Shown one piece after another: positions 1 through 64,000 of a stretch of 64,000 nucleotides of DNA (the stretch's first letter is position 1; every line of letters starts with the position of its first letter). The notes beneath the pieces are model-generated. The model was not told the DNA's origin. It was given only the letters and a program-made list of their open reading frames with translations, and did no database searches. The position numbers and the translations under genes were made by a program. The DNA comes from an uncultured Planctomycetales bacterium (GTDB lineage: Bacteria; Omnitrophota; Gorgyraeia; Zapsychrales; JBDRMG01). The stretch lies in contig CAYZIY010000003.1 of NCBI GenBank assembly GCA_964478715.1, positions 6,669-70,668 of the forward strand, read 5' to 3'.

Positions 1-237
1 TTTCATTCAAAGACGAAATTCAAATCAGGAACCGGTTGGCCAAGTTTTTGGGCCCCGGTATCCGATTTGAATATTGAACTATACAAAGATACCGGCTTTT
101 TCATGAATCGCATTGAAGTGATTTGCGCGCGTTGCCAGGCGCATTTAGGGCATATTTTTAATGATGGCCCTCCGCCGACGGGGAAAAGATATTGTATCAA
201 TTCGAATGCGTTAAATTTTGTGGAAATGGATCAATAA
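1..237 (+). CDS. msrB: peptide-methionine (R)-S-oxide reductase MsrB, C-terminal fragment (5' end lies outside the window)
   Basis: Frame-1 translation ...[12 protein letters not shown]...[34 protein letters not shown]... ends at TAA 235-237. This is the canonical SelR/MsrB signature (GTGWPSF, HLGHVF.DGP, RYCINS). The listed minus ORF 3..200 is its antisense artefact. Confidence 0.85.
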
Positions 238-263
238 AATCAGGATGGGAAAAGGAGAAATCA

Positions 264-902
264 ATGGATCGTAGGTTATTTAAAGTCATTGCTGTTTTTG
301 GTGTTATTGTTTTTTCTGGGTGCGGTACCATTCAAAAAGTTAAAGACCATGATGAGCTGGAGACGATGGTCAGCCAGTGTCAGCGGCAATTGAAAGAAGC
401 GCAAGAGCAGCACGGTGAGACGATCAGTGAGCTGCAGCGAGCCAAAAACAATTTAGAAGAGAAATTGAAGAGCCAGATTGGAGATCAGACTGCCCGCTTA
501 GAGATGAGCGATCGTGGTCTTGTGATCACCTTTTTAGCCGAAATCTTTTTTGATTCGGGTAAGGCGATCATCCAGGAAAAAGGCATGAAGACGCTTCAAG
601 ATGTCGCCGAGGTCCTTAATGAAGATGTCGTTGATTTGAATATTGTGATTGAAGGGCATACGGATAATATCCCGATTAAATATTCCGGGTGGAAGTCGAA
701 TTGGGAGCTTTCAACCGCCCGGGCTCTGGCTGTTCTTCATTATTTTATCAGCATGTGCGATGTAAAACCGCAACGGCTGGCCATTGCCGGTTACAGTCAA
801 TATCGACCGATGGAGTCTAATGAAACTCCCAAAGGTCGGCAAAGAAACAGGAGGGTCGAGATCGTTGTTTTGCCAGTTCAGGAGAAGGTCCCGGCTCCGT
901 AA
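264..902 (+). CDS. OmpA/MotB-family lipoprotein with an N-terminal coiled coil (peptidoglycan-associated)
   Basis: GGAG ribosome-binding site before ATG 264. Lipoprotein signal MDRRLFKVIAVFGVIVFSGC. C-terminal OmpA-like motif NIVIEGHTDNIP...WELSTARALAV..GRQRNRRVEIVV. The track start at 192 is probably an over-extension. Confidence 0.75.
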   Translation: MDRRLFKVIAVFGVIVFSGCGTIQKVKDHDELETMVSQCQRQLKEAQEQHGETISELQRAKNNLEEKLKSQIGDQTARLEMSDRGLVITFLAEIFFDSGKAIIQEKGMKTLQDVAEVLNEDVVDLNIVIEGHTDNIPIKYSGWKSNWELSTARALAVLHYFISMCDVKPQRLAIAGYSQYRPMESNETPKGRQRNRRVEIVVLPVQEKVPAP

Positions 903-929
903 GATCTGTTCTGTGACGATTTTTGTTTA

Positions 930-962
930 GGGCAAGCCCTAAATAGGGCTTGCCCTTTTTGT
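930..962 (+). terminator. rho-independent terminator after the OmpA-like gene
   Basis: GGGCAAGCCC-TAAATA-GGGCTTGCCC (10-bp perfect stem) followed by TTTTTGTTT. Confidence 0.75.
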
Positions 963-1062
963 TTATACAAGATAAAATATTTATTCAAAATCGGTCCTGT
1001 ATCAACGATCTAAAAAGGAACAAAATGATTTTTAATGATTTCAACTATCAAGGAGCAGGTCT

Positions 1063-2589
1063 ATGCGTGCCGGTGTTATCGATATCGGATCGAATTCTAT
1101 TAAATGTTTGATAGCAGAAAAGGATGAGAGCAATTTAAGAATTTTGGAATCGTTAAAAAATTTCTCGCCTATTGGACGGAGCACTTTTCTTCGCGGTCGC
1201 ATCTCACAGCAAAATATAAATCAAACCATTGTTATTCTTGAGAAATATAAAGAAGTACTCAACCAATATGAAGTAACCAATATCCGGATAATTGCAACTA
1301 CAGCCGTACGTGAAGCCCGAAATCGCGAAATATTTCTTGATACAGTTTTTCGAAAAACCGATTTTCAGATCGAAGTTCTCAATGTGGGGGATGTTGTTTA
1401 TTTTATTGATAGCTATCTCTCTCATAAGTTGAAGAACAAATTTCCGATCCATACCCGTAATCTGATCATCGGTGAGCTTGGATCGGGAAGTCTCGATATC
1501 TCAATTATGAAAAAAGGTTTTACCCTTATGAATGTCGGGCTTCCGATCGGGGCCTTGCGTATCAAGCAGCTTCTCGCCCGCCTGGACGGTAGCCAAGAGG
1601 AGACTACGGAAGCTATCGGACAGTACATCGAGAATGAGTTTGTCAGCTTGAAACGAAACTTGCCCCGGATTCGCATCGATGACATTATCCTTATCGACGA
1701 AAATTACTTCCATTTGCAAAATATTTTGCCTCACAAATTTGAGGAATCCGATTTTTTCTATTTGACTCATGCAGATGCCAAAAAAGTTTTGTCTTTGGTG
1801 GTTGATAAAAGGAATGAAGAAATAGCCAGGCAATACAATTTACCGCTAGAAATCAGCGATACAATTGTGGCCTATATGATGATTCTTGAGATGTTTTTTA
1901 AAATGACTGATACGAAGAAAATTTACGTTTTGGAAACATCATTGGCGGAAGCCATTTTGGCCAATATGTTGTTTGATCTAGAGCTCAACGATAAATATAA
2001 TAAGATGAATCAATTAATTTCGGTCGCGAATTCTTTGTGCTATAAATATAACCAGGATTTAAATCATGTCCGTGCGGTTGCCAATATGGCCAAAGTTATT
2101 TTTGATAATCTGGCACCAGCGATGGGCCTAAAAGAAGAAGACGCTTTATTGCTTCTTTTGGCCGCCTATTTGCACGATATCGGACAATTTATTCATAACC
2201 GGGCGCATCACAAGCACTCCGAGTATGTTATTAATTCTTTGAATCTTTTTAGGATGACAGACCAGGAGATTAAAGTTTGCGCCTGTATTGCTCGTTATCA
2301 TCGTAAGGCTTTCCCGTCCTCCAATCATATGTATTTCAATTCTCTGCCAACCGATAAGAAAATCGTAGTTCAAAAATTGGCTTCGATTTTAAGAATGGCC
2401 GATTCACTGGATCGTTCTCATAAGCAAAAAGTCAATGATCTGGATATCGAGATCAGCGGCGAAGGAGATATCGCGATCACAGTTGATGCCAGCGGTAATT
2501 TCGTTCTGGAAAAAGCAGAATTTGCGCAAAAGAAAACATTATTCGAGGAAATTACAGGCAGTAAAGCGAACCTGATCGTCAATAACTGA
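1063..2589 (+). CDS. ppx: exopolyphosphatase / guanosine pentaphosphate phosphohydrolase (Ppx/GppA) with C-terminal HD domain
   Basis: N-terminal GVIDIGSNSIKCLIAE (Ppx/GppA actin-like ATPase fold). C-terminal HD motif LHDIGQFIHNRAHHKHS...ARYHRKAFP. The stop overlaps the ppk start (ATGA at 2589). Confidence 0.85.
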   Translation: MRAGVIDIGSNSIKCLIAEKDESNLRILESLKNFSPIGRSTFLRGRISQQNINQTIVILEKYKEVLNQYEVTNIRIIATTAVREARNREIFLDTVFRKTDFQIEVLNVGDVVYFIDSYLSHKLKNKFPIHTRNLIIGELGSGSLDISIMKKGFTLMNVGLPIGALRIKQLLARLDGSQEETTEAIGQYIENEFVSLKRNLPRIRIDDIILIDENYFHLQNILPHKFEESDFFYLTHADAKKVLSLVVDKRNEEIARQYNLPLEISDTIVAYMMILEMFFKMTDTKKIYVLETSLAEAILANMLFDLELNDKYNKMNQLISVANSLCYKYNQDLNHVRAVANMAKVIFDNLAPAMGLKEEDALLLLLAAYLHDIGQFIHNRAHHKHSEYVINSLNLFRMTDQEIKVCACIARYHRKAFPSSNHMYFNSLPTDKKIVVQKLASILRMADSLDRSHKQKVNDLDIEISGEGDIAITVDASGNFVLEKAEFAQKKTLFEEITGSKANLIVNN

Positions 2590-4622
2590 TGAATCATCAA
2601 AAGACAGAATTAAGTCCGCGAGAGAAATTTATTCACCGGGAAATCAGCTGGTTGAATTTTAATGAACGAGTGATGGACGAAGCCTCCGACTTGTCGAATC
2701 CTCTGCTAGAAAGACTGAAATTTCTGGCGATCTTTATCAATAATCTAGACGAATTCATTATGGTCCGGGTTGCGGGGTTAAGGCGACTGCTGGATTCCGG
2801 TTTTAACCAGAAGGATATTTTTGGATACTATCCTTTTGAGCTTTTCCAGGAAATTCGCTTGCGGGTTGAAGTTTTATTCCGGAAGCTTTATGACATTTTT
2901 GAATTGCTAAATAATGAGCTGAAGAAGAATAAGATTTTCATCAAGACATATGAGGGATTAACGGGGGAACAGAAGAAATACATCAATAGATTATTCGAAC
3001 AAACTATCTTTCCAACTATTACCCCCATGGCGGTGGATCAGGGGAGGCCGTTTCCTCTTCTTTCCTCGAAAACAATTGCATTTGCCGTTTCTCTTAAGCA
3101 AAACGGTAAGATTCATTTAGCTATTATTCCGGTTCCCCAATCTGCCCAACGGGTGATTCGGCTTCCCTCCGAGAGGCATCAGCTAGATTTTATTCTGCTG
3201 GATGAGGTTATCAGGGAGTTCCTTCCGAAATTTTTTCGGGGATTTGAAATTTTACACACCACCGCTTTTCGCTTGATGAGAGACAGCGAACTGTCTGTAG
3301 ACGAGGAGTTTGCTGAGCATTTGCTCAAAGCCATCGAGGAAGAATTACGCAAAAGACCTCGCGGAAAGGTTGTTTGCCTGGAACTGGAGCGTGCGTGTGA
3401 TAAGCAATTAAAGCAAATGATTTGCGAAGGGCTGGATTTTTCCGAAGAAGATGTTATTACCATAAAGGGAGACCTAGATTTGAGCTTTCTATTTGAATTA
3501 ATCCATGAGGTGGGGGATCCGCAGCTGTCTTATCCCGACTTCAAAAGAGGCCAGATAGATTATGAAGATATTTTTGAGAGAATCAAGGAATCGGATTTTC
3601 TTCTGCATCTGCCGTTTCAATCTTTTCAACCTACGGTGGATCTGATTCAATCTGCCGCTTGTGATGAGAATGTTTTAGCAATCAAAATGACATTGTATCG
3701 AACTAATGAAGATTCGGCAATTATCGCTGCTCTTAAAAAGGCCGCGGAAAACAAAAAACAGGTGACCGTCCTGGTGGAGATCAAAGCGCGGTTTGAAGAG
3801 AAGAAGAACATCAATTGGTCCCGCGAACTCGAGGAGGCTGGATGTCATGTGATTTACGGGATCGCCAATATGAAGATCCATTCCAAGATTACGCTCATTG
3901 TTCGCAAGGAAGAGGGCCGCATTCGTCGTTATGTTCATTTGTCGACCGGAAATTATAATGAAAAGACAGCCAAAATCTATAGCGATATGGGTTATTTTAC
4001 CGTTAATGACGATTTTGCACGCGACATTTCGGATGTTTTCAATGTTATTACCGGGTATTCTCTGCCGTCACGCTGGAAAAGAATTATTTCCTCCCCCAAT
4101 GATTTACGGCAATATTTTTTTGAGTTGATCAATCAGGAAATCGAATATCAGCAGAAATACAAAAATGGTCAGATTTTTGCTAAGTTTAATTCTCTTGAAG
4201 ATCCGAAAATTATCGAGAAGCTTTATGAGGCTTCGCAGGCGGGCGTAAAAATCCGCTTGGTTGTCCGCGGTATCTGCTGCTTGATTCCGGGAGTCAAAGG
4301 CTTCAGCGATAATATCGAAGTCAGAAGTATCGTGGGCCGGTTTTTGGAGCATACAAGGATTTTTATTTTTCACAACAATACCGATCAGAGGATATTTCTC
4401 TCGAGTGCTGATTGGATGCGGCGCAATCTGGATCGGCGCATTGAGCTGCTTTTTGAAATCACAAAGACTGACCTGAAAGATCATATTCGTTTTGTCATGA
4501 AAAGCTATTGGAAGGATAATGTGAAATCAAGAATATTAAAGAACGACAAAAACTACATTCCTCTAAAAGATAAGAATGAGTCATTCAACGTACAGGACAA
4601 ACTCATCGAACATTACTCCTGA
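2589..4622 (+). CDS. ppk: polyphosphate kinase 1
   Basis: 677 aa. N-terminus ...FIHREISWLNFNERVMDEA is characteristic of PPK1. Conserved PLD-like C-terminal domains (HSKITLIVR, HTRIFIF). The stop overlaps the next start (TGATG at 4620-4624). Confidence 0.9.
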   Translation: MNHQKTELSPREKFIHREISWLNFNERVMDEASDLSNPLLERLKFLAIFINNLDEFIMVRVAGLRRLLDSGFNQKDIFGYYPFELFQEIRLRVEVLFRKLYDIFELLNNELKKNKIFIKTYEGLTGEQKKYINRLFEQTIFPTITPMAVDQGRPFPLLSSKTIAFAVSLKQNGKIHLAIIPVPQSAQRVIRLPSERHQLDFILLDEVIREFLPKFFRGFEILHTTAFRLMRDSELSVDEEFAEHLLKAIEEELRKRPRGKVVCLELERACDKQLKQMICEGLDFSEEDVITIKGDLDLSFLFELIHEVGDPQLSYPDFKRGQIDYEDIFERIKESDFLLHLPFQSFQPTVDLIQSAACDENVLAIKMTLYRTNEDSAIIAALKKAAENKKQVTVLVEIKARFEEKKNINWSRELEEAGCHVIYGIANMKIHSKITLIVRKEEGRIRRYVHLSTGNYNEKTAKIYSDMGYFTVNDDFARDISDVFNVITGYSLPSRWKRIISSPNDLRQYFFELINQEIEYQQKYKNGQIFAKFNSLEDPKIIEKLYEASQAGVKIRLVVRGICCLIPGVKGFSDNIEVRSIVGRFLEHTRIFIFHNNTDQRIFLSSADWMRRNLDRRIELLFEITKTDLKDHIRFVMKSYWKDNVKSRILKNDKNYIPLKDKNESFNVQDKLIEHYS

Positions 4623-5518
4623 TGCTTTATTGTCAGTATGCCCAAGAAATATTTTGTCAACATCTGACTCAGATTGAGAAACAAAAGCGAGGAGCGCTTG
4701 CCGTCCGTGATATCGAATATCTGCATCAGTTGAGAGTCGGCATTCGCCGCCTTACCAATACACTATGGGTTTTTCAGGATCTTTTCCCCAAAAAGACATA
4801 CCAGAAGCACAAAGCCTCTCTTAAGAAATTAACCAAAGTTTTAGGTAGGGCTCGCGACCAGGATGTCAAGATTGCGCTTATTGAAAGCTATGGTGCAAAA
4901 AGTCGGGATGCTCAAATCAAAAAACACGTACAAATTTTGATCCGTACCTTAGCCGAAGAAAGACGAGAATCGCAAGAGAAGGTATCAGCCGCCATTAAAG
5001 AATTTGAGAAAGAGAAGACGACACTTGAAATTTCCAAGAGTTTAGAGAAGCCTCTGGATACTACTTCCAGACAACAGAAGATAAAAAGAATCGCCATTCA
5101 AAGGATTTCGAGTCGTATTGCGCAGATGAATCAACGCAGCCATTGCGTTCATAAGCCACAGAAGGTCAAAGAACTCCATCGATTGAGAATCGCCGTCAGA
5201 CATTTACGCTATTCTCTGGAGTCTTTTGTGTTGTTTTATGGAAAGGATATTAAGCCTTACCTTAAATACGCTAAAGGGATCCAAGGCGCTCTTGGAAAAA
5301 CACATGATCTGGATGTCTGGATTCAGCAACTTCCCGGATATGCCTCCATCGAATCCAGAAATATTGCATTCCCGGTAACATTGAGTATTCTTATTGGTGA
5401 TTGCCGTGTTTTAAGAAATAAATCCTATAGAAAATTTTTTCGCTTATGGAGTAACGCTCAAAAAGATAAAACGTGGAATAAGTGCCGTCGTTTCTTGTCC
5501 TACCACAAGCGAACATGA
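4622..5518 (+). CDS. CHAD-domain protein (conserved histidine alpha-helical domain, polyphosphate-associated)
   Basis: Helical, His/Arg-rich protein with LHQLRVGIRRL and HRLRIAVRHLRY motifs typical of CHAD. It sits immediately after ppk and is translationally coupled on both sides. Confidence 0.65.
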   Translation: MLYCQYAQEIFCQHLTQIEKQKRGALAVRDIEYLHQLRVGIRRLTNTLWVFQDLFPKKTYQKHKASLKKLTKVLGRARDQDVKIALIESYGAKSRDAQIKKHVQILIRTLAEERRESQEKVSAAIKEFEKEKTTLEISKSLEKPLDTTSRQQKIKRIAIQRISSRIAQMNQRSHCVHKPQKVKELHRLRIAVRHLRYSLESFVLFYGKDIKPYLKYAKGIQGALGKTHDLDVWIQQLPGYASIESRNIAFPVTLSILIGDCRVLRNKSYRKFFRLWSNAQKDKTWNKCRRFLSYHKRT

Positions 5519-6261
5519 GAGTGGCTGTCTTTTCAGATATTCATGCCAATTTTCCTGCCTGTCAGCGAGTTATAGGGGATGCCAAAAGCCGCAAAACTGG
5601 ATTGATGATTCAATTGGGAGACGTTCTCGGCTTTGCGCCTTATCCGGAGGAGGTCATCGCCCTTTTACAAAAAGAGAAAATCAAAAGCATTATCGGCAAT
5701 TATGATCTCAAAGTTCTCCAGTTTAGGAAAAAGATTTCTAAGTGGCTGAAGAAAAAAGATGCCGTCAAGGTGTTTTCTTTCTGGTGGAGCCATGATAATA
5801 TTAGTTCTAAAGCGAGAAAATATTTAAAGCGTCTGCCTAAGACTATGAAACTGAGTCTTGGCAAAAAAAAGGTATTTTGTGTCCATGGAAGTCCTGATGA
5901 TATGGAAGAGCCCCTGGGGCCCGACACGCCACTCAAAAGGTTGGAAAAAATCGTAGAGACCAATAAAGTCGATCTCATTCTTTGCGGGCACAGTCATGAA
6001 TTTTTTGCCAAGAAAGTCCGTGGTGTATGGCTTGTAAATCCCGGGAGTGTAGGGCGTTCCTTTGATGGCAGTGTCAAGAGTTCTTATGCGATTGTGGATA
6101 TTTCCCGGAAAAAGATATCTGTTGAACATTTTCGGATTCCTTATCCGGTGGAACAGGTGATTAAGAGGATGCAGCAGGAGAAATTTCCGCAAGAATTGTG
6201 CGTAGCTTTATCGCAAGGTAGAAGTATCGACGATATGGAAATAGATGAAGGTGATGAATGA
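5515..6261 (+). CDS. calcineurin-like metallophosphoesterase (YfcE/Mre11-type fold)
   Basis: MRVAVFSDIHANF...GNYD...CGHSHE motifs (the D..H, GNHD/E and GH.H metal ligands). ATG 5515 overlaps the CHAD stop (ATGA). The track start at 5482 is an upstream over-extension. Confidence 0.7.
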   Translation: MRVAVFSDIHANFPACQRVIGDAKSRKTGLMIQLGDVLGFAPYPEEVIALLQKEKIKSIIGNYDLKVLQFRKKISKWLKKKDAVKVFSFWWSHDNISSKARKYLKRLPKTMKLSLGKKKVFCVHGSPDDMEEPLGPDTPLKRLEKIVETNKVDLILCGHSHEFFAKKVRGVWLVNPGSVGRSFDGSVKSSYAIVDISRKKISVEHFRIPYPVEQVIKRMQQEKFPQELCVALSQGRSIDDMEIDEGDE

Positions 6262-6857
6262 TTGAAAAAGTTCAGCAATTAGCTGATAACTACGATTACG
6301 AAAAAGAGCATGCCCAACAGGTAACTCGTTTGGCTCTCAAAATATTTAACGAAACAAGGTCCTTGCATAATTTTGGAGATATTGAACGCTGGTGGCTGCA
6401 GGCCGCAAGTTTTCTACATGATATCGGCTGGAAATCAGGCCGTAAAGGGCATCATAAAGCCTCTCGCGATGCTATTTTGCATTCCATGGATTTGCCTTTT
6501 AACGAGAAAGAGAAAATGATTGTAGCACTCATTGCCCGTTATCATCGACGGGCTTTTCCGCAGGAAAAGCACAGGTATTATGCCAGTTTGGATCCGCAGT
6601 CGAAACATATTGTGGCCGTTTTGTCTTCCTTTTTGCGTATCGCTGATGGTTTGGATCGGACCCGCAGCAATGATGTGAAGGATATTAAATGCGATATTGC
6701 ACCCACCAAGGTAACGATGAAAATCATTACCGAACACTTGCCGGAAGTCGATAAGCAGGCGGGAAAAAAGAAGGGGGATCTTTTTGAGCATCTTTTTGGC
6801 CGCGAGCTGGAAATCTGCGCCCAAGATTCTTCAAAAGAGGAATACTCATTAAATTAA
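6258..6857 (+). CDS. stand-alone HD-domain phosphohydrolase, paralogous to the Ppx C-terminal HD module
   Basis: FLHDIGWKSGRKGHHKASRDAI...LIARYHRRAFP closely parallels the HD region of the ppx product in this same window (LHDIGQFIHNRAHHKHSEYVI...IARYHRKAFP). ATGA overlap with the upstream gene. Confidence 0.65.
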   Translation: MIEKVQQLADNYDYEKEHAQQVTRLALKIFNETRSLHNFGDIERWWLQAASFLHDIGWKSGRKGHHKASRDAILHSMDLPFNEKEKMIVALIARYHRRAFPQEKHRYYASLDPQSKHIVAVLSSFLRIADGLDRTRSNDVKDIKCDIAPTKVTMKIITEHLPEVDKQAGKKKGDLFEHLFGRELEICAQDSSKEEYSLN

Positions 6858-7598
6858 TTGGGGACTCCACCTTTCGATATCTGCGTTTTTTTTCCTTTGA
6901 AGAAGGTCGGTAAAGGACAACAAAGAACGGCGGGCCTCACCGATGGGAAAATCCATGATATCCCAGTGATCACTGTCTTCTCCGTCGTGATTAACGATGA
7001 CGGCTTTAAAAAGATACGCTTCTTTTAATTCCTTGAATGCGCTTCGGGCTCGTCTGGCAATGTCTTTTTGGGCTGCTTGGCCGATCGTTTTTTTTTGTTT
7101 GAGTGTCCGGCGTCTCAGTTTATTTCTCATCAGAAGAGTCAGTTGTCTGGAAAATTCTTTAGGGCCCAGATCTTTTTGAGCTTTCTGGATTTCTACTTTG
7201 CTTAATGGGGAAAGGAAGGCGCTGATTTTTGGAATTGATTTTAAGAAAGGATCGCTTAAAAGAACTTTTCCAACAAAGGGATTACCTTCAAAGAAGACAT
7301 TGGTCTTCTCTAACTGATTTTTTAATTCTAAGAATCCCAGAGCCTGAAGGTCACCGCGAACATTAAAAATCCGGTAATAGTCTTTCTTTTTCAAATTTTT
7401 AATAAATAATAAGGAGCGAAAGAAATAATCAATACCGTCTTTTTCTTCGGGGCGTGGTTTTCGCGAATTATAAAGGACGAGGGGGCGGGTTTCTGTCATT
7501 AGCTGAGGAAAAAATTTTTGAAGAGCTTTGGCAAGAGGACTTTTCCCTGCGCAAGAGGGCCCGCTAAGAATAATGAGTTTATGACGGCGGTTTCTCAT
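6849..7598 (-). CDS. guanylate-kinase-like P-loop nucleoside-monophosphate kinase
   Basis: LIILSGPSCAGKSPL (P-loop) and SRKPRPEEKDGIDYFF (Gmk-like TTRxPRxGE.DG.DY.F). ATG 7598-7596 overlaps the ROK gene stop (palindromic TCATGA). The long track N-terminus (to 7667) is unlikely to be real. Confidence 0.55.
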   Translation of the reverse strand: MRNRRHKLIILSGPSCAGKSPLAKALQKFFPQLMTETRPLVLYNSRKPRPEEKDGIDYFFRSLLFIKNLKKKDYYRIFNVRGDLQALGFLELKNQLEKTNVFFEGNPFVGKVLLSDPFLKSIPKISAFLSPLSKVEIQKAQKDLGPKEFSRQLTLLMRNKLRRRTLKQKKTIGQAAQKDIARRARSAFKELKEAYLFKAVIVNHDGEDSDHWDIMDFPIGEARRSLLSFTDLLQRKKNADIERWSPQLI

Positions 7599-8554
7599 GA
7601 TTTCACCAGATAGACAGCCCCGAGGATCACAGCATCGTCTTTCAGACGCGAAGCGACCAGGGGGCATTTAGGCAGACGTTTAAAAAACGGATCTTTATTA
7701 AATATTTTTCTGATTTCAGGAAGCATAAAGTCACCGCAAGCTTCAATGAGACCGCCGCCAAAAAGAATTTTTTCAGGATCAAAAATATGCCTGAGGCTGA
7801 TGCAAGCCAGACCCAAATTTTTACAGACTTCACGCATGATTTGAAGAGTTAGAGTGTCGTGGCGCTTAAAGGCCTTACGGAATACTTTGCTTTTGATTTG
7901 ATGAATAGATTTCCCGTTCAGCTTGGTGATAATGGATTTTCTTCCGTGTTTAATATATCTGCGGATATCTCTCTCCATGGCCCAACGGCTGGAAATGGCC
8001 TCCAGGCAACCGCTGTTTCCGCAGGTGCATTTGGGACCATTGGGGATCACAATGATATGCCCGATTTCTCCGGCAGCTCCGTGGGTACCCGTTAAGAGTT
8101 CTTTGTTGATCATGACCCCGCCGCCAATACCGGTGCCCGGAAAGATTCCAACGATATTATCGGCCTTTTGCCCCGCGCCCAGCCAGTTTTCTCCCAGAAG
8201 ACCCAAATTTACGTCGTTGCCGATTTCAACCGGACAATAAAATTTTTCTTTGATCTTTTCTCTTAAGGGAAAGTGGGAGAGATTGATATTGGGAGCTTCC
8301 AAAATGCGACCCGTTTTTGTATCCACAATGCCAGGTACGCCCACGCCGATGCCCTTGATGCTCTTTTTGGGGATGCGGACTTCTTTGCAAAGGCGTTCAG
8401 CGGTTTCAATGGTGGTTTTAGAAATTGTGTGTGCTTTTGCCCGATGAGGGGTCGGTGTCTTTACCCGGGAAAGTATCTTTCCCCGTGAGGTGGTTAGGCC
8501 GGTAAGGATTTTTGTTCCGCCAATATCGATGCCAATATAATAATTTGCTGACAT
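7595..8554 (-). CDS. ROK-family sugar kinase (glucokinase-like; possibly a polyphosphate/ATP glucokinase given its neighbours)
   Basis: N-terminal IGIDIGGTKI, ROK zinc motif CTCGNSGCLE, and GHI..IPNG. Confidence 0.75.
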   Translation of the reverse strand: MSANYYIGIDIGGTKILTGLTTSRGKILSRVKTPTPHRAKAHTISKTTIETAERLCKEVRIPKKSIKGIGVGVPGIVDTKTGRILEAPNINLSHFPLREKIKEKFYCPVEIGNDVNLGLLGENWLGAGQKADNIVGIFPGTGIGGGVMINKELLTGTHGAAGEIGHIIVIPNGPKCTCGNSGCLEAISSRWAMERDIRRYIKHGRKSIITKLNGKSIHQIKSKVFRKAFKRHDTLTLQIMREVCKNLGLACISLRHIFDPEKILFGGGLIEACGDFMLPEIRKIFNKDPFFKRLPKCPLVASRLKDDAVILGAVYLVKS

Positions 8555-8718
8555 AACTTCATTTTATTAGTTCTGAAGACGAAAGTAAAATAGTATTCTA
8601 TTAATTGTTAAAGTTATTGATCACGCAAGGAGGAGCGTTCATTAATTTGCTGTTTGGATTTCATCACTAGAGGCATGAGAATTTTCTAAATAGTAAATGA
8701 CGGAGCTTGAGGAAATTA

Positions 8719-8747
8719 TTGACACTATCTAGCCCGTAAGATAAAGT
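8719..8747 (+). promoter_or_regulatory. putative sigma70-type promoter for the Na/Pi-PhoU gene
   Basis: TTGACA (8719-8724), a 17-nt spacer, then TAAAGT (8742-8747), about 45 nt upstream of ATG 8794. Confidence 0.35.
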
Positions 8748-8793
8748 ATTACAAGTATTTTATGAAAAACTCTTCTTACATTAATATTTCTGT

Positions 8794-10476
8794 ATGTTGA
8801 CGAAAGAATTCATTTTTCAACTGATTGGCGGTTTAGGTCTCTTTTTCTTTGGTATGCGAGCGCTCTCCGAGGGATTAAAAAGAATTGCAGGAGAGCGTCT
8901 CAGGAAGATGTTGGAGGCAGTTACCAAGGTTCCCATTGTCGGTATAATGATAGGAGCCGCCGTTACGTGTCTTATTCAGTCCTCAAGCGCCACTACCGTC
9001 ATGGTTGTTGGTTTTGTCAATGCTGGTTTGCTGGCTCTCAAGCAAGCTATCAGCGTTATTATCGGCGCAAACATTGGAACAACTTTTACAGCTTGGCTTG
9101 TTTCATCCATGTCTGTTTTTAAAGTGACCCAGTATGCCCTTCCGGCCATTGGTATTGGATTTTTCATGATGGCGCTGGCTAGAAATAAAAAAAGAAAATC
9201 CTGGGGAGAGGTGATTTTTGGATTTGGTATTCTTTTCCTTGGCTTGAGCTTCATGAAGGACGCCTTTGATCCATTCAGAAGCAGTGAACAGCTCAAAGAT
9301 ATTTTTGTTCTCTTTAGCGATAATCCCCTCTTGGGTGTTTTAGTCGGGACGATTATCACCATCTTGCTGCAAAGTTCTAGTGCTACGATTGCCATTGTTC
9401 AGGTTCTTGCCTTTAATGGTCTGATCAGTTTTGAATCGGCAGTTCCCTTAATTCTAGGAGATAATATCGGAACGACCATTACGGCTCAAATGGCCGCTAT
9501 CGGCGCGAATCTGAATGCCAGGCGGGCAGCCATGTCGCATTCTCTTTTTAACGTCATTGGCGTTGCTTATATGTTATTCTTCGTCTATTCGGGAATATAT
9601 GTTCGATTTATTAATTATATTATTCCCGGTGAGTTGACTCTTAAAAATATTATGTTTTATATCGCTGTTTCACACAGTTTTTTCAATGTAATGAATGCTC
9701 TTGTTTTCTTACCGCTTATCGGGAGTTTAGCAAAAATAAGCACTTGGATGATTCCTAAGCGCAAAGGAACCATTGAGCCCGGAACTCAGTATTTAGAAAA
9801 ACATTTATTGGAGACCCCGCCAGTTGCCATGCAGCAGGCGCGCAGGGAAATCATTTATATGCTGAGCGTAGCTTCCAAGGCAATTAGAACAGCCGTCGAT
9901 GCCTTCATCAAGGTCGATAATAGAAAAATTCACGATAAAGTCATTGATTATGAGCGTATCACGGATAATCTTCAATCGGAGATCACTCAGTATTTAATCG
10001 AACTCTCGCAACGAGAATTGAGTGAAGAAGAATCCAGGGAGATTCCCGTTCTAATCCATAACGTAAACGATATCGAAAGAATTGGAGACCACTCCGAGAA
10101 TATTGCCGCTTTGGCACAAACGCGACTAGAGGAAAAACTCAATTTTACAGCCGATACAATGGAAGAATTAAAGATCATTTGGTCAGAAGTCGATAGCATG
10201 CTTGAGGAAACAGAAAAAGCTTTACGGGACAGCAGCACGGAAATAGCTCAGAAAATCCTTGAACGAGAAGGAAGAGTGAATGGATTGGAGAATAAATTTA
10301 AGCAAACGCACATTGAGCGTCTCAATAGACGTATTTGCCATCTGAATTCTAATTTCATTTTTCTTGATTTTATTGATAATTTGGAAAAAATCGCTGATCA
10401 TTTAACCAATATCGCCCAGGGTATTATTGGAAAAATGCAGTGGAGCACCTATAAGCAGGGGGAATCTAATGTTTAG
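8794..10476 (+). CDS. Na+/phosphate cotransporter (NptA family) fused to C-terminal PhoU-like domains (YjbB-like)
   Basis: Duplicated QSSSATTV / QSSSATIA motifs of Na/Pi-cotransporter II in a polytopic N-terminus. Helical C-terminal ~200 aa with PhoU-like repeats (NDIERIGDHSENIA; FIDNLEKIADHLTNIA). Confidence 0.8.
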   Translation: MLTKEFIFQLIGGLGLFFFGMRALSEGLKRIAGERLRKMLEAVTKVPIVGIMIGAAVTCLIQSSSATTVMVVGFVNAGLLALKQAISVIIGANIGTTFTAWLVSSMSVFKVTQYALPAIGIGFFMMALARNKKRKSWGEVIFGFGILFLGLSFMKDAFDPFRSSEQLKDIFVLFSDNPLLGVLVGTIITILLQSSSATIAIVQVLAFNGLISFESAVPLILGDNIGTTITAQMAAIGANLNARRAAMSHSLFNVIGVAYMLFFVYSGIYVRFINYIIPGELTLKNIMFYIAVSHSFFNVMNALVFLPLIGSLAKISTWMIPKRKGTIEPGTQYLEKHLLETPPVAMQQARREIIYMLSVASKAIRTAVDAFIKVDNRKIHDKVIDYERITDNLQSEITQYLIELSQRELSEEESREIPVLIHNVNDIERIGDHSENIAALAQTRLEEKLNFTADTMEELKIIWSEVDSMLEETEKALRDSSTEIAQKILEREGRVNGLENKFKQTHIERLNRRICHLNSNFIFLDFIDNLEKIADHLTNIAQGIIGKMQWSTYKQGESNV

Positions 10477-10642
10477 TTGGTATTGATATAAAAAGTTGAG
10501 CCTGCTATTTCTTCGTAAGAAAATTATATTCTTTGATTTTCTAGCAATATTCATAATTTTATTTATTGACAAAACACAGTGGAAACTGTTGTGAACAATC
10601 TGCTTATTCAGATATTTGATACAAAATTTTGGAGGAAAAAAC

Positions 10643-11332
10643 ATGATTAAAGGACGGATACTGATTGTTGAGGATGACCGGAACATTTCTCAATTGGTGA
10701 AGTATAATCTAGAAAAGGCAGATTATCCATGCGTTGTTACTATTACCGGAGAGCAGGCTCTCGAAGTTCTTGATCAGCAGGCTATTGATTTGATTATTCT
10801 AGATATCATGTTACCTAAAATGGATGGTTTTCAAACATGTAAGCAAATTAAGAAGAACCAGCGTCTGGCATCGATTCCTATTGTTATGTTGACAGCCAGG
10901 GGGGAAGAGGTCGATCGCATTGTGGGTCTGGAGCTGGGCGCAGATGACTACATTGTTAAACCCTTTTCGCCTCGCGAACTTGTTTTAAGAATTGACGCTA
11001 TTTTACGCCGCGGAAAACCGCAAGAAGAAAGAAAAGATATTCTGACCATAGGTCGCTTAAAGGTAGATCTTCCTCGACATAAGGTTACTTTAGCCCAGAA
11101 GGAGGTGACTTTAACGGCCATGGAATTCAAACTGCTAGTCCTTTTGGTTCATCGCAAAGGACGTGTTCAAACTCGTGATCAACTTCTGACTGATGTCTGG
11201 AATTTGGATGCGGATGTGACCACCCGGACGATCGATACTCATATTAAACGATTAAGGCAAAAACTGGGCAAATGCGGAAAAATAATTCAGACCGTCAGAG
11301 GCTATGGATATAAAATTAAGGATGATCAGTAG
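10643..11332 (+). CDS. phoB: OmpR/PhoB-family response regulator
   Basis: GGAGG ribosome-binding site then ATG 10643. ILIVEDD...LDIMLPKMDG...MLTARGEEVDRIVGLELGADDYIVKPFSPREL plus a winged-helix C-terminus (TLTAMEFKLL...RTIDTHIKRLRQKL). Located in a Pi-uptake locus. Confidence 0.8.
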   Translation: MIKGRILIVEDDRNISQLVKYNLEKADYPCVVTITGEQALEVLDQQAIDLIILDIMLPKMDGFQTCKQIKKNQRLASIPIVMLTARGEEVDRIVGLELGADDYIVKPFSPRELVLRIDAILRRGKPQEERKDILTIGRLKVDLPRHKVTLAQKEVTLTAMEFKLLVLLVHRKGRVQTRDQLLTDVWNLDADVTTRTIDTHIKRLRQKLGKCGKIIQTVRGYGYKIKDDQ

Positions 11333-11334
11333 CT

Positions 11335-13113
11335 TTGCAATTAAAAATTCATTATAAAATTACTCTCATTTTTGTCTTCATACTGGCTCTTATCTTTATT
11401 GGTCTGTTTATTAATCTTAACAAGAATCTAAAGCAAATAACTTTCCAACGTATCAGAGACCGGCTTGCCAAAGAGGCTGCTTTTTCTCAAACCATCCTTG
11501 AAGAATCTCATTTTAGAAATTTTGATTACAAAAAGATTGATGCTCTAGCCGATAAAATCAGCAATGATTTAGAAGTGCGCGTAACGATTATTGACAGGGA
11601 AGGTGTCGTCTGGGGTGATTCAGATCTGGACAATTCACAACTGAAGCAAGTTGAAAATCATCTTTATCGACCCGAAGTCCAAGACGCCATCAGCGATGGT
11701 TTTGGAGAAAGCCGAAGATTTAGCACAACTATTCAGGAAGACATGCTTTATATGGCTTATCCGTTTTCCGTTGATGATCAGGCTGGGGGGATTGTGAGGT
11801 TATCGATACCGTTGATCGAAATTCATATGCTTTCCAATAGCCTCAAGAGACTATTAGCTGTCTCTTTCGTGTGGACCTTTGCTTTGTTTATTCTCGTCAG
11901 TTTTTTTGCTTCTTTGTTTATTTCAAAACCAATCAATAGTATTTCAAGAATTGCGATGAATATTGCCCATGGCGATTTCTCGCAAAAGGCGTTAGTAAAT
12001 AGCAAGGATGAAATAGGCGATTTGGCCAAGGCTGTCAATGAGATGTCGGAGCAAATCCGATTACGGATTGAAGAAATAACGGCGAGTCGAACCCGCCTTG
12101 AAGCGGTTTTTTTGAGCATGTTTGAAGGCGTTATGATTGTTGATGCTAAAGGCTTAATCATACTCGTTAATCAATCTCTCAAAGATTTTTTGGGTATCAA
12201 CGAGGATCCTTTAGGTAAAAGACCTTTGGAAGTTGTGAGAAACTTGGAGATTCAGGAAGTAGCAGATAATGTGTTGTATCTAAAAGAAGGGATTGAATCA
12301 AGAGAATTGACGGTTCTTATTTCAGATCAGGAAAAAACACTTCTCATTCACGGCGCTCCCATCCAAAGAAAAGGTCATAATGAGGGTGCAGTTTTAGTCT
12401 TTCACGACATAACAGAAATCCGCTGTCTTGAAAAAATTCGTCAGGATTTTGTAGCCAATGTATCACATGAACTTAGAACGCCGGTCACTAATATTAAAGG
12501 CTACGCTGAAACATTAATTGAGGGTGCTTTAAGAGATAAAAAGAATGCTGAATCTTTTTTGAAAATTATTTATCGAGAATCCAGTAGGCTGGCAAATTTG
12601 ATTAGCGATTTGCTGGATTTGACGCAGATCGAAACAGGAAAACTTAAATTATCGCTTAGCGAATGCTCCCTTTATCCAATTGTTGAGCGTGTTCTTGCTG
12701 GGCTGAGCATAAAAATGAAAGAAAAAAATTTGACTGTAAAAAATGAAATAACTCAGGATTTACCCAAAGTTAAAGTGGATGTTGTAAGTGTTACGCAGGT
12801 TTTTTTAAATCTTATTGAGAATGCTATAAAATATAATCAAGAGAATGGGGAAATTATTATCACAGCCAAAGAATCCAATGGACAGGTGAAAATTTTTATA
12901 AAAGATACTGGTATTGGGATACCGGAAAAAGATATTCCGAGGATTTTTGAGCGTTTTTACCGCGTGGATAAGGCTCGTTCCAGAGAGATGGGAGGGACTG
13001 GTCTTGGCTTATCCATTGTCAAGCATATTATCCAGGCTCATCATGGGGAAATATTCGTAAATAGTGAATTAACTAAGGGTTCCGAGTTTTCATTTACTCT
13101 TTACAAAGCTTAA
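11335..13113 (+). CDS. phoR: PhoR-like sensor histidine kinase (TM-HAMP-PAS-HisKA-HATPase)
   Basis: TTG start 3 nt after the phoB stop. Two TM segments, a PAS region, H-box VANVSHELRTPVTNIKGY, and N/G boxes (NAIKYN, DTGIGI, GGTGLGLSI). Confidence 0.8.
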   Translation: MQLKIHYKITLIFVFILALIFIGLFINLNKNLKQITFQRIRDRLAKEAAFSQTILEESHFRNFDYKKIDALADKISNDLEVRVTIIDREGVVWGDSDLDNSQLKQVENHLYRPEVQDAISDGFGESRRFSTTIQEDMLYMAYPFSVDDQAGGIVRLSIPLIEIHMLSNSLKRLLAVSFVWTFALFILVSFFASLFISKPINSISRIAMNIAHGDFSQKALVNSKDEIGDLAKAVNEMSEQIRLRIEEITASRTRLEAVFLSMFEGVMIVDAKGLIILVNQSLKDFLGINEDPLGKRPLEVVRNLEIQEVADNVLYLKEGIESRELTVLISDQEKTLLIHGAPIQRKGHNEGAVLVFHDITEIRCLEKIRQDFVANVSHELRTPVTNIKGYAETLIEGALRDKKNAESFLKIIYRESSRLANLISDLLDLTQIETGKLKLSLSECSLYPIVERVLAGLSIKMKEKNLTVKNEITQDLPKVKVDVVSVTQVFLNLIENAIKYNQENGEIIITAKESNGQVKIFIKDTGIGIPEKDIPRIFERFYRVDKARSREMGGTGLGLSIVKHIIQAHHGEIFVNSELTKGSEFSFTLYKA

Positions 13114-13146
13114 AACTGCTTGATTCTCTAAGTTTACATTTCTTTT

Positions 13147-13185
13147 TCTACATTTCACAGAAAGTTCACACAAATTACTTATATT
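13147..13185 (+). promoter_or_regulatory. candidate Pho box: direct 7-bp repeats TTCACAG-AAAG-TTCACAC with 11-bp periodicity, plus a downstream -10-like TTATAT
   Basis: TCTACAT, TTCACAG (13154-60), 4-bp A-rich spacer, TTCACAC (13165-71) and another TTTACA at 13133. This is the same 7+4+7 architecture as enterobacterial Pho boxes, although the bases differ. Confidence 0.4.
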
Positions 13186-13235
13186 CCTCATATTTTCCTA
13201 CTATAAAGAATTTAGCTTGAATTAAAAGAAGGGAG

Positions 13236-13445
13236 GTGAAGAAAGATATCCTTCAAGTTATGACATCTTTAGATAGACATTATATTATTTCACGGTTGCA
13301 AAATGAGATTCAACATTTAGAGAATCTACTTATAGATATTCAGAATATTAAAGATAAAAACCGTGGTGAGTGTCATTATATTTCCAGATCCTTAGAGGGG
13401 GCGGAAGTAAATTTAAGGATTCTCAGGAAGTTTATTAACAGTTAA
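13236..13445 (+). CDS. small hypothetical protein (69 aa)
   Basis: ORF with an upstream GGAGG, lying between phoR and the porin gene. No recognisable motifs. Confidence 0.3.
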   Translation: MKKDILQVMTSLDRHYIISRLQNEIQHLENLLIDIQNIKDKNRGECHYISRSLEGAEVNLRILRKFINS

Positions 13446-13458
13446 TTGGGAGGTTTAT

Positions 13459-14745
13459 ATGAAAAGAGTTTTGTTTTTATCAAGTCTCATAATAAGCATT
13501 ATTGTCGGAAGTGCGTCTTTGTCTTTGGCCGGAGGCGAAATAGATGTGCTGGTTAATAAGTTGGTTGAAAAAGGTATCCTGACCCCGCTTGAGGCTCAAG
13601 TCATTCTTGATGAAACGAAGGTCGAAGTTTCTAAATCCATATCGGAACAAGACCACTCAACATTGCCCTCTTGGATTCAAAAAATAAAACTAAGCGGTGA
13701 CTTTCGCTTAAGACATCAATATGAGCGAAAAGCCAATGAACTTCAATCGAGAAACAGGGGGCGGATTCGTTATCGCCTGGGCATCGATGCGAAGATTTTT
13801 AATAATTTGAAAGTAGGCGCTGGATTAGCTTCGGGAGGTGATGACCCTCGATCTACAAATCAAACATTCGATGATAGCTTTGATACGGGTGATATCCGGC
13901 TTGATTATGCTTATGCGGAATATATGCCTACACGATGGTCTTCGGTTATCGGAGGAAAGTTCAAAAGGAAGGACTATCTCTGGGCCCCAACCGATCTTTT
14001 ATGGGATGGGGACATTAATCCCGAAGGTGGCTCTTTAGCGCTTTTCAATACTTTTGACTTTGAACCCGAATTGGATTGGTTTATTAATAGTGGAATCTGG
14101 GTGGTGGAAGAACTCAATAGCGATAATGATTCCGTTATTCAAGAAAGCGGGTTGGAAGACGATGTCGATCCATTTATGACTTATGTGCAGGGTGGTTTAA
14201 AATGGGCCGATGAAAACCTGGATGTCAAAGCAGCCGCCATCTATTACGGCTTCAATGGATTTCAGGGAGTTGATTTTCCATGGAGCAAAGACACCAACAC
14301 AAAATTTGGCGGTTCACCCGGATTTTTAGTTTATGATTATGATTCCTACGGATTTTCTGCTGAATTCGGGATGAAAGAACCTCTGAATATTACTTTTTTT
14401 GAGCGAGTAGCTGTGTTTGGAGACTATATTAATAATGTCGATCCGGAGGCGGATCATGCTGGGTGGGCAGCTGGACTCAAATTCGGCAATAAAAAAATCA
14501 AAGAACCAGGACAATGGCAGTGCAAGTATACTTATTCCTGGCTACAAAAAGATGCCTGGCCGGATATATTTCCGGATTCCGATCGCTATGGGGGCTCGAC
14601 CGATGTCAAAGGTCACGAAGCTGCCTTTAGCTATGGTTTAATGAACAACGTGACACTGGGATTCGATTATTATAATACAGACAAAATTGTAGGTACTTCT
14701 CAAAAAGAACATCTGGCACAGACGGATATCCTTATCAAGTTCTAG
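13459..14745 (+). CDS. outer-membrane beta-barrel porin, probably phosphate-selective (OprO/OprP-like role)
   Basis: Signal peptide MKRVLFLSSLIISIIVGSASLSLAG. Alternating amphipathic beta-strand pattern. C-terminal ...DILIKF (terminal Phe typical of outer-membrane barrels). Sits directly upstream of pstS. Confidence 0.55.
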   Translation: MKRVLFLSSLIISIIVGSASLSLAGGEIDVLVNKLVEKGILTPLEAQVILDETKVEVSKSISEQDHSTLPSWIQKIKLSGDFRLRHQYERKANELQSRNRGRIRYRLGIDAKIFNNLKVGAGLASGGDDPRSTNQTFDDSFDTGDIRLDYAYAEYMPTRWSSVIGGKFKRKDYLWAPTDLLWDGDINPEGGSLALFNTFDFEPELDWFINSGIWVVEELNSDNDSVIQESGLEDDVDPFMTYVQGGLKWADENLDVKAAAIYYGFNGFQGVDFPWSKDTNTKFGGSPGFLVYDYDSYGFSAEFGMKEPLNITFFERVAVFGDYINNVDPEADHAGWAAGLKFGNKKIKEPGQWQCKYTYSWLQKDAWPDIFPDSDRYGGSTDVKGHEAAFSYGLMNNVTLGFDYYNTDKIVGTSQKEHLAQTDILIKF

Positions 14746-14812
14746 AAGAGTACTAGAAGGGGATATTTTTGTTTTTTTAAATAAGAGATATGATAAGAAA
14801 GGAGCTATAAAC

Positions 14813-15688
14813 ATGAAGAAAATTACCAGAATTGTACTAGCGACAGGAATGGCCTTATTCTTTGCGGTAGCGGTTTGCCGGGCGGATATGATTCAGATTA
14901 AGGGATCTGACACCCTGATCAATCTTGTTCAAAGATTATCAGAAGTTTATATGTATCAAAATCCAGGCAAAGTTATTGCCATTACCGGTGGAGGATCCGG
15001 AACGGGGATCGCGGCTCTTATTAATGGAAAATGCGATATCGCCAATGCCTCTCGTTTGATGAAAGCCAAAGAAGTTGACCAGGCCAATAGTGCCGGAGTT
15101 AATCCCCAAAGAGTGGTTATTGCTATGGACGGCCTGAGTGTTATTGTTAATTCCAATAATTCTGTCAGTCAGTTGACTATTGATCAGCTCGGAAAGATTT
15201 TTCGTGGTGAAGTTACCAATTGGTCTGAAATTGGTGGAAATGATATGCCTATTACGCTTTATGGCAGACAATCCAATTCCGGTACTTTCGTTTTTTTCCG
15301 TGAACAAGTCGTTAAGGGAGATTATTCCCAGAAAATGAATAGAATGAACGGAAATGCTCAAATCGTGGAAGCTGTCAAGCAGGATGCTTCCGGCATCGGG
15401 TATGTCGGGGTTGGCTATGTTAAAGAAGCCACCGGTATTTCGGTCTTAAAGGTTGCTGCTCGTGCCGGAGCTCCTTACGCCTCTCCGTTAAATTCGGATG
15501 AAGTTAAAAGCGGTGTCTATCCCATTGCCAGACCTTTAAATCAGTATGTGAACGGAATGCCTTCTGGAGCTGTACGGGATTTTATTGCTTTTGAGCTGTC
15601 TTCGGAAGGGCAGAAGATTGTTGAGGAAGAAGGCTTTTTTCCGCTTCCTCCGGAGTATCGGGAATATAATCAAAGATTAGAATTTTAA
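14813..15688 (+). CDS. pstS: phosphate ABC transporter substrate-binding protein
   Basis: Signal peptide. ITGGGSGTGIAALINGKCDIANASR and GYVGVGYV motifs of the PstS/PBP family. Confidence 0.85.
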   Translation: MKKITRIVLATGMALFFAVAVCRADMIQIKGSDTLINLVQRLSEVYMYQNPGKVIAITGGGSGTGIAALINGKCDIANASRLMKAKEVDQANSAGVNPQRVVIAMDGLSVIVNSNNSVSQLTIDQLGKIFRGEVTNWSEIGGNDMPITLYGRQSNSGTFVFFREQVVKGDYSQKMNRMNGNAQIVEAVKQDASGIGYVGVGYVKEATGISVLKVAARAGAPYASPLNSDEVKSGVYPIARPLNQYVNGMPSGAVRDFIAFELSSEGQKIVEEEGFFPLPPEYREYNQRLEF

Positions 15689-15761
15689 GAAAATCAATAA
15701 TAAAATTGTTTGGCTAAACTATAATTGATGATCCTTAAAAAGAAAAAGAGGCCATGTATTG

Positions 15762-16643
15762 ATGAATACAAGAGTAAAAGATAATATTATCCATGGCCTC
15801 TTTTTCTTTAATGGGATTATTGTTGTCTTTGTTCTTTTAGGGATTTTTTCTCTGCTGGTTTATACGTCTGTACCGGCGTTCAAGGAAATCAATCTTCTGG
15901 AATTTCTGACCGGAACTGTATGGAATCCGACCTCTTTTACAAAAGAGGTTTACGGGATTGTTCCTATGCTAGTCAGTACGTTTATGATTACTCTGGGGGC
16001 TTTAGTCATTGCGATTCCTCTGGGCATCGGTACAGCGGCATATCTGTCCGATGTGGCCAGTCCGCGAGTCAGGGAAATCACAAAACCTATTGTTGAGATA
16101 TTGGCTTCAATCCCATCGGTTGTTATCGGTTTTTTGGGTATTGTCCTTGTCGGACCTTTGATTTCCAAAATATTTAATACAAATAATGGATTGAATGCTG
16201 TTAATGGATCGATTTTGCTTGCCGTTATGGCGCTGCCAACAATTATTAGTATTTCTGAAGATGCCTTACGCAGCGTGCCGGCCTCCTATGAGCAGGCTTC
16301 GTTCGCATTGGGCGCGACAAAATGGCAGACTGTTATTAAAGTTAAAGTGCCGGCGGCTTTATCCGGCATTATCGCTGCCTCTATGTTGGGAATGGGTCGG
16401 GCCATCGGAGAGACTATGACCGTATTAATGGCTACCGGTTGCGCACCGGCTATGCCGGAAAGTTTTCTGGATTCTGTTCGCACCATGACGGCGACGATTG
16501 CTATTGAATTAGGTGAAGTTCCTTACAATACGACACATTATTATGCTCTATTCGGAGTTGGTCTCGTTCTTTTTATCATTACTTTTTTTATTAATCTAAT
16601 TTCAGACATCATTTTACATAAACACGAAAAAGTTAATCGATGA
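15762..16643 (+). CDS. pstC: phosphate ABC transporter permease PstC
   Basis: Polytopic. ATLAYLSDVASP..EI..SIP.VV and EASFALGATKWQT (PstC/PstA EAA-like loop). Confidence 0.85.
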   Translation: MNTRVKDNIIHGLFFFNGIIVVFVLLGIFSLLVYTSVPAFKEINLLEFLTGTVWNPTSFTKEVYGIVPMLVSTFMITLGALVIAIPLGIGTAAYLSDVASPRVREITKPIVEILASIPSVVIGFLGIVLVGPLISKIFNTNNGLNAVNGSILLAVMALPTIISISEDALRSVPASYEQASFALGATKWQTVIKVKVPAALSGIIAASMLGMGRAIGETMTVLMATGCAPAMPESFLDSVRTMTATIAIELGEVPYNTTHYYALFGVGLVLFIITFFINLISDIILHKHEKVNR

Positions 16644-17494
16644 AACCTAAGAAAGTCGAACAATTTGTTGGGTTTTTATTTTTAAGATCTTGCATGTTTT
16701 TTGTCCTCTTGGCTCTTTTTGTCATTTTATATGATATTTTCACTAAAGGATCGGGGATTATCAACTGGGAATTCTTAAGCCAGATGCCGCGTAAGGGAAT
16801 GACCGAGGGTGGCATTTTTCCGGCGGTTGTAGGAACTTTTTATGTTACCATTATAACAGCAATCCTAGCTATTCCTTTAGGCATGGGATGCGCAATTTAT
16901 CTCAATGAGTATGCTATAGAAAATAAGATTACCAGACTTATCAGAATGTCGATCCGTAATTTATCAGGTGTTCCTTCAATTGTTTACGGGTTATTTGGCG
17001 TTGTGCTTTTCGTGCAAATGTTGAATTTGGACACCTCGATTCTCTCAGCTGGATTGACTTTGGGCTTGATGACTCTACCTTGGACAATCACGGCTTCCGA
17101 AGAAGCCTTAAAGGCAGTTCCTGATTCCTACCGGGAAGGATCTCTAGCGCTTGGGGCTTCCAAATGGCAGACGATCTGGACCAATGTTTTACCTTACGCT
17201 ATTCCGGGTATGCTCACAGGGACCATTTTGGGGCTGGCTAGAGCTGCTGGAGAAACAGCCCCGATTCTTTTTACTGGAGCGGCCTTCTTTCTGCCGTTTT
17301 TGCCAAAATCCTGGTCAGACCAATTTATGGCTCTACCGTATCATTTGTATATTATGGCCACTCAGCATCATGCTATTGCCAGGGTGAGGCCGATTGCCTA
17401 TGGGACAGCACTGGTTTTGATTGTTTTGGTTTTTGGGATGAATTTATTTGCTATAATACTGCGTTATCGGTTAAGAAAGGTTAGAAAGGAATGA
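16640..17494 (+). CDS. pstA: phosphate ABC transporter permease PstA
   Basis: AIYLNEYA...[22 protein letters not shown]...[18 protein letters not shown] overlap with pstC. Confidence 0.85.
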
Positions 17495-18339
17495 CAACGT
17501 TGGAAAAGAGAGAGAAACGTATAAATAATATCCAGATACGGATTGAAAAGAATGAAAACCAATCCGATGAATCCATCGATCAAGGCATTTTGAAAATTCA
17601 AACCAAAGATTTTAATTTCTATTATGGAGATGTGCAGGCTCTCAAAAATATAAACATCGATGTATATCGCAATACAGTTGCGGGTATTATTGGTCCTTCG
17701 GGTTGCGGCAAATCAACATTTCTGCGTTGTATCAATCGCATGAACGATATTATTCCGAATATCAAATGCGAAGGGAAAATCAATATTGATAATAAGAATA
17801 TTTATGATGACGATATTGATGTGGTTGATTTAAGAAGAAAAGTTGGCATGGTTTTTCAGAAATCCAATCCTTTTCCCAAGTCTATTTTTGATAATGTGGC
17901 CTATGGGTTGCGGATTAACGGAATTCGAGATGCGAATTTTATCAGACAGAGAGTTGAAAAGAGCTTGCGGGATGCGGCTATATGGGATGAAATTAAAGAT
18001 CGTTTTAATAAAAGTGCATTTGAACTCTCCGGAGGACAACAGCAGCGGTTATGTATCGCTAGGGCTCTTGCTGTTCAGCCAGAGATTTTGCTCTTAGACG
18101 AGCCGGCTTCCGCACTGGATCCTATCGCTACGTCTAAAATCGAGGAACTCATTCATGAACTGAAGAAGAAATACACGATCGTTATTGTGACCCACAACAT
18201 GCAGCAAGCGGCCCGTGTTTCAGATTACACGGCTTTCTTTATGCTGGGAGAATTAATTGAGTATGATACATCGACCAGAATATTTACTAATCCATCGAAT
18301 AAGATCACCGAAGATTATGTGACGGGGAGATTTGGTTAA
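17491..18339 (+). CDS. pstB: phosphate ABC transporter ATP-binding protein PstB
   Basis: Walker [36 protein letters not shown], and the PstB-specific FRCINRMND motif. Confidence 0.9.
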
Positions 18340-18342
18340 ACT

Positions 18343-19428
18343 ATGAAGAGCATACTTTTTGTGTGTATTGAAAATTCTTGCCGAAGCCAAATGGCGGAAG
18401 GATTCGCCCGTCATTTAGGGAAAGGCATTGTTGTCGTAGACAGCGCCGGATCCAATCCCGCATCAAGCGTTGATTCTCTGGCTGTTGAAGCAATGAGGGA
18501 GGTAGGGATTGATATTTCAAAAAGACATTCTAAAGGATTTCATCAACTGACTTCTAAGAATTATAACTATGTGATAACATTAGGATGTAAAGATAAATGT
18601 CCTTTTTTGCCAGCAGACAAAAATTTTGACTGGAATATTTGTGACCCCAAAGGTGAAGATTTAGAAATCTACAGAATTGTTCGCAATGAGATTCAAGAAC
18701 ATGTCCGCGCCTTAATCAGTGAGATCACTATGGAAAATACAAAATTGGAAAGAGCAAGGAATGAAAGACATATTGATGAAGAGCTGGATAAGCTGAATAC
18801 AAACTTGCTGAAAATGGCTACGCTAACCGAAGAAGCGATTCATAAGTCCATCGAATCTCTAAAGGAACGCAATAGAGAGCTAGCTGAGCTGACAATCGAA
18901 AATGATAAAAAGATTGACGAGCTTGAAAATATAATTGAAGAAGGCTGTATTGAGCTTTTAGCTTTATTTCAGCCGGTAGCCAAAGACCTTCGTTTTATCA
19001 CAACGGGAATGCGAATCAATATGGAATTAGAGCGCATAGGCGATCTTACGGTTAATATTTGTCAGCGGGTAATCGAAATAGCAGATTATCCTCTTGTTAA
19101 ACCACTGGTTGATATTCCAAAATTAGCTGAAAATTCTAAACATATGGTTAAATTAGCTATCGATTCATTCGTTCGCCATGATCAGCAACTTGCTAAGCAA
19201 GTTATTTTTAGCGATGGGGAGTCGAATCGACTCAGAACGTCTATTATTGAAGAACTCGTTCATGAATATATGGTGAAAGACGGATCTATTTGTCCCCGTG
19301 CCGTTCCCTTGCTTCTTATCGCCCGAGACTTAGAGCGCATTTCCGATCACGCTTCCTCGATCGCCGAAGATGTGATCTACATGATTCAGGCAAAAATTGT
19401 TAAGCATCACCCCGAACGTCTTGCCTGA
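18343..19428 (+). CDS. fusion protein: N-terminal ArsC/LMW-PTP-fold (thioredoxin-coupled arsenate-reductase-like) domain + C-terminal PhoU
   Basis: N-terminal ~130 aa: LFVCIENSCRSQMAEGFAR (CX5R P-loop), AMREVGIDIS, VITLGCKDKCPF and NICDP. This is close to Bacillus-type ArsC, including the two downstream redox Cys. Residues ~135-361: two PhoU repeats (MELERIGDLTVNICQRV; DLERISDHASSIAEDV). Starts 4 nt after the pstB stop. Confidence 0.75.
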   Translation: MKSILFVCIENSCRSQMAEGFARHLGKGIVVVDSAGSNPASSVDSLAVEAMREVGIDISKRHSKGFHQLTSKNYNYVITLGCKDKCPFLPADKNFDWNICDPKGEDLEIYRIVRNEIQEHVRALISEITMENTKLERARNERHIDEELDKLNTNLLKMATLTEEAIHKSIESLKERNRELAELTIENDKKIDELENIIEEGCIELLALFQPVAKDLRFITTGMRINMELERIGDLTVNICQRVIEIADYPLVKPLVDIPKLAENSKHMVKLAIDSFVRHDQQLAKQVIFSDGESNRLRTSIIEELVHEYMVKDGSICPRAVPLLLIARDLERISDHASSIAEDVIYMIQAKIVKHHPERLA

Positions 19429-19617
19429 TTCTTCTTTTCGAATTTTTTCCAAACGTATACGATGTTGATTTTGCCATTAGTTATCTACTAGACATTATCA
19501 TGAAAGATAGGCAACAGAAGGTTTGTTGTATTGATGAGCCTATTTTGAGTCTGGATTTTGCTTGCTTTTAAGCAAAGAGGGCATTATATTAAAATTTAGA
19601 AAATTCTGGACAAAGAC

Positions 19618-20868
19618 ATGGAGCTCAAAGAGAAATTTATTGAATCGATTGTTGAAGCGACTGAGGAATCATTCATGATGATTTTGGCCTTAACGCCTCA
19701 GCGTATTGATGGAATAGCTTCTTTAAGTCAACCCGGCCGTCTCATATGTAGCATAGAATTCTCCGGGAGCATCAAAGGCGCTATCGCTGTCAGCCTCTCC
19801 AACGAAGCGGCTTGTCAGCTGGCTTCCAAAATGCTCGAAGTCGAGATCAATGTAATCAACAAAGATGTGACGTATGCGATTGGGGAGTTTCTCAATACGA
19901 TTGTTTCAGGGGTGAGCGTGCGCTTGGCTTCTATTCCGCATATCTTTGATGCTTATTCTCCGGAGATTGTGAAAGGCAGTGAATTTGAGCAAACGATGAA
20001 AATACATGTTCATTATATTCATATGGGATTTCGTACAGAAATATTCAATTTTGATATGGTCGGTTATTATCGATTCCCTGACGAGGAAATGAAGCCGCCT
20101 CCGGCTGATGAAGAAAAGAGTTTCGACAGTGTGCTTGGTAATTCTTTAACGGTAAGCGATCAAACTGAAGATTTTTTGGATCAATCGACTCCCGAACAAA
20201 ATCATCCCCAGCATTCACCGGAAGCGGTCCAGGAAAAAATTCCGGAAGGTGAGAGCGAGAAATCAAAAGTTCATTCTATTCTCAAGGCCATTCTGAAGGC
20301 CGAAGATGAAGCCGTGGAAGAGGAAACGAAAGATAAATGCGATAAATCACCATCGGTGAATGAAATGATTTACACTGCTGGTAAAGCAGGGGAGCCTTCC
20401 GATAAAAATCTATTGCCTCGGCAAATATTAAAAAAAGAAGAAATAGAACAAAAACAGCAGAAAGAACAAGAGGGGTCTTCGGGACCAGAGAAAGAAAGTA
20501 AGGAAATAGAACCAAATCCGGAACAATCGGAGAGAAAAAAACAGGAGCAAAATGTTGATCAAGAGGAGCCGGATCTTTCAGAACCCCTACGGGAATCGCA
20601 TCAGATATCTGCTAAATCTAAAGAGACGCGGACAATAGATAAACAAGAAATCGCAAAAGCCCTAGAGAAATTGCTGGAAAAACCCGGTGACAAGTTTGAT
20701 CCTGCTGAAATTAAAGAACTTTTGGCTCCTTTGCTGAAATTGGATCACGTGGACTTAAGTCTCCCCGCTTCGACACAAGTAGATATGTCTAAAGATGTTC
20801 AGCTAGAATCGGAATCCGTCCGCAAGCTGGATGAATTGATCAAAAAAAACCGCAGTCTTCATCGTTAA
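19618..20868 (+). CDS. CheX/CheC-like fold domain protein with a long acidic/Lys-rich low-complexity C-terminal tail
   Basis: N-terminal ~150 aa (...SIEFSGSIKGAIAVSLSNEAACQLASKMLE...YAIGEFLNTIVSG...) resembles CheX. The C-terminal ~250 aa is E/K/Q/P-rich with repeated EKE/KQE motifs and is likely disordered. Confidence 0.4.
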   Translation: MELKEKFIESIVEATEESFMMILALTPQRIDGIASLSQPGRLICSIEFSGSIKGAIAVSLSNEAACQLASKMLEVEINVINKDVTYAIGEFLNTIVSGVSVRLASIPHIFDAYSPEIVKGSEFEQTMKIHVHYIHMGFRTEIFNFDMVGYYRFPDEEMKPPPADEEKSFDSVLGNSLTVSDQTEDFLDQSTPEQNHPQHSPEAVQEKIPEGESEKSKVHSILKAILKAEDEAVEEETKDKCDKSPSVNEMIYTAGKAGEPSDKNLLPRQILKKEEIEQKQQKEQEGSSGPEKESKEIEPNPEQSERKKQEQNVDQEEPDLSEPLRESHQISAKSKETRTIDKQEIAKALEKLLEKPGDKFDPAEIKELLAPLLKLDHVDLSLPASTQVDMSKDVQLESESVRKLDELIKKNRSLHR

Positions 20869-20915
20869 ATTTTAGAAATTATATTATTCCATCCTGTTTG
20901 GAAAAATTTTTCTGC

Positions 20916-20944
20916 TTGAGATCGAATGCCAAAATCGCTATAAT
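20916..20944 (+). promoter_or_regulatory. sigma70-type promoter for trxA
   Basis: TTGAGA (20916-21), a 17-nt spacer, then TATAAT (20939-44), 42 nt upstream of the trxA ATG. A GGAGG ribosome-binding site follows. Confidence 0.6.
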
Positions 20945-20986
20945 AATTCATCTTAATAGAATTACAATTTAAAAGGAGGATGCTTT

Positions 20987-21313
20987 ATGGCTGCAGTAAA
21001 AGTGACTCAGGATTCGTTTGAGCAGGAAGTTTTAAATTCCGATAAACCTGTTTTAGTCGATTTTTGGGCAGAATGGTGCGGACCCTGCAAGATGATTGCT
21101 CCTATTATTGATGAGCTGGCAGTAGAATTTGAAGGAAAAGTTAAATTTTGTAAAGCTAATGTCGATGAAGTCCAGCAGTTGGCAACCCAATATAGCGTTA
21201 TGTCAATTCCCACCCTTGTCTTTTTTAAGGACGGGAAACCGGTGGATCAGGTGATCGGTGCTCAGGGCAAAGATCAGTTGATGAATAAAATTAACCAGCA
21301 TGTTTCCGCTTAA
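20987..21313 (+). CDS. trxA: thioredoxin
   Basis: 108 aa, WAEWCGPCKMIAP active site, typical TrxA length. Confidence 0.9.
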   Translation: MAAVKVTQDSFEQEVLNSDKPVLVDFWAEWCGPCKMIAPIIDELAVEFEGKVKFCKANVDEVQQLATQYSVMSIPTLVFFKDGKPVDQVIGAQGKDQLMNKINQHVSA

Positions 21314-21353
21314 GCGGAAGAAATTGACGAGTTTATCGAATAGGGACAAAAAA

Positions 21354-21710
21354 ATGTATTTAACATTTTGCCGTGCAAAGATTGCTCGGGCCAAGGTCAC
21401 TGAAGCCGAGCTCTATTATGAAGGTAGCATCACCATTGATGAAGCCATTCTTGAAGCCGCCAATATTTATCCAGGTGAAAAGGTAGAGATCCTTAATCTC
21501 AATAATGGTAATCGAACCGAAACTTATGTGATTGTTGGGGAAAGGGACTCGGGCCAAATTTGTCTTAATGGCCCGGCGGCTCGATTAGGATATGTCGGAG
21601 ATGAACTGATTATATTGAGTTATGCGTTGGTTGAGAAAAAGGATATCGAAAAAGAAAAAACAAAAGTGGTTTATTTAGATGATCGCAACAAAGTTAAAAA
21701 TTCGCGTTGA
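21354..21710 (+). CDS. panD: aspartate 1-decarboxylase
   Basis: MYLTFCRAKIARAKVTEAELYYEGSITIDEAILEAANIYPGEKVEILNLNNGNRTETYVI matches the PanD family (MLxxKxHRAxVTxAxLxYxGS). The track start at 21300 is over-extended. Confidence 0.8.
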   Translation: MYLTFCRAKIARAKVTEAELYYEGSITIDEAILEAANIYPGEKVEILNLNNGNRTETYVIVGERDSGQICLNGPAARLGYVGDELIILSYALVEKKDIEKEKTKVVYLDDRNKVKNSR

Positions 21711-22236
21711 AGGCGACCCCTGTCTTCGCAAAAAATCCAAGAAAGTCGCTGAAATGAATTCCAGCGAACGTCTGCTGGTGGCCTCGATGATCAAAACCAT
21801 GCACGAGAACAACGGTATTGGTTTGGCCGCTCCTCAGGTTGGCCTTAATAAACAAATCTTTGTCGTTGATATCGGTGAAAGCCCCATGGCTTTTGTGAAT
21901 CCTCAAATCCTTTCTAAGAAAGGTATGGATGTGATGGAGGAGGGATGCCTGAGTCTTCCGGGCGTAACGGTTAAAGTCAAGCGGCCACAAACGATTAAGG
22001 TGAGGTATTGCGACGAACAAAACAGAGAATACACCAAAGAATTCAGCGATTTGATGGCCAAGGTTATTTTGCATGAAAATGATCATTTGCAGGGTAAATT
22101 AATTATTGATTATGCTGGTTTTCGTCAACGAATTCGTTATCACCGGCAATTGAGGGAACTTCTTAAACAAGCAACAGAAGAGCAGTCGTCTTTACAAACG
22201 CCAGGTACTGATGAAAAAGCTCCCCCCTTGGTTTAG
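21679..22236 (+). CDS. def: peptide deformylase
   Basis: The three PDF motifs GIGLAAPQVG, EGCLSLPG and HENDHLQG. Confidence 0.85.
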   Translation: MIATKLKIRVEGDPCLRKKSKKVAEMNSSERLLVASMIKTMHENNGIGLAAPQVGLNKQIFVVDIGESPMAFVNPQILSKKGMDVMEEGCLSLPGVTVKVKRPQTIKVRYCDEQNREYTKEFSDLMAKVILHENDHLQGKLIIDYAGFRQRIRYHRQLRELLKQATEEQSSLQTPGTDEKAPPLV

Positions 22237-23101
22237 ACAAGACATACCTGATTCTCATATTATCCGAAAGCTTAAAGTCCAATTAAGTGAAACCGGACTT
22301 TCTACTGTATGCCAGAGCGCGCGATGCCCTAATCTGGGTATTTGCTGGAAAGAGAATTCTGCGACGTTTATGATTTTGGGGGATCACTGTACCCGAGAAT
22401 GTCGGTTTTGTGCTGTGACAAATGCTGCCCCCAGAGAGATAGATCCCCGGGAACCAGAGAAAATTATGGAGGTGGTTTCTCGTTTGGGTTTGCAATATGT
22501 CGTTATTACATCTGTAACCCGTGATGATTTGCCGGATGGGGGCGCTCATCATTTTGCTCAAACGATTAAGGCTCTCAAGCGGATACCGGGACTTATCGGC
22601 GTGGAGGCTTTGATTCCTGATTTCCAGGGTAATGAAGATAGTTTGGAAATTATCGTTAAAGAGGCCTTGAGTGTTTGCAATCATAACTGCGAAACGGTTG
22701 AGCGATTGACTCCTCAGATTCGTAAAGGAGCAGATTACCAAAGATCTTTGCGGGTGCTAGAAAGAGCCAAGCAGTTTCGGCCGTCTCTTATTACCAAATC
22801 AGGATTTATGGTCGGCCTGGGGGAAACGGAGAAGGAGATCATTTCCCTGATGAGAGATATTGCCCTAACCGGATGTGATATTCTCACCATTGGTCAATAT
22901 TTATCACCCTCCCAGGGTGAACGGCATCTGCCGGTTGATCGATTTGCCTCTCCTCAGCAATTTGATAATTATCGATCCTGGGCTTTTGAGATGGGTTTTA
23001 AAGTTGTCGAGAGCGGCCCATTGGTGCGCAGTTCCTATAGAGCCAAAGAATCCTTTTTAACCTGTCGCGAGACTTGTCAACTCAAGGAGGCGATAGCATA
23101 G
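22211..23101 (+). CDS. lipA: lipoyl synthase
   Basis: KLPPWFRQ N-terminus. CPNLGICW auxiliary cluster. CTRECRFCAV radical-SAM cluster. Confidence 0.85.
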   Translation: MKKLPPWFRQDIPDSHIIRKLKVQLSETGLSTVCQSARCPNLGICWKENSATFMILGDHCTRECRFCAVTNAAPREIDPREPEKIMEVVSRLGLQYVVITSVTRDDLPDGGAHHFAQTIKALKRIPGLIGVEALIPDFQGNEDSLEIIVKEALSVCNHNCETVERLTPQIRKGADYQRSLRVLERAKQFRPSLITKSGFMVGLGETEKEIISLMRDIALTGCDILTIGQYLSPSQGERHLPVDRFASPQQFDNYRSWAFEMGFKVVESGPLVRSSYRAKESFLTCRETCQLKEAIA

Positions 23102-23105
23102 AGTT

Positions 23106-24098
23106 ATGAAGAAAATCGCTAGGAACATTATTTCTTTTTTGGTCAAATTGAGTTTCAGCGGTGCTCTCCTTGCCTATCTGTTCCATAAGATGGATTTTGA
23201 AAAGACGCTGGAAACTCTCAAGAAAGCGGATTTGAATTATATTTTATTGGCGGCATTCTTCTTTCTGATTGTTAATGTCATTCTTTTAATCCGCTGGTCC
23301 TTTTTCTTAAAGGCTTTAAATCTGCAGGTATCTTTTTTGACCGCGGCCCGATGTTTGTTTATCGGGTTGTTTTTCAATCTGTTTTTTCCTACTTCTACCG
23401 GCGGAGATGTGATGAAGATTTGGTTTCTTTTTAAAAACACGGAAGAAAAAGGAAAGGCCGTGGCCTCTGTCGTGGCTGACCGGCTTTGGGGATTTCTGTC
23501 GATTGTTCTAATCGGTACCGTAGCCTATTTAGCGGGTCATCATTTATTTCAGGATCAAATTTTGCTTTTAGCTATTCTGATTCTGGCCACCGTGAGTTTT
23601 TCGGCGGCTTTTGTCCTTTTTCATGAAAAATCTTACACGTTTTGTTGCCGCATTTTTAGCCCTTTTCCTAAATTGAAAGAAAACTTGATTCGCTTTCATC
23701 ACACTATTGCACTGCTTAAAAATAAAAAATGGGATCTTTTGATTCCTGTGGCCTACTCTTGTTTAGGGCAGATTTTTTTTGCTTTTACATTTTATTTTAT
23801 CGCCAAAGCTCTGCATCAGGATATTAATATTGTCTACTTTCTGATTTTTGTGCCTTTAATATGCGTGGTTTCCTCGCTGCCATCTATTGCCGGTTTGGGA
23901 TTTCGTGATTTCGGAGCCGCTTATCTGTTTGCGAAAGTCGGCATGGCCACCGGAACAGCCGTAAGCATGACTTTAATCAATTTTGTTTTTATGCTGGCCA
24001 TTGGATTGGTCGGGGGAGTCATTTATGTCTTTGCATTATCTCCTAGACGGATACAACATCACCAAGCAGATTCCGCAGCTCTCCCGGAAGAAACATAA
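23106..24098 (+). CDS. polytopic membrane protein of the UPF0104 / lysylphosphatidylglycerol-synthase-TM (flippase-like) family
   Basis: ~8 TM segments. The conserved P.STGGDVMKIWFL (P...GG[DE]) motif of that family. Confidence 0.5.
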   Translation: MKKIARNIISFLVKLSFSGALLAYLFHKMDFEKTLETLKKADLNYILLAAFFFLIVNVILLIRWSFFLKALNLQVSFLTAARCLFIGLFFNLFFPTSTGGDVMKIWFLFKNTEEKGKAVASVVADRLWGFLSIVLIGTVAYLAGHHLFQDQILLLAILILATVSFSAAFVLFHEKSYTFCCRIFSPFPKLKENLIRFHHTIALLKNKKWDLLIPVAYSCLGQIFFAFTFYFIAKALHQDINIVYFLIFVPLICVVSSLPSIAGLGFRDFGAAYLFAKVGMATGTAVSMTLINFVFMLAIGLVGGVIYVFALSPRRIQHHQADSAALPEET

Positions 24099-24531
24099 GG
24101 GAGAACGCGAAAGTCTGATTCACTTGATCGAAACCGTTCGGCCGCAAGGAAGCATCAAAAACAAGGTCACTGTCGTCTGGGATGGTCGGGCAGGGATGGA
24201 TGCCTTGACGGATCGTTCTCACAAAATCGTGAGCAGCATTTTCAGTAAAGAGATTTCTGCCGATGACCGGATTCGGGAATTTGTTCGATCGTTTAAGCAT
24301 AAAAAACAACTGATTGTCGTTACCGATGATAAGGAGCTGAAATTTTCGATCAGGGCTTTGGGGGCCCGTGTCAGTTGTGTAAAAGATTTTCTCGACAAAT
24401 GCTCAGTATCGACAGAAAAGAAAAATAAACGAAAGAAAAGAGATCCTTCCGATCGCAAATATATATCTAAATCGGCAGAGCATGAAATTAATGAGGAACT
24501 AAAAAAGATCTGGATTGATTCGAGAGACTGA
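24028..24531 (+). CDS. NYN-domain (YacP-like) predicted RNase
   Basis: LLDGYNI...VTVVWDG...LIVVTDDKEL..IRALGARV matches the YacP/Rae1 NYN pattern. Basic C-terminal tail. Start uncertain (overlaps the upstream gene). Confidence 0.6.
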   Translation, partial: SLHYLLDGYNITKQIPQLSRKKHKGERESLIHLIETVRPQGSIKNKVTVVWDGRAGMDALTDRSHKIVSSIFSKEISADDRIREFVRSFKHKKQLIVVTDDKELKFSIRALGARVSCVKDFLDKCSVSTEKKNKRKKRDPSDRKYISKSAEHEINEELKKIWIDSRD

Positions 24532-24537
24532 TTATTC

Positions 24538-25308
24538 ATGAGGCATTTAGTGGAGTATCTAATCGGTTTTATCGCGGGCATTGGTCAGGCTGTTTTATTT
24601 CTGCTCTCTGTGATCCGTTATATTCTAAAGGGCCGAATCAGATTCAAAGAGGTTCTCAAGCAGATTTACGAACAGGGCATGCAGTCGGTGGTTGTGGTGG
24701 CCTTGGCGTCTTTGGCTTCGGGCGTTGTTTTAGCCCTTCAGGGTCATGTTATGTTGAATCGCTTCGGAGCCAAAGAATATATTGCTCATCTGGTGGCGCT
24801 TTCTTTAGTGAGGGAATTGAGCCCGGTTTTTTCATCTTTTATTTTTTCAGGAAAGGCTGGAGCGCGCGTGACCGCGGAACTGGGATCAATGAATGTCAAC
24901 GATCAGATTATGGCGGTTCGAACTATGGGGGTTGATCCAATCGAATTTCTGATTGTTCCTCGAATGGTAGCGTCTTTCCTGGTATTGCCTATTCTGGTTG
25001 TGATTTCTGAAGTTATCGGGATTGCCGGTGGCTATTTTGTGGGAATCTTTGAAGCGAACATTCCGGGGACTTTTTATATTAATCAAACGCTGCGGGCTAT
25101 TGATTTTACCGATTTCTTCAGTGGATTTATTAAGTCGTTTTTCTTTGCAGGAATTATCGGCTGGGTTTGCTGCTATCAGGGGTTTACGACCAAGGGAGGA
25201 TCCTTGGGAGTTGGAAAATATACGACCAAAGCAGTGGCTTTATCATATATCCTGGTTGTTTTAGCCGATGTTTTTTTGACAAAAATTATTTTAACATTTT
25301 GGCATTAA
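24538..25308 (+). CDS. mlaE: ABC transporter permease MlaE (Ttg2B family)
   Basis: 256 aa polytopic protein of the MlaE family, immediately upstream of the MlaF-type ATPase and MlaD-type MCE genes. Confidence 0.8.
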   Translation: MRHLVEYLIGFIAGIGQAVLFLLSVIRYILKGRIRFKEVLKQIYEQGMQSVVVVALASLASGVVLALQGHVMLNRFGAKEYIAHLVALSLVRELSPVFSSFIFSGKAGARVTAELGSMNVNDQIMAVRTMGVDPIEFLIVPRMVASFLVLPILVVISEVIGIAGGYFVGIFEANIPGTFYINQTLRAIDFTDFFSGFIKSFFFAGIIGWVCCYQGFTTKGGSLGVGKYTTKAVALSYILVVLADVFLTKIILTFWH

Positions 25309-25326
25309 TCCAGGGAGGGAGGATCC

Positions 25327-25674
25327 GTGAATAGACATTTTTTAGTAATGACCTTGACTCTTGCGTTAGCATTCTTTTTAAGTTCTTGCGAAACAACTCA
25401 AAAACAGAGGATAGATGAAATTGATTTTATTGTCCCCGAGGTTGAGGCCAGATGGATACGGGAAGGTGAGTCTATTGAATTTGAAGGGGAGAAATGGTAC
25501 CCTCAGGATTCCCTTGATTATCTTAGAGATGACGAAGTTTATTATTTGGGCGATTATAGGAATGTCCAGTTTTTCGTTGAAAAAATAGATGTTCGACCCT
25601 ATGATCGACTCTATACAAAATTTGGACAATATCAATTTCGGGTTTTTCAAAAAGAGGACTATCGCGAGAATTGA
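25327..25674 (+). CDS. small lipoprotein of unknown function, inserted between mlaE and mlaF
   Basis: Lipobox LALAFFLSSC. No recognisable domain. Confidence 0.4.
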   Translation: MNRHFLVMTLTLALAFFLSSCETTQKQRIDEIDFIVPEVEARWIREGESIEFEGEKWYPQDSLDYLRDDEVYYLGDYRNVQFFVEKIDVRPYDRLYTKFGQYQFRVFQKEDYREN

Positions 25675-26396
25675 TCAGGGCGGAGAATATATCCATAGCG
25701 TTGGGGGGGCATGTCATTTTTGATCGGCTGAGTTTCGATATTGCTGATGGCCAGCTTTTTGTCATTTTAGGTCAAAGCGGTGCAGGGAAAAGCGTTCTTT
25801 TAAGACACCTTATCGGATTGATGAAACCGGATCAAGGAAGTATTATTATCGACGGACTGTGTATTTCTGATCTTTCGGAAAGACGACTTTTGGACGTCCG
25901 GAAGAATATTGGCTATTTGTTTCAGGACGGGGCCTTGTTTGATTTTATGAATATCTATGAGAATCTGGCTTTTCCTCTTGAAGAACATACGCTACTGAAG
26001 AGAAAAAATATCACCCAAAAAGTAAAAAATATCCTGCATCAAGTGGGATTAGAAGGTGTTGAAAATATGTTTCCGATAGAGTTAAGCGGAGGAATGCGTA
26101 AACGTGCTGCTTTAGCTCGGTCCGTGATTTTGGACTGTCAATATCTTTTTTGTGATGAACCGACATCGGGATTGGATCCCAAGCGGAGCTATGAAATTGC
26201 TAATTTAATTCGGGAAATGACGAGAAATAGTAACCGAACTACGGTGATGACATCCCACGATATTCCTAATTCATTGCGCATTGCGGATCGGTTGGCTATT
26301 TTGCAAAACGGGACATTTGCAGCAGTCGGCAGCAAAGACGATTTGGTCTCTTCAAAAGATCCCTTTGTGTGTGACTTTCTGAATAAATATCGTTAA
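25671..26396 (+). CDS. mlaF: ABC transporter ATP-binding protein MlaF
   Basis: Walker A GQSGAGKS. LSGGMRKRAALAR. DEPTSGLD. TTG start overlapping the upstream stop. Confidence 0.8.
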   Translation: MIRAENISIALGGHVIFDRLSFDIADGQLFVILGQSGAGKSVLLRHLIGLMKPDQGSIIIDGLCISDLSERRLLDVRKNIGYLFQDGALFDFMNIYENLAFPLEEHTLLKRKNITQKVKNILHQVGLEGVENMFPIELSGGMRKRAALARSVILDCQYLFCDEPTSGLDPKRSYEIANLIREMTRNSNRTTVMTSHDIPNSLRIADRLAILQNGTFAAVGSKDDLVSSKDPFVCDFLNKYR

Positions 26397-26410
26397 ATAG
26401 GGGAGGATCC

Positions 26411-27004
26411 ATGGATAAAAGAGAATTTGTCAAAAGGCTTTATGCCGGGATATTCCTCATCATCGGCATAGCCTTAATTGTGGTTGTGATCTTGGCTATT
26501 GGGATGGAAAAAGGATTAACCCAACCCAAATTTCAGATAAGCGTTGTCTTTCGGGAAGTCGGGGGATTATCTATCGGCGCTCCCGTGCGCCTTTCCGGTG
26601 TAAATGTGGGAACGGTTGGTTCCATCGATTTTTTGGAAAACAAGTTTCAGGGGCGGGGTGTTATTGTCAATTTGCTAGTTTTTACCCGATATCGGAAACA
26701 GCTGGAGAAGGCGAAAAGATTTATGATAAAAACAGAAGGCGTGCTGGGGGAGAAGATTGTCAAGATCAGTTCTTCGCAGTATGGAGAACAGATAGACTTC
26801 ACCCAACCCATTATCGGGGAAGATCCTCTGGATGTGCAGGATTTGGCGGAGAAATTCGGCGATACCGCCAAATCGCTGACGGCGACCAGCGAAGGGATTC
26901 GCAAAATAGTCTTTGAGCTAAGAGAAATAGGGCGCACTTCTAAGAGATTGCTCGATCGCATTGAGCGCAGATTGATCGAGGGTAATCTGTTTCGAGTTTT
27001 CTAA
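26411..27004 (+). CDS. mlaD: MCE-domain protein MlaD
   Basis: N-terminal TM then MCE core VVFREVGGLSIGAPVRLSGVNVGTVGSIDF. Confidence 0.75.
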   Translation: MDKREFVKRLYAGIFLIIGIALIVVVILAIGMEKGLTQPKFQISVVFREVGGLSIGAPVRLSGVNVGTVGSIDFLENKFQGRGVIVNLLVFTRYRKQLEKAKRFMIKTEGVLGEKIVKISSSQYGEQIDFTQPIIGEDPLDVQDLAEKFGDTAKSLTATSEGIRKIVFELREIGRTSKRLLDRIERRLIEGNLFRVF

Positions 27005-27036
27005 AATCAAATAATCAAAAACAAAGAGAGGAAAAA

Positions 27037-28113
27037 GTGGACAGTATCAAATTATTTGGAATGACAATTTCTCCCTGGATATTCTATCCTATGCTTTATC
27101 TTTTGTGGGTCACGGTCCTCCTGATTGTTAAAAAAATTGTGTTTTCGGCTGTGCAAAAAATTGCGCAAAAGACGAAAACAAAAGTCGATGACATCTTTTT
27201 GGAATCGGCAGATTTCCCGCTTCTTCTGATTATCTTTACCAGCGGTGGAGCTATCATCGAGCGGTTGCTTCCCTTGGCGACAGAGGCGGAATTAACCCGT
27301 TATTTCTTTATTGGTTTTAAAGCGGTCACAATTTTTGCGGTCATATTATTCTTTGATAAATTTATCAGCAAGCTGCTAAAAAATTATTCGGCAAAAGTAG
27401 AAATTCTCAAAACGTCCGGCGGAGTCGCTCAGGGTATGGCCCGTATTGTGGTCATCGGTTTGGGCCTGTTGATTTTGTTGGATAGCTTTGGCGTGTCGAT
27501 TACACCCATTATCGCCTCTTTAGGAATTGGGTCTTTGGCGGTAGCCCTGGCTCTTCAGCCCACCCTTGAAAATTTTTTCTCAGGGATACAGTTGGTCGCT
27601 GACAAACCGATTGTAGTCGGCCAATTTATCAAGCTGGAAAGCGGCGAGGAAGGTTATGTGCATAAAATCGGCTGGCGCTCCAGCTGGATCCGGATGCTGC
27701 CCAATAATATGGTGGTCATACCTAACAAGGTCTTGGTTAATTCCAAGATCATAAATTATTATTATCCTTCGACCGATATGGCCGTGTTAGTTCAGGTGGG
27801 AGTTCATTATCAATCCGATTTGGAGAAAGTGGAAAGAGTGACGATTGATGTAGGCAAGCAAACTATGAGGGAAGTTCAAGGCGGGGTGGCCGACTTTGAG
27901 CCTTTTATCCGCTATCATACTTTTGATTCCTCCAGTATTAATTTTACGGTGATTCTACGGGCCCAAGAGTTTGTGGATAATTATCTGGTCAAGCACGAAT
28001 TCATCAAGCGGTTGCAGAAAAGGTATGCCCAGGAAGATATCACGATTCCCTATCCGATTCGGGCTATCAATTATGAACAGGAAAAATCTTTTGAAAAACC
28101 CCCGAAAAAGTAA
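27037..28113 (+). CDS. mscS: MscS-family small-conductance mechanosensitive channel
   Basis: Three TM segments, then the conserved KPIVVGQFIKLESGEEGYVHKIGWRSSWIRMLPNNMVVIPNKVLVNSKIINY beta-domain. Confidence 0.8.
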   Translation: MDSIKLFGMTISPWIFYPMLYLLWVTVLLIVKKIVFSAVQKIAQKTKTKVDDIFLESADFPLLLIIFTSGGAIIERLLPLATEAELTRYFFIGFKAVTIFAVILFFDKFISKLLKNYSAKVEILKTSGGVAQGMARIVVIGLGLLILLDSFGVSITPIIASLGIGSLAVALALQPTLENFFSGIQLVADKPIVVGQFIKLESGEEGYVHKIGWRSSWIRMLPNNMVVIPNKVLVNSKIINYYYPSTDMAVLVQVGVHYQSDLEKVERVTIDVGKQTMREVQGGVADFEPFIRYHTFDSSSINFTVILRAQEFVDNYLVKHEFIKRLQKRYAQEDITIPYPIRAINYEQEKSFEKPPKK

Positions 28114-28128
28114 AAGGACGGTTGTCTT

Positions 28129-28422
28129 ATGTTTATGCTCGGGAATCTTTTTAGCGCTTTAGCCCACCTGGTGGATATAGCTTTAACGATTCTCTATTGG
28201 CTTATTCTCATCAGGGCTCTGATTAGCTGGGTGAATCCGGATCCGTTTAATCCGATTGTGCAATTTCTTTATCGCATGACGGAGCCGATTCTAAGCCCGA
28301 TCAGACACTTTTTGCCAATGTCATCGATTGATCTGTCTCCTTTGATTGCTTTTTTTGCAATTATGTTTTTACGATATTTTCTTGTGCAAACATTGTGGGA
28401 TTTAGGAAGGACGCTGCGATAA
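28129..28422 (+). CDS. yggT: YggT-family membrane protein
   Basis: LILIRALISWVNPDPFNPIVQFLYRMTEPILSPIR is the YGGT (Ycf19) family signature. Confidence 0.7.
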   Translation: MFMLGNLFSALAHLVDIALTILYWLILIRALISWVNPDPFNPIVQFLYRMTEPILSPIRHFLPMSSIDLSPLIAFFAIMFLRYFLVQTLWDLGRTLR

Positions 28423-28439
28423 ATTGATTTAAAAAAGGA

Positions 28440-28727
28440 GTGATGATGCTTGATAAAATGAAACAAATGATGGATATGAAAAGGAAAGCCGATGAAATCA
28501 AGCGTGAGCTGGAATCATCGGAAATGGAAATCAATAATACGGGGGCTATTAGGATCGTGATCAACGGAGCCCAAAATATTAAATCCATAAAGATTGATCA
28601 TAATTTCTATCAAGAGCAACCGGGAAAACTGGAGAAGGATCTGGTGTTGTGCACCAATGCGGCTGTTAAGAAGTCGCAGGAATTAGCTGCTCAAAAAATG
28701 AAACAGGCGGTGGGGATGCCGTTTTAA
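28440..28727 (+). CDS. ybaB: nucleoid-associated protein YbaB/EbfC
   Basis: ~95 aa. M(K/Q)QMMDMKRK... then GAIRIVINGAQNIKSIKID... and C-terminal ...VGMPF, matching the YbaB family. Confidence 0.8.
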   Translation: MMMLDKMKQMMDMKRKADEIKRELESSEMEINNTGAIRIVINGAQNIKSIKIDHNFYQEQPGKLEKDLVLCTNAAVKKSQELAAQKMKQAVGMPF

Positions 28728-28762
28728 ATTAAAGAGAACCATCAATAAATAAAGGAGGGACT

Positions 28763-28996
28763 ATGCCTTACGACAAGTCGCTGGATCAGGAGATATTTAA
28801 AGAAACAAAAGATCTAGGGGAGACCAAGATCACGGTTGGAGTTTTTTCCTATAACAATGGAGAAAAAAAGATGCAGATCTCCCGAGAAAACAAAAATAGA
28901 AATGATGAATGGCAGTTTGTCAAGCTGGGACGCCTGACTAAAGATGAGGCCCAGGAAATCATTCCTCTTATGCAGCAAGCCGTGGAAAGTATGTAA
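28763..28996 (+). CDS. small hypothetical protein (possibly a PC4/YdbC-like ssDNA-binding fold)
   Basis: 77 aa, KITVGVFSYNNGEKKMQISRENKNRNDEWQFVKLGRLTKDEA. Assigned by weak resemblance only. Confidence 0.25.
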   Translation: MPYDKSLDQEIFKETKDLGETKITVGVFSYNNGEKKMQISRENKNRNDEWQFVKLGRLTKDEAQEIIPLMQQAVESM

Positions 28997-29011
28997 ATAA
29001 AGAAACTTTTA

Positions 29012-29048
29012 AGCCCCGTTCTCAATATAAGAACGGGGCTTAATTTTT
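29012..29048 (+). terminator. rho-independent terminator
   Basis: AGCCCCGTTC-loop-GAACGGGGCT (10-bp stem) followed by TAATTTTT. Confidence 0.7.
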
Positions 29049-29049
29049 A

Positions 29050-31101
29050 ATGATGAAAAATTCCAATAATCAGAAACAGAAGTTATCTTTGATTAATTCT
29101 TTCGGTTTTCTTTGCCAGGATCGCATGGTGGTTTTTCTCTCGATTAGTTTTCTCGGGCTTCTTGTTTACTTAAGGAGCTTTTTCGTCGATTTTACTTTTG
29201 ATGATTATGGCGTTATTGTTAATAATCCTTTAATCAAAAATTTTGATTTAGAAATATTTTGGCAACATTATAAAACACGATTCTTAACCAATTTGAGTTT
29301 TGTTCTGAATTATCAAATTCACGGTCTCGATATTTTTGGATGGCATCTTTTGAATCTCATCATTCATATGGGGAATTCCTTTTGGGCCTATCTTTTGACC
29401 AATCAATTGTTAACAGTATCGGGCAAGGGGCAAAAAGGGTGTGATTGCCGGCCAAGCATCATTGCTTTCTTTGTGAGCCTGATTTTTCTACTGCATCCGA
29501 TTCAAACCCAGGCGGTGACCTATATTGTTCAGCGGGCAACACTTTTGGCCACGTTTTTTTATCTCTCAGCTGTTTATTGTTTTGTGCGTTCTTTTACGGA
29601 GAATAAATATTTATATCTTTTTATTGCTCTTTTTTGCGCACTTTTGGGTATGTTCACAAAACCTATTATCATCACACTTCCCGTTATTTTGGTTCTTTTA
29701 ACGTTTCTTTTTCCGAAAATGATCAAAGCACAAATTGCCGGAAAACGAATGATTATTTTAATCGGTTGCTTTCTACCCGTTCTTATCATTCCTCTGGGTC
29801 TTTATGGCCTTGAACGTTTAAGACATGAGATTGCCCAAGGAATGCAGGTGAGCTCTCCTTTAACCTATGCTTTAACGCAGCTTAATGTCTTATTGACTTA
29901 TCTGAGGCTTTTAATATTTCCCGTTGAACAGAATCTCGACTATGACTATCCTTTGGCGCGAAACCTTTTTGAATTTCCAACGCTTATTTCATTTGTGATA
30001 TTTTTGACCATTATTGTTTGCACGCTATTTCTGCTCAAAAGAAAAAAGCTGTTTTCTTTTGGCATTCTATGGTTTTTGATTACATTGGCTCCTCAGTCGA
30101 GTTTTTTTCCCTTAAGGGACGCTATTTTCGAGCATAGATTATACTTAAGCTCTTTTGGATTTGCTCTTTCTGCGGTCTTGATATTATTAAATTTTTTGGG
30201 TTGGAGAAAAATGACAGTTGTTATGATTGCCGTCAGTTGCCTTTTAGCTGTTCTCACTTTTCAGCGCAATGCTGTCTGGAGTGATCCGCTCTTTTTTTTA
30301 AAGGATGTCGTTAGAAAATCACCTCAGAAAGCTCGGCCTCATCATAATTTGGGATTCTTTTACGCCCAGAGAGGCAATCTTCAGGAGGCGCAAAGAGAAT
30401 TTCAAAGAGCTCTTGAGCTTGATCCGGGCAATGTCCGCTTGGCTTATAATCTGGGGATGATTTATCTAAGAGAAAATCAACTAGAAAAAGCAGAAAATTT
30501 ATTTCGCCGTTTGATTCAAGATGTTCCTGAATATCCGGATCCTTATACCGGTTTAGCGCTGACATTGAAAAGACAAGATCAATTAAAAGAAGCCATCAAA
30601 TATTTTCAGGAAGCGATTATGCGTGATCCGTTTCAAACGGCCGCTTTGATGGGTATGGGAAATATTTCTCAAGAGAATCGTGATTTTGAAAAAGCGGAAG
30701 AATATTTTAAAGAAGTTATTCAGCTGAAACCAGAAGACGCCCTGAGTTATTATAATCTGGGGAATCTTTACTATCAGAAAAAGCAGTGGTCTGAAGCCGA
30801 GGAGTTATATCTTCAAGCCCTCAAGCGTGATCCAGGTCTGGCCAGAGCATTGAATAATTTAGGACTCATTTATTTTTCTCAACATAAAAATATTAACAAG
30901 GCTAGCTATTATTTCCGACAGGCTGTCTATGCTAATCCCCTTTTAGCTGATGCTTATTTCAATTTCGCTAATTCATTGTATGCTTTAGGGCGTCCAGAAG
31001 AAGCTCATCGAATGGCCGCAACGGCAGTTAGGCTTTATCGTCAGCAAAACAAAATAAAAAGGGCAGAGACTATTGAGAAAATCTTGTCGCGGGATGGATA
31101 A
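29050..31101 (+). CDS. TMTC-like protein: N-terminal polytopic DUF1736/PMT-like GT-C domain + C-terminal TPR array (candidate polyprenol-P-sugar-dependent protein glycosyltransferase)
   Basis: ~11 TM segments with FTFDDYGVIVNNP near TM1 and LLHPIQTQAVTYIVQRATLLATFFYL. The C-terminal ~270 aa contain at least 7 TPRs (YNLGMIYL, YYNLGNLYYQ, etc.). Same architecture as eukaryotic TMTC1-4. Confidence 0.65.
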   Translation: MMKNSNNQKQKLSLINSFGFLCQDRMVVFLSISFLGLLVYLRSFFVDFTFDDYGVIVNNPLIKNFDLEIFWQHYKTRFLTNLSFVLNYQIHGLDIFGWHLLNLIIHMGNSFWAYLLTNQLLTVSGKGQKGCDCRPSIIAFFVSLIFLLHPIQTQAVTYIVQRATLLATFFYLSAVYCFVRSFTENKYLYLFIALFCALLGMFTKPIIITLPVILVLLTFLFPKMIKAQIAGKRMIILIGCFLPVLIIPLGLYGLERLRHEIAQGMQVSSPLTYALTQLNVLLTYLRLLIFPVEQNLDYDYPLARNLFEFPTLISFVIFLTIIVCTLFLLKRKKLFSFGILWFLITLAPQSSFFPLRDAIFEHRLYLSSFGFALSAVLILLNFLGWRKMTVVMIAVSCLLAVLTFQRNAVWSDPLFFLKDVVRKSPQKARPHHNLGFFYAQRGNLQEAQREFQRALELDPGNVRLAYNLGMIYLRENQLEKAENLFRRLIQDVPEYPDPYTGLALTLKRQDQLKEAIKYFQEAIMRDPFQTAALMGMGNISQENRDFEKAEEYFKEVIQLKPEDALSYYNLGNLYYQKKQWSEAEELYLQALKRDPGLARALNNLGLIYFSQHKNINKASYYFRQAVYANPLLADAYFNFANSLYALGRPEEAHRMAATAVRLYRQQNKIKRAETIEKILSRDG

Positions 31102-31171
31102 TTTCTTATGTGGGTTGATGAGAAATCAGGATTTTGTTAGAATGAAACAAAAATGAAAAAAAGGAGTCGAT

Positions 31172-31645
31172 ATGTCCGGAGATATTTATCTTTCCAAACA
31201 AGGTTTCCAGAAGCTGAACGAAGATCTTCAAAGATTGAAGACCAAAGAGCGGCAGAAGATCGCCAGAGCGCTTGAAGAAGCGCGTTTGCAGGGCGATCTG
31301 TCTGAAAACGCCGAATACGATGCCGCTAAAGAGGCCCAGGCTCATAATGAAGCCAGGATCGCAGGTCTCGAATCAAAAATCAGCAGGGCCAAGATTATTG
31401 ATAATGAAAACATCCCAAGGGATGCCGCTTATATTGGGGCTTTGGTTACTTTACTTGATCTTGAAACGGATGAAGAAATTCGTTACAGTTTGGTCTCCCA
31501 GGAGGAAGCCGATTTTGATCAGGGAAAAATTTCGATCACATCTCCTGTCGGCAAAGCGCTTTTGGGAAAGAAGCTTAATGAAGAAGTCTCCATCCAGGTT
31601 CCGGCCGGAGAGCTGAAATATAAAATCATCAAGATTGAGAGGTAG
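31172..31645 (+). CDS. greA: transcription elongation factor GreA
   Basis: MSGDIYLSKQGFQKLNEDLQRLK...DLSENAEYDAAKEAQA... coiled coil plus an FKBP-like C-terminal domain. 157 aa. Confidence 0.85.
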   Translation: MSGDIYLSKQGFQKLNEDLQRLKTKERQKIARALEEARLQGDLSENAEYDAAKEAQAHNEARIAGLESKISRAKIIDNENIPRDAAYIGALVTLLDLETDEEIRYSLVSQEEADFDQGKISITSPVGKALLGKKLNEEVSIQVPAGELKYKIIKIER

Positions 31646-31658
31646 CTGGGCTCTGCTC

Positions 31659-32993
31659 TTAGATTTTTTTTGCCAAAAAAGAGCTACTTATCCACCAGAG
31701 GACCAAGGGCAGGGCAGCGACCATGATGCGTTTCAGGGATGTTGCAAGCCACCAAAGAATATTCCAATGGGTATTAATAAAGTAAAATAGAAAAATACTC
31801 AATCCATAAAATACAAGAAAACCTGGAATTAAAAGAAGATAGTTTTTCAAGCTTCGCTTTGCGGAGATCAAAAAACCCACCGCGCAAAGAATCCAGATTC
31901 CCATCCAATTGTCATTGGTCAATTCGAAACCCACAAATGACAAAATTACTTTCAGCCGATAGAGACTGATAGGGCGGGTCTCTGAGAGCAGGCCATTTAC
32001 AAACAATTGATCACCGGGGGAATACAATAAATAAAAAATGATTGTCGGTAAGGAAGCTAGTAGAAAAGTTCCTGCAAAAATTAAGATGTTATCTATTCTC
32101 TCTTTGCGCAAGAGTTGGACAGCGAGAAAGGAAACGATAATAAAAGCAGCAATGGTTCCTTCGGATTTTGTAAAACTTAAAAGACCCAAAAAGAAAGAAG
32201 ATAAAATGAGGGATTTTTGTTGTTCGGTCACAAAGAAATGCCGGACGCAAAAGAGACTGGCCAGTAAGAAGTAGGCGATGAGAATATCCGCGTATTGAAT
32301 GGTTGCCCAGGTTAAGAAAACCGGCAGAGTGGCCAGGAAAAGGGCAGGCAAGACACTGATCAAACGCCGGCAGGATCGACGGATGCAAATCCATAAAAGA
32401 GAGCAGGTCAGAAAACTGTAAGCAACGGACGTCCACATCGGGCCGCGGAAAAGCGGTTCTCTTTGGAATATCCACGCCCACACATTTATCAAAGGTAAAA
32501 GAAGCGGATAATGAGGACGGGAATCAAGAAGGTGCGGACCGAACAGGTTGGTCCAGTAAGGGCCGGCGCGCAGGAGAAATCTCGCCTTGAAATTCCAAAC
32601 GACCCACGCATCCCAACCGCCGTAAAGATAAACACGCGCTGAAATATAAATCGGTATAAGACAAACCCCTAGCAAGGATATCGAAATGAGATCATTACGG
32701 GAGATCTGTTTTTCAGTTTTCTCAGTGATGTTTTCTGCTTTTGCCTGAATCCATCTGATGATAGAAAAGGTTATAAGCAAAATTACGTGAAGAGAAACCA
32801 GAGCTACAAAATTTATTTGATTAAAGAAAACCAGGTGAAGAAAATTGAGCCATCCGCTAATGCCAAGCCCTAGACCCATTCCTAAAAAGAGGCGTTCAAG
32901 AAAATCAAAGGGTTGCTCTTTTTCATTCAAGCAGCTGAGTACTAAAAAACCGAGCGCAAAAGAGATCACATAGGGGATTGCCAGCATCATCAT
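31659..32993 (-). CDS. polytopic (~12 TM) membrane protein, possible GT-C-fold glycosyltransferase
   Basis: 444 aa, highly hydrophobic with aromatic-rich loops. No soluble domain. Divergent from the sugar-modification operon. Confidence 0.35.
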   Translation of the reverse strand: MMMLAIPYVISFALGFLVLSCLNEKEQPFDFLERLFLGMGLGLGISGWLNFLHLVFFNQINFVALVSLHVILLITFSIIRWIQAKAENITEKTEKQISRNDLISISLLGVCLIPIYISARVYLYGGWDAWVVWNFKARFLLRAGPYWTNLFGPHLLDSRPHYPLLLPLINVWAWIFQREPLFRGPMWTSVAYSFLTCSLLWICIRRSCRRLISVLPALFLATLPVFLTWATIQYADILIAYFLLASLFCVRHFFVTEQQKSLILSSFFLGLLSFTKSEGTIAAFIIVSFLAVQLLRKERIDNILIFAGTFLLASLPTIIFYLLYSPGDQLFVNGLLSETRPISLYRLKVILSFVGFELTNDNWMGIWILCAVGFLISAKRSLKNYLLLIPGFLVFYGLSIFLFYFINTHWNILWWLATSLKRIMVAALPLVLWWISSSFLAKKI

Positions 32994-33451
32994 TATTTTT
33001 TTGCCAGAATAATTCCAAAGTTATTTATTTTGATGGCCCGAGCGTCGATTTCCTCAAGTTTTTCTTGAGCTTTCTGGTTAGATGAGAAATCCAAAAACAT
33101 ATATTCGTATTCGGTGGCTTCTTTAACCAGAACCGCCGGAGCCAGGGCGAATTGAGCCCGCAGAAAACGCTTCAGATATTTGGGCTTATTTAAATCATAA
33201 TCGGAAAGATATCCTATGTATTGTTGATCTTTGAGCTCTGTATCGAGCCCCGCGAAGCGAAGGCCCGGGAAATAAACCAGGTGCGGTTTATAGAGTTTGT
33301 GCCAGTCATTCTGTATGCGGGAGATAAAGTCAAGGAGATTAAGGAGGATTAAGACAATAAAGAGGGCAGTAAAGATTTTCCTTTGGTTTCCGATTTGTTT
33401 AAGCCAATTTAAAAAGGTGAAGAATTGCGACGTTATCTGCTTTCTGTTCAT
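32993..33451 (-). CDS. hypothetical protein with one TM segment, co-oriented and overlapping (ATGA) with the downstream membrane protein
   Basis: ORF only. Likely start MNRKQITSQFF... (the track extension to 33574 would overlap the divergent gene). Confidence 0.3.
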   Translation of the reverse strand: MNRKQITSQFFTFLNWLKQIGNQRKIFTALFIVLILLNLLDFISRIQNDWHKLYKPHLVYFPGLRFAGLDTELKDQQYIGYLSDYDLNKPKYLKRFLRAQFALAPAVLVKEATEYEYMFLDFSSNQKAQEKLEEIDARAIKINNFGIILAKK

Positions 33452-33563
33452 TCTTATTATTTTAGCACAAAGTGCGCTGAAAATGTAATTGTGAAATATC
33501 TCTTTAAAGCAGAGTCCATCATGGTTATAATACTGCCAGATTAAACAATGAAAAGATCGAAAG

Positions 33564-34586
33564 ATGTGCCACATGATTAAGATAGGAATTATCGGTTGCG
33601 GTTACTGGGGCCCGAATCATGTCCGGATATTCTCGCAACTGACTCAATCTGAAGTTGTTATGTGCGCTGATTCCAGTGTTGAAAGATTACAGTGGCTAAA
33701 AGGGCTCTATTCTCAGGTTCAAACAACGGAATATTATCAGGATATACTCAGCAATCCAGAAATCGAAGCGGTTGTTATCGCCACGCCTACCGAAACCCAT
33801 TATCAGATTTCGAAAGAAGCCCTTGAAGCCAATAAACATGTTCTTTGTGAAAAGCCTTTAAGTCTTCGCAGTCAGGAATGCCTTGATCTCGAGAAACTCG
33901 CCAAAAAAAATGAAAAAATTCTAATGGTCGGGCATATCTTTATTTTTCACCAGGGGATTCTTAAACTGAAGGAATATATCTCCCAAGGGGTGATTGGTCG
34001 CGTTCTTTATGCTCATTCCCAAAGAACCAATCTGGGACCGTTTCGCTACGATGTCAATGCTTTGTGGGATTTAGCCCCTCATGATGTGTCGATCTTCAAT
34101 TATTTGTTGGATGCGGCGCCTGTGCGCGCGTCGGCTTGCGGTCAAGAATATTTAGGCACGTCCCATGAAGATCTGGCTTTTGCCACTTTAGAGTATCCCG
34201 ATAATGTGTTAGTTAATATACACGTGAGCTGGTTGGATCCCCGGAAAGTTAGACGTCTGACTATTGTTGGAGATCAAAAAATGATGACCTGGGATGATCT
34301 TGATAATCTGGGTCCTATTAAGCTTTATGATAAGCATGTGCAGCGCACTAAAACATTTTATCAGACTTACGGAGAATTTCAGCTGCTCTCCAAAGAGGGC
34401 AGTATTACGATCCCTAATGTCAAAAATACCGAACCTTTAAAGACCCAGGCGATTTATTTTCTTGATTGCATTAATAATGGGCGGCAACCGGTACTTACCG
34501 ATGCGCAAAAAGCGCTGAGAGTCGTTAAGGCATTATCTGCCATTCAAAAATCGATACAACAAAAAGGGCAATCTGTAGATGTTTAA
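33564..34586 (+). CDS. Gfo/Idh/MocA-family NAD(P)-dependent sugar oxidoreductase (UDP-sugar dehydrogenase-like)
   Basis: N-terminal Rossmann IGIIGCGYWGPNHVRIF. EKP motif (LCEKPL). GFOR-family C-terminal domain. Confidence 0.8.
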   Translation: MCHMIKIGIIGCGYWGPNHVRIFSQLTQSEVVMCADSSVERLQWLKGLYSQVQTTEYYQDILSNPEIEAVVIATPTETHYQISKEALEANKHVLCEKPLSLRSQECLDLEKLAKKNEKILMVGHIFIFHQGILKLKEYISQGVIGRVLYAHSQRTNLGPFRYDVNALWDLAPHDVSIFNYLLDAAPVRASACGQEYLGTSHEDLAFATLEYPDNVLVNIHVSWLDPRKVRRLTIVGDQKMMTWDDLDNLGPIKLYDKHVQRTKTFYQTYGEFQLLSKEGSITIPNVKNTEPLKTQAIYFLDCINNGRQPVLTDAQKALRVVKALSAIQKSIQQKGQSVDV

Positions 34587-35159
34587 ATGGAGAAATCGAT
34601 GTCTGAGAAAGATTTTTGGCACCCTGTAGCGGTGATCGAACAAAATGCAAAAATCGGTTTCGGAACCAGGATATGGGCTTTTTCCAATATCAAAAGCGGT
34701 GCTTTTATTGGTAGCCATTGCAATATCTGTGATCATTGCTATGTCGAGGGGGGTGCTGTGATCGGTGATCGGGTAACGATCAAAAACGGAGTCAGCGTTT
34801 TTAAAGGCATCACCATAGAAGATGATGTTTTTTGCGGGACAAACGTTGTCTTTATCAACGATCGTAATCCTAGGAGCCGTAAAAAAGACTGGGTGCTGGA
34901 AAAGACAGTGGTGAAGAAGGGTGCCGCTATCGGAAGTAATGCGACGGTCCTTTGCGGTGTTACAATAGGTGAATATGCTCTCATTGGAGCCGGAAGCGTG
35001 GTGACAAGGGATGTCGCGGCGTATTCCGTTGTCGCAGGAAATCCGGCGCGTTTTAAAGGATTTGCCTGTGTCTGCGGTAAAACACTAAATGATACATTGA
35101 TCTGTTCCTGCGGCAGGATCTATAAGAAAAATGGACGAAATCTTACGCTTCAGAAGTAA
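34587..35159 (+). CDS. left-handed beta-helix (hexapeptide-repeat) sugar N/O-acetyltransferase (WbpD/NeuD-like) with a C-terminal Cys-rich tail
   Basis: Repeating [LIV]G..x..x hexapeptides (IGSHCNICDHCYVEGGAVIGDRVTIKNGVSV...). FINDRNPR motif. The tail CVCGKTLNDTLICSCGR is zinc-ribbon-like. Confidence 0.75.
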   Translation: MEKSMSEKDFWHPVAVIEQNAKIGFGTRIWAFSNIKSGAFIGSHCNICDHCYVEGGAVIGDRVTIKNGVSVFKGITIEDDVFCGTNVVFINDRNPRSRKKDWVLEKTVVKKGAAIGSNATVLCGVTIGEYALIGAGSVVTRDVAAYSVVAGNPARFKGFACVCGKTLNDTLICSCGRIYKKNGRNLTLQK

Positions 35160-35886
35160 AATTCTTATCTCACCCGTTGCTTTTAATGAATATATCAAAT
35201 TAAAAAATGTTATTAGCAGATTTTTACAATCTCCTTTTTATGGGCAAGTAGATTATCTGGTCGTCGATGACGGTTCTACAGATGAAACGCCGCAGATGAT
35301 TTGTTCTTTTGCCGATAGAGGCGTCAAGACTTTACGTCACGAAAAGCAGAGGGGCGTGGGAGCGGCCATTCGCAGCGTCATTGATTATGCTCGCGCTCAT
35401 AGTTATGACATTTTGGTAATTATGGCTGGGAATGATAAAGATAATCCCGATGAAATTGGCGATTTGATTGATCCTATCGAACAAGAGGGATTTGATCTGG
35501 TGCAGGGATCACGATATATCAAAGGAAACCGGGGAATCGGTGGTGATATGCCTTTTTATCGCAAGATAGCTACCCGCTTGCATCCGTTATTATTCTCTCT
35601 TTTTGTAGGCAAGAAAGTGACAGATTCGACTAATGGATTTCGGGCCATGCGCTTATCGCTTTTTGATGATGAGAGGATCAATATCAATCAGTCGTGGCTG
35701 GATCATTATGAACTGGAACCTTATATTCTTTTTAAAGCCATTTGTTTGGGATACCGGTATACCGAAGTTCCTGTTACTAAGATTTATCCGCCCAAGAAGC
35801 TCGGCGTGACCAAGATGCGACCGATTACCGGATGGTGGAGTATTCTCAAGCCTATTTTTTATCTGGGATTGGGAATTCGGAAATAA
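35131..35886 (+). CDS. GT2-family polyprenol-phosphate sugar synthase (DPM1/GtrB/ArnC-like)
   Basis: LVVDDGSTDETP (DXD-like). VQGSRYIKGNRGIGGDMPFYRKIATRL is the characteristic GSRY...R..S of Dol-P-Man/Und-P-sugar synthases. Only 251 aa, with no C-terminal TM. Confidence 0.6.
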   Translation: MDEILRFRSKILISPVAFNEYIKLKNVISRFLQSPFYGQVDYLVVDDGSTDETPQMICSFADRGVKTLRHEKQRGVGAAIRSVIDYARAHSYDILVIMAGNDKDNPDEIGDLIDPIEQEGFDLVQGSRYIKGNRGIGGDMPFYRKIATRLHPLLFSLFVGKKVTDSTNGFRAMRLSLFDDERININQSWLDHYELEPYILFKAICLGYRYTEVPVTKIYPPKKLGVTKMRPITGWWSILKPIFYLGLGIRK

Positions 35887-35889
35887 AGT

Positions 35890-36594
35890 ATGAAAAAATG
35901 TGTCCGTTGCCAAATTGATTACGAAGATGACAGCCGTGTTCGTTGCCTGTATTGTGATTCAAAATTGATGGACGGCCGGCTGGATCGGCTCTTTCGCAGT
36001 GCAACTGAAACACAGGTGATCAATAAGCTGATCGCTGAAGATCATAGGATCAATCATGAACGCGTGGAGCATCTGATCGGAAGTTATTTTCGCAGTAAAT
36101 CTTTTTCCTTTCTCTATGCGTTTAATCGTCAACAGTATAAAATGGGGAAGAGATTTAAGCGAATCTTTGTGCAACCATTAGATTTTTCTACAATTATCAG
36201 GCTACCATGGTTTGCCATCAATCTTTTGGATTCGATAGTTCTCCGATTATTTTTCAGAACCTATTGCCCTCAATGTGATTTCAAGTGCAAGAAATTTCTT
36301 GGGCAAACTTTTCACACTAAAGAAGAGTGTTCCTATAATCAGGAATATTCAAGGATACTTAATGAAATTATGACCGGAAGTATTATTCTCAATGAATCCC
36401 GATATAAAAGACAGATGTTCAAAAAATTGCAAGCAGGAGAACGTAGTGCCTATTTCGATCTATGTTCGAAAAAGAGGGATTTTGAAATCTTTATCGATAT
36501 GGTCGTGATTTTGATTTCTATCGCACTTATTATCTATGTGTTTATTCAGTTGATCATGCCGACGCTGGCTGTCGCTTTTGATTTTTATTGGTAA
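35890..36594 (+). CDS. hypothetical zinc-ribbon protein with a C-terminal TM anchor
   Basis: N-terminal CVRCQ...CLYCDS. Second Cys cluster CPQCDFKCKKF. C-terminal hydrophobic helix VVILISIALIIYVFIQLIM. Confidence 0.35.
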   Translation: MKKCVRCQIDYEDDSRVRCLYCDSKLMDGRLDRLFRSATETQVINKLIAEDHRINHERVEHLIGSYFRSKSFSFLYAFNRQQYKMGKRFKRIFVQPLDFSTIIRLPWFAINLLDSIVLRLFFRTYCPQCDFKCKKFLGQTFHTKEECSYNQEYSRILNEIMTGSIILNESRYKRQMFKKLQAGERSAYFDLCSKKRDFEIFIDMVVILISIALIIYVFIQLIMPTLAVAFDFYW

Positions 36595-36618
36595 AACATC
36601 AAGTAAGGAGGAAAGAAA

Positions 36619-36870
36619 ATGAGGAAAATATTGATGATCGGACTGTTGCTCGCAGTCGTCGGGTGCGCCTATACCCAGGAAGAGGTGAAAGAATTTGTGA
36701 GAGACCCGCACTATATGCAGTATCAGCAGAAATTGAATGATGTTGAACGTCTTTATCTTGATGATAAGATTTCTTATCCCGAGTACTTAAAACGCAAAGA
36801 GCAGATAGATAATCAATACACCAAAGAGGTTCAAAACAGAGAAGGGATCATTCATGGATCTACGGAATGA
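36619..36870 (+). CDS. small lipoprotein (83 aa)
   Basis: Lipobox LLLAVVGCAY. GGAGG ribosome-binding site. Confidence 0.4.
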   Translation: MRKILMIGLLLAVVGCAYTQEEVKEFVRDPHYMQYQQKLNDVERLYLDDKISYPEYLKRKEQIDNQYTKEVQNREGIIHGSTE

Positions 36871-36891
36871 TTTCTCTCGGCGATTAAAACA

Positions 36892-37617
36892 ATGAAATTA
36901 TTCGGTAAAAATCCAGTTGCGCAGCGTTTAAAAAGCAACCCACAAAGCATTAAAAAAATCTATGTTCAGGAAGGTTTTAATGAATATGCTTATGTGGCCA
37001 AGAAGGCGCGTAAGTGGTCTTTGCCGCTTTATACGGTGACTCGCTCCAAAATGGCGAAAATCGCTCGCAGTCTCAATACTCAGGGAATTCTAGCCGAAGT
37101 GGAAAGTTTCTCTTATGTTCCTTATGAAGATTTGTTCCCAGGGGTTGTAAAGAAGAAAGAGACTCTAGTGTTTTTAGATAATCTGAATGATCCTCAGAAT
37201 TTCGGAGCGATTATTCGCAGCCTGGCCTGTTTGGGCGGATTTGTTCTTGTCATTCCCCGTCATCATTCGGTTGAAGTGACCGAAGCCGTTTTGCGGATTG
37301 CATCCGGCGGTGAGAGTTTTGTTCCCGTTACAAAAGTTTCTAATTTAAACCAGGCTGTTGGCTTGGCGAGAGAAGCCGGCTATTGGATTGCCGGAACTGT
37401 TGTTGAGGGCGGAGAGGATTTGACCGAGAAGGAGCTTGTTTTTCCTCTTGCGCTGGTTATTGGGTCCGAACACAAAGGAATTCGGCCAGTTTTAAAAAAG
37501 TCGTGCGATGTACTTTTATCTTTGCCCATTAAAGAGCCGCGTTTGTCTTTGAATGTCGCTTCGGCTACAACGATCTTTTGCTATGAAATTAGTAAACAAA
37601 AGAAAAAAAATATCTAA
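36892..37617 (+). CDS. rlmB: SpoU/TrmH-family RNA 2'-O-methyltransferase (RlmB-like)
   Basis: DPQNFGAIIRSLACLGG...ALVIGSEHKGIRP...LSLPI...LNVASATTIFCYEI (SPOUT knot motifs). Confidence 0.75.
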   Translation: MKLFGKNPVAQRLKSNPQSIKKIYVQEGFNEYAYVAKKARKWSLPLYTVTRSKMAKIARSLNTQGILAEVESFSYVPYEDLFPGVVKKKETLVFLDNLNDPQNFGAIIRSLACLGGFVLVIPRHHSVEVTEAVLRIASGGESFVPVTKVSNLNQAVGLAREAGYWIAGTVVEGGEDLTEKELVFPLALVIGSEHKGIRPVLKKSCDVLLSLPIKEPRLSLNVASATTIFCYEISKQKKKNI

Positions 37618-38203
37618 AAAAAAGGCGGTTGCCTCAGCGGCAGCAATCAATTTTTTCGCTGAATCCGGTTTACTTAAAAGGGTCAAAAGAAGCGGCTGGT
37701 GGGTGGCCGGTATCAAAGATCCGGAATCCGTGGCTGAGCATTCATTTCGAACAGCGGTGATCGGTTATTATCTGGCCCATCTGGAAAAAGCGGATCCCTA
37801 TCCTGTTATCGTCATGGCCCTCTTTAATGATATCCATGAAGCCCGCATCAATGATCTGCATAAAATGGGACATTCTTATATTGATTTCAAGCAAGCCGAA
37901 AAAAAAGTCTTTCGGGAGCAGATTCACAATCTTAAAGATTCGGTTAAAGAAGAACTTTTCGCACTAAGAAGTTGCTACGATGAACAATGCACGAAGGAAG
38001 CTCTGATTGCGCGTGATGCGGATATTCTGGAATGCCTGTTTCAGGCCAGGGAATATCTTGACAGCGGATATCTTGAAGCCAGGAGTTTCTTTAAGCGAGC
38101 ACCTTCTTATCTAAAAACAAAAAGCGCAAAAAAATTCTGGAAACAGATCAAAAACTGGAATAGTCATGATTGGTGGAAAGATATTGTTAAATTCGAGCGC
38201 TGA
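37583..38203 (+). CDS. HD-domain phosphohydrolase (YfbR/HDDC2-like 5'-deoxynucleotidase family)
   Basis: RSGWWVAGIKDPESVAEHSFRTAVIGYYLAH...LFNDIHEARINDL matches the YfbR-like HD family. Start chosen at MKLVNKRKK (the track start overlaps rlmB). Confidence 0.6.
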   Translation: MKLVNKRKKISKKKAVASAAAINFFAESGLLKRVKRSGWWVAGIKDPESVAEHSFRTAVIGYYLAHLEKADPYPVIVMALFNDIHEARINDLHKMGHSYIDFKQAEKKVFREQIHNLKDSVKEELFALRSCYDEQCTKEALIARDADILECLFQAREYLDSGYLEARSFFKRAPSYLKTKSAKKFWKQIKNWNSHDWWKDIVKFER

Positions 38204-38993
38204 AAGAACCATTTTCTTCCCGAGATTATTGGGGCTGTTTTGTTGTCTATCGTTGATTTATTTTATTAGCGGATGCGCCAGATTGGGAGCGTATAATCCA
38301 GCTACGGGCCGGCGGGAATTTATTGCCATTTCGACGCAGACTGAAATTGCCTTAGGAGAAGATCTTCACCTAAAAATTATCGATAAAGAACAGCTCTCTA
38401 AAAATCCGGTTAAACAAAATCGTTTAGAGCGTGTCGGCCAGCGGCTGGCGGCTGTTTCTGATCGTCAGGATTATGATTACCATTTCTATGTGATCAATCA
38501 GGAAGAAATGAATGCCTATACGATTCCGGGTGGACATATTTATGTGTATTCCGGCCTGATGAACCAGTTGGAAAAGGATGAGGAGCTTGCGGCTGTAGTC
38601 GCTCATGAAATCGGTCATTGTGCGGCCAAGCATACGGCCAAGCGTTTCCAGGCTGCTTTGGGATACAGTCTGATCAGCGCGATTGTTTTCAGTCAGGTGG
38701 ATGTGGATGATCGCACCCGAGCGACCGTTTCGATTGCATCCAATACGGCCGTTCAGCTGGCTACCCTTGCTTACTCCCGCCAGGATGAATATGAGGCCGA
38801 TCGTTTGGCCGTTAAATATATGTACTTGGCAGGCTATGATTTAGATGGTATGATAAAAACATTGGAGTTTCTCAAGCAGGAATCCAGGGGGCCGCGTGTT
38901 CCTTTAATTTTAAGAACACATCCGTATATTGAAGATCGTTTGAAGGCGGTCTATCAGGAGGTAAATTTGGCTCCTGAGAAATACAGTCTGTGA
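38166..38993 (+). CDS. M48-family zinc metallopeptidase lipoprotein (BepA/Ste24-like)
   Basis: Lipobox LIYFISGCARL. HEIGHCAAKH (HExxH). Downstream E...D ligand region. Confidence 0.75.
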   Translation: MIGGKILLNSSAERTIFFPRLLGLFCCLSLIYFISGCARLGAYNPATGRREFIAISTQTEIALGEDLHLKIIDKEQLSKNPVKQNRLERVGQRLAAVSDRQDYDYHFYVINQEEMNAYTIPGGHIYVYSGLMNQLEKDEELAAVVAHEIGHCAAKHTAKRFQAALGYSLISAIVFSQVDVDDRTRATVSIASNTAVQLATLAYSRQDEYEADRLAVKYMYLAGYDLDGMIKTLEFLKQESRGPRVPLILRTHPYIEDRLKAVYQEVNLAPEKYSL

Positions 38994-39298
38994 GAGGTTT
39001 CTTTATGGAACGGATCGGCATTGTTGCCAGTAAAATCGCTAGGGGAAACTTATTTTTATACAATCTCTTTGTTGTCTTGCTGATTCTTCTTTTTTCTGTT
39101 CTGGTATTTCTCATTTGTGCCGCTGCTTTGCTTTTAATTTTTATCATTGTTGACTACCTTCAAAGAGTGCAAATTAGCCCCGAGCTTTATCAGGGATGGA
39201 TTCCGTTTATTATTGGATGGTTTTCGAGCTTAGGCCTGATTATTGCCGTTTTTGCTTTATTCGCTCTGCTTAAAAATATCAAATTCAAGAAGAAATAG
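38990..39298 (+). CDS. small two-TM membrane protein
   Basis: 102 aa hydrophobic ORF, overlapping its neighbours by ATGA. Confidence 0.3.
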   Translation: MRGFFMERIGIVASKIARGNLFLYNLFVVLLILLFSVLVFLICAAALLLIFIIVDYLQRVQISPELYQGWIPFIIGWFSSLGLIIAVFALFALLKNIKFKKK

Positions 39299-39305
39299 AA
39301 TTTCG

Positions 39306-41606
39306 ATGACACCTGCAGCTATATCTGACCAACGAGAGATTCTTGAGAATCTACCCGTTGGAGTTTTTCGTCAAACGCCTACTACTAAGGGGCGTTTTCT
39401 TTTTATCAATGACACATTAGCGCAAATGCTTGAAGGCCATCAATCTGAAATTGCAAAATATAAACCCGCTCAATTATTTTTGCAGAAACAAAAATATCAG
39501 CGACTGATCACCGCCGTTAAAAGCAAAGGTCTTATTAAAAATAAAGAAATGACACTCAAGACCTGCCAGGATAAAGAGATGGATTGCCGGATAACGGGAC
39601 AGGCGATCAAAGGCGTCCGGGGTAAAATCGAGGCGATTGATTTTGTGATCGAAAATATAACCGTTGTTAAGCGCGTCCAGAGAGATTTACTCGAATCAAG
39701 AGAACTCTTTAGAGTAGTTTTCGACAATTCAGCGATCGCCATAACGGTCGTCGATAAGAGCGAAAAGATTATCGCCTGGAATCCTTTTGCCGAAAAGCTG
39801 CTCAAAATGAACAAAGAGGATCTTTTTAATAAGAATGTTAAAGATTTTTACCCTCTTTCGGAATGGCGCCGTATTCGGTCTCAAAGAGTGCGGCAGAAAG
39901 GCGTCCTTGAAGATTTAGAAACAAAAGTGATTCTTAAAAACGGCAAGTTGATCGATGTGGCTCTTTCTATATCGGTCTTAAAAGATGCAGAAGGCAAAGT
40001 AATTGGGGCGATCGGCATTATGAGCGATATTACCAAAAGAAAGATCGCCGAGAAGAAGCTCAAAGACAGCGAGAACAAAATTCGAGTTATTCTCAATAAT
40101 TCAGCGGCGGCCATGACGCTTCTGGATGACAAAGAACGGTTGATTTCCTGGAATAAATACACAGAGCAGCTTTTGGGGATGACTCAGAAGGAATTGTATT
40201 TAAAGCCGGTGAGCAGAATTTATCCTAAAGATGAGTGGGAGAAGATTCGCTCCTTCAATATAAGGGAATCAGGTTCCAAGCATCATATTGAGACGAGAAT
40301 CATCAGGAAAGACAACGCGATTATCGATGTCGATCTCTCCGTGAATGTGCTTAAAGACAGTGAAAGCAGGATTATTGGTTCTGTGGGTATCATGCAGGAT
40401 ATTTCGGAAAGAAAAAAAGTTGAGCAAGAATTGATTCAGGCTAAAATTGTAGCCGAAGAAGCTAATCAAGCCAAGAGCCTTTTTTTGGCCAATGTTTCTC
40501 ATGAGGTTCGCACACCCATGAATGCTATTTTGGGTATGGTTGACATGACATTAGATACGCAATTAACAAGCGAACAGAAAGAGAATTTGCAGACGGTTAA
40601 GGATGCGGCGGATAATCTTTTGGGATTAATCAATGATATCTTGGATTTATCCCGAATTGAGGCTGGTAAGACCAGGTTGGAGATTATTCCTTTCGAGATC
40701 GAAGAGGTCGTTAAAAGTGTATGTCGGGGTCTGCATGTTTTAGCCCGCAATAAAAATCTGGAGCTTGTTTGGGAGATTGATCCCGAAATTCCTCACACTA
40801 TTTTGGGAGATCCAACCCGAATCCGTCAGATCATCATTAATTTGGTCAATAATGCGATCAAGTTTACCAGTAAGGGCCAGATTCAGGTTCGTGTGGAATG
40901 GGAAAGAAATATAGAGAAACAATGCTGCCTGAATTTTTCAGTAAAAGATCAGGGTATCGGGATCCCTGCGGATAAATGTGCCGAAATATTTGACGCTTTT
41001 GTACAGGCCGATGATTCGATCACCAGGCGTTATGGCGGGACCGGTTTGGGTTTGGCCATCTCAAAAAGACTGGTAGAAATGATGGGAGGAACTATTTGGG
41101 TCGAGAGCCGGGAATCTCAAGGTAGCACATTTTCTTTTACCGCCTATTTCGATATTGTCGATAAGCCCGATCAGGCTTTGCCAAAAAGGAAGACGACCTT
41201 GATTATTCCTGAGGCCGATGATGATCTTACGGCTCTTAAAGTCCTTTTGGCTGAAGATAATCTTGTGAATCAAAAAATCATATCCAAGATGTTGGGCAAG
41301 CGTGGTTGGGATGTGATCCAGGTAGAAAACGGCCAAGAGGTTTTGGGGATTATTTCCAAAGAGGACGTGGATCTGATTCTTATGGATGTCCAGATGCCGG
41401 TCATGGACGGGCTGGAGGCGACACGCTTGATCAGGCAAGGCGAAAAGCAAACTGGGAAACATATCGCGATTGTGGCTCTGACCGCCCGGGCGATGGATGA
41501 AGATAAAAAGAAATGTCTTGATATCGGAATGGATGGCTATGTCTCTAAGCCGGTGGATCGAATGAAACTATTTGAAACCATTAAACAGGTGTTAAAGAAA
41601 GGATGA
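39306..41606 (+). CDS. hybrid sensor histidine kinase (multiple PAS - HisKA - HATPase - receiver)
   Basis: Three PAS-like segments (ITKRKIAEKKL / ISERKKVEQEL linkers). H-box ANVSHEVRTPMNAILG. N/G boxes. C-terminal receiver LLAEDNLVNQK...DLILMDVQMPVMDG...ALTA. Confidence 0.8.
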   Translation: MTPAAISDQREILENLPVGVFRQTPTTKGRFLFINDTLAQMLEGHQSEIAKYKPAQLFLQKQKYQRLITAVKSKGLIKNKEMTLKTCQDKEMDCRITGQAIKGVRGKIEAIDFVIENITVVKRVQRDLLESRELFRVVFDNSAIAITVVDKSEKIIAWNPFAEKLLKMNKEDLFNKNVKDFYPLSEWRRIRSQRVRQKGVLEDLETKVILKNGKLIDVALSISVLKDAEGKVIGAIGIMSDITKRKIAEKKLKDSENKIRVILNNSAAAMTLLDDKERLISWNKYTEQLLGMTQKELYLKPVSRIYPKDEWEKIRSFNIRESGSKHHIETRIIRKDNAIIDVDLSVNVLKDSESRIIGSVGIMQDISERKKVEQELIQAKIVAEEANQAKSLFLANVSHEVRTPMNAILGMVDMTLDTQLTSEQKENLQTVKDAADNLLGLINDILDLSRIEAGKTRLEIIPFEIEEVVKSVCRGLHVLARNKNLELVWEIDPEIPHTILGDPTRIRQIIINLVNNAIKFTSKGQIQVRVEWERNIEKQCCLNFSVKDQGIGIPADKCAEIFDAFVQADDSITRRYGGTGLGLAISKRLVEMMGGTIWVESRESQGSTFSFTAYFDIVDKPDQALPKRKTTLIIPEADDDLTALKVLLAEDNLVNQKIISKMLGKRGWDVIQVENGQEVLGIISKEDVDLILMDVQMPVMDGLEATRLIRQGEKQTGKHIAIVALTARAMDEDKKKCLDIGMDGYVSKPVDRMKLFETIKQVLKKG

Positions 41607-41610
41607 ACAG

Positions 41611-41955
41611 ATGCCGGATATTATTGATCTGAATGAGGTCATGGATCGGGTGGAAGGAGATAAGGACTTATTGATCGAGCTGATCGAGATATTTTTAAGC
41701 GATTATCCGATTCGGATGGACAACCTGAGGAAGGCTGAGCAAGAGAATAATATTGACGAAATCAAAAATGTCGCCCACTCTCTGAAAGGGGCTTCGGCCA
41801 ATATTTCCGCCAAGCCTATTTCGCAAATATTTTTGGAAATCGAGACCAAGGCCAAAGAGGGCCAGTCGATAGACATGATGTCCTGTGATCAGAGGCTGGA
41901 ATCATTGATGAATGAGCTTAAGGCCTATTTGGAAAATTTGAAAAACCAGAGCTAA
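41611..41955 (+). CDS. Hpt (histidine phosphotransfer) domain protein
   Basis: 114 aa with HSLKGASANISA. Follows the hybrid kinase after a 4-nt gap. Confidence 0.7.
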   Translation: MPDIIDLNEVMDRVEGDKDLLIELIEIFLSDYPIRMDNLRKAEQENNIDEIKNVAHSLKGASANISAKPISQIFLEIETKAKEGQSIDMMSCDQRLESLMNELKAYLENLKNQS

Positions 41956-42013
41956 TCCTTCAAGCTTAAATTAGACGGTTTATTTGAAGCATCTCCTCAT
42001 CGATTAACTTTCC

Positions 42014-44023
42014 ATGAATATTTCCAGAATAAAAATGATTCGTTTTCTTCTTCTGTTGGGTATTTTGGGGCTGCTCCTTTACAGTATGAGCATGCAGGCG
42101 GGATTCCAGTATGACGATTACAAGATGCTTGTCAACAATCCCTTTCTCAGGCAGACGAAAGATATCTTTTTAATTTGGAAATTTGATCCCACCCGTTTTC
42201 TGGCACATTACTCTTTTGCTTTCAACAGTACTTTAGCAAAAGATGATCTTTTCAGTTATCATTTGATCAATGTTCTATTACATATAGCTACAACATGGGC
42301 GTCGTTTTTTTTCTTAAGACAACTCTTTTCATTTTGCCAAGAAGATCAACATAAAGGAAATAAAAGCCTCTGGATCATATTTTTCTCTTGCTGTCTTTTT
42401 TTATGTCACCCTTTGCAAACGGAGGCAGTGACTTACATTGTCCAAAGATCGACGGTGCTGGTGGCCCTGTTCGTTTTCCTTTCACTGACAAACTATCTTC
42501 TTTATCGACAGCTTCGTAGAAAATTCCATTATGTTTTAAGTCTTTTTTTTGCATTCTTGGGGACGATGGCTAAGCCGAACATTATTATTCTTCCGATTTT
42601 GATCCTCCTTATTGAAAGCATGGCTTCCTCTCAAAAAAGGCGAGACGTTAAAGAAACACTGCGCGAGGTTTTACCATATTTTTTGGTTATTATTTTGGTT
42701 GCGGGTTATATTCTCATTTGGCGCTATGGGTCTTTGCAGATCCAAGGGATCTTTGATGTGACCCGCGAAACGGATAAAATCGGCCGATTTGAATATTTTC
42801 TTACACAGCTGACCGTTGTCGTCCGCTATATTGGCCTTATGTTTTTGCCCATCAGTCAAAATCTCGATTACGATATTGCCATCATGAGAAATCCTTTCGC
42901 TGTTGAAGTTTTCTTTAGTTTTATCATTTTGTCAGCGATTTTGATCTGGGCTTTACGGATGAAGAAGAACCAGCCGCTTATTTATTTTTCCTGCTTATGG
43001 TTTTTTATTACCTTGATTCCCGAATCAAGTATTTTTCCGTTATCGGATGTCATGTTTGAACATCGTCTGTATTTGCCGCTCTTTGGTTTTACGCTGCTTA
43101 TTTCTTATGCGATAATTCAATGCATTGACAAAAAGCGATTATTTATCATTGTCCTTAGTGTGATTGTTGCTTTTTTCTCTTTTTTGACGGTTAAGCGAAA
43201 TTTTCTTTGGGCTGATCAGAGGGCCTTGCTTGAAGATACACTTGAAAAATCTCCGCAGAAGGCCAGGCCCTACAATAATCTTGGTGATTATTATTTTCAG
43301 CGGGGACATTTTGAGATTGCCGAACAATTTATCAGAGACGGCATTTTAAAAGAGCCGGATGAGGCCGGTTTCTATTATAATTTGGGTGTTGTTTTACAGA
43401 ATCAGGGTCGTTGGCAAGAGGCCAAAGAATATTACCGCAAGGCCATTGATATGGACCCGTTTCGCATTACGCCTTATTGTTATTTAAATATGGGAAATTT
43501 GTTCTTGATTGAGAATAATCTCGACAAAGCCCAGCAATATTGGCAAAGTGCCGCTAATTTGTATCCGCGCTTCTTTGAGGCCTATATCAATCTGGGTAAT
43601 CTCTATGTTAAGAAGGAGAATTATGAGCAGGCCCTACAGATGTATCAAAAGGCTCTGGAAATATTTCCTGTCGAACTTGATGCGCTCAATGGACTGGCTT
43701 CGAGCTTGGTCTTGATGGAGGATTATAGGCAGGCGCATCTATGGTATGAAAAAATACTAGAAATGTATCCGGATAATATTATGGTCTATAATAACTTAGG
43801 GAATTTATATGTTCGCATGGGAGAACTAGAAAAAGCAGAGGAAGTTTTACTAAAAGCCATCAATCTAAAAGAAGACCACATTCCAAGTTATGAAAATTTG
43901 GCTAATGTTTATCGGGGTCTTAAAAAACCGGAAAAAGCCCGGCGGGCTTTAAAGCAGGCTGCGAGGATTTGCGAAGAAAACAATCGCCCAAAAGAGGTAG
44001 AGAGAATACGGAAAAGGCTGTAG
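42014..44023 (+). CDS. TMTC-like protein, paralog 2 (DUF1736/GT-C membrane domain + TPR array)
   Basis: FQYDDYKMLVNNP and LCHPLQTEAVTYIVQRSTVLVALFVFLSL parallel the 29050 gene. C-terminal TPRs (YNNLGDYYFQRG, YYNLGVVLQNQG, YINLGNLYVKKE...). Confidence 0.65.
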   Translation: MNISRIKMIRFLLLLGILGLLLYSMSMQAGFQYDDYKMLVNNPFLRQTKDIFLIWKFDPTRFLAHYSFAFNSTLAKDDLFSYHLINVLLHIATTWASFFFLRQLFSFCQEDQHKGNKSLWIIFFSCCLFLCHPLQTEAVTYIVQRSTVLVALFVFLSLTNYLLYRQLRRKFHYVLSLFFAFLGTMAKPNIIILPILILLIESMASSQKRRDVKETLREVLPYFLVIILVAGYILIWRYGSLQIQGIFDVTRETDKIGRFEYFLTQLTVVVRYIGLMFLPISQNLDYDIAIMRNPFAVEVFFSFIILSAILIWALRMKKNQPLIYFSCLWFFITLIPESSIFPLSDVMFEHRLYLPLFGFTLLISYAIIQCIDKKRLFIIVLSVIVAFFSFLTVKRNFLWADQRALLEDTLEKSPQKARPYNNLGDYYFQRGHFEIAEQFIRDGILKEPDEAGFYYNLGVVLQNQGRWQEAKEYYRKAIDMDPFRITPYCYLNMGNLFLIENNLDKAQQYWQSAANLYPRFFEAYINLGNLYVKKENYEQALQMYQKALEIFPVELDALNGLASSLVLMEDYRQAHLWYEKILEMYPDNIMVYNNLGNLYVRMGELEKAEEVLLKAINLKEDHIPSYENLANVYRGLKKPEKARRALKQAARICEENNRPKEVERIRKRL

Positions 44024-44027
44024 TTGT

Positions 44028-45044
44028 TTGCCAATGGTTAAGAAAATACTTATCGGCTTATTTATTATTATCATCGCACTCTATATAGGAATCTCTTCGA
44101 TTCTTAATGGCAAGGATGCGACCGCGTTTTTGGTCAAGACACTTATCGAAAGGGCGAATCACAATATTGACATCAAGGACATTTCTATCGGAGAACAATC
44201 CTTTAATGGTTTTGCGGACGTCTCGGGTAAAGATTTCCAAATGTCATTTTCTTATCTGGATCAAAGAGTTCGCATTGGGATCAAGAAATTTGATGTTAAT
44301 AATATCTTTAATTTTGTGTTTGCTCAGGATTCTTTGAATGTGCTTTTGCGGGAAGCCGTTGTGCAGCATCCTTACGGAACGATGCAAAAAATCAATATCG
44401 ATTTGTTTTTTAGTCAAGGATCTCAGAATTTTCTTCAGGGTTTGCTTGGGGTCAAAAGAATGGAATTTTTTGGGCTTAAAGGGGAAAACCTTCAGGCAAC
44501 ATTTCAGATCAATCGACAGGGTTTAGCCAGCAGTCGTTTTTCGATTGATACTTATCGGGGATGGCTATCCGGTGACGCGTCGGCTCAATTGAGAGATCCG
44601 TTTGTTTATCAAGTCGATATGGATATAGGCCATGTCAATCTGAGGCTACTGGAAGATATCGATAGCTCTCTCAATAATTATATCAAAGGAGCTATCACGG
44701 GCTCTGTTTTTCTCAAGGCAGAAAATAATACCATTGACAATCTAATGCTCGACTTGCATACTGTTTCTGATGCTTCGATAAAAGCCGGATTGCTTGCTTT
44801 GTTGCTAGCGCAGATTCCCGATCAGTTAAAAAGTGAAGAATTAAAGATCTTGATTAGAAATAATGGAGATCTCCCTTTGGATCGGGCTAGCCTGGAACTT
44901 GAGAATTTCAGCGTAGATCAAGCTACATTGAGATTGGATTTATTGAGCAAAAAATATTATTTGAATTCCCAATTGACTATCGATTTACGCTTGGGGGATG
45001 AGTTTACTAATGCATTTCAATCACTGAGAGGGATTCTGCAGTAA
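44028..45044 (+). CDS. N-terminally anchored hypothetical protein, candidate short YdbH/AsmA-like protein
   Basis: Single N-terminal TM (ILIGLFIIIIALYIGI), then a predicted beta-rich domain. Assigned by position upstream of the YnbE-like and YdbL-like genes. Confidence 0.3.
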   Translation: MPMVKKILIGLFIIIIALYIGISSILNGKDATAFLVKTLIERANHNIDIKDISIGEQSFNGFADVSGKDFQMSFSYLDQRVRIGIKKFDVNNIFNFVFAQDSLNVLLREAVVQHPYGTMQKINIDLFFSQGSQNFLQGLLGVKRMEFFGLKGENLQATFQINRQGLASSRFSIDTYRGWLSGDASAQLRDPFVYQVDMDIGHVNLRLLEDIDSSLNNYIKGAITGSVFLKAENNTIDNLMLDLHTVSDASIKAGLLALLLAQIPDQLKSEELKILIRNNGDLPLDRASLELENFSVDQATLRLDLLSKKYYLNSQLTIDLRLGDEFTNAFQSLRGILQ

Positions 45045-45052
45045 AAGGAGGT

Positions 45053-45298
45053 TTGGCGATGTGTTCGAGTAGGCTATTAAAAAGAAGTTTTTGCACGATA
45101 TTTTTGTGCGTTATGTCAAGCGGATGCACAGTAAAGGCTGTTGGTGATCCGGAAAGACCCATTACGATTCGGGCGCATATCACTGTCGATATAAAAGAGC
45201 TAAAAAGTACGGCTACAGACATAGAAGATTTTGTCAGCGGAAAGAAAGATGAAAAGGCACTTCCCCTAGAAGAGAAAAAAGGAGGTCAAAATGAATAA
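45053..45298 (+). CDS. YnbE-like small lipoprotein
   Basis: Lipobox VMSSGC. ERPITIRAHITVDIKEL resembles the YnbE family PITINMNVKI..HEI core. Confidence 0.45.
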   Translation: MAMCSSRLLKRSFCTIFLCVMSSGCTVKAVGDPERPITIRAHITVDIKELKSTATDIEDFVSGKKDEKALPLEEKKGGQNE

Positions 45299-45704
45299 AA
45301 AAGGATTTGTTTTGATGATAATTGTTTTGATAAGCTGTGTGTCTTTGAGTATGCAGGCTTGGGGAAAGACCGACTATACGATCAAAGAAATGACTCCGGA
45401 GATTGAGCAGGCCCTGGAAAACAGAAGAGAGCGCTATGATAGCGTTCGCTCTTTGAAAAACCGTGGATTGATTGGAGAGAATAACCGCGGGTATCTGGAG
45501 ACTCTCTCCAATATCCAAGAAGGTCAGGCTGTTGTTGAGGATGAAAATCAAGATCGACGGACGATCTATCTAGCTATTGCCCGGCAAAATGCATTGGAAG
45601 GTTCTTTGAATATCATCGAAAATACTTTTGCTGAAGTCAAAAGAGATCAGGCCCAAGAAGGAGACTGGATTCAGGCCCCGGACGGTCAATGGATTAAAAA
45701 ATAG
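45291..45704 (+). CDS. YdbL-like (DUF1318) periplasmic protein
   Basis: Signal peptide. GLIGENNRGYLE ... RRTIYLAIARQNA ... GDWIQAPDGQWIKK matches the YdbL/DUF1318 pattern. Confidence 0.45.
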   Translation: MNKKGFVLMIIVLISCVSLSMQAWGKTDYTIKEMTPEIEQALENRRERYDSVRSLKNRGLIGENNRGYLETLSNIQEGQAVVEDENQDRRTIYLAIARQNALEGSLNIIENTFAEVKRDQAQEGDWIQAPDGQWIKK

Positions 45705-45802
45705 TTTGATTGATGCCAGATATTCTTATTTTGAGTGAAAGGATTTTTTAGTGACTCATGTTAAAAAAATAAGCAATAATTAAATATCATTTTCAATGCC
45801 TT

Positions 45803-46486
45803 ATGCCTACTTTTAATCTTGTAGCTTCGATGTTTTCTTTTTTGATTGTCGGGATTATTGTTTTCTTGTTGTTTTGGCCCGAGGAATCGAGAAAAAAAAT
45901 AAAGAATACAGTTCAAAGAAAGAAAACGATTCAGCCTTTTGGCAAAGACTGGAAGAAGGTGGCCTTAAGACTGGAGCGTTATACCTATTCATTGAAGAAA
46001 CAGATTGAAATGGTTGAGAACGAAAACAAAAAGGTTTTGCGTGAGATAGCCGTCGAAAAATTAAGAAATCAGAAACTCAAGGACCGCCTCAAGCAGGAAA
46101 AACAATGGTTGACCAAGGATAAGGAGACATTGAACCGCCTTGGTCAGGAGATGCACCAGATGAAAGCAGATCTCCATAAGGCTCAGCAGGAGAGGGAGAA
46201 TGAGTTTGGTTACCGCTTAAAGCTGGAACGCCAGAACAAGGAAGGTCGGGATCAGTTGAAAAAGCTACAACTTGAAAACCGTCGTCTTGTGGTAAAAATG
46301 ATGAAAGAGGAAGCCCAGAACAAGGAGCGGGAACAGGAAGCGGTTGAGCTGAGACGGGTCAATCGAGAACTTGAAAAAGAAAGCGAGGAGGCGACCTTCG
46401 TAGCCAAAAGCGAATATGAAAATATGAAGAAACAATTAGAAGCCAAAGAGAAGGAGCTTGAGCGCATTCTTAGAGAGAAGAGATAG
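45803..46486 (+). CDS. membrane-anchored coiled-coil protein
   Basis: N-terminal TM, then ~190 aa of K/E/Q/R-rich heptad-like sequence. Confidence 0.4.
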   Translation: MPTFNLVASMFSFLIVGIIVFLLFWPEESRKKIKNTVQRKKTIQPFGKDWKKVALRLERYTYSLKKQIEMVENENKKVLREIAVEKLRNQKLKDRLKQEKQWLTKDKETLNRLGQEMHQMKADLHKAQQERENEFGYRLKLERQNKEGRDQLKKLQLENRRLVVKMMKEEAQNKEREQEAVELRRVNRELEKESEEATFVAKSEYENMKKQLEAKEKELERILREKR

Positions 46487-46520
46487 TAGTTGGCATTACC
46501 AAAATTCAAGTCCGATTTGC

Positions 46521-47690
46521 ATGTTTTCCAACCGAACAAACTGGCCGCATAGTTCCAATCAACTGATCAGTCTTTTTGAGGATTACCAAAAGCAGGGCAT
46601 GGATATCGTCAATCTGACGGAATCCAATCCTTTGTGTTGCGAGTTTCGCCTGCCTTTTCAAGAGCTGTTGCGGTTTTTTGATAATCATAACAATTTTTCC
46701 TATTCTCCTGCTGCTCATGGTCAACTGAATGCCTGTCAGGCTGTTTGCAGGTATTATCAGAAAAAAGGAATCAAGATTAATCCGGAAAACATTTTTTTGA
46801 CGGCCAGCACATCCGAATCCTACGGAGCTCTTTTTCGCCTGTTGTGTAATCCCGGTGACCGAGCTTTGATCGCAAAACCGGGTTATCCACTTTTTGAATG
46901 CTTAAGTCGAATTCATGATGTTGGGCTGGATTATTACGGTCTTGAATTTAAAAATGCATGGCGGATTGATTTTTCAGAACTTGAGAATTCCATTGACGAT
47001 CGTTTAAAGATGCTGATTGTTGTTAATCCCAATAATCCAACGGGTTCTTTCTTAACGGCCTCAGAAGTTGTTCGGCTTTCAGAGATTGCCCGTTATAATA
47101 ATGTGGCCTTAATTTGCGATGAGGTTTTTCTAGACTATGCTTATGATGATAGTTTTCAAACTCTCAGCCTGGCTTCCAATGTCGAATGTCTCACATTTAC
47201 CTTAAGTGGTATATCGAAATGTTTAGCCATGCCGCAAATGAAATGTGGATGGATGATTCTCTCGGGTCCCAAAGAACGTGCTGCCGAGGCGAAGCGCCGG
47301 CTGGAGATCATTCTTGACAGTACCCTTTCGATAGGAACGCCGGTTCAAAATGCTTTGGACGGTTGGTTTGGATTCATGCAAGATATCCAAAAAGAAATCA
47401 GGACAAGGCTCAAAGATAATCTTGAATTTCTGAAGCAGTCTTTAGAGGGTTCCGGATGCCGGTCTTTAAACGGAAAAGGAGGTTGGTATGCGGTCATTCG
47501 TCTGCCGGATACGGTTGACGAAGATAAACTTTGCCTTAAATTGCTTACAGCAGACGGCGTGTTTATGTATCCCGGTTATTTCTTTGACTGCGAAGGGTTT
47601 CAAGCAGTTATTGTTAGTTTGTTGTGTCCTATCGCTAATTTTCAGCGGGGAATCAGGGCTTTGATTCACCAGGTCAATGGCCATCTTTAG
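46521..47690 (+). CDS. class I/II PLP-dependent aminotransferase
   Basis: DIVNLTESNP..., LTASTSESYGALFRLLCNPGD, PNNPTG, DEVFLDYAY, and K in LSGISKCLAMP. Start uncertain (46458-46599). Confidence 0.7.
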   Translation: MFSNRTNWPHSSNQLISLFEDYQKQGMDIVNLTESNPLCCEFRLPFQELLRFFDNHNNFSYSPAAHGQLNACQAVCRYYQKKGIKINPENIFLTASTSESYGALFRLLCNPGDRALIAKPGYPLFECLSRIHDVGLDYYGLEFKNAWRIDFSELENSIDDRLKMLIVVNPNNPTGSFLTASEVVRLSEIARYNNVALICDEVFLDYAYDDSFQTLSLASNVECLTFTLSGISKCLAMPQMKCGWMILSGPKERAAEAKRRLEIILDSTLSIGTPVQNALDGWFGFMQDIQKEIRTRLKDNLEFLKQSLEGSGCRSLNGKGGWYAVIRLPDTVDEDKLCLKLLTADGVFMYPGYFFDCEGFQAVIVSLLCPIANFQRGIRALIHQVNGHL

Positions 47691-47752
47691 GGCTTTAAAA
47701 AGATGACGGATTTTGGTATGATGAGTTCACTAAAAATAAAGGAGTTTGCGTT

Positions 47753-48229
47753 ATGGGACAGAGACCCAGTTGGGATGAATATTTTCTAAAATTAGCCATG
47801 CTGGTCTCGGAGAGATCGACCTGCCCGCGGATGCATTGCGGATGTGTTTTAGTTAAGGGAAAGCATTTGATCGCTACCGGATATAACGGTTCCATACCCG
47901 GAGATGCCCATTGTAATGATACCGGGTGCATGATTGTGGATAATCACTGCGTGAGGACTGTTCATGCGGAGATGAATGCCTTGGTCCAGGCCGCAAAATA
48001 CGGAAACAGCGTCGATGGGGCAACGGCTTATGTGACCAATATGCCTTGTACGGCTTGTGCCAAGGCTATTATTTCCGCCGGTATTACGCGTGTTGTCATT
48101 TTCTCTGATTTCCATGATACATTAGCGACTGATTTTTTTAAAAAGGCCGGTATTCAGATAGATAAAGTGGCGATGCCAAAGACAGAGATCGATTATCATC
48201 TGGACCAATACTCGTCTGCTCGCCAGTAG
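47753..48229 (+). CDS. dCMP deaminase (ComEB-type cytidine/deoxycytidylate deaminase)
   Basis: HAEMNAL...PCTACAKAII zinc-binding motifs. 158 aa. Confidence 0.8.
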   Translation: MGQRPSWDEYFLKLAMLVSERSTCPRMHCGCVLVKGKHLIATGYNGSIPGDAHCNDTGCMIVDNHCVRTVHAEMNALVQAAKYGNSVDGATAYVTNMPCTACAKAIISAGITRVVIFSDFHDTLATDFFKKAGIQIDKVAMPKTEIDYHLDQYSSARQ

Positions 48230-48253
48230 AACTTAGGTTGTACTTCAAAGGAT

Positions 48254-49396
48254 TTGATGGATATTCAAACAAAAGCCGTTCACGGTTTTCAAAAGAAAGA
48301 TGCGGATTATCGACCGGTTGTCTCCCCGATTTATTCTAGCGCTTCTTTTTGTTTCGAAAGTATTCAAAAGAAACCGCTTTATGATTATTCCCGCTTAAAT
48401 AATCCGACGCGACAGGATCTGGAAGAAAATATAGCTGCCTTGGAAAGCGGTCACTGCGCTATTGCAACGGGCAGCGGTATGGCCGCTATTACAACTGTTC
48501 TTTTTCTCTGTCGGCCAAAAGATCATGTGATCGCCAATAGGGATCTTTACAGCGGAACGCGCTTTCTTTTTCAGGATGTTTTTACCAAGATGGGAATCGA
48601 ATATTCTTTTGTTGATTGTCGGGAAAGCGAGCAAGTCAAGCAGGCGATAAGACCGAATACAAAGATGATCTGGATGGAAACACCCTCCAATCCGCTTCTT
48701 CATGTCCTCGATATTCCTGAGACGGTTGCACTGGCCAAAGAAAATAACATCTTGACGGTTGTCGATAATACGTTTCTTTCTCCTTATTTTCAAAGGCCCT
48801 TTGAATTCGGAGCTGATCTGGTAGTTCATTCCAGCACCAAGTATTTAAATGGACACCAAGATATTATCGGTGGAGTTATTGTCTTGCGCGAAAAGCAATG
48901 GGAAAAATCCTTGAAATCATTAGCCGTTAATTTGGGGGTGACCCAGTCTCCTTATGAAGCCTGGCTGACGCATCGAGGACTAAAAACCTTGGGGCCGCGT
49001 ATGGAGATGCACCAGCGAAACGGTTTGCATATTTCTAACTTTCTTAAAAACCAACCTTTAGTAAAAAATATCCGTTATCCGGGATTGAATACGCATCCTC
49101 AGTTCGAATTGATTAAAAAGCAAATGAAAGGCTTCGGCGGAGTGATCACCTTTGATCTGGAGACGGAAAAACTTCCGCTGGAGAAGTTTTTCTCACGGTT
49201 AAAAATATTTAAACTGGCCGAATCTTTGGGGGGAGTCCAGTCTTTGATTGAAGCGCCTTATTATATGAGCCATTCCTGTCTCGGAGAAGAGCACTTGAAA
49301 AAGACGGAAATCAAGCCGCAAACAGTTAGAATTGCCGCTGGCATTGAGACACCCAAAGATTTGATAGAAGATTTAAAGAACGCCTTGGAAGTATAG
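48254..49396 (+). CDS. Cys/Met-metabolism PLP enzyme (cystathionine gamma-synthase / beta-lyase / methionine gamma-lyase family)
   Basis: SSTKYLNGHQDIIGGVIV (PLP lysine). ESLGGVQSLIEAP. ~380 aa. Confidence 0.8.
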   Translation: MMDIQTKAVHGFQKKDADYRPVVSPIYSSASFCFESIQKKPLYDYSRLNNPTRQDLEENIAALESGHCAIATGSGMAAITTVLFLCRPKDHVIANRDLYSGTRFLFQDVFTKMGIEYSFVDCRESEQVKQAIRPNTKMIWMETPSNPLLHVLDIPETVALAKENNILTVVDNTFLSPYFQRPFEFGADLVVHSSTKYLNGHQDIIGGVIVLREKQWEKSLKSLAVNLGVTQSPYEAWLTHRGLKTLGPRMEMHQRNGLHISNFLKNQPLVKNIRYPGLNTHPQFELIKKQMKGFGGVITFDLETEKLPLEKFFSRLKIFKLAESLGGVQSLIEAPYYMSHSCLGEEHLKKTEIKPQTVRIAAGIETPKDLIEDLKNALEV

Positions 49397-49432
49397 AGTT
49401 AGCTTAATATTCATGAAGAGACAGGCGGGCCA

Positions 49433-50209
49433 TTGGTGGTTTATAGCAAGATGAAATATCTTAGTGCATTCTTTCTTTACTTCGCTTTCTTTTGGTTGAT
49501 GGGTGCGGGGTCCATAGAGCTTTCCGATATTGAAACGGCTTTGATTCAGGAAAGATATCAGGAAGCCGAGAATATGGTCCAGAGTTTTATTGATAGCTAT
49601 CCGCTTCAAGACGAATATCAGCAGGCTCTTTATTATTTGGGATTGATTCGCTTGCGCCAGGGGCAATATCCGAAGGCTCGCGAGACGTTTCGAATTTGCC
49701 TGCAAGACACATTTCGAAGGCCTATTTATGATAAAGCATATATTGGTCTGATTGATTCGTATTATCTCGAAGGGAATTTCAAAGAAGGCCTGAAATTGGC
49801 TGAGGAGCTCTATGAACATAAACCCGATAGCGAGATTTTAAGTCTTGTTTATCTGAAGATAGCTCGTGGGAACCTTAAACTCTCTCGATGGAAAAAGGCC
49901 CGGCAATATTTGCGCAAGATTATTAATAAATATCCGGAAAGTCTTGAGGCGCATTTGGCCGAACAGCTAATGGATGAAGAGAAGTACTTTGCCGTCCAAG
50001 TCGGATCTTTTTTGGATCGCGAAAGGGCGGAAAGATTGCTTGCGGAGCTTAGATCCAAAGGGCAATATGCCTATATTGTCGAGACAACGGATCCTGAAGA
50101 AAAAACTTTTTATCGCGTCAGAGTCGGCGAGATGACGGATTTACAGCAAGCTAATCGACTTAAAGAAAGATTAAACAGTTTCGGTTATCCTACCCGTATC
50201 TATCCCTGA
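49433..50209 (+). CDS. TPR-like + SPOR-domain protein (septal peptidoglycan binding)
   Basis: Signal peptide. TPR-like helices. C-terminal YFAVQVGSFLDRERAERLLAELRSKGQYAYIVET...FYRVRVGEMTDLQQANRLKERL matches the SPOR domain. Confidence 0.6.
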   Translation: MVVYSKMKYLSAFFLYFAFFWLMGAGSIELSDIETALIQERYQEAENMVQSFIDSYPLQDEYQQALYYLGLIRLRQGQYPKARETFRICLQDTFRRPIYDKAYIGLIDSYYLEGNFKEGLKLAEELYEHKPDSEILSLVYLKIARGNLKLSRWKKARQYLRKIINKYPESLEAHLAEQLMDEEKYFAVQVGSFLDRERAERLLAELRSKGQYAYIVETTDPEEKTFYRVRVGEMTDLQQANRLKERLNSFGYPTRIYP

Positions 50210-51135
50210 TGAATTCCAAAACAATCATTTTTATCGTTGGCCCGACGGCCGTGGGCAAGTCCGATGTGGCTTATCTCTTGGCCAAAAAAATTGATGCAGA
50301 GATTATTTCCTGCGATTCAATGCAGGTATATAAGAATATTCACATCGCTAGCAATAAGCCGTCTCCAGTTGTGCTCAAAAAGATTCCGCATCACTGTCTG
50401 GATCTTATCGATATTTCCAAAGAATTCAATGTCGCAGACTTTTATAAAAGAGCTAATCGCGCTGTGAGGGGTATTCATCGAAAGGGAAAATCGGTTATTG
50501 TTTGCGGTGGTAGCGGGCTATATATGGCCATTCTTCTCGATGGGATTTTTAGCGCAGGCGCTTTTAGCAAGCGCGTTCGACAAAAACTCCTCAAACAGGT
50601 CAAAGAGAAATCAGGGCGGTCTCTGTTTGATCAATTGAAGAAGAGGGATCCGCAAGCGGCCCAGAATATTCATCCGAATGATGCAAAAAAGATTGTTCGC
50701 GCCCTGGAAGTCTGCCTGGTTGCGGATCAGCCCTTTTCAAGGATAAAGAAAAAAAGGGAAGGGCTTTGGGGAAAATATTCGGTTCGGATATTTTGCCTTT
50801 CGAAAAATCGGCCAGAGCTTTATCAATGCATTAATCAAAGAGTTGATCATATGTTTAAAAAGCAGTTGGTGAAAGAAATCAAAAATCTACATGAAGAAAA
50901 ATGGAGCCAAACCGCACAGGCATTGATCGGAGTCAAGGAGATCAGAGATTATCTTAACGGGAAATGCTGCTTGGATGAGGCCAAGAGATTGATTCAAAGA
51001 AATACCAGACGGCTGGCGAAAAGGCAGTTGACCTGGTTTCGCAAAGATAAGCGATTAGAATGGATAGATGTCGATTCTTTGACCCCTGCGCGTGTGGCCG
51101 AAGAGATTACTCGACGATTGGAGAAAGAGCAGTGA
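50209..51135 (+). CDS. miaA: tRNA dimethylallyltransferase
   Basis: IFIVGPTAVGKSDVAYLLAKKIDAEIISCDSMQVYK (P-loop then DSMQVY). Confidence 0.85.
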   Translation: MNSKTIIFIVGPTAVGKSDVAYLLAKKIDAEIISCDSMQVYKNIHIASNKPSPVVLKKIPHHCLDLIDISKEFNVADFYKRANRAVRGIHRKGKSVIVCGGSGLYMAILLDGIFSAGAFSKRVRQKLLKQVKEKSGRSLFDQLKKRDPQAAQNIHPNDAKKIVRALEVCLVADQPFSRIKKKREGLWGKYSVRIFCLSKNRPELYQCINQRVDHMFKKQLVKEIKNLHEEKWSQTAQALIGVKEIRDYLNGKCCLDEAKRLIQRNTRRLAKRQLTWFRKDKRLEWIDVDSLTPARVAEEITRRLEKEQ

Positions 51136-52367
51136 GCGAAAGAATTTGTATCGTCACAATTGATTTTAACAGGCGCAATGACTGGTTGCCTGAAGATATC
51201 GCCGATGAATTAAAAGAGCTCGTTTCCTCTTGCGGTGGTAGACCAGCGCATTCATTAATCTGCCGCTGCCCCAAGCCGACCCCGGATTTATTGCTCGGAA
51301 GCGGAAAGGTTAAAGAGATTAAAGAGTGCTGTGTAGAACACAATATTGATACGGTTATTTTCAGTGTGGATCTTAAAGGCAATCAGCAGCGGAATTTAGA
51401 AGAGATCCTTGGTGTTAAAACGATTGACCGTACGCAGTTGATCCTGGATATTTTTGCCAAGCGGGCCAAAAGTCAAGAGGGCCGCGTGCAGGTCGAGCTC
51501 GCCCAGCTTCAATATTTGAGGCCTCGATTGGTTGGGAAGGGGGTTGAGCTCTCTCGACTGGGCGGTGGCATCGGGACATTAGGGCCTGGTGAAACCAAAC
51601 TCGAGACAGATCGACGACGTATTGAAACACGCATTGCCAAATTAAAGAAAGAACTCAAAGAAATCAGCCAAAACAGACATTTGAGAAGAAAAAAGAGAAT
51701 AAAAAAACAGATTCCTACGGTAGCTTTGGTTGGCTATACCAATGCAGGGAAATCTACTTTGCTTAATACGCTGACGGAATCCAAGCAGATGACGCGAAAT
51801 GGACTTTTCACCACTCTGGATCCCATCACGCGGCAGCTGACCCTTTCGAATCATCAAACGATCGTTTTATCCGATACCGTCGGATTCATGGTTAATTTAC
51901 CGCATCATTTGATCGAGGCTTTTAAGGCCACTCTGGAAGAGGTTATTGAGGCGGATCTTCTGTTGCATGTTCTGGATGTGAGCCATCCAAAGTTTAGACT
52001 GCTTCACGATGCCGTGATCCAGGTCCTGCGGGATCTGGACGCCTCCGATAAAACCATGTTGACGGTTTTTAATAAAATTGATCTTTTGCAAGACCGAAAG
52101 TGGCTTTGTGATCTTGAAAAGAATTATGATCATGCGGTCGCCGTTTCAGCCTTGAAGAAAGAAAATATCGATCAATGTAATGAAAAGATATCCAGTCTTT
52201 TACGTAAGACCATGATCGAAATCGATGTGACACTTCCTCTTCATCGGATGGATCTTGTTCATCGTCTTCACCAGGAAGGTGAGATTCACTTGATTGAGTA
52301 TAAGGCCGATTCTATTCACATTTGTGCCGTTGTTCCTATCCACATTGCCCATCAATACAACGCTTAA
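51134..52367 (+). CDS. hflX: GTPase HflX
   Basis: GTG start overlapping the miaA stop (GTGA). HflX N-domain. G1 GYTNAGKST, G3 DTVGF, NKID. Confidence 0.85.
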
Positions 52368-52483
52368 AAGACAAATCGAAAGTCAGCGAAATATTATTCT
52401 ACATTTTCTGGGAAAAATATATCGGGTTGTTAACCATACTTGCACGACGAGAAATTGATCAAAAAGAAAAACTTAAAAGAAAG

Positions 52484-52510
52484 CGTTTTCGCAAAAACGG
52501 CATTTTCTTT
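52484..52510 (+). terminator. weak rho-independent terminator downstream of hflX
   Basis: CGTTTT-CGCA-AAAACG hairpin followed by GCATTTTCTTT. Confidence 0.45.
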
Positions 52511-52538
52511 AGTTATTCCTGCGGAAGGACAATATATA

Positions 52539-52567
52539 TTGCATACTTTAATTAGAAGACAATTATA
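52539..52567 (+). promoter_or_regulatory. putative promoter driving the riboswitch leader and giant-adhesin operon
   Basis: TTGCAT (52539-44), a 17-nt spacer, then ATTATA/TTATAG (52562-68). Confidence 0.35.
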
Positions 52568-52619
52568 GCGTTTTGCCGATAAACCCGTAAAGTCGGGCCC
52601 GGCGGAGCCAAAGACGAAA

Positions 52620-52770
52620 GAGCTTTGGCGAAGACGGGGGCTAAACCATCGCAAGATGGCGACGCAAAGTTAAGGGTCCTTGCATTTTCAAGGATAGCCT
52701 AACTGCCGAAACAAAGACAGCTAGACTAAATGAACCTATTCCTTGGTGCAGGAATAGGTTTTTTACTTTA
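52620..52770 (+). promoter_or_regulatory. candidate c-di-GMP-I (GEMM) riboswitch with an intrinsic-terminator expression platform
   Basis: GGGGGCUAAACC, then hairpin CCAUC-GCAA-GAUGG (GNRA loop), then CGACGCAAAG, then a second hairpin GGUCCUUG-CAUUUUC-CAAGGAU, then AGCC. This parallels the Vibrio Vc2 aptamer ...GGGCAAACCAUUCGAAAGAGUGGGACGCAAAGCC... Followed by terminator CCTATTCC-TTGGTGCA-GGAATAGG TTTTTT (52735-52764). Confidence 0.5.
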
Positions 52771-52789
52771 AATACCCAACGGAGACAAA

Positions 52790-52987
52790 ATGGATAGTTT
52801 TGTTATGACTGAAGAACAAATTCATGAATGGGTTAATCGGATGCAAATAAATAAAAGAAAGCCTTTTCTTCATGATAAGGATTTTCAAATAAAAGCTTGG
52901 CAGATTCATCAAAATTATTGCATGTTTGAAAGGAAGGCAGGGGTTTTGAAAATAACCCCTGTTTTTTTATGTGGGAGGCAAACATGA
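52790..52987 (+). CDS. small ORF (65 aa) translationally coupled (ATGA) to the giant adhesin gene
   Basis: GGAGA ribosome-binding site 5 nt upstream. Stop TGA 52985-87 overlaps ATG 52984 of the giant ORF. No recognisable motif. Confidence 0.3.
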   Translation: MDSFVMTEEQIHEWVNRMQINKRKPFLHDKDFQIKAWQIHQNYCMFERKAGVLKITPVFLCGRQT

Positions 52988-55900
52988 AAAAAACATTTCC
53001 CTATCTTTTGGCATTCTTAATGGCTTTATGGAGTCCAGCTAAGGGCTTCTCATTGGAAATCACCCATGTTTCCGGTTGTGCTGAGGTCGATACAGATTAT
53101 CAATGTGTTGAAATCGCCAGTTGTCAAGATCTTACTCAATCTAACACATATTATTTGCTGGCGGACGATATTGTTACCGGTGGAACGTGTTTTACCAATC
53201 ACGTCAGCAATATTCACTTGGATCTTAACAGCTATACCGTCAGTTATGCTCAGACGGAACCGGGACATGCCTTTTATGAACAATGGTCTAATCGGGATAA
53301 TGTTACGATTGAAAATGGCTTCATGATTGGCGGCTATCAGAACAATAGTCACGCTCTTTATTGGGTTACAGACGGATCAGACAACCTTGTCATTCGCAAT
53401 TTGAGCTTAAGCGTTGCCGGGGTCGAGACAAGCGGTATTAAAATCGGTACGGGCAATAATCTTGAGATTCATCATGTGAATATTGAAATGGATTCAGATA
53501 AAGCCGATCCATGCTCTCATTATGGAGAACCGATCGCTGGCATAAGCCTCGCTCATCGTGGAGGCGATATTGATATTCACCATAACTTTGTGACTGGAAC
53601 CGGAATGACTGGAATTGTCACTTCCAGCTGCGGGACCTATACCGAACCTCTAGAAATTCACAACAACTATATTAGTACATGGAGTCCGGTCAGGGACGGT
53701 TATGCTATTGGGATTTCGGGTACTAATAATAGCTGCTCGGACGGAACATTGATTTACGATAATACGATCAATCAACAAAACGGCCGAGGGATTATTGTTG
53801 ATGGATGGACCGGCAATGAATCTTACGGACCGGGAAATATCGAAATGTACGGCAATCATATTACGGTCAAAGAAGGGTGGGACTGCGAATATGATCGACC
53901 AGGTACAGCCGCAGGCATCCGACTAAGGTTTGGTGCTCATGATGTCTATGCGCACGACAATGAGATTTACGGTTTGGCCGGCACAGGTGTAGCTGTGGGA
54001 TCAGAGCCAGGTAAAGATGGAGCCACCGCCATTGGAATTTATTCGGGAAGCAGTCTTCCTTACGGGCTCAATAATCGATTTGAGAATAATTATGTGGAGG
54101 TTTCCACCAATGATGCCCGTTATCCGGCTATTGGCCTTTATGTCGCCGGAGGAGATCAAAATACCTCAGCGGCTTTTTCCCAGTTTTTAAACAATACTAT
54201 CGTTAGTAATAACAAACCGATCAGGATTGGATATAGCGATGGAGGAGGGTCTCAGGCCGATTTTGACTCCAACACCATTGTTCGTGGAGATAATCCCTTA
54301 GATTTTCATACCTACACGGTTGGATACTGGATTTTCGGTGCGCATCATATCGATTTTCTTGATTCGATCGTTGAAGGAGGCGCTAGCGCTCAGGATATTG
54401 TTTTTGACAGCGCCTGCGAAGGATCGTGCGCGAATTATGAAAATATCACCTTATCCTGGACTCTAAATTTGCAAGTTGAAAATAGTGGTGCCAATAGGAT
54501 TGAGGGAGCCAGTGTGCAAATCACAGATTCTGATAACCAAATAGTGGCTCAAGGTCAGACGGACGCACAGGGTCTGTTTAGTCAGACTCTAGTTGAGAAA
54601 AGCTTTGAGGGTATTCTTCAACCCGATGAGTTTATTCATACGCCTCATGAAATTCAAATTGAAAAAGCCGGTTATCAGACATATTCAGATTCGCTTGTCA
54701 TGGATTCAACAAAAACAGTGATTGTCAATCTTCAGGAAGGAAGTTCGAATCAGGCGCCCATTCTTGAACCTCTTACGGAATGGTCTGTCTTTACTGGTGA
54801 GAGTATTGAAATACTTGTCTCGGCTATAGATCCTGATAATGATCCTATAGAGCTTAGCGCTTCAACACTTCCTAGCGGAGCCCAATTCTTAGATTATGCA
54901 AACGGGACTGGAATTTTTAGCTGGATTCCTTCCGTGGATGGACTTTATTCGATCAGCTTCACAGCATCCGACGGTTATCTAAGTGATATAGAAACGTTAC
55001 AGATTGCCGTTCTTGCAGGCGCACCAGAAGGCAATCAGGCTCCCGTCTTATCTGAAATCAGCGATCAAACGGGGTACCCTTTTGAGCTTTTGACGTTTGA
55101 GGTGACAGCTACCGACTCTGATGATGATCTCTTAACTTATTGGGCCGAGAATCTTCCCAATGGAGCCGATTTTATGGATCAGACATTCATCTGGTTTCCC
55201 GATGATACTCAATTAGGTACTCACACAATAACGTTTTTTGTCAGCGATGGGGAATATACAGATTCCCAAGATGTAACAGTGACCATTCAAGACAGCGCCG
55301 GATGCGTTTATCCTCAGACGTATCCGCATCCCGACGGCTCATGCCGTGTGTTGCCGCATATTAATGTGGCCGGGGTATCTTATAGCAATCCTGATACAGA
55401 CCAAGAATATGACTGGCGAGTAGAGCATTATGATCTTCTCCTTTTTACTTTTGGGTCCTATGTTCTCGATGAATTTATTGGCGTTAAAGAAAGGTCGCCA
55501 GGATTGGTTTCTCTTAGATATGACAATATGCATTCTCACATCATGTATCACGATAGAAAAATGAATGCACTGGATGATTGGATTGAGAATCACCCAGAAT
55601 ATGGAGTTTTTGAAGATTATTTTCTTCATTATAAATATGATTGTATTCAAGCTGGAATTGAAAGAAAAGGCTGGAATCCCGATGAGGATTTGAATGTCAA
55701 TCACATTAGAGATGGTTATGAAGCAAACCCACAAACAGATCCTATTGATCCAAACCGCAGCGCTGACTTCAAGCATGAAAGCAGAATAATGACCAGATAT
55801 AACCGGACAGATCGTGTTTTTGCTAATGTGGGGCATGCTGGCTATCAAGCTTTTAATGCGCAATTTTCTTATGATGAAGTTCATACAGCCGATGTTCCAA

Positions 55901-58900
55901 GCATTGGCTATGATTTTGATGGAATGTTTGTGGATAATACAAATACTTATGCTTTTATGTGGGACAGTGTTCCAGACAATGAAGTTTTAGAATATCCGGA
56001 TGATCCTCAAAGAGAAGAAGATTGGCATGAGGATATGGTTGAAACTTTTGCTGCCGTCAAGGCCCAATTAGCTGATAAAAAACTCTATATTAATACGATA
56101 TATTTTCATCTTCCACAATACTTCCCAGTCACCGACGGTGATTTTAAGGAATATGTTATTCACGGCCGTTCTAGTATGGGAGGCGGCGAACCTTATTATA
56201 TGCATTTGGCAAGATTGGCAACAGAAGCAGAGCAATATTCTGTGTTAACAGTAGCTAATTATACTGATGAAAGCGGAAATCCGTTATATACGTTTTCAGA
56301 AGATAGGTATAAAATTTTCACCTTAGCCCAATATTATTTATTGCATAGTCCTTATACGTACTTTAACTATCAGGTAGGAAATACCTCATGGAATCATGAC
56401 TTACATGCGCAGTGGTTTGAGGCGATGGGATACAATATTGGAATTCCTATTGGTGATGAGTATATTTATGCCACAGATAATCAACCTAATGGGCAGGCCG
56501 CTGTCTATGCGCGGGAATTCACCAATGGGCTTGTTTTGGCAAAATTCAAACCGAATTGGGTGAATGACTTTGATCAACCATCGACGCATGATTTAGGCGG
56601 AAGCTATAAGCTTTTGGGTGTCGATGGATCTCTGGGGCCGGTGATCAATCAAATCACTTTGCGCAATTCACAAGCTGCTATTCTGATTCCTGCGAGCAGT
56701 GGCGGTGAAAATTACCCACCAGTTCTACAGCCAATCGGAAACAGAGAAGTGCTGGAAGGAGCCACACTTAACTTTAGTGTCTCGGCGAGTGATCCCAATG
56801 GAGATGTTCTTACCTATACAGCCGAAAATATTCCCGCGGGTTCAAATTTCTCGAATCAAACATTTACCTGGACACCGGGCTATGATCAAGCCGGAACTTA
56901 CTCTGTGAATTTTATTGTCAGTGACGGGGAATTAAGCGACAGTGAACAGATCCAAATCGCCGTTGTCGATAATGATCCTGATACCCAAGCGCCGTCAATT
57001 CCTCAGAATTTTACTGCCCAGGCTTTGTCAGGTGTCCAAGTGCAGCTAACTTGGGAGGTGTCAACAGATAATGTAGGCGTTACAGGCTATCATATTTACC
57101 GCGATGGAGCTGAAGTAGCAACTACGACAACAACGTCTTACCTTGATTCAAGCCTGGAGCAGTTAACGAGATATTCATACGAAATCTCTGCTTATGACGC
57201 AAGCGGAAATGAATCTGCGCTCTCAGATGCAGTCGATGTCACAACGCCTGGAACAACGACCGTCGAAGTGATCGGTTTAGTTCGAGAAGATTGCAGTGGA
57301 TATTCCAATTGCTATTCATCATTGACTCAGTGGGAGTCCAGCTATGGCGGCGTAGATTTTGGATCTTGCCCCCACGGTGATCTAGTCTGCGCTGATGCGG
57401 TGGCCATAGCGCAGATAGACGGCATTTGGAATAGTCCCGAAACCGGCCGAGTTGTGATCGACGGATGGACAACAGACGAGGATCATTATATCAAGATTTT
57501 TACTGCCCCTGAAGCCAGACATGACGGCAAATGGAACGAATCAAAATATCGCCTGGAAGGCTCTCATCTGTGGACACCCATTCTTCAAGTCAGTGAAGAT
57601 TATGTGGTTATCGATGGCCTGCAAATATTCAATAGCGCTACTCAAAATCAACCGGTGGGTGTTGTGATTGATAACCGTTCTACATTAGGAGGGGATGTTC
57701 GTATTAAAAATAATATTATACGATTTCCCAAAGAGGTTTTGCCGTATCAGGCTGGCATTACGCTAAGGATTGATCCTCAGACAACGGTAAAAGTTCTAAA
57801 CAATATCATTATCAATCCCTACGATGGTATTTCGGCCGCTCCCTGGAGCGGAGATAAAGGAACGTATGTGATTTATAATAATACTCTTGTCGACCCCAAG
57901 CGGTATGGGATTCAGTGCGCCTTTGAAGGCAGCGGTCAGGGCGCCCTTTTACTTAAGAACAATCTCGTTCAGGGTATCAATACTAATTATGATATTTATG
58001 GATCCTCAAATCTTAATCTCTTTGAGCACGCGGCTAATATTTCGGAAGATGCCTCATCGCCTGACGATGCGCTCAGAAACAAACAGGCTCTGTTCGTTGA
58101 GGAAGCTCTCGATGATTTTCATCTTTCCGAAAGCGATATCACAGCTAAGGACATGGGTGTGGATTTAAGCAATAATAGTTACGCTCCCTTTGACAATGAT
58201 ATTGACGGTGAAAATCGAGCATCACTTTGGGATATCGGCGCGGATGAGTATGTTTCTTCTGCTGTCAATCATCCGCCGGTTCTAGAAACGATCGATCCCC
58301 AGGAAGGCTTTATCGGTGATCCGATTATTTTTGAGGCGACAGCGACAGATCCCGATGGGGATGTCTTGAACTATTCGGCGACCGGACTTCCAGCTGGAGC
58401 GATTTTTGAGAATCAGGTTTTCAGCTGGACTCCTGACGAGACCCAAGAGGGTCAACATCAAATAACTGTTACGGTTGACGATGGAGATCTTGATGATTCT
58501 CAAGTGGTTTCTATTACCGTTGTTGGGATTAATGATCCTCCGATTCTTGAGCCAATCGGCAACAAAATTGTGAACGAAGGCGAGGAATTAAGTTTTACCA
58601 TCAATGCTATGGATCCGGATGAAGACGGTATTCTTTTGACTATCTCGACCGAGATCCCGGATGTTGTTCTTACAGATAATGGAAACGGCACAGCTGATTT
58701 CAGCTGGATACCTGGCTATGATCAAGCCGGCAGTTATCAAGCGACCTTTAACGCTCAGGATGAAGGCGGCTTAACAGATCAAGAGACAATCACCATTGAA
58801 GTCTATGGAACAAACCGGCCGCCTGAAATTGATCAGATCTCGGATCAAACAATTAATGAGGGAGAGGAGCTTATTTTTGATGTAATGGCTATAGATCCTG

Positions 58901-61900
58901 ATGATGACGGAATTCTTCTTAGCATGAGCGGCTTGGACGATGCTTCCTTTGTTGATTACGGCGATGGCTCAGGAACCTTTAGCTGGAGTCCAGATTTTAC
59001 TCAATCAGGTAATTATCAGGCGGTCTTTACAGCCCAGGACGATGGGGGTTTGAGTGATCAGGTTCAGGTTAGCATTCAGGTTGTTAATGTCAACCAGCCC
59101 CCAATCCTTGATCCTGTTGGCGATCAATCCGTGAATGAAGGCCAATTTCTCGACATCACTCTCAGCGCTATTGATCCTGACGGAGAAACACTGATTTACT
59201 CGGCTGCTGATCTTCCGCAAGGCGCCGCACTAATCGAGAATCAATTAACCTGGACGCCTACGTATGATCAATCCGGTTCTTATCCGGTCACCTTAAGAGT
59301 TGAAGACTTAGGGGGTCTGATTGATTCTGAGACAATAACGATTACCGTTGATCACATCAACAGAGCTCCTATTCTTGATCCCATCGGTAACCATCAGGTG
59401 GCTGAAGGCAATACAATATCGATTACGTTGAGTGCTTTTGATCCAGATGGAGATCTTTTAAACTATCATGTACGCAATGAGCCTCAAGGGGCAAGTCTGA
59501 TAGGTCACGTCTTTAGCTGGACGCCTGGTTACTCAGATGCCGGAAATTATGAAGTGACTTTTAGTGTAGATGATGGACAGCTGAATGATATTGAGGAAAT
59601 TATTATTAGCGTTGGAAATATAAATCGGCCTCCGGAATTTGATATCATCAGCCCTCAGGTCGTGGATGAAAATCAGATCTTGTTGTTCATGCTGAGCGCT
59701 TCAGATCCCGATGGCGACAATTTGATTTACAATTCCATCGGCTTACCGATAGGTTCTTCTTTTGATTCAGCAACCAAAGAATTTACATGGACGCCCGATT
59801 ATGATCAGGCAGGTACTCATGTTGCAGAATTCAGTGTGACCGATGGAGATCTTAGCGATACTCTCACCGTCGAGATTGCTGTAATGGATGTCAACAGGAC
59901 ACCAACCCTCGAACCTTTGCAGGCAGAATATAGCGTTAATGAAAACGAAGTCTTCATCATTTCCTTGGATGCCTCTGATCCTGATCAGGATGCTTTAAGC
60001 TTGACCATGCAGCCGGCTTTAGAGGGCGCTAGAATTGATAATCAAATACTAAGTTGGCTGCCGAGCTTTGAGCAAGCCGGCGTTTATGAAGTGACCTTTA
60101 CGGTGAGTGATGGAGATCTTTCTGACCAGCAAACGACAACGCTCATTGTTAACAATATCAACCGGGCTCCGGTCTTTGAACCCATCGGTAACCAGGAAGT
60201 TGAGGAAGGAGAGAGCCTTTCCATAATTCTCAACGCTTCTGACCCCGATGGAGACGATTTGACATTTACTTCATCTGATTTACCGGACGGTTCTTCGATT
60301 GGCGGAGAAAACGGAAATATCTTTCTCTGGTCTCCCACGCATACCCAGTCAGGAGTTTATGAGGTGACCATAACGGTTACCGATTCACAACTCACTGGTT
60401 CACAGATGAGTGAGATAACTGTTGTAAATATCAATCGGGCACCTGTTCTTGATCCTATCGAAAATCAATCGATTCAGGAAGGGGAAACGCTGGAAATCCA
60501 GCTTTCAGGAACGGATCCCGACGGAGATGCACTGACATACTCAGCTTCCAATCTTCCCGAAGGCGCTAATTTCTCAAGCGCAAGCGGACTTTTTCAATGG
60601 ACACCAACATTTGATCAAAACGGAACTTACATACTTATTTTTGTTGTCAGTGATGGTGAATTAACTGATTCTCAAGAGGCAACGTTGACAGTGATTAATA
60701 ATAACCGGATACCTTCTTTAGATCCTATCGGGCCCAAAGAAGTCCATGAAAACTCAAATCTCACCTTTCAGATCAATGGATCAGATCCTGATGGGGATAG
60801 CTTGCAGTTTACAGCCAAGCAACTTCCTGAAGGAGCGAACTTCACAAATCAGATATTCAGCTGGACTCCAAATTATGATCAGGAAGGGGAATACTTTGTC
60901 ACCTTTACAGTAGATGATGGACAGCTCTCTGATTCTGAAGAAATCTTTATCACTGTCTATGGATCCAACAGAGCTCCTGTCTTGGATCCAATTGGAGATA
61001 GAACGGTTGACGAGGGAGATCTTTTAACTTTTACAGTCACAGCCACTGATCCTGACGGTCATCCTTTAACGTACTCAGCTTCTAATCTTCCAGAAGGCGC
61101 TACCTTTGCAAATCAAGCTTTCAGCTGGACTCCTGACTTTGGTCAATCTGGAAGTTATGAGGTCACTTTCACCGTGATGGATACTAGTGAGCTTCTCATT
61201 CTGGATGATTCAGAGACAATCACGATTACAGTCAATGATGTGAATCGGGCACCTGTGCTGGATCCCATAGGAAATCAATCGATTCAGGAAGGGGAAACGC
61301 TGGAAATCCAGCTTTCGGGAACGGATCCCGACGGAGATGTATTGACATACTCGGCTTTAGGTCTTCCTGAAGGCGCTGACTTCTTTGAAGACTTAGGGCT
61401 GTTTACTTGGACACCAACCTTCGGAGAGCAAGGAATCTACACTTTATCTTTTATTCTCAGCGACGGTTCTTTGACTGACGAAGAGTCTATTTCTATTTCT
61501 GTTGGCAATGTGAATCAACCACCTGTTTTAGACCCTATTGATGATCAGGCAGTTTTAGAGGGAGAACAGATCAGCATCCAGCTTGCCGCCAGCGATCCGG
61601 ATGGACAGACATTAATCTATTTCGCAGAAAATCTTCCTCAGGGAGCTGATCTTTTATCGGAGAATGGTTTGTTTGAATGGATTCCCGGATTTGATCAGTC
61701 GGGTGAGTATATTGTTACCTTGGGCGTGACAGACGGAGTATTAGAAGATACACAGGATGTCATTTTGACGATCACCAATGTCAATCGCGCGCCTCAAATC
61801 AGCCCTGTTGAACAACAGGAAGTTCATGAGAATCAAAATCTAAGCTTCTCTATTACTGCGGATGATCCCGACGGGGATATCATAACCTATTCGGCTCAGG

Positions 61901-64000
61901 GATTACCCAGCGGAGCTCAGTTTACGGATCAAACTTTCAATTGGACCCCTGATTATGAGCAGAAAGGAACCTATCAGGTAGGTTTTACGGCCAGTGATGG
62001 TGAGCTGTCAGGTTCAATGACCGTTACGATAATTGTCTATGGAACCAATCGGCCGCCGGTTTTAAGTCCGATCCACGATCAAATCATTGAGGAGGCCGAT
62101 TTATTATCCTTCGATGTTATAGGCAGTGATCCCGATGGAAATTCTCTTAGTTACAGAGCTTCGGGTTTGCCTCAAGGGGCCATCTTTGAAAACCAGGTCT
62201 TCAGCTGGATTCCGACATATGATCAAGCTGGAAGCTATGAGGTTACCTTTACGGTTATGGATACCAGTGAATTAATGGTTCTGGAAGACAGCGAGACGAT
62301 CACTATCACCGTTGTCAATGTCAATCGAGCACCGGTTTTGGAGTCAATCCCTAATCAGGAAATAGAAGAAGGGCAGCAGCTTACTTTTAGTATCGCGGCC
62401 ACAGATCCTGATGATGATTCCTTAACATTCACTGCTGGAGATTTACCGCAGGGTGCTCAGTTTGAAAATCAAATCTTCAGTTGGATTCCCGCAAATGAGC
62501 AAGTCGGAGTCCATGAGGTTACTTTTAATGTCAGCGATGGAGCATTGTCTGATTCCCAAACAATTTCGATTGTCGTTACAGAAATTGTCATACCACCGGA
62601 AAATCATCCGCCGGTTCTTGATCCTATCGGGAATAAGGAGATGGACGAAGGCCAGCAATTGAGTTTTGTTGTCACCGCTTCTGATCCTGATGGAGATCAG
62701 CTGATGATTTCTGCTTCTCATATTCCCTTCGGCGCACAATTTAACGAACAATCCGGTCTATTTGAATGGACACCCTCTTATGAGCAGGCCGGAGAATATC
62801 AAATAACTTTTATAGTATCGGACGGTCAGTTGCGCGATTCAGAAGCCATCACAATTAATGTAAGAGACGTGAATCTTGCACCGATTTTGGAACCCATTGG
62901 TGACAAAAGAGTTGAAATCAGAACAGAACTCAGCTTTCAAGTAATGGGTTTAGATCCAGACAATGATTCGCTATCCTATTCTGTCAATGGTTTGCCGCAG
63001 GGAGCCAAATTCAAAAATCAATTATTCCGCTGGAAACCATCCAAAGAACAGGTAGGCCAGTATCAACTGGAATTCTTTGTCAGCGATGGCCAGTTGCGGG
63101 ACAGCGAGATGATTCAAATTAATGTGTATGAAACCAATACTGATCCTAGCGAAAATCAGCCGCCTATTTTAGATGCCATTGGCAATAAAACTGTCGCGGC
63201 CGAAGATTTGCTCAGGTTTCGTATTAAATCGATAGATCCCGACGGAGATCTCTTGATTCTGGTCGTTCGCGATTTGCCTGCTGGTGCGTCAATGGATGAT
63301 GATCTCTTTCAATGGAGACCCACAGACGATCAAGTCGGACAATATTTCGTCACATTTATTGTCACCGAAGGGGTTTATGACGAATCGGGGGTGCTGATTG
63401 CCGCTGATGGTGCTTATAGTGATCAGGAGACTGTTAAGATCAAGGTCTTTAAAGGGGAGCAACCGCAGCCGCGTTCAACGGAGAACGAAACACAGATACT
63501 GGAAGGTGAATCAGGCCAGGATTCGGCAAATGGGACGGATGGTGATGATCTGTCTCAAACGTCATCCTATTATGGGGGTTTAGCGTATATAGTTTCCGAT
63601 GACAATGAAAAACAAGAGATGACCCTCCAGCAATCAGACAAAACAGCAAAGGGAAATTCTGCAAAAAGCAAAACTAGAAAGAATAACAGAGCGCCTGTCA
63701 TTTTGACCAATGATCAAACAGAACTGGAAGAGGGAACACAAGCAGTCATTCAGGTTTTTGCCAGCGATCCTGACCAGGATTCTTTGGTTCTTTCAACAGA
63801 AGAACTGCCCTTGGGAGCCGTATTTGTGGATCGGGGCGATGGCATCGGAGAGATTGTTTGGAATCCTTATGATGATCAGGTGGGTGAGCATACAATCAAT
63901 GTGATTGTGACAGACGGCCAGGTTCAGGACACAAAAAGCATCAATTTTATGATCAATAAGGCCAGTGATGCCCCAGATGAAGGGAATTTGCCTGAGGAAT
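52984..64000 (+). CDS. giant secreted multi-domain surface protein (adhesin-like), 5' portion of >3,670 codons: signal peptide, beta-helix, CarboxypepD_reg-like, cadherin-like repeats, unknown ~470-aa domain, FN3, second beta-helix, >=21 further cadherin-like (He_PIG/dystroglycan-type) repeats. The 3' end is outside the window.
   Basis: Frame 1 is open from ATG 52984 (GGGAGG ribosome-binding site 8 nt upstream) to the window end. I translated line-by-line and found no stops. Signal peptide MKKTFPYLLAFLMALWSPAKG. Repeats of the form N[RQ][AP]P.[LI][DE]PIGN..V.EGE.L.F...A.DPDGD.L.Y.A..LP.GA.F....F.WTP...Q.G.Y.V.F.V.DG.L.D. FN3 consensus ...GYHIYRDGAEVATTTTTSY...YSYEISAYDASGNES. Absent from the supplied ORF track because no stop codon occurs in the window. 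Confidence 0.85.
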   Translation, partial: MKKTFPYLLAFLMALWSPAKGFSLEITHVSGCAEVDTDYQCVEIASCQDLTQSNTYYLLADDIVTGGTCFTNHVSNIHLDLNSYTVSYAQTEPGHAFYEQWSNRDNVTIENGFMIGGYQNNSHALYWVTDGSDNLVIRNLSLSVAGVETSGIKIGTGNNLEIHHVNIEMDSDKADPCSHYGEPIAGISLAHRGGDIDIHHNFVTGTGMTGIVTSSCGTYTEPLEIHNNYISTWSPVRDGYAIGISGTNNSCSDGTLIYDNTINQQNGRGIIVDGWTGNESYGPGNIEMYGNHITVKEGWDCEYDRPGTAAGIRLRFGAHDVYAHDNEIYGLAGTGVAVGSEPGKDGATAIGIYSGSSLPYGLNNRFENNYVEVSTNDARYPAIGLYVAGGDQNTSAAFSQFLNNTIVSNNKPIRIGYSDGGGSQADFDSNTIVRGDNPLDFHTYTVGYWIFGAHHIDFLDSIVEGGASAQDIVFDSACEGSCANYENITLSWTLNLQVENSGANRIEGASVQITDSDNQIVAQGQTDAQGLFSQTLVEKSFEGILQPDEFIHTPHEIQIEKAGYQTYSDSLVMDSTKTVIVNLQEGSSNQAPILEPLTEWSVFTGESIEILVSAIDPDNDPIELSASTLPSGAQFLDYANGTGIFSWIPSVDGLYSISFTASDGYLSDIETLQIAVLAGAPEGNQAPVLSEISDQTGYPFELLTFEVTATDSDDDLLTYWAENLPNGADFMDQTFIWFPDDTQLGTHTITFFVSDGEYTDSQDVTVTIQDSAGCVYPQTYPHPDGSCRVLPHINVAGVSYSNPDTDQEYDWRVEHYDLLLFTFGSYVLDEFIGVKERSPGLVSLRYDNMHSHIMYHDRKMNALDDWIENHPEYGVFEDYFLHYKYDCIQAGIERKGWNPDEDLNVNHIRDGYEANPQTDPIDPNRSADFKHESRIMTRYNRTDRVFANVGHAGYQAFNAQFSYDEVHTADVPSIGYDFDGMFVDNTNTYAFMWDSVPDNEVLEYPDDPQREEDWHEDMVETFAAVKAQLADKKLYINTIYFHLPQYFPVTDGDFKEYVIHGRSSMGGGEPYYMHLARLATEAEQYSVLTVANYTDESGNPLYTFSEDRYKIFTLAQYYLLHSPYTYFNYQVGNTSWNHDLHAQWFEAMGYNIGIPIGDEYIYATDNQPNGQAAVYAREFTNGLVLAKFKPNWVNDFDQPSTHDLGGSYKLLGVDGSLGPVINQITLRNSQAAILIPASSGGENYPPVLQPIGNREVLEGATLNFSVSASDPNGDVLTYTAENIPAGSNFSNQTFTWTPGYDQAGTYSVNFIVSDGELSDSEQIQIAVVDNDPDTQAPSIPQNFTAQALSGVQVQLTWEVSTDNVGVTGYHIYRDGAEVATTTTTSYLDSSLEQLTRYSYEISAYDASGNESALSDAVDVTTPGTTTVEVIGLVREDCSGYSNCYSSLTQWESSYGGVDFGSCPHGDLVCADAVAIAQIDGIWNSPETGRVVIDGWTTDEDHYIKIFTAPEARHDGKWNESKYRLEGSHLWTPILQVSEDYVVIDGLQIFNSATQNQPVGVVIDNRSTLGGDVRIKNNIIRFPKEVLPYQAGITLRIDPQTTVKVLNNIIINPYDGISAAPWSGDKGTYVIYNNTLVDPKRYGIQCAFEGSGQGALLLKNNLVQGINTNYDIYGSSNLNLFEHAANISEDASSPDDALRNKQALFVEEALDDFHLSESDITAKDMGVDLSNNSYAPFDNDIDGENRASLWDIGADEYVSSAVNHPPVLETIDPQEGFIGDPIIFEATATDPDGDVLNYSATGLPAGAIFENQVFSWTPDETQEGQHQITVTVDDGDLDDSQVVSITVVGINDPPILEPIGNKIVNEGEELSFTINAMDPDEDGILLTISTEIPDVVLTDNGNGTADFSWIPGYDQAGSYQATFNAQDEGGLTDQETITIEVYGTNRPPEIDQISDQTINEGEELIFDVMAIDPDDDGILLSMSGLDDASFVDYGDGSGTFSWSPDFTQSGNYQAVFTAQDDGGLSDQVQVSIQVVNVNQPPILDPVGDQSVNEGQFLDITLSAIDPDGETLIYSAADLPQGAALIENQLTWTPTYDQSGSYPVTLRVEDLGGLIDSETITITVDHINRAPILDPIGNHQVAEGNTISITLSAFDPDGDLLNYHVRNEPQGASLIGHVFSWTPGYSDAGNYEVTFSVDDGQLNDIEEIIISVGNINRPPEFDIISPQVVDENQILLFMLSASDPDGDNLIYNSIGLPIGSSFDSATKEFTWTPDYDQAGTHVAEFSVTDGDLSDTLTVEIAVMDVNRTPTLEPLQAEYSVNENEVFIISLDASDPDQDALSLTMQPALEGARIDNQILSWLPSFEQAGVYEVTFTVSDGDLSDQQTTTLIVNNINRAPVFEPIGNQEVEEGESLSIILNASDPDGDDLTFTSSDLPDGSSIGGENGNIFLWSPTHTQSGVYEVTITVTDSQLTGSQMSEITVVNINRAPVLDPIENQSIQEGETLEIQLSGTDPDGDALTYSASNLPEGANFSSASGLFQWTPTFDQNGTYILIFVVSDGELTDSQEATLTVINNNRIPSLDPIGPKEVHENSNLTFQINGSDPDGDSLQFTAKQLPEGANFTNQIFSWTPNYDQEGEYFVTFTVDDGQLSDSEEIFITVYGSNRAPVLDPIGDRTVDEGDLLTFTVTATDPDGHPLTYSASNLPEGATFANQAFSWTPDFGQSGSYEVTFTVMDTSELLILDDSETITITVNDVNRAPVLDPIGNQSIQEGETLEIQLSGTDPDGDVLTYSALGLPEGADFFEDLGLFTWTPTFGEQGIYTLSFILSDGSLTDEESISISVGNVNQPPVLDPIDDQAVLEGEQISIQLAASDPDGQTLIYFAENLPQGADLLSENGLFEWIPGFDQSGEYIVTLGVTDGVLEDTQDVILTITNVNRAPQISPVEQQEVHENQNLSFSITADDPDGDIITYSAQGLPSGAQFTDQTFNWTPDYEQKGTYQVGFTASDGELSGSMTVTIIVYGTNRPPVLSPIHDQIIEEADLLSFDVIGSDPDGNSLSYRASGLPQGAIFENQVFSWIPTYDQAGSYEVTFTVMDTSELMVLEDSETITITVVNVNRAPVLESIPNQEIEEGQQLTFSIAATDPDDDSLTFTAGDLPQGAQFENQIFSWIPANEQVGVHEVTFNVSDGALSDSQTISIVVTEIVIPPENHPPVLDPIGNKEMDEGQQLSFVVTASDPDGDQLMISASHIPFGAQFNEQSGLFEWTPSYEQAGEYQITFIVSDGQLRDSEAITINVRDVNLAPILEPIGDKRVEIRTELSFQVMGLDPDNDSLSYSVNGLPQGAKFKNQLFRWKPSKEQVGQYQLEFFVSDGQLRDSEMIQINVYETNTDPSENQPPILDAIGNKTVAAEDLLRFRIKSIDPDGDLLILVVRDLPAGASMDDDLFQWRPTDDQVGQYFVTFIVTEGVYDESGVLIAADGAYSDQETVKIKVFKGEQPQPRSTENETQILEGESGQDSANGTDGDDLSQTSSYYGGLAYIVSDDNEKQEMTLQQSDKTAKGNSAKSKTRKNNRAPVILTNDQTELEEGTQAVIQVFASDPDQDSLVLSTEELPLGAVFVDRGDGIGEIVWNPYDDQVGEHTINVIVTDGQVQDTKSINFMINKASDAPDEGNLPEE
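58264..63426 (+). repeat. tandem array of ~270-282-nt coding repeats (about 19 consecutive cadherin-like domain units), then a low-complexity linker and a further unit from 63694
   Basis: Unit boundaries (NRAPVLDPIGN-type) at ~58264, 58540, 58812, 59092, 59365, 59626, 59893, 60166, 60436, 60706, 60973, 61246, 61513, 61783, 62053, 62323, 62611, 62878 and 63160. Units 60436-60700 and 61246-61510 share ~90-nt near-identical DNA. Confidence 0.8.

Follow-up and report, generated by a model that had tools for sequence, protein, structure and literature searches.

The 64,000-nucleotide stretch of DNA analyzed here (the window) encodes, directly downstream of pstB, a 361-residue protein in which an ArsC-like (LMWPc) domain is joined through a linker to PhoU (18343..19428, + strand). 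With a probability of about 0.55, we interpret this gene as encoding a bifunctional protein, its N-terminal third of ArsC type and its C-terminal two-thirds an ordinary PhoU, that serves the Pho operon as its arsenate reductase, is held to PhoU through a flexible linker and detoxifies arsenate entering via Pst. The parts are known ones in a new combination, and their pairing is common in environmental bacteria, either as neighboring genes or fused.

The operon on the + strand comprises a phoB-like response regulator (10616..11332), a phoR-like histidine kinase (11335..13113), a small ORF, a Porin_5 outer-membrane porin that sits between phoR and pstS and is kept in related operons (13459..14745), pstS (14813..15688), pstC (15759..16643), pstA (16640..17494), pstB (17491..18339) and the fusion gene, in that order. 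The four pst genes were assigned from their translations and from the Pfam labels on an identical contig (L001). The ATG of the fusion ORF lies 3 nt past the pstB stop, in agreement with the position given in the initial annotation, and the reading frame contains no stop or frameshift. Pfam recovered both of the domains named there, LMWPc (PF01451, residues 4-124, E 1.5e-20) and PhoU (PF01895, two repeats, E 5.4e-41). An identical 361-aa protein was recovered from the contigs of two separate sequencing runs (SRR7048228 and SRR7048227). Since these are independent, the ORF is not an assembly or frameshift artifact, and the concern that it might prove to be two ORFs split by a stop or frameshift is dispelled. 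None of ten sampled ORFs of the 64-kb window matched an ars family. Scans between 10.4 and 21.4 kb were at chance level for promoters (30 found vs 27 expected) and revealed no terminator after the fusion gene; thus, they carry no information on Pho control or on the ends of the operon.

The N-terminal domain (residues 4-124; 18352..18714, +) has the LMW-PTP fold and retains the catalytic residues initially ascribed to it, Cys8, Arg14, Cys82, Cys86 and Asp101. Alignment with PDB references bears this set out, which disposes of the possibility that alignment would reveal a domain devoid of catalytic residues. The P-loop C8-I-E-N-S-C13-R14-S15 (CX5R-S; 18364..18387, +) contains the nucleophile Cys8 and Arg14. 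The redox loop C82-K-D-K-C86 (C-x3-C, within 'LGCKDKCP'; 18586..18600, +) aligns to 'GCGDVC' of Corynebacterium glutamicum ArsC1' (Cg_ArsC1'), and Asp101-Pro102 (18643..18648, +) forms the general-acid motif, as seen in the PDB alignment and in relatives. A CX5R(S/T) P-loop, two extra redox-loop cysteines and the Asp of a DP motif are among the features that characterize LMW-PTP-type ArsC. The Synechocystis-type resolving pair 'C-G-C' (Cys80/Cys82) is absent from the protein, which has G81-C82 and C86.

We placed the domain among its relatives through sequence and structure searches. The best PDB sequence matches were Synechocystis ArsC (2l17, E 7e-26) and Cg_ArsC1' (3t38, E 5e-21). The similarity to Bacillus ArsC emphasized in the initial annotation is present, but the Bacillus and pI258 enzymes match more weakly (E 1e-14 to 1e-17). 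Foldseek returned arsenate reductases (TM about 0.85) above PTPs, and both YwlE and Wzb ranked under all arsenate reductases in the sequence search as well as in Foldseek. The domain scores below the cutoffs of TIGR02689 (Synechocystis-type arsC; 107 vs 157.6 bits) and TIGR02691 (arsC_pI258_fam; 83.3 vs 174.3 bits). However, a same-subfamily ArsC from a true arsR-arsC-acr3 operon also falls under the TIGR02691 cutoff, at 95.9 bits, which indicates that the subfamily lies outside this model rather than that the domain is a clear non-member. Wzb/Etp-type NCBIfam models gave 17.7 bits against a cutoff of 247 and 16.3 bits against 243.

Conservation among relatives points in the same direction as these searches in so far as the redox pair is concerned: Cys82 and Cys86 are invariant in all 93 relatives of the query's ArsC subtype, independently of the P-loop pattern with which relatives were retrieved. 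Cys8 and Arg14 are found in 64/64 pst-linked or fused and 14/14 ars-linked relatives, a conservation that is partly by construction because of that retrieval pattern. Among pst-linked or fused copies, 63 of 64 carry Asp101, as do all 14 ars-linked ones. A single position, 94, distinguishes the two groups, and thus the active site has not been remodeled in the pst context. The cysteine spacing is identical to that of Cg_ArsC1', and by analogy the domain may be coupled to thioredoxin, as the initial annotation had it; its scores fall short of the curated ArsC equivalog cutoffs. A thioredoxin gene (WCGPC; 20987..21313, +) two genes downstream of the fusion encodes a candidate reductant. No thioredoxin gene occupies the matching position in related loci L003-L007; since the neighborhood is not conserved, its membership in the system is doubtful and we did not include it.

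The remainder of the protein is a complete two-repeat PhoU, as originally proposed (residues 143-352; 18769..19398, +), scoring 187.8 bits over these residues with the curated equivalog model phoU_full (TIGR02135, cutoff 130.25). It matches Aquifex PhoU (1t72) at E 1.4e-39 in sequence and with a TM of 0.95 and an rmsd of 0.8 in Foldseek. The AlphaFold2 (AF2) model contains the six helices of the bundle across residues 143-349. The two E/D-R-x-x-D motifs (E230/R231/D234 and E331/R332/D335) are invariant among 16 fusion proteins. Comparison with free PhoUs, which begin MERH[LF]D[ED]EL, identifies the linker (residues 125-142; 18715..18768, +) as what was once the arsC-phoU spacer and is now translated. 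In the query, Asn140 stands in place of the ancestral start Met, and the cell therefore probably makes PhoU in fused form alone, with an internal start at Met129 possible. The ancestral start Met is kept internally in 8 of 12 N-terminal fusions, and linker sequences are unrelated between fusion groups. AF2 gave a pTM of 0.59 for the query fusion (12-sequence alignment), with a pLDDT of about 61 at residues 131-140, and a pTM of 0.69 for the reverse-order PhoU-ArsC clade (124 sequences), with some 20 disordered residues linking the domains. Neither model contains a confident inter-domain interface, and given these pTM values and the low-confidence linkers we claim no docked ArsC-PhoU geometry. 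Thus, of the suggestion that PhoU couples the enzyme to the Pst/PhoR hub, tethering is supported by the flexible linker, whereas coupling finds no support in a docked interface.

To place the fusion in context, we surveyed the neighborhoods of the 80 nearest ArsC genes, drawn from species-representative genomes that are mostly Omnitrophota. At about 51 of the 80 loci, arsC is adjoined by pstB and/or phoU, the genes abutting or overlapping. The gene in the window is therefore neither rare nor unique, but represents in fused form a pstB-arsC-phoU arrangement that is widespread. The genes are usually separate, as in 44 of the 80 cases against 1 that is fused, and complete split operons number at least 39. 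Four further loci (L031, L061, L063 and L074) were dropped from the pst-linked set, their weak 'PstB' matches (27-35% identity) being generic ABC ATPases. Classical arsR/acr3 operons hold 14 of the 80 genes. Members of the same ArsC subfamily, at 48-56% identity, occur in arsR-arsC-acr3 or arsC-arsP operons, in which Acr3 is supported by TIGR00832 (430-450 bits vs a cutoff of 283). A neighbor-joining tree of 128 residues placed the window's ArsC domain near the ars-operon copies. We treat this as long-branch noise and do not read a separate recruitment into it, since raw identity is higher to pst-linked copies (55-60%) than to ars-operon copies (52-55%). ArsC distances co-vary with those of PhoU (r 0.32, p 0.003) and PstB (r 0.29, p 0.001), values comparable to the r 0.41 for PhoU versus PstB, and ArsC divergence is similar (0.36 vs 0.38). 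Taken together, these figures indicate that arsC has long belonged to the operon and has been under constraint. In the PhoU relatives nearest to that of the window (P0022, P0039 and P0044), phoU follows pstB directly with no ArsC, implying that the ArsC module is dispensable.

Fusions exist in both domain orders and with three ArsC subtypes. The first search yielded at least 16 fusion clusters and a census at least 120 more, and the PhoU tree contains at least nine changes of fusion state (9-11 in 60 bootstraps). A large PhoU-ArsC clade comprises at least 120 clusters, the named members being Deltaproteobacteria and Burkholderiales MAGs; CX5R[ST] is kept in 113 of 120 and the Cys pair in 110 of 120. 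Fusions are also found among the RefSeq proteins of the cultured Thermoflexus hugenholtzii. At every fusion locus for which gene context was checked, pstSCAB precedes the fusion. Database fusions of either order are all annotated just 'PhoU'. In five PhoU-LMWPc fusion clusters the fold is retained but the nucleophile Cys and/or the Arg is gone, with the P-loop Arg missing from four of them. Two long multi-stretch hits were rejected because they contain no PhoU: P0299, a Symbiodiniaceae protein with three ArsC domains, and P0321, an ArsR-ArsC-x-ArsC protein.

PhoU in studied bacteria, from work in E. coli, contacts PstB and PhoR and restrains both Pst and the Pho regulon, and the high-affinity phosphate importer is a known route of arsenate entry. 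If the enzyme works as pI258 ArsC and Cg_ArsC1' do, the CX5R-loop nucleophile Cys8 would attack arsenate, arsenite would be released by Cys82, and Cys86 would then close a Cys82-Cys86 disulfide, with a thioredoxin-type reductant resetting the enzyme. Since the gene is the last pstSCAB cistron, the reductase would be made exactly when the phosphate importer is made. Arsenate leaking in under phosphate limitation could then be reduced at once, to be exported by a pump whose gene lies elsewhere. The fusion probably arose when the short spacer separating adjoining arsC and phoU genes came to be read through, and its linker would tether the enzyme to PhoU, expected at the cytoplasmic face of Pst. 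That the proximity so gained matters, giving the tether a benefit beyond co-expression, is a tentative suggestion that we hold at slightly less than even odds. Dead active sites in a minority of fusions are unexplained by pure detoxification, and a regulatory role is possible.

Such a role would be that of a switch, in which the ArsC-like domain mainly senses arsenate, oxyanion or redox state for PhoU. Arsenate turnover or thiol oxidation would drive the known reduced/oxidized conformational change of the redox loop, which alters the restraint of PstB by PhoU or the signal to PhoR, so that Pst is closed or the Pho response retuned while arsenate enters. The recurrence of the fusion in both orders and its stability across a large clade fit a switch, as do the five clusters in which a catalytically dead P-loop accompanies retained fold motifs, suggestive of a non-catalytic partner role. 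The lost PhoU start Met of the query, which probably leaves the fusion as the sole form of PhoU, is a further point in favor. However, arsC is mostly a separate gene in the survey, most fusions strictly keep the catalytic residues, and the Arg on which oxyanion binding depends is missing as well from four of the five degenerate P-loops. AF2 draws the junction as one continuous helix (residues 107-175), which would also favor a switch, but this helix is of low confidence at the linker, and the disordered linker of the reverse-order model predicts no fixed interface. We consider a switch unlikely. Its specific form, in which the domain gives the Pst-PhoU-PhoR complex an arsenate/redox sensor of its own and the thiol state of that sensor, set by arsenate turnover, gates the PhoU brake on PstB, is somewhat less probable still. 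If the sensor were real, the phosphate importer would be shut or the Pho regulon retuned upon arsenate entry, versions with dead sites would serve solely for docking or regulation, and PhoU would have gained a ligand-responsive input domain.

The initial annotation had also allowed for a phosphatase acting on phospho-Tyr or phospho-Arg. The LMWPc domain would then dephosphorylate a phospho-protein of the Pho pathway (phospho-Tyr, phospho-Arg, or PhoR/PhoB), and PhoU would bring the domain to its target. The LMW-PTP fold, the CX5R-S loop and the Asp-Pro general acid are common to phosphatases, and a weak phosphatase activity persists in ArsC enzymes with this fold. A phosphatase, however, has no need of the invariant Cys82/Cys86 pair, arsenate reductases outscore YwlE and Wzb by sequence and fold, the Wzb/Etp-type models, whose cutoffs lie near 245 bits, score 16-18, and close kin reside in arsR-arsC-acr3 operons. 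We therefore favor the reductase and regard a phosphatase as improbable. Least probable of all is that arsC and phoU are separate genes, merged either by a recent pseudogenizing mutation or by a mistake in sequencing or assembly. Relatives do carry the genes split far more often than fused, but the ORF recovered from two runs and the many other fusion clusters refute an artifact, and the replaced PhoU start codon, with both domains intact, also argues against it.

How PhoU senses phosphate status and relays it between Pst and PhoR is unsettled in the field, as is the way in which cells deal with the arsenate unavoidably let in by high-affinity phosphate uptake. An arsC conserved in pst operons and repeatedly fused to PhoU, in either order, across several phyla suggests arsenate reduction as part of the phosphate-uptake module in many environmental bacteria. 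For arsenic research, this constitutes a new, Pho-linked class of arsC context. For phosphate signaling, natural PhoU chimeras, including those of T. hugenholtzii and the pseudo-enzymes, could serve to probe whether PhoU acts at the transporter. There is also a systematic annotation gap, as hundreds of two-domain proteins carry the name PhoU alone.

As the initial annotation had surmised, no description of an ArsC-PhoU fusion turned up in searches of the openly available full-text literature, nor did one of an arsC between pstB and phoU. Synechocystis ArsC (2l17) is the best match in sequence and fold (TM 0.85, 43% identity) but is a stand-alone, glutaredoxin-type enzyme with its own 'CGC' resolving pair in place of G81-C82...C86. 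Cg_ArsC1' (3t38), a thioredoxin-coupled three-cysteine arsenate reductase (PDB title; PMC6514093), shares the LMW-PTP fold and Asp-Pro. Query Cys8/Cys82/Cys86 align with chain positions 88/162/166, and 'ITLGCKDKCP' with 'ITMGCGDVCP'. It differs in being about 35% identical, in having an N-terminal extension of about 80 residues, and in belonging to an ars cluster without a pst or phoU link. Canonical PhoUs (Aquifex 1t72, T. maritima 1sum, P. aeruginosa 4q25) match over their full length and share the E/D-R-x-x-D motifs and the post-pstB position. They are stand-alone proteins of about 220-240 aa, whereas the query adds a 140-residue enzyme domain and has lost PhoU's own start codon. In Na/Pi-cotransporter-PhoU proteins (YjbB-like; TIGR00704 plus PhoU), PhoU is likewise covalently joined to a phosphate-handling component, but the partner is the transporter itself and not an arsenate-handling enzyme; one such protein is encoded in the window at 8794..10476. 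Arsenic islands with pst/pho/phn genes have been attributed to arsenate/phosphate mimicry (Li et al. 2013, PMC3834237). These represent island-scale synteny around aioBA in Proteobacteria, with no arsC between pstB and phoU and no fusion described. Finally, LMW-PTP-type ArsC is joined to an arsenic-pathway partner in the Acr3-ArsC (Mycobacterium) and ArsR-ArsC fusions (PMC6514093). There the partner is an arsenite exporter or an arsenic repressor, whereas in the query it is a phosphate-signaling protein on the import side.

The ArsC-like/PhoU fusion gene (18343..19428, + strand) is a single uninterrupted ORF encoding 361 aa, and its ATG start lies 3 bases past the pstB stop codon. Its 5' neighbors are a Na/Pi-cotransporter-PhoU gene, phoB, phoR, a small ORF, a Porin_5 porin gene and pstSCAB. 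Pfam assigned residues 4-124 to LMWPc (PF01451, E 1.5e-20) and found two copies of PhoU (PF01895, E 5.4e-41), while residues 143-352 scored 187.8 bits with the NCBIfam full-length PhoU equivalog, above its cutoff of 130.25. This bears out the initial annotation of one frame, without stop or frameshift, that joins an ArsC-like domain to a complete PhoU after pstB. The gene immediately 5' of phoB and phoR is the Na/Pi-cotransporter-PhoU gene (8794..10476, +; TIGR00704, 269.6 bits; PF02690 and PF01895); two distinct PhoU-domain fusion proteins are therefore encoded within 10 kb at this locus. The small ORF between phoR and the porin gene (13236..13445, +) is present in several Omnitrophota pho-pst clusters (63-72 aa; L003, 5115..5306, and L005, 4995..5213, in related loci). 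Similarity between loci is weak (23-33% identity), the ORF had no Pfam match, and that in the same slot of locus L007 appears unrelated to the others. The product of the gene 3' of the fusion (19618..20868, +) has a CheX-like domain at residues 43-127 (PF13690) and, beyond it, a tail of ~250 residues with a very high content of Glu, Lys, Gln, Pro and Ser, apparently of low complexity. Farther downstream, an open frame of >3,690 codons (52930..63999, +; translation includes MKKTFPYLLAFLMALWSPAKGF) reaches past the window end and looks like the gene for a giant secreted or surface protein; the only other ORF of at least 110 aa in the last 11 kb is 55339..55884 (-).

The best solved relatives of the ArsC-like N-domain are arsenate reductases (2l17, 3t38, pI258 and Bacillus ArsC), and Foldseek likewise retrieved arsenate reductases (TM ~0.85). 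PDB alignments place Cys8-x5-Arg14-Ser15, Cys82, Cys86 and Asp101-Pro102 over the catalytic elements known from arsenate reductases of the LMW-PTP fold, confirming the catalytic residues originally proposed for this domain. The thioredoxin-dependent Cg_ArsC1' (3t38) has the same C-x3-C spacing in "ITMGCGDVCP" as the window protein in "ITLGCKDKCP". Synechocystis ArsC is the top overall match, yet its "CGC" pair is absent from the window protein. The N-domain falls below both curated ArsC equivalog cutoffs (107 vs 157.6 and 83 vs 174.3 bits). The C-terminal part is closest to PhoU structures (1t72, E 1.4e-39; Aquifex PhoU, Foldseek TM 0.95), and the fusions share its E230-R-x-x-D234 and E331-R-x-x-D335 motifs without variation. 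Foldseek returned no solved chain covering both domains. An AF2 model built from a 12-sequence alignment has both domains folded (mean pLDDT 86.8, pTM 0.59) and joined by a single long helix (107-175), with low confidence at the junction. For the clade with the reverse order, PhoU-LMWPc, an AF2 model from a deep alignment (pTM 0.69) has a disordered linker of ~20 residues, which speaks more for loose tethering than for a fixed interface. The modeled PhoU consists of six successive antiparallel helices, which would bring both termini to one end of the bundle; N- and C-terminal fusions should therefore put ArsC at a similar location.

The initial annotation had proposed a survey of the fusion's spread. 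A first homology search found 16 clusters with both domains, 12 in the window's order and 4 reversed. Homologs with a named source are nearly all Candidatus Omnitrophota MAGs. The nearest relatives of the N-domain are stand-alone ArsC proteins (~130 aa, 55-60% identity), encoded exactly between pstB and phoU in 2 of 3 contexts inspected, with genes that abut or overlap. Scanning species-representative genomes with the N-domain alignment gave 596 relatives. Among the best 80 of these, classified by context, ~51 loci have the ArsC-like gene beside a true pstB and/or phoU, 14 are arsenic operons (arsR, acr3, arsP; acr3 neighbors verified by TIGR00832, 430-450 bits) and 15 lie elsewhere; the pst/phoU-linked loci include 41 complete pstB-arsC-phoU arrangements of separate genes and one fusion (L072). 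The order is pstB-phoU-arsC at L058 and L085. Source names extend beyond Omnitrophota to Nitrospirae, Elusimicrobia, Saganbacteria, Ratteibacteria and Ignavibacteria MAGs. In four Omnitrophota MAG loci (L025, L036, L040, L044), one or two more pstB copies, without phoU there, follow ~2.7-3 kb past pstB-arsC, which suggests tandem pst operons with arsC ending the first. The best 150 matches of a phmmer search over 1.84 billion representatives added 12 PhoU-LMWPc proteins and one 389-aa LMWPc-PhoU cluster, which includes RefSeq proteins of the cultured Thermoflexus hugenholtzii and Thermoflexus sp. A profile of 16 reverse-order fusions then retrieved both Pfam domains in all 120 best clusters inspected (467-503 bits, no drop-off), so there are at least 120; named members are Deltaproteobacteria and Burkholderiales MAGs. 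Fusions from these wider searches are annotated solely as "PhoU" or "phosphate transport system protein", and pstSCAB precedes the fusion in every context examined. One further cluster, P0299 (Symbiodinium, Cladocopium), comprises dinoflagellate proteins of ~456 aa with three tandem Synechocystis-type ArsC domains and a "CCGCG" motif; it was found solely through its ArsC match, lacks PhoU, and was rejected as a fusion. The window fusion is the tip of a far larger pattern.

Pst is a known entry route of arsenate. We consider a Pho-operon arsenate reductase tethered to PhoU the best explanation (probability roughly 0.55): a working enzyme would be made on the same transcript as Pst. This reading is favored because Cys82 and Cys86 are invariant in 64 pst-linked or fused copies and Asp101 is kept in 63, with the same residues in 14 ars-operon copies; these sites are independent of the retrieval pattern (C[VI]ENSCRSQ), by which P-loop conservation in this set is partly a matter of construction. 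The reverse-order clade is also mostly intact, with CX5R[ST] kept in 113 and a Cys pair in 110 of the best 120 clusters. The only site separating the two groups is position 94, which is His in 94% of pst-linked or fused copies and Arg in 79% of ars-operon copies; the window protein has Asn94 (18622..18624), just past the redox loop.

In five reverse-order clusters (P0246, P0269, P0345, P0382, P0384), the nucleophile Cys, the Arg or both have been lost, yet the fold motifs remain, a misfit with pure detoxification. Two pst loci lie on the P0246 contig (ENA ERZ1426829, 50.6 kb), both with a 371-aa PhoU-LMWPc fusion; P0246 itself has a catalytically dead P-loop (S-V-E-D-A-G-R-G) and no redox cysteines. 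A non-catalytic, regulatory or docking role of the ArsC-like domain is accordingly a tentative second reading, although catalytic residues persist in most copies. The interpretation in the initial annotation is supported in part: of the reductase and the phosphatase it allowed for, the reductase is the one we favor. A protein phosphatase is improbable, since the N-domain scores ~17 bits against phosphatase models with cutoffs of ~245, and Foldseek ranked YwlE and Wzb below arsenate reductases. Least probable is a frameshift or assembly artefact, which is excluded by the identical 361-aa protein on contigs from two different sequencing runs.

Free PhoU proteins begin with MERH[LF]D[ED]EL, and the start Met is kept internally in 8 of 12 N-terminal fusions (Asn140 in the window protein); linkers are 10-13 residues and unrelated between groups. 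Read-through of a short spacer between two genes would leave just such a trace. An NJ tree of 102 PhoU domains gives 9 changes of fusion state (9-11 in 60 bootstrap replicates), and the fusions contain three ArsC subtypes (GCxDxCP, VCDx5-6CP, LCAEEVCP). In the window's closest PhoU relatives (P0022, P0039, P0044; 67-73% identity), phoU directly follows pstB, indicating that the ArsC module is gained and lost at that exact slot. Across 39 split operons that are complete, distances between ArsC sequences are correlated with PhoU distances (r 0.32, p 0.003) and with PstB distances (r 0.29, p 0.001), compared with r 0.41 for PhoU and PstB, and mean divergences are alike. This indicates that ArsC is a long-standing, constrained operon member.

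Searches of openly accessible full-text literature turned up no account of arsC lying between pstB and phoU and none of an ArsC-PhoU fusion. The suggestion that the fusion is undescribed is plausible for the literature, but the architecture itself is plentiful in sequence databases. Its parts have precedents: arsenic islands with pst and pho genes (PMC3834237) and ArsC fused to Acr3 or ArsR (PMC6514093) are documented, and Na/Pi transporter-PhoU fusions are a catalogued family with one member in the window. We rate the fusion as a novel variant built from known parts, whose main value lies in the general pattern it reveals more than in the single gene.

Follow-up and report, generated by a model that had tools for sequence, protein, structure and literature searches.

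Two putative TMTC-like GT-C/TPR glycosyltransferases at an Omnitrophota locus and their probable independence from a giant He_PIG-repeat protein encoded downstream

The window, a 64,000 nt stretch of DNA from an uncultured bacterium of the Omnitrophota, encodes two TMTC-like proteins and, between them, a group of genes that includes a GT2. The features of this part of the window are as follows.

29050–31101, + strand: TMTC-like glycosyltransferase 1, 683 aa; GT-C membrane domain (aa 1–420, nt 29050–30309) followed by a TPR array (aa ~421–680)
29191–29229, + strand: FTFDDYGVIVNNP, putative catalytic DD motif in the predicted first periplasmic loop of TMTC-like 1
29494–29535, + strand: HPIQTQAVTYIVQR, equivalent in TMTC-like 1 of the TMTC motif HP(I/V)HTEAV..VGR
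30127–30153, + strand: FEHRLYLSS, equivalent in TMTC-like 1 of the TMTC motif AERVLY.PS, predicted lipid-phosphate binder
31659–32993, − strand: PMT_2-like membrane GT-C (444 aa), transcribed divergently to the GT2 operon
32993–33574, − strand: small single-pass membrane protein with one hydrophobic segment, co-oriented with the PMT_2-like GT-C
33564–34586, + strand: Gfo/Idh/MocA oxidoreductase, nearest to UDP-GlcNAc 3-dehydrogenase (176.5 bits, below the equivalog cut-off of 450)
34587–35159, + strand: hexapeptide-repeat sugar N-acetyltransferase, NeuD/PglB/VioB-like (96 bits, below the cut-off of 160.8)
35131–35886, + strand: soluble GT2 polyprenyl-phosphate sugar synthase of the DPMS/ArnC/PpgS type, with a DxD within VVDDGSTDE
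35890–36594, + strand: conserved 234-aa protein, Cys-rich at the N-terminus and membrane-anchored at the C-terminus; closes the GT2 operon
42014–44023, + strand: TMTC-like glycosyltransferase 2, 669 aa, paralogue of TMTC-like 1
42104–42142: DD motif of TMTC-like 2

An earlier note, made from the sequence alone, had described two paralogous proteins of TMTC architecture, and that description holds. The two TMTC-like proteins share 30 % identity (E 3e-93), and both have a polytopic N-domain of the GT-C type (TMTCs have 11 helices). Of all ORFs in the window, a profile of animal TMTCs matches these two alone, at ~71 bits each (71.6 bits over aa 12–396 for TMTC-like 2). The predicted TPR arrays are likewise recovered with Pfam, as TPR_1 and TPR_2 matches at aa ~420–660 of both proteins (E 1e-38 to 1e-41).

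The label given to the N-domains, DUF1736/PMT-like, stands only in part. Neither N-domain scores in Pfam DUF1736 (PF08409) or PMT_2, in NCBIfam or against PDB sequences, and at E≤1 DUF1736 is found neither in the two window N-domains nor in six TPR-less homologues. Taken alone, these blanks suggest that the N-domains are not of the GT-C/TMTC kind, which is wrong. Direct comparison with animal TMTC sequences (from the supplement of PMC7801869) gave 113–149 bits for a profile of the bacterial family, with profile positions 15–398 lying on TMTC residues ~5–430, versus 5.5 bits for ArnT and at most 5.8 bits for shuffled controls; Pmt1 had no match to this profile. Pairwise E-values between the TMTC-like proteins and animal TMTCs go down to 5.5e-15. 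Thus, because Pfam, NCBIfam and PDB are blind to these N-domains, recognition of the TMTC homology needed the direct comparison. [quoted passage not shown]

Conservation extends to individual residues. FTFDDYGVIVNNP occupies aa 48–60 of the TMTC-like 1 N-domain and FQYDDYKMLVNNP aa 31–43 of that of TMTC-like 2; their aspartates, D51/D52 and D34/D35 respectively, are aligned with the invariant DD of animal TMTC1–4. D51/D52 hardly vary among 66 homologues and do not vary at all in an 8-member N-domain set. H149, P150, V156 and R162 of TMTC-like 1 are invariant among the 66 homologues, and the pattern HP..T..V...V.R is invariant across both window proteins and the animal TMTCs. FEHRLYLSS aligns with the AERVLY of TMTCs, the role of which has been described (PMC7801869); within the family E361, H362 and Y365 are invariant and R363 is nearly so.

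Animal TMTC1–4 and the window proteins both have a GT-C N-domain, aligned end to end, and a C-terminal TPR array. Common to them are FxxDD..N, R(P/F)L..(S/T)F, H..N...H, a loop-3 Lys, F..HP..T(E/Q).V...V.R, P....L..D(W/Y), P.S and E(R/H).LY..S.G. However, loop 4 reads D-Y-D in the window proteins and D-W in TMTCs, the TMTC hallmark Pfam DUF1736 is unmatched by the window proteins, and the bacterial relatives form multi-copy tandem families, some of them without TPRs. Taken together, the alignments support both proteins as genuine bacterial GT-C glycosyltransferases of the TMTC lineage, with the predicted catalytic and donor-binding motifs intact. The TPR array and the catalytic loops are predicted to face the periplasm, given a gap-free alignment to the TMTC topology (PMC7801869) and the basic N-terminus. 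Since the proteins are bacterial, their donor must be a bacterial polyprenyl-P-sugar.

A candidate source of such a donor is the GT2, which had been called DPM1/GtrB-like; this assignment is confirmed by a Pfam match to Glycos_transf_2 (E 7e-18) and by its best PDB relative, the Dol-P-Man synthase of P. furiosus (5mlz, E 2e-12), with ArnC next. In NCBIfam the best models were Dol-P-hexose transferase, PpgS and AglJ, all under cut-off, and no curated equivalog that names the sugar was reached (best 61.6 bits versus a cut-off of 375). The UDP-sugar-modifying enzymes and the further GT-C reported beside the GT2 are also present, as the Gfo/Idh/MocA oxidoreductase, the hexapeptide acetyltransferase and the PMT_2-type GT-C. 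The last of these matches PMT_2 with E 2.8e-7 (31.3 bits, cut-off 26.1) and is unmatched by the animal TMTC profile. The TMTC-like/GreA/GT-C/Gfo/(acetyltransferase)/GT2 block is syntenic in four further Omnitrophota loci. The GT-C gene keeps its position in L001, L002, L082 and L083, where the 234-aa protein also follows the GT2; the acetyltransferase gene is missing from L002. The small membrane protein is kept in syntenic loci, and neither it nor the 234-aa protein matches a Pfam or NCBIfam family. It is plausible that the GT2 supplies the donor of the TMTC-like enzymes; its sole client may instead be the PMT_2-type GT-C.

The same logic is found in ArnC/ArnT, GtrA/B/C and the mycobacterial PpgS-Rv3632-Rv3779, in which a cytoplasmic GT2 makes a polyprenyl-P-sugar and a GT-C transfers the sugar outside. 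The window GT2 is paired with a divergent PMT_2-type GT-C. The acceptors of the three-component modules are, however, lipid A, O-antigen or arabinogalactan, and the window cluster contains no flippase candidate of the GtrA or DUF2304 type. From the PMT/POMT enzymes (GT39, fungal and actinobacterial) the TMTC-like proteins differ in matching neither Pmt1 nor the Pfam PMT and PMT_2 families, and in carrying a TPR array where PMTs have a MIR domain. TMEM260, an animal O-mannosyltransferase of IPT domains for which ‘Distant homologs in bacteria’ have been noted (PMC10214176), is alike by description only (GT-C plus a partial TPR region, Ig-like domain substrates); the window proteins match TMTCs strongly, and the TMTCs are therefore the nearer family. 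TfpW of Pseudomonas aeruginosa, a pilin O-arabinofuranosyltransferase, is a characterized bacterial GT-C+TPR protein O-glycosyltransferase of ~650 aa in the inner membrane. [quoted passage not shown] It resembles the window proteins in this described layout, and tfpW lies directly downstream of its substrate gene pilA, whereas the window TMTC-like genes have no adjoining substrate gene. The TfpW donor is a polyprenyl-phosphate monosaccharide.

The suggestion of an undescribed prokaryotic counterpart to the animal system overstated the novelty: prokaryotic TMTC homologues have been mentioned already (PMC7801869), JGI annotation calls some of them ‘protein O-mannosyl-transferase’, and TfpW has been characterized. 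The bacterial family comprises 92,648, 65,853 and 16,039 representative clusters at E≤1e-3, 1e-10 and 1e-30, respectively. Its genes occur as tandem arrays, with up to 8 copies in one 20-kb locus, and many members are without any TPRs. A DPMS/PpgS-like GT2 lies within 1 kb of a TMTC-like gene at 11 of 79 loci (Nitrospirota, Bacteroidales, Thermodesulfovibrionales and Omnitrophota), often together with a DUF2304 gene. Further recurrent neighbours are Wzt-type ABC ATPases, NDP-sugar epimerases/dehydratases, methyltransferases and more GT2s. GT2-DUF2304-TMTC-like operons occur in other phyla, GT2-small ORF-TMTC-like operons in Nitrospirota, and one TMTC-like locus (L048) belongs to the cultured Geomonas paludis.

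Further downstream in the window begins the gene for a giant secreted protein.

52732–52761, + strand: terminator-like hairpin, a 12-bp stem then a T-run, between hflX and the giant gene
52926–52953: promoter-like site between the hairpin and the giant gene
52984–64000, + strand: giant secreted protein, 5′ part, >3672 aa, with a signal peptide; frame open to the window end
55912–56529: weak GHL15 match in the unique N-terminal region of the giant protein
58267–63447: 19 tandem He_PIG-type units

At least 24 cadherin-like domains had been claimed for this protein. It is indeed giant and secreted, but the count is 23, all copies of a single He_PIG-type unit of ~88 aa. He_PIG, Big_9, Cadherin_4/5 and PKD_4 are Pfam labels on that one unit; He_PIG (659 bits) and Big_9 (608 bits) are stronger than Cadherin_4/5 (‘bacterial cadherin-like’). 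Classical Cadherin (PF00028) is absent from the matches at E≤0.01, so ‘cadherin-like’ is only loosely true, and the EC domain is longer, at ~110 aa. This sets the locus apart from animal TMTC1–4, the ER O-mannosyltransferases of cadherins and protocadherins (CAZy GT105), as the nearby units are not of the EC type. The giant protein shows no enrichment of the Bacteroidetes O-glycosylation sequon D(S/T)(A/I/L/V/M/T) (13 sites versus 19.3±3.9 expected), and only one column of the repeat-unit alignment is at least 70 % Ser/Thr. A metagenome scan with the N-terminal region returned no relatives. A protein search gave no orthologue, only partial relatives of 730–920 aa, in the neighbourhoods of which there is no TMTC-like gene. 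The units diverge enough that a locus scan worked with a 6-unit and not with an 18-unit alignment.

The giant gene lies 9 kb beyond the end of the TMTC-like 2 gene and 22 kb from TMTC-like 1. At least eight unrelated genes separate it from TMTC-like 2, namely those for an AsmA-like protein, a DUF1318 protein, an aminotransferase, a tadA-like deaminase, a Cys/Met PLP enzyme and a SPOR protein, then miaA and hflX. A 617-bp gap and the terminator-like hairpin also separate the two. The 338-aa gene right after TMTC-like 2 was examined as a possible partner and discarded: this is the AsmA-like gene, with DUF1318 behind it, in an arrangement that resembles E. coli ydbH-ynbE-ydbL. The hairpin and promoter-like site are calls from a consensus scan only, the total counts of which are not above those in shuffled sequence. 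The TMTC-like genes, the GT2 group and the giant gene are separate transcription units among housekeeping genes, and neither adjacency nor co-transcription of enzymes and supposed substrate was found in the window; these data do not show the proposed triad of donor synthase, TMTC and repeat protein to be a unit.

In Omnitrophota relatives the entire block is syntenic, housekeeping genes included, and the slot after hflX holds differing large secreted proteins. In L086 it is occupied by S8/C25 peptidases and no He_PIG protein, with the TMTC-like gene retained; in L087 by an unrelated 1511-aa protein and a small He_PIG protein; and in L088 by a different He_PIG protein of 2148 aa. A TMTC-like gene ~10 kb upstream and a He_PIG-bearing protein 3′ of hflX occur together in the window, L087 and L088, which makes L086 the exception among the four Omnitrophota genomes compared. 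The TMTC-like and giant genes are probably close to each other because gene order is conserved in Omnitrophota and TMTC-like genes are present in many copies.

Beyond this synteny, co-occurrence of the two kinds of gene was counted in both directions. A He_PIG unit HMM found no match around 119 TMTC-like members (0 of 79 loci, 1.24 Mb), although the 10-kb flanks used would miss the 9–22 kb spacing of the window; phmmer with the whole giant protein also gave zero matches at the 79 loci. In the reverse direction a TMTC-like gene was present at 2 of 80 He_PIG loci, which does not stand out from the high background frequency of such genes in those taxa. The metagenomic locus L110 combines TMTC-like genes (three within 20 kb) with a PMT_2 GT-C and a DPMS-like GT2 in a span of 10 kb; in the same span, a secreted protein of two He_PIG units and a Pro/Thr/Ser-rich linker starts 121 bp after a TMTC-like gene. 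In L145, a He_PIG/Cadherin protein lies two genes from a TMTC-like gene. Elsewhere, the large proteins adjoining TMTC-like genes are RCC1/BACON, DUF11, SBBP/HYR or kinase proteins. The giant He_PIG protein as a dedicated substrate of the TMTC-like enzymes is not supported, given the 9 kb, the intervening genes and hairpin, and the counts in both directions.

The window encodes two TMTC-like inner-membrane GT-C/TPR proteins of a very large bacterial branch; that they act on Ser/Thr acceptors and have no dedicated adhesin link is reasonably probable. The GT2 would attach a monosaccharide to undecaprenyl phosphate on the cytoplasmic side, possibly after modification of the sugar by the adjoining oxidoreductase and acetyltransferase, and the lipid-linked sugar would then be flipped to the periplasmic face. 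There the TMTC-like GT-C domains would pass the sugar on to an acceptor bound by the TPR array, whose periplasmic placement is predicted from the homologous 11-helix arrangement in animal TMTCs. The predicted catalytic site consists of the loop-1 DD, the HP..T(E/Q).V..R loop and the conserved Lys, with E-H-R-LY as the phosphate binder. By analogy with TMTC1–4, PMTs and TfpW, the acceptor would most likely be Ser/Thr of secreted or periplasmic proteins. The adjoining PMT_2-type GT-C may also draw on a donor of this kind, and the giant He_PIG protein, 9–22 kb downstream, would be its own transcription unit outside any dedicated enzyme-substrate system. Transferase activity itself, like the sugar and the class of acceptor, is inferred for all bacterial members of the family.

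Dedicated O-glycosylation of the giant adhesin repeats by the TMTC-like enzymes and the GT2 donor, with TPRs that recognize folded repeats as in the TMTC/EC pairing, appears very unlikely. In its favour are the genuine TMTC homology of the enzymes, the position of a TMTC-like gene and a He_PIG protein on either side of one syntenic block (window, L087, L088), and the gene sets of L110 and L145. Against it, the window genes are neither adjacent nor co-transcribed, the locus counts are 0/79 and 2/80, L086 has the TMTC-like gene and no He_PIG protein after hflX, and the recurring neighbours of the family are glycan-synthesis genes rather than a protein substrate. Additionally, the repeat units are not classical cadherin domains and have a single Ser/Thr-dominated column, and TPRs are missing from many family members. 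In another reading, which we regard as possible but somewhat unlikely, the TMTC-like proteins would glycosylate a non-protein periplasmic acceptor (LPS/O-antigen, lipid A, exopolysaccharide or another envelope glycan), as for ArnT, GtrC and mycobacterial Rv3779, and the TPR array would be a scaffold that connects them to machinery for export or assembly. The existence of TPR-less members, the DPMS/PpgS-like GT2, DUF2304, Wzt-type ATPase, epimerase/dehydratase and methyltransferase neighbours, and the sugar-nucleotide-modifying enzymes of the window cluster, typical of LPS pathways, point in that direction, and the GT2 + DUF2304 + GT-C trio mirrors PpgS/Rv3632/Rv3779, which decorates arabinogalactan. 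However, in sequence the TMTCs, which modify proteins, are much nearer relatives than ArnT (149 versus 5.5 bits), TPR arrays on glycosyltransferases (TMTC, TMEM260, OGT, TfpW) usually bind protein substrates, and many paralogues with divergent TPRs would suit many protein clients.

A wider proposal, which we consider quite unlikely, is that in Omnitrophota and some other bacteria TMTC-like enzymes O-glycosylate He_PIG/Ig-like repeats or Pro/Thr/Ser-rich linkers, those of the giant adhesin included, from an Und-P-monosaccharide. If true, the animal TMTC-cadherin pathway would descend from bacterial surface-repeat decoration, of which L110 would be a compact form. What the window adds is a robust TMTC homology that is invisible to Pfam, and the finding that the recurrent genetic partner of the family is a lipid-phosphate-sugar synthase, at other loci often with DUF2304. 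Loci better suited than the window for further work are L110, the Nitrospirota GT2-small ORF-TMTC-like operons and cultured Geomonas paludis. If the bacterial TMTC homologues are protein O-glycosyltransferases, as the favoured reading holds, they would rank among the largest uncharacterized periplasmic protein-modifying families, with tens of thousands of clusters, and a bacterial origin for the animal cadherin-mannosylation pathway would be indicated.

Nearly the whole region from 29050 to the window end is on the + strand, with the following gene order:

29050–31101, +, TMTC-like 1, membrane domain and TPR protein, 683 aa
between TMTC-like 1 and the next GT-C, GreA
31659–32993, −, PMT_2-type GT-C, 444 aa
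beside the PMT_2-type GT-C, −, single-pass protein, 193 aa
33564–36594, +, tight operon of Gfo/Idh/MocA oxidoreductase (Gfo), hexapeptide acetyltransferase (AcT), GT2 and 234-aa protein
after this operon and before 42014, SpoU methylase, HD hydrolase, M48 peptidase, hybrid histidine kinase (HK), Hpt
42014–44023, +, TMTC-like 2, second membrane domain and TPR protein
after TMTC-like 2, AsmA-like, DUF1318, coiled-coil, aminotransferase, tadA-like deaminase
then Cys/Met PLP enzyme, TPR/SPOR protein, miaA, hflX
from 52984, open at 64000, giant ORF, its start separated from hflX by a 617-bp gap

The best matches of HflX (59–68% identity) and of the TPR proteins (41–47%) are Candidatus Omnitrophota MAGs. 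The AsmA-like membrane-anchored protein (338 aa) and, after a 247-bp gap, the DUF1318 protein lie directly 3′ of TMTC-like 2 (44028–45704) and resemble the E. coli ydbH-ynbE-ydbL arrangement; the syntenic comparison locus L086 does not contain the pair. A phosphate/polyphosphate metabolism cluster is apparent at 1063–13113 (Ppx/GppA, polyphosphate kinase 1, CHAD protein, metallophosphoesterase, Na/Pi cotransporter-PhoU fusion and PhoB-like regulator).

TMTC-like 1 and 2 are paralogues (30% identity, E 3e-93), with no third copy in the window, and sequence, fold, motifs and architecture all place them in the TMTC family. All eight N-domains of a reference set (human and Drosophila TMTC1–4, from the supplementary alignment of PMC7801869) were matched by a bacterial N-domain profile with 113–149 bits and E 1e-30 to 1e-41 (nominal database size 1e6 sequences), over profile positions 15–398, near end to end. 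The same profile scored 5.5 bits on ArnT, did not match Pmt1 and never exceeded 5.8 bits on shuffled or reversed TMTCs (n=208); in single-sequence phmmer comparison the best E was 5.5e-15. Reciprocally, the animal TMTC profile (n=8) had exactly two matches among all window ORFs, TMTC-like 1 and 2 at 71 bits each; the PMT_2-type GT-C was not matched. Motifs assigned to catalysis and ligand binding in PMC7801869 align and are conserved: the DD that follows TM1, the basic residue before R(P/F)L..SF, HP..T(E/Q).V...V.R, the Lys of loop 3, and the Arg within ‘AERVLY’ (‘FEHRLY’ in the window). Profile scores, reciprocal profile and motif alignment agree with the earlier note that two TMTC-type proteins are encoded here. 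The proteins thus share more with TMTCs than the common GT-C fold: their homology is to the TMTC lineage specifically.

Structure prediction likewise bore out the proposed PMT-like GT-C domain. The AlphaFold2 model of the bacterial N-domain (66 homologues as input) is confident (pLDDT 91.1, pTM 0.91), and all of its significant Foldseek matches are GT-C enzymes (STT3, PglB, ArnT, DPY19, Emb, and Pmt4). Pfam did not recognize the N-domains: a search for DUF1736, a defining TMTC feature, found it in neither, nor was PMT_2 matched, and residues 1–420 of both proteins had no match in Pfam, NCBIfam or PDB sequences. Six TPR-less homologues gave no DUF1736 match and only marginal matches to GT-C_AftD and PMT_2. 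No Pfam or NCBIfam model detects the bacterial N-domain (window 29050–30309 and 42014–43273), and members of the family, whose representative clusters exceed 65,000 at E ≤1e-10, mostly carry the database name ‘tetratricopeptide repeat protein’. Prokaryotic TMTC homologues are mentioned in passing in PMC7801869, and JGI annotation names some bacterial ones ‘protein O-mannosyl-transferase’; thus, rather than an undescribed prokaryotic counterpart, the window adds new members of a known TMTC group. No functional study of any bacterial member was found in the literature.

The GT2 (251 aa, without a membrane segment) is closest among solved structures to Pyrococcus Dol-P-Man synthase (E 2e-12), and also to ArnC; its closest NCBIfam models are Dol-P-hexose transferase, PpgS and AglJ, all scoring so far under equivalog cut-offs that its sugar cannot be named. 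Four other Omnitrophota loci (L001, L002, L082, L083), each with two TMTC-like genes in tandem, keep the block in the order TMTC-like / GreA / GT-C (minus) / small protein (minus) / Gfo / (AcT) / GT2 / 234-aa protein / SpoU / HD. The 234-aa protein (window 35890–36594), always 3′ of the GT2 in five Omnitrophota loci, the window included, is Cys-rich at its N-terminus (CxxC...CxxC), carries a membrane anchor at its C-terminus and matches no known family. Because housekeeping flanks are also kept, block synteny by itself is weak evidence, and GT2 pairing in other phyla is stronger. At least 586 relatives were found in GTDB species representatives; in a neighbour survey of 79 loci from these, 11 have a GT2 resembling Dol-P-Man synthase (DPMS), PpgS or AglJ no more than 1 kb from a TMTC-like gene. 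Among the 11 are GT2-small ORF-TMTC-like operons of Nitrospirota (L007, L019, L047); L014, from Bacteroidales, has a TMTC-like-GT2-DUF2304 operon:

L007:2514–4878 and L019:8765–11119, recurrent operon of DPMS/PpgS-like GT2, small membrane protein and TMTC-like GT-C
L047:8750–11104 and L014:4857–8079, same three-gene type, DUF2304 being the small protein in L014

This arrangement parallels mycobacterial PpgS/Rv3632/Rv3779. The TMTC-like ORFs of the Nitrospirota operons are ~410–435 aa and apparently without a TPR array. In unsupervised clustering of all neighbours, GT2 ranks first among recurrent families (19 and 9 loci), followed by DUF2304 at a median distance of 56 bp; radical-SAM/B12 enzymes, Wzt ABC ATPase, response regulators, methyltransferases and NDP-sugar epimerases also recur. 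No recurrent candidate substrate protein was found among the clustered neighbours of the 79 loci.

The giant protein carries a signal peptide, and its N-terminal ~1240 residues form a unique region, with a weak GHL15 match at aa 977–1182; partial homologues of this region are stand-alone 730–920-aa proteins, one with a dockerin. No orthologue of the region (window 52984–56700) was found. Iterative self-search yielded one ~88-residue unit type (n=23; consensus NRAPVLDPIGNQEVEEGEELSFQVSASDPDGDSLTYSASELPEGASFEDQLFSWTPSYDQAGEYEVTFTVSDGELSDSETITITV), 19 of the units being in tandem at aa 1762–3488. He_PIG, Big_9, Cadherin_4/5 and PKD_4 are Pfam labels on one and the same set of units. The description as a secreted cadherin-like repeat protein is largely borne out, but the units number 23, not at least 24, and, as classical Cadherin had no Pfam match, ‘cadherin-like’ applies only in a loose sense. 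The protein may comprise an enzymatic or glycan-binding head on a repeat stalk.

The earlier note united the TMTC-like enzymes, the GT2 and this protein in one glycosylation system, an attractive triad that is not supported by spacing, synteny or co-occurrence in the present data. The TMTC-like genes lie 9 kb and 22 kb from the giant gene with unrelated genes between, and a consensus scan places a hairpin (12-bp stem and T-tail, 52732–52761) and then a promoter-like site 5′ of the giant gene; enzyme and adhesin genes are not linked within the window. Nearness of a TMTC-like gene to any gene is cheap, given the size of the family (92,648, 65,853 and 16,039 representative clusters at E ≤1e-3, 1e-10 and 1e-30) and its arrays (119 copies in 79 loci, up to 8 per locus). 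Tandem paralogues are seen in the Omnitrophota MAG loci L045 (8 copies), L058:3932–15288 (6 consecutive) and L021 (5 copies); L021 and L045 adjoin on one contig, with 13 copies in all. A unit HMM had 0 matches in 4041 ORFs of the 79 TMTC-like loci (1.24 Mb), whose 10 kb flanks are too short for the enzyme-adhesin spacing of the window; the large proteins there are of RCC1/BACON, DUF11, SBBP/HYR or kinase type. In reverse, TMTC-like genes were found in 2 of 80 metagenomic loci with closely related units (826 kb, 40 loci of ≥10 kb), which, without a taxon-matched base rate, is not callable as enrichment.

The slot after hflX differs among Omnitrophota. L086 (HflX 67% identical) keeps HK-Hpt-TMTC-like...miaA-hflX, followed by S8 and C25 peptidases; in L087 (62%) an unrelated 1511-aa protein and a 336-aa protein with two units follow, and L088 (59%), which comes from the L082 genome, has yet another protein, of 2148 aa and with approximately four units:

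window:52368–52983 and L086:11246–19182, stretch before the He_PIG giant (window) and S8/C25 peptidases (L086)
L087:11237–16982 and L088:11252–18049, unannotated 1511-aa protein (L087) and GH20b/He_PIG protein (L088)

The proteins here are large, secreted, variable and often carry He_PIG units, and the housekeeping genes around them are equally conserved. The slot looks like a variable surface-protein locus amid conserved synteny, a pattern compatible with a substrate relationship but giving no evidence for one. A single metagenome contig, L110 (44% GC), is suggestive of a much tighter enzyme-substrate cluster than the window. On one strand it carries TMTC-like, PMT_2 GT-C and TMTC-like genes in this order and, 121 bp on, the gene of a secreted protein of 581 aa, in which two He_PIG units occur together with a linker rich in Pro/Thr/Ser. 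Within 10 kb there are also a third TMTC-like gene and a DPMS-like GT2:

L110:3562–10831 and 12426–19588, TMTC-like/GT-C/GT2/He_PIG locus

Against a protein acceptor, a glycan acceptor has to be taken seriously as the rival reading, as recurrent neighbours of TMTC-like genes are glycan-synthesis genes. A protein acceptor is favoured because of the TMTC-specific homology, the PMT-like fold and the precedent of TfpW, a bacterial pilin O-glycosyltransferase of GT-C type with 11 helices and a TPR domain in the periplasm (bioRxiv 10.1101/2020.04.19.049825); TfpW and the TMTC-like proteins share the bacterial GT-C and TPR combination. The reading with the best support is a pathway of periplasmic glycosylation fed by a lipid-linked monosaccharide. 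The window GT2 would charge undecaprenyl phosphate with a sugar and, with a topology predicted from the TMTC alignment, the GT-C domains of the TMTC-like proteins would pass it to acceptors presented by the TPR arrays.

Follow-up and report, generated by a model that had tools for sequence, protein, structure and literature searches.

Within the intergenic region that follows hflX, positions 52629-52710 of the window (the whole 64,000-nucleotide stretch of DNA analysed here) almost certainly encode a class I cyclic-di-GMP riboswitch aptamer. Together with the intrinsic terminator that follows it (T1), this aptamer is best explained as an OFF switch placed before a giant gene, an explanation to which, taken as a whole, we give a probability of about 0.5. 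The riboswitch itself is one more instance of GEMM-I, an ordinary family member of an already-known class. The competition between a strong upstream hairpin (P0) and the canonical P1 helix, along with a second terminator (T2) further downstream, are the sole features that deserve specialist attention. The coordinates of all features are collected in Table 1.

Table 1. Features of the riboswitch leader and its flanking genes, in window coordinates, with the basis of each assignment.
Feature	Position	Strand	Basis
hflX	51132-52367	+	Pfam GTP-bdg_N/M, MMR_HSR1; 411-aa form
Small 5' leader hairpin, CCCG-UAAAGU-CGGG	52584-52597	+	MFE folds; individually not significant
P0, strong upstream hairpin	52598-52638	+	Energy, shuffles, inverted repeat I1, direct repeat D8
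Candidate canonical P1	52623-52716	+	Pairs read from sequence; excludes P0
c-di-GMP-I (GEMM-I) aptamer	52629-52710	+	RF01051 match, helix pairing, family-level covariation
Candidate antiterminator	52689-52746	+	Folds of growing transcripts (weak)
T1, intrinsic terminator	52732-52764 (stem 52732-52761, T run 52759-52764)	+	Terminator scan, inverted repeat I6
65-codon orphan ORF	52790-52987	+	Gene call; SD GGAG 52781-84
T2, second intrinsic terminator	52938-52968	+	Sequence, inverted repeat I22, folding energy
Giant secreted repeat protein ORF	52984-64000, runs off the window	+	Pfam domains; SD GGGAGG 52973-78

A scan of both strands of the whole 64-kb window against 4227 Rfam families matched RF01051 (c-di-GMP-I) to the aptamer segment with 59.6 bits against a gathering score of 35 (E 3.9e-9), and the observation is therefore far beyond chance. 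The alignment is not truncated, running end to end over model positions 1-87 of 87, and RF01051 is the sole family to reach its gathering score within the 64 kb. The same match is found on L023, an independent contig and assembly of the same organism, and the metagenome runs SRR7048227 and SRR7048228 contain this locus too. The class I identity suggested by a preliminary description of this DNA is thus borne out by the covariance model, and the strings it had listed (GGGGGCUAAACC, the P2 hairpin CCAUC-GCAA-GAUGG, CGACGCAAAG and the P3 hairpin) are all present in that order and at those coordinates in the aptamer sequence, CGAAGACGGGGGCUAAACCAUCGCAAGAUGGCGACGCAAAGUUAAGGGUCCUUGCAUUUUCAAGGAUAGCCUAACUGCCGAA. 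A permissive scan of 52300-53100 (E<=10) gave no second family near threshold, with two related variant families of the same clan scoring lower. The class II model RF01786, which had been named as the alternative to check, had 0 matches in 52300-53100 even at E<=10, and a class II c-di-GMP riboswitch is ruled out. A tandem or second aptamer in 52570-52628 is likewise ruled out, with no Rfam match at E<=10. Every testable defining feature of the family fits, except for a clean P1 and J1/2 region.

The two-hairpin aptamer is like that of Vc2 (Vibrio cholerae, RF01051 type), sharing the core GGC...GACGCAAAG...AGCC...CUGCCGAA, a first hairpin with a GNRA loop, and a regulatory location 5' of a surface-protein gene. 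The junction is closed by G52640-C52641 paired with G52664-C52665. P2 (ACCAUC/GAUGGC, 52645-50 / 52655-60, whole hairpin 52645-52660) has five of its six pairs standard, carries the tetraloop GCAA at 52651-54 and differs from Vc2 in an A-C mismatch at the helix base. P3 runs from A52668 to U52704 with 14/14 standard pairs and the loop CAUUUU, and its unpaired nucleotides, A (52672) and AG (52696-97), are as usual for the family; altogether, 18 of the 20 scored pairs in this aptamer are standard. A further difference from Vc2 and the family is a one-base insertion in the GGC-AAA-CC junction, which here reads GGC-U-AAACC. The loop is also GCAA where Vc2 has GAAA, and the columns of the 11-nt receptor (CUAA and UAU of the consensus) are deleted in the RF01051 alignment. 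Absence of the receptor is expected because the tetraloop is of the GYRA type, and GEMM RNAs with GYRA rather than GAAA are known to be without it (Weinberg 2007; PMC1950547).

Alignment to RF01051, on whose model columns Vc2 numbering was placed partly by way of the known Vc2 sequence, puts G52639, A52666 and C52706 at the equivalents of G20, A47 and C92, and C52663, within GAC, and G52697, one of the unpaired AG in P3, at those of the universally conserved interhelical pair C44-G83. The ligand-contact positions, whose absence would have spoken against the preliminary description, are therefore present once aligned. These contacts and the interhelical pair have been defined in Vc2 (PMC4744006; PMC6140456; PMC11705072), where the C44-G83 pair is essential (PMC11705072). 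An A at position 20 marks the cGAMP-sensing GEMM-Ib variants (PMC6140456); 52639 is G, not A, which rules out a GEMM-Ib (3'3'-cGAMP) identity. Judged from the aligned nucleotides, the contact signature is that of canonical c-di-GMP and not cGAMP, and the aptamer belongs by the same reading to the GYRA-loop, receptor-less GEMM-I subtype with the canonical G/A/C signature.

Covariation was tested at the level of the family, because no orthologous leader was found in the collections searched by way of HflX, the N-terminal domain of the adhesin or a metagenome pattern. A metagenome scan with a general short-P3 pattern provided 121 GEMM-I, none of them close to this aptamer, which served only for family-level pair counts and junction statistics; 59 were aligned with the present one (n=60). 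Standard pairs filled 94.6% of cells in these 60, compared with 12-43% when partners were slid, and double changes were found in 118 cells against 27.5 in shuffles. The search pattern fixed part of the GEMM-I core, and P2 and parts of P3 only are informative for covariation in these counts. Compared with the family consensus, this aptamer has both partners replaced in three pairs at the foot of P3 (C-G to U-A twice, and C-G to A-U) and in one pair of P2 (G-C to A-U).

The region in which the fit is not clean is P1 and J1/2. A canonical P1 can be read as CUUUG 52623-27 with CAAAG 52712-16 plus CG 52629-30 with CG 52707-08, all seven pairs being standard, and its layout (a CG/CG pair, an internal loop and an outer helix) is the same as in metagenome GEMM-I leaders. 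P0, with -17.7 kcal/mol (z -3.94) and none of 200 shuffles equally stable, competes with it in a way not seen in Vc2. Its 3' strand CUUUGGCGAAGACGGG overlaps the 5' strand of canonical P1 and J1/2, ending one base before the G20 equivalent, and its 5' strand GCGGAGCCAAAGAC is similar to the 3' tail of the aptamer, GCCGAAACAAAGAC (direct repeat D8). In predicted structures, folds retaining P0 are favoured by 10-14 kcal/mol over those in which canonical P1 is forced, and the former close the aptamer by a distal helix, GUUUUG 52570-75 / CGAAAC 52707-12. This preference is comparable to the free energy of ligand binding by Vc2, which is about -9 kcal/mol by ITC (PMC11705072). If transcribed, P0 should either weaken the apparent ligand affinity or give a non-standard junction, as far as such modelling goes. 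The junction 5' of G20 is itself atypical: where the family has CGA-N-A-A-R-G20, the sequence here is CGAAGAC-GGG-G20, three bases longer and more G-rich than in Vc2, its positions -3 to -1 from the G20 equivalent being GGG. At position -2, 96 of 105 other GEMM-I have A and 0/105 have the G found here.

Such a junction, and the advantage of 10-14 kcal/mol that P0 has over P1, might be taken to mean that the aptamer is degenerate or re-purposed and has either lost c-di-GMP binding or acquired a different ligand. We consider this very improbable, as neither the three contact nucleotides nor the essential C44-G83 pair departs from the canonical state, the score lies 25 bits over threshold, compensatory changes maintain the helices, and the variant families of the same clan scored lower.

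T1 consists of an 11-nt perfect inverted repeat (52733-43 / 52750-60) forming 12 pairs, one of them G-U, around a 6-nt loop, with an energy of -15.6 kcal/mol (z -5.28). The preliminary description had seen here a strong terminator with an 8-bp stem and U6; the T6 at 52759-64 stands, and the terminator is stronger than was described, with a longer stem. T1 starts 22 nt past the 3' end of the aptamer and has no nucleotide in common with it. Since the T1 stem does not overlap the aptamer, a ligand-bound aptamer would be fully compatible with T1 formation. Within the leader, only the 3' strand of P3 is complementary to the 5' arm of T1; the linker 52711-31 holds no such stretch. A putative antiterminator, predicted by folding, pairs this P3 3' strand, CAAGGAUAG (52689-97), with the T1 5' arm, CUAUUCCUUG (52737-46), and encloses an imperfect inner hairpin, AGCCUAACUG/CAGCUAGACU. 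In growing transcripts it has the lowest energy only while the 3' end lies at 52747-52752, where 0.2-2.4 kcal/mol separate it from the aptamer fold, and with ends at 52747-52750 the two are nearly equal in energy; in the full-length transcript, aptamer plus T1 is favoured by >12 kcal/mol. The -9.7 kcal/mol of the antiterminator duplex does not exceed chance expectation, with 14% of shuffled arms doing as well against the 3' half of P3 and 59% against the whole aptamer.

An OFF switch is the most likely mechanism because T1 is clear of the aptamer and only the P3 3' strand restrains its 5' arm. The leader RNA would run from the hflX-distal part of the intergenic region towards the 65-codon ORF and the giant surface-protein gene, and the T1 5' arm would be restrained by nothing other than the P3 3' strand, including the toehold AUAG that holds the G83 equivalent. 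Binding of c-di-GMP would lock P2, P3 and the junction, allowing T1 to form, and transcription would end ahead of both the small ORF and the giant gene. When c-di-GMP is low, the P3 3' strand may instead pair with the T1 5' arm in some of the nascent RNAs, resulting in read-through. As T1 plus the aptamer is the ground state with or without ligand, such read-through would need a kinetic trap. Our confidence in the direction of the switch is lowered because the antiterminator is not significant against shuffled arms, and on the folding models we put ligand-induced termination at about even odds.

Induction by c-di-GMP, with ligand binding preventing T1 and switching on the adhesin-like gene, is the biological expectation for surface adhesins, e.g. 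Vc1/gbpA (PMC4744006). Many GEMM-I RNAs (78/322; PMC1950547) are ON switches in which the 5' arm of the terminator overlaps the distal hairpin on its 3' side, and this layout recurs in the metagenome examples that look most similar to the present leader (L069, L096, L103). T1 does not share it, however: its stem lies beyond the aptamer altogether, the one strand complementary to its 5' arm would be sequestered upon ligand binding, and folding gave no structure where a ligand-bound aptamer would block T1. We therefore regard an ON switch as improbable.

For the OFF direction there is precedent in class I elements of Clostridioides difficile (e.g. Cdi-1-3 before flgB and Cdi-1-2 before a putative adhesin), in which an aptamer is followed by a terminator, as here. 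Nearly all class I riboswitches of C. difficile switch OFF, including the one before the putative adhesin, and premature termination caused by c-di-GMP has been experimentally validated (PMC6200980). In contrast, the direction here is only deduced, the phylum is another, and the sequences are related in the family core only. It is usually taken that c-di-GMP promotes adhesion, and induction is usually assumed for adhesins. If the OFF reading is true, synthesis of the giant protein would take place at low c-di-GMP, contrary to what is usually taken to hold, with C. difficile as the precedent.

Upstream of the leader, the hflX gene named in the preliminary description is confirmed by Pfam, and the gap after it, given there as 420 nt, measures 422 nt between the hflX stop (52367) and the ATG of the next called gene (52790). 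HflX is a 100% match to P0020 (NCBI and Logan contigs), and a protein collection search placed its nearest relatives at 64-68% identity; the named relatives are all Candidatus Omnitrophota, so that by its HflX relatives the host is assigned to Candidatus Omnitrophota. The promoter-like element that had been proposed in the gap was not confirmed: a sigma-70 consensus scan lists no + site at 52539-52568, TTGCAT matches the consensus at 3/6 positions with no good -10, and the motif TATTGCAT occurs at chance frequency in the window. The negative scan does not count against a promoter, because those of Omnitrophota are uncharacterised. Between hflX and the aptamer there is no strong terminator, only an AU hairpin of -8.5 kcal/mol (z -1.7), and read-through from hflX is therefore possible.

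These observations also bear on whether the leader controls anything downstream at all. T1 may end transcription nearly always, leaving a short aptamer RNA, either the product of a dedicated promoter or the 3' end of a miaA-hflX transcript, that would act as a c-di-GMP sink or have c-di-GMP-dependent stability, while the giant gene has a promoter of its own downstream of T1. T1 plus the aptamer is the ground state in every full-length fold, the antiterminator does not go beyond chance, and the first strong terminator downstream of hflX is T1. A promoter-like site, TTGAAA-16-GAAAAT (52926-52953), lies downstream of T1, although promoter-like sites in the region are at chance level (3 vs 1.9 expected). 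A segment downstream of T1 (52844-52959), within the 65-codon ORF, could also be a diverged copy of the non-coding upstream intergenic segment 52466-52586; the alignment is weak and the duplication marginal, with a score of 22.5 against 12.6 +/- 2.1, reached by 1/300 shuffles. There are precedents in Vc2 at the 3' end of an sRNA (bioRxiv 10.1101/617340) and in the merRNA of Bdellovibrio bacteriovorus, a class I aptamer from a predatory or host-dependent bacterium that is possibly a terminated RNA, as this one may be (PMC3627812). However, merRNA is without a downstream ORF, whereas here same-strand ORFs with good SD sequences follow directly, and the hflX genes of relatives are without such a 3' element. 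On balance we find such a short, terminated RNA unlikely.

The OFF switch draws support from its context, in that ORFs with good SD sequences follow the leader immediately and in the same orientation. From the folding, and with the link to the adhesin being positional, we think it somewhat probable that the aptamer exerts real control over the giant ORF. The 65-codon ORF, T2 and the competition of P0 with canonical P1 are complications for control of the adhesin.

The giant ORF, with its ATG at 52984, is still open after 3672 codons at the end of the window (>3672 aa). The N-terminus of the protein is signal-peptide-like, and its N-terminal domain (580 aa) is common to stand-alone proteins of 600-900 aa at about 45% identity. 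GHL15 glycoside-hydrolase-like, fn3 and beta-helix domains are present, as well as >20 He_PIG/Big_9/PKD/Cadherin-like repeats. A giant adhesin downstream had been described; a giant ORF with He_PIG/Big_9/Cadherin-like repeats is indeed there, but the 65-codon ORF and T2 intervene. The term 'cadherin-like adhesin' is fair for the repeats, and the enzyme-like domains suggest, from their sequence, a role beyond adhesion.

The 65-codon ORF is the first after T1, and its stop codon (TGA) shares bases with the start codon of the giant ORF (ATGA at 52984-87). Gene callers recovered it from two independent Logan contigs. With a value of 7.0, its codon log-odds fits within what real 65-codon gene pieces show (11.5 +/- 4.0) and exceeds that of most spurious ORFs. 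The GC of 0.32-0.33 is nevertheless like that of intergenic DNA, Pfam gives no match, and 1.84 billion representative proteins include no homologue. It could be either a leader ORF or spurious. Within it, T2 (CAGGGGUU-UUGAAAAU-AACCCCUG, stem 52938-61, followed by U7; -20.0 kcal/mol, z -4.45) lies 16 nt before the giant ATG, and the permissive Rfam scan (E<=10) gave terminator-type partial matches to it. Since T2 precedes the giant ATG, transcripts from upstream must pass two terminators to reach the giant gene, and the position of T2 between the riboswitch and the giant ORF counts against the OFF mechanism proposed above. T2 could be suppressed by ribosomes translating the leader ORF, or a short riboswitch transcript could truly end there, the giant gene having a separate promoter. 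By analogy with Bc1 of the Bacillus cereus group, where a class I aptamer is likewise followed by two rho-independent terminators before the regulated gene (PMC11218506), T2 could also be part of a dual-terminator platform. In Bc1, the terminators are 28 bp apart and form one platform, whereas here they are separated by ~175 nt (52764 to 52938), with the second inside the 65-codon ORF.

This arrangement would suit a leader with two checkpoints, the riboswitch and T1 gating entry and T2 acting as a translation-dependent attenuator, so that polymerase reaches the giant ORF only if ribosomes translate the 65-codon ORF through the T2 hairpin. The placement of T2 (z -4.5) wholly within that ORF and so close to the giant ATG, the stop/start overlap with a good SD at both starts, and the gene-like codon log-odds all speak for it, with Bc1 as the precedent for a dual terminator after a class I c-di-GMP riboswitch (PMC11218506). 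An ORF without a homologue, with intergenic-like GC and partly similar to an upstream non-coding segment, argues the other way, and comparative support is lacking. We hold this possible but unlikely.

It is more doubtful that all of the unusual features act jointly, with P0 as a decoy mimicking the 3' strand of P1, T1 as an OFF terminator and T2 as a translation-dependent one in a 65-codon leader ORF translationally coupled with the giant gene. P0 would then raise the c-di-GMP threshold by several orders of magnitude, or else make an expanded multi-helix junction closed by a distal P1' (52570-75 / 52707-12). Should this be true, a giant attachment protein in a putatively predatory Omnitrophota lineage would be repressed by c-di-GMP at the RNA level and gated by translation.

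Comparison with relatives suggests that the riboswitch does not travel with hflX. Contigs of three relatives keep the upstream synteny of a Cys/Met PLP enzyme (metC), a TPR/SPOR gene, miaA and hflX, and after hflX they have unrelated genes, with no Rfam match and no riboswitch. GTDB genomes reached through HflX (best 53% identity) gave no riboswitch, nor did four contexts of homologues of the adhesin N-domain (about 45% identity), and a lineage-specific aptamer pattern found 0 in metagenomes. Because relatives keep the upstream synteny with no riboswitch after hflX, the element appears from these sequences to travel with a lineage-specific giant-gene cassette.

Giant surface proteins of Omnitrophota are thought to mediate attachment to prey or hosts. 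In the literature, the giant genes of this phylum have been tied to c-di-GMP only via neighbouring pilZ and embedded GGDEF, and riboswitches are not mentioned (bioRxiv 10.1101/2023.11.21.568195; 10.64898/2026.06.07.730766). An RNA-level c-di-GMP sensor would thus be an addition to Omnitrophota biology. A motif scan of the window for GGDEF, EAL, HD-GYP and PilZ gave nothing credible, and Pfam assigned ten upstream ORFs to housekeeping genes and a PAS hybrid histidine kinase.

The 5′ strand of the canonical P1 helix of the c-di-GMP-I (GEMM-I) riboswitch is sequestered by a strong hairpin, P0 (52598-52638), which lies immediately 5′ of the aptamer. The 5′ strand of P0 (GCGGAGCCAAAGAC) matches the 3′ tail of the aptamer (GCCGAAACAAAGAC, 52705-52718) to 79%, a likeness that is expected if both strands compete for one partner.

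Between the riboswitch and the gene for the giant secreted repeat protein lie a short ORF and a second intrinsic terminator, T2, which are listed in the table with the other features of this part. T2 (-20 kcal/mol, z -4.5) is 16 nt upstream of the start of the giant ORF; in the terminator scan its hairpin was reported solely on the minus strand, yet the version with the longer T run is that of the plus strand. The TGA of the short ORF overlaps the ATG of the giant ORF (ATGA). A search of 1.84 billion representative proteins found no homologue of the short ORF, and its codon usage is gene-like, while its GC content is like that of intergenic DNA.

Features of the leader region, the wider window and related metagenome contigs (window coordinates unless a contig is named)
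Feature	Position	Context	Details
T2, second strong intrinsic terminator	52938-52968	inside 65-codon ORF	8-bp GC-rich stem + U7
65-codon ORF	52790-52987	directly 3′ of riboswitch terminator	good SD sequence
GHL15 (hypothetical glycosyl hydrolase family 15) domain	55900-56530 (giant ORF aa ~976-1182)	within repeat protein	
Hybrid histidine kinase ORF	39243-41606		two PAS domains, HisKA, HATPase, receiver domain
Paired GEMM-I	L097 1514-1560 and 3369-3415		another pair: L030/L045, which are one contig, Ga0209378_1001398

The intergenic stretch 52466-52586, before the riboswitch, has weak colinear similarity over ~120 nt to 52844-52959, in the 3′ half of the short ORF, with an alignment score of 22.5 against 12.6 +/- 2.1 for shuffled sequences (1 of 300 shuffles reaches 22.5). 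The similarity takes in TATTGCAT and GTTTTG..ATAA(A)CCC, and may reflect a diverged duplication of the leader. Separately, ATTTTCAA, which forms the P3 loop and the start of the P3 3′ strand (52684-52691), is found again at 52881-52888. It is perfectly complementary to the T2 loop TTGAAAAT (52946-52953), which could represent a loop-loop contact or chance in AT-rich sequence.

Other metagenomes contain stand-alone proteins of 600-900 aa that consist mostly of a domain ~45% identical to the giant protein's N-terminal domain (aa 1-580; 52984-54723). Some of these homologues adjoin polysaccharide-lyase-like and beta-helix proteins (contig L002), and some bear dockerin or Big domains; no riboswitch accompanied the stand-alone homologues in the four contexts covered. 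A second beta-helix region lies further along the giant protein than the GHL15 domain, and together the GHL15 and beta-helix matches suggest a protein with both enzymatic and adhesive function.

The whole 64-kb window yielded no GGDEF, EAL, HD-GYP or PilZ motif. The hybrid histidine kinase weakly matched a diguanylate-cyclase-type sensor domain and is without a GGDEF domain.

Upstream of the riboswitch, the longest hflX ORF begins at 51060 and the database protein (411 aa) at 51132, where the ATG overlaps the stop codon of miaA; the two genes are adjacent, without hfq between them. In Omnitrophota relatives (contigs L025, L026 and L028) synteny is kept upstream of hflX and lost immediately downstream. 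There the genes differ, encoding either secreted or surface proteins (peptidase S8, dockerin, C25 peptidase, BNR) or the two parts of a toxin-antitoxin pair; the stretch 3′ of hflX looks like a variable region.

Among the metagenome examples of GEMM-I, the most similar-looking to the window aptamer is on contig L096 (8174-8310), with a GCAA loop and GUAAAGGGUC at the base of P3. Its terminator is of the ON type and overlaps the 3′ strand of the L096 aptamer, and ~600 nt downstream of this GEMM-I is a gene (8872-11433) whose product, 853 aa long, contains four Big_5 Ig-like repeats. On some metagenome contigs GEMM-I aptamers occur as a nearly identical pair, separated by 1.4-1.9 kb, and each of the two precedes its own gene.

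Follow-up and report, generated by a model that had tools for sequence, protein, structure and literature searches.

A long open reading frame behind a c-di-GMP-I riboswitch aptamer encodes a 411-kDa cadherin-like repeat protein with a predicted GH168-type hydrolase domain

Does a reading frame that reaches the end of the available DNA without a stop codon mark a real gene and, if so, what might its product do and what controls it? The locus in question closes the window, i.e. the whole 64,000-nt stretch analysed here. Frame 1 is free of stops from 52984 to 63999 (+), and translation of the window gives 3,672 codons from the ATG at 52984. Over the same interval the five remaining frames hold between 125 and 359 stops, and base composition predicts about 214 for frame 1 (probability of finding none, ~1e-93). 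A GGGAGG box at 52973-52978 (+) lies 5 nt upstream of this ATG. The in-frame ATG at 52969 was considered as a start and rejected, as it lacks a ribosome-binding site and the database copy of the protein starts elsewhere. That copy, P0030 (from an NCBI source, on a contig of 162,309 bp), was retrieved when the central domain of the product served as query in an exhaustive HMMER search. It is 3,759 aa long, is identical to the window translation over residues 1-3,672 and runs 87 residues further; hence the large gene ends 264 nt (stop included) past the window, which locates the downstream stop that had been sought. The last 60 nt of the window, used as an exact pattern, are absent from the genome and metagenome contig collections.

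The open frame is a real gene with the first 3,672 of its 3,759 codons inside the window. The original prediction of an uninterrupted frame from ATG 52984 was therefore sound, given the chance probability and the identical database protein, while its estimate of more than 4,000 aa was too high. The gene is absent from ORF lists because these demand a stop codon inside their source, as had been proposed. Four ORFs of at least 90 aa overlap it, three of them antisense (181, 100 and 102 aa) and one on the same strand in another frame (93 aa). Pfam matches none of the four, and the protein collection does not have the largest among its called genes, in keeping with the earlier view that the antisense frames are artefacts, at least for those of 90 aa or more.

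The surrounding DNA is ordinary chromosome. Its genes, nearly all in plus orientation, include a phosphate block (ppx, ppk, CHAD, Na/Pi-PhoU, phoBR-like genes, a porin, pstSCAB and PhoU), together with Mla genes (MlaDE), OmpA, GreA, Def, glycosyltransferases and a hybrid histidine kinase. The presence of OmpA, the porin and the Mla genes indicates a diderm host. Neither secretion systems nor GGDEF/EAL genes were found in the 53 kb upstream of the large gene. Directly upstream lies miaA-hflX; hflX ends at 52367, and nothing besides the leader elements described below separates it from the large gene. By HflX, the nearest genomes located are a metagenome-assembled genome (MAG) that carries the label uncultured Planctomycetales (53%) and one of Candidatus Omnitrophota (50%). 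A four-gene block, consisting of a cys/met-PLP enzyme, SPOR-TPR, miaA and hflX, is kept at 43-53% identity in a contig of the Planctomycetales-labelled MAG (L001), in which no large gene follows hflX. These comparisons place the host roughly, as a PVC/Omnitrophota-like bacterium.

The leader holds a c-di-GMP-I (GEMM-I) riboswitch aptamer at 52629..52710 (+), which ends 274 nt upstream of the large-gene start. It matches Rfam RF01051 over model positions 1-87 of 87 with 59.6 bits against a gathering score of 35 (E 4e-11), and it is the only Rfam match in the window. Sub-threshold matches in the leader to PyrR, L20 leader, BTnc060 and IhtA fall far under their gathering scores and were set aside as chance. 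The first hairpin of the aptamer is capped by a GCAA tetraloop, and in the cmscan alignment the equivalents of Vc2 G20 (52639), A47 (in GACGCA) and C92 (52706) are all kept. According to 2015 work on GEMM-Ib, a G rather than an A at position 20 reportedly separates c-di-GMP sensors from cGAMP sensors; the G at 52639 would thus presumably predict c-di-GMP rather than cGAMP sensing. The riboswitch and the unusual leader, although directly upstream of the frame, were missed by the first reading of this DNA. No paper describing riboswitch control in this lineage was found.

Two hairpins and a short ORF follow the aptamer. A terminator scan placed an intrinsic-terminator hairpin, T1, at 52732..52764 (+), 22 nt downstream of the aptamer. 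It consists of a 12-bp stem (GAACCUAUUCCU/AGGAAUAGGUUU) followed by 6 U, with a stem energy of -15.6 kcal/mol and pair probabilities of about 1.0, and we presume that it is the expression platform of the riboswitch. A competing helix of 52689-52697 with 52736-52745 is 12 kcal/mol less stable than T1, and constrained folding gave no credible antiterminator or helix mutually exclusive with it. Further downstream, a predicted leader ORF of 65 codons (52790..52987, +) was read from the sequence. A GGAG box precedes it by 5 nt, and at its end the stop TGA and the large-gene ATG overlap as ATGA. NCBI and Logan both call the leader ORF as a gene; it forms a singleton cluster, with no relatives and no Pfam match. 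A second, terminator-like hairpin, T2 (CAGGGGUU/AACCCCUG, followed by 7 U; 52938..52968, +), is contained in the leader ORF, ends 5 nt short of the GGGAGG ribosome-binding site and folds with -15.3 kcal/mol. The scan tool gave the T2 hairpin on the minus strand only; its plus-strand U-run was read directly from the sequence.

By analogy with Bacillus thuringiensis, where the c-di-GMP-I riboswitch Bc2 controls the adhesin gene cap (PMC4933901), c-di-GMP probably gates transcription into the large gene through the riboswitch and read-through at T1. T2 and the leader ORF, which overlaps the start through ATGA, may provide a further checkpoint or couple translation. The main alternative on this point is that the riboswitch yields a short terminated RNA or acts on the leader ORF alone, while the large gene escapes its control and has its own promoter downstream of T1 or T2. 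This is conceivable, if on the whole unlikely. T1 is predicted to form whatever the state of the aptamer, T2, likewise strong and terminator-like, stands immediately ahead of the ribosome-binding site, and a weak sigma-70-like match at 52926-52953 could mark such a promoter. Moreover, genes of the BH1 family (defined below) occur elsewhere without a riboswitch: none was found at 18 loci of BH1 homologues or at the two nearest hflX loci, and the idea that the riboswitch is a trait of that family was dropped. Against this alternative, aptamer, T1, leader ORF and large gene are all co-oriented, with no other gene between aptamer and start. Promoter matches are no commoner here than in shuffled sequence (3 found, 1.9 expected), and the ATGA overlap ties the leader ORF to the large gene. 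Control by the riboswitch remains the reading we prefer.

The full product has a mass of 411 kDa and is very acidic (pI about 4). Its first 21 residues (MKKTFPYLLAFLMALWSPAKG / FS; 52984..53046, +, start codon included) follow the pattern of a Sec-type signal peptide, with KK in the n-region, a hydrophobic core and A-K-G at positions -3 to -1, and without a lipobox. This is the sole hydrophobic stretch of the protein, in which no 19-aa window reaches the membrane-spanning threshold. From this pattern we infer that the product is exported by Sec, which agrees with the earlier description of it as secreted; it would then reach the surface or the medium. Recognisable domains and repeats span all of the 3,672 codons save for short linkers. 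When aa 1-1860 were used as the query in one search, no protein covered more than 22% of them; hence the whole architecture appears unique in that collection.

The mature protein would begin with a beta-helix domain, BH1 (aa 23-494; 53050..54465, +), for which the predicted model shows a right-handed parallel beta-helix. The BH1 family has no Pfam or NCBIfam model. Its members comprise 12 homologues from the protein search and 14 encoding loci from JGI metagenomes, two sets that may overlap; genes beside one of the homologues give a faint Polysacc_lyase_14 match and weak Beta_helix matches in Pfam. BH1 is followed by a CarboxypepD_reg-like beta-sandwich (aa 495-585; 54466..54738, +), which scores 21.4 bits against PF13620 (E 3e-4), below the cut-off of 32.3; a homologue, P0019, has PF13620 in its precomputed Pfam list. 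Two cadherin-like repeats then lead into the central domain, and a third follows it. Next is an FN3 domain at aa 1339-1417 (56998..57234, +). Its match to Pfam fn3 (PF00041) is marginal, at 25.5 bits for the piece (cut-off 25) and 22.1 bits within the whole protein; given also the BLASTP matches of this region to FN3 arrays in 11 large proteins, the FN3 domain named in the original prediction holds, if narrowly.

A further module, BH2 (aa 1425-1763; 57256..58272, +), was delimited by BLASTP and by motifs, with a Cys-rich N-cap and a WDIGADE C-cap. Its family recurs two to three times per protein in P0001, P0006 and P0008 (BLASTP, 27-36%) and, like that of BH1, is without a Pfam or NCBIfam model. 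NN[ILVT][ILV] motifs occur in BH2 at aa 1576, 1606, 1632 and 1659, at a spacing of 26-30 aa. Alignment of the BH2 and BH1 families by hhalign is weak (probability 10.7%, E 0.003), one of seven BH2-family segments matches NosD (E 9e-4) and Beta_helix (E 0.24), and the BH2 profile found no match in the PDB. Of the two beta-helices originally proposed, the first is thus borne out by the predicted model, while the second is weakly supported; the periodic motifs and family comparisons suggest that BH2 is probably a second beta-helix.

The central domain (aa 772-1245; 55297..56718, +), formerly described as unknown and of ~470 aa, can be assigned to a family. It scores 35.2 bits against PF14885 (GHL15; gathering score 27), a model that 15 of 43 relatives also match, and it is predicted to fold as a (beta/alpha)8 glycoside-hydrolase barrel with a C-terminal beta-sandwich. 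A word-indexed search with this domain returned one homologue (26% identity), and an exhaustive search returned 371 relatives at E <=1e-3. Single-sequence searches of the PDB with BH1, the central domain and BH2 gave zero matches. The family profile of the central domain was the only one to succeed, matching GH168 chains with E-values from 7e-12 to 4e-6, and the predicted barrel can be superposed on solved GH168 structures. D984 (in FDGMFVDN) and E1056 (in FKEYVIH) fall in motifs that align with DGVFID and FEHY of 8ya6, 9jos and 9f9v. In an alignment of 43 sequences, E1056 never varies and D984 is kept in at least 90% of them.

Both positions have counterparts of known importance. D206 and E264 of FunA are essential by mutagenesis (PMC7401878) and D172/E243 form the catalytic pair of WfGH168_II (PMC12534559); the two pairs map to D984/E1056. 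Furthermore, Asp, Asn, Glu and Trp are spaced similarly to residues conserved near the GH168 active centre (PMC12534559). On the evidence of the predicted model and the profile alignment, aa 772-1245 form a GHL15/GH168-type TIM barrel whose conserved Asp and Glu are intact as a candidate catalytic pair. At the 13-19% identity that separates it from the GH168 endo-1,3-fucanases, fucan specificity cannot be assumed.

Could these head modules serve binding alone? On a reading of the product as a purely non-catalytic adhesin, the beta-helix and the TIM barrel would be lectin-like tip modules on a cadherin-like stalk. This we consider unlikely. The Asp and Glu of GH168, along with the conserved Asn and Trp, are kept both in the domain and in its family, and depolymerases, lyases and epimerases head the matches of the BH1 beta-helix. 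Carbohydrate-binding modules and dockerins also accompany the relatives of the hydrolase domain, as they do enzymes; CBM_4_9, CBM6, CBM35, CBM96, dockerins or T9SS tails are often found in these proteins. The label of giant adhesin given in the original prediction is too narrow, because enzyme-type domains are present and the sorting signals proposed for such an adhesin are absent (see below); the predicted domains point to a glycan-degrading function as well. In the reading we prefer, the working end of the protein would be its N-terminal third, where a depolymerase-like beta-helix, a GH168-like hydrolase and a second beta-helix-like module are interspersed with Ig-like, FN3 and beta-sandwich domains. 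Judged by fold and motif, this head probably binds, and likely cleaves, anionic or surface polysaccharide.

Most of the remaining protein is repetitive. A phmmer self-search and repeat alignment delimited the He_PIG/cadherin-like repeats R1 and R2 (aa 591-678 and 686-771; 54754..55296, +) ahead of the hydrolase domain and R3 (aa 1245-1331; 56716..56976, +) behind it. Nineteen contiguous repeats of ~88 aa each, R4-R22, then fill aa 1764-3471 (58273..63396, +). They are followed by a linker that is of low complexity in composition and rich in S/D/G/Q/K (aa 3472-3569; 63397..63690, +), in which the searches for repeats and Pfam domains gave a single weak fragment, and by the last repeat, R23 (aa 3570-3658; 63691..63957, +). 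The consensus of R4-R22 reads aPvLdPI..q.V.EGe.L.F...AsDPDGD.L.ysA..LP.GA.F....FsWtP..dQ.G.Y.vTFtVsDG.L.DSetitItV...N. The 23 repeats are 79-93 aa long (~88 aa) with a mean pairwise identity of 42% (range 26-69%). Positions P2, D26, W52, P54, G60 and D70 are invariant, and the common motifs are DPDGD and a junction, N-x-N-x-(A/P)-P, that recalls the linkers of cadherins.

As anticipated, a Pfam search, set as a test of the array, recognised He_PIG and cadherin-like families. The repeats match Pfam He_PIG, Big_9, Cadherin_4, Cadherin_5 and PKD_4 and the NCBIfam tandem-95 family, and the protein belongs, by sequence, to the He_PIG/tandem-95 repeat class. He_PIG (PF05345) reaches 659.5 bits in 19 stretches (cut-off 24), Big_9 (PF17963) 608 bits and NF012211 412.6 bits in 18 stretches (cut-off 90), and all three lie above their cut-offs. 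Pfam matches to Golvesin_C, End_N_terminal, DUF4251, TraI_2 and Exonuc_X-T_C also appear in the array; no stretch of them is significant alone, and they were discarded as repeat-driven noise. The best match of the repeat profile is to the accessory Ig domains of the GH107 endofucoidanase MfFcnA (E 5.7e-9), followed by the cadherin-like modules of the SraP adhesin and then by protocadherins and cadherin-23. By analogy with cadherins, the 19-repeat array would form a long stalk or spacer, probably stiffened by Ca2+ at DPDGD and N-x-N.

A long Ig-like array with Ca2+-type motifs in a very acidic protein is also what a structural matrix or envelope protein might show, be it a biofilm scaffold, a sheath or an S-layer-like component, and c-di-GMP, with which the gene is associated here, commonly governs matrix production. 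Nevertheless, no match to a self-assembly or S-layer domain was found, the gene is apparently single-copy and its head domains are of enzyme type, all of which make such a role very improbable. We retain the reading of the array as the stalk of a glycan-active protein.

Repetitive genes are prone to collapse in metagenome assemblies, and the reliability of the sequence was considered in this light. Two independent Logan assemblies (SRR7048227 and SRR7048228) match 49755-53933 of the window with 0 mismatches; this support covers the 5' 950 nt of the large gene, the body of which is known from one assembly only. At the DNA level the repeats are mostly 60-75% identical, the best pair being 179 nt at 82%, and Tandem Repeats Finder reported zero arrays for them; mis-assembly or collapse of the repeats is thus unlikely. 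That the gene is an assembly chimera or a pseudogene with an artefactual open frame can be dismissed almost entirely, since, despite the single assembly behind its body, domains and repeats continue without a stop over nearly all of its 3,672 codons, the repeats are too diverged for easy mis-joining and its 5' 950 nt recur identically in two further assemblies.

The C-terminal tail (aa 3659-3759) begins at 63958..64000 (+), and its last 87 aa, outside the window, are known from P0030. It is basic (pI 10) and ends in a cationic amphipathic segment, RIKEFVGRIIQRFRNNGN, an 18-aa window whose helical hydrophobic moment of 0.67 exceeds that of any other in the protein (mean 0.18, s.d. 0.10); the net charge of the last 20 residues is +4. 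The check for a C-terminal sorting signal (T1SS, T9SS CTD, PEP-CTERM or LPXTG) found none at the C-terminus of P0030. An LPxT[GAS] motif, a PEP motif and a C-terminal hydrophobic segment are absent from this protein. No sorting domain (LPXTG, PEP-CTERM, T9SS CTD or autotransporter barrel) was detected by NCBIfam over the full length or by Pfam on the 87-aa tail. The GG.G.D motif occurs nowhere in the 3,759 aa, and no RTX family was matched by Pfam up to the window end and on the 87-aa tail, or by NCBIfam over the full length. By these sequence features, the protein falls outside the RTX/T1SS adhesins, the autotransporters and the proteins of LPXTG, PEP-CTERM or T9SS type. The basic amphipathic helix at its C-terminus may instead hold it on the envelope, with the enzyme head pointing away from the cell.

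Taken as a whole, the locus is best read as encoding a surface or extracellular protein that binds and cuts glycans and whose transcription is probably responsive to c-di-GMP, an interpretation that we hold to be rather probable. A much more specific version, in which the c-di-GMP riboswitch, the two-terminator leader and the coupled 65-codon ORF time a stalk-mounted multi-enzyme "glycan drill" that attaches to and digests a host or prey surface, must be rated improbable. Such a drill would combine an unmodelled depolymerase-like beta-helix, a highly divergent GH168-like hydrolase and one more unmodelled module with a previously undescribed cationic amphipathic envelope anchor. If the head domains are active, the protein could be one that couples attachment to the breakdown of polysaccharides, whether sulfated or otherwise anionic.

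The analysis corrects a blind spot of annotation, in that ORF tracks needing an in-window stop miss the largest genes, and it provides a complete domain map for a 411-kDa protein of an uncultured lineage. Two domain families without a Pfam or NCBIfam model (BH1 and BH2) could be useful beyond this gene, as could the very divergent GH168-like clade of about 370 relatives with candidate catalytic residues intact and the finding of a c-di-GMP-I riboswitch ahead of such a gene in this lineage. Every element is of a known kind; it is the combination, two unmodelled head modules and a divergent GH168-like domain with a 23-repeat array behind a two-hairpin riboswitch leader, that is without a full-length counterpart in the one search made (aa 1-1860). 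Current concepts are unchanged; adhesins under c-di-GMP control are well established, and so are large surface proteins of cadherin-like type.

Several known systems invite comparison. With the RTX/T1SS giant adhesins (LapA, SiiE, MpIBP and FrhA) the protein shares a length of thousands of residues, a tandem Ig-like stalk, acidic motifs of Ca2+ type and ligand-binding modules at one end. It differs from them in having no RTX nonapeptides, in its N-terminal Sec signal in place of a C-terminal T1SS signal, and in its head, which is N-terminal where theirs is C-terminal; in addition, no T1SS genes lie upstream.

The giant proteins of Omnitrophota, 10,000 to 147,000 aa in length, cross the membrane with many helices, and SecA DEAD domains are frequent among them (West-Roberts et al. 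2023, bioRxiv 10.1101/2023.11.21.568195; Nielsen & Lui 2026, bioRxiv 10.64898/2026.06.07.730766). The present protein resembles them in joining domains of attachment and carbohydrate-degradation type in one long secreted chain and in its old, diverged repeats, and it comes from a possibly related lineage. The criteria used for that group (>30,000 aa, numerous transmembrane regions and SecA DEAD) nonetheless describe something else, for here the chain is 3,759 aa long, its only hydrophobic stretch is the signal peptide and there is no SecA match.

As regards the leader, c-di-GMP riboswitches stand before surface-protein genes in other bacteria: the c-di-GMP-I riboswitch Vc1 is found with gbpA in Vibrio cholerae, and class II c-di-GMP riboswitches precede surface-protein genes in C. 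difficile. As in adhesin genes under c-di-GMP-I control, a GEMM-I aptamer and an intrinsic terminator occupy the 5' leader of a large surface-protein gene. Unlike in those genes, the host is an uncultured diderm and the leader contains, in addition, the 65-codon ORF and T2.

The closest parallels to the head are enzymes. GH168 endo-1,3-fucanases include FunA/Fun168A of Wenyingzhuangia fucanilytica and the Planctomycetota protein 892_05174 (PDB 9f9v), and relative to these the domain described here carries an extra C-terminal beta-sandwich and is embedded in a 411-kDa polypeptide. Cadherin-like-domain proteins of Saccharophagus degradans provide an example of large glycan-active surface proteins. 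Finally, the protein resembles the GH107 endo-fucoidanase MfFcnA (PDB 6dms) in that a catalytic-type head is joined to Ig/cadherin-like modules behind an N-terminal secretion signal; unlike in proteins of the MfFcnA type, the array is far longer (23 copies in 3,759 aa) and each chain carries three different head modules.

The large gene, whose ORF starts at ATG 52984, lies directly downstream of a c-di-GMP-I riboswitch (52629-52710, plus strand; RF01051, 59.6 bits), which is accompanied by an intrinsic terminator hairpin at 52732-52764 on the same strand. This riboswitch is the only Rfam match in the 64-kb window. It was absent from the original prediction.

Between the terminator and the large gene, a 65-codon leader ORF preceded by a GGAG box occupies 52790-52987 on the plus strand, and its stop codon shares bases with the ATG of the large gene in an ATGA overlap. 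This leader ORF also contains another strong terminator-like hairpin, which has a 7-U run (52938-52968, plus strand) and sits just 5' of the ribosome-binding site of the large gene. The minimum-energy fold pairs 52920-52927 with 52978-52985, adjoining the start codon of the large gene. The leader ORF and second hairpin could provide translational coupling or a second checkpoint.

Upstream of the riboswitch, four genes encoding a Cys/Met PLP enzyme, a SPOR-TPR protein, miaA and hflX (48254-52367) are syntenic with positions 7217-11242 of L001, a contig from a MAG labelled uncultured Planctomycetales, at 43-53% amino acid identity. Downstream of hflX, this MAG has neither a riboswitch nor a large gene of any kind.

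Elsewhere in the window, a large phosphate-metabolism block spans 1063-19428 on the plus strand. It encodes Ppx/GppA, polyphosphate kinase, a metallophosphoesterase, a CHAD protein and a second Ppx domain-III protein, together with a Na/Pi cotransporter-PhoU, a PhoB/PhoR-like two-component pair, a porin, a PstS-like binding protein and the remaining components of an ABC phosphate transporter; the block also includes 18343-19428 (plus strand), whose product combines LMW phosphatase and PhoU domains. Two plus-strand genes at 29050-31101 and 42014-44023 encode paralogues of ~670-680 residues that are 30% identical along their entire length (E 3e-93). In both, the N-terminal half is a polytopic membrane region and the C-terminal part carries TPR repeats. 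Four ORFs of 193-338 residues have no Pfam match: 44028-45044, 45803-46486 and 35890-36594 on the plus strand and 32993-33574 on the minus strand; that at 35890-36594 is a called gene forming a singleton cluster. The 64 kb contain no tRNA or rRNA. The strand bias is strong, with 42 of the 49 ORFs of at least 150 residues (window 1-64000) on the plus strand, and GC skew is positive in all 2-kb bins, as expected for a stretch inside one replichore.

BH1, the first beta-helix domain of the large-gene product (53050-54465), belongs to a family that has no model in Pfam or NCBIfam, with members at loci L019-L022 and L025-L038. A protein search returned 12 homologues, and 14 encoding loci came from scanning JGI metagenomes; the two sets may overlap. 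Two of the 12 carry DPANN archaeal labels (Diapherotrites and Nanoarchaeota). Some homologues contain dockerin, Big_1 or CarboxypepD_reg domains, and genes adjacent to one homologue match Polysacc_lyase_14 (faintly) and Beta_helix (weakly) in Pfam. BH2, a probable second beta-helix (57256-58272), likewise has no family model; its N-cap is rich in Cys, it carries the motif GWTTD...YIKIYTP...RH.GKW, and it ends in WDIGADE. Its relatives occur in three other large proteins, P0001, P0006 and P0008, at 2-3 BH2-type copies per protein.
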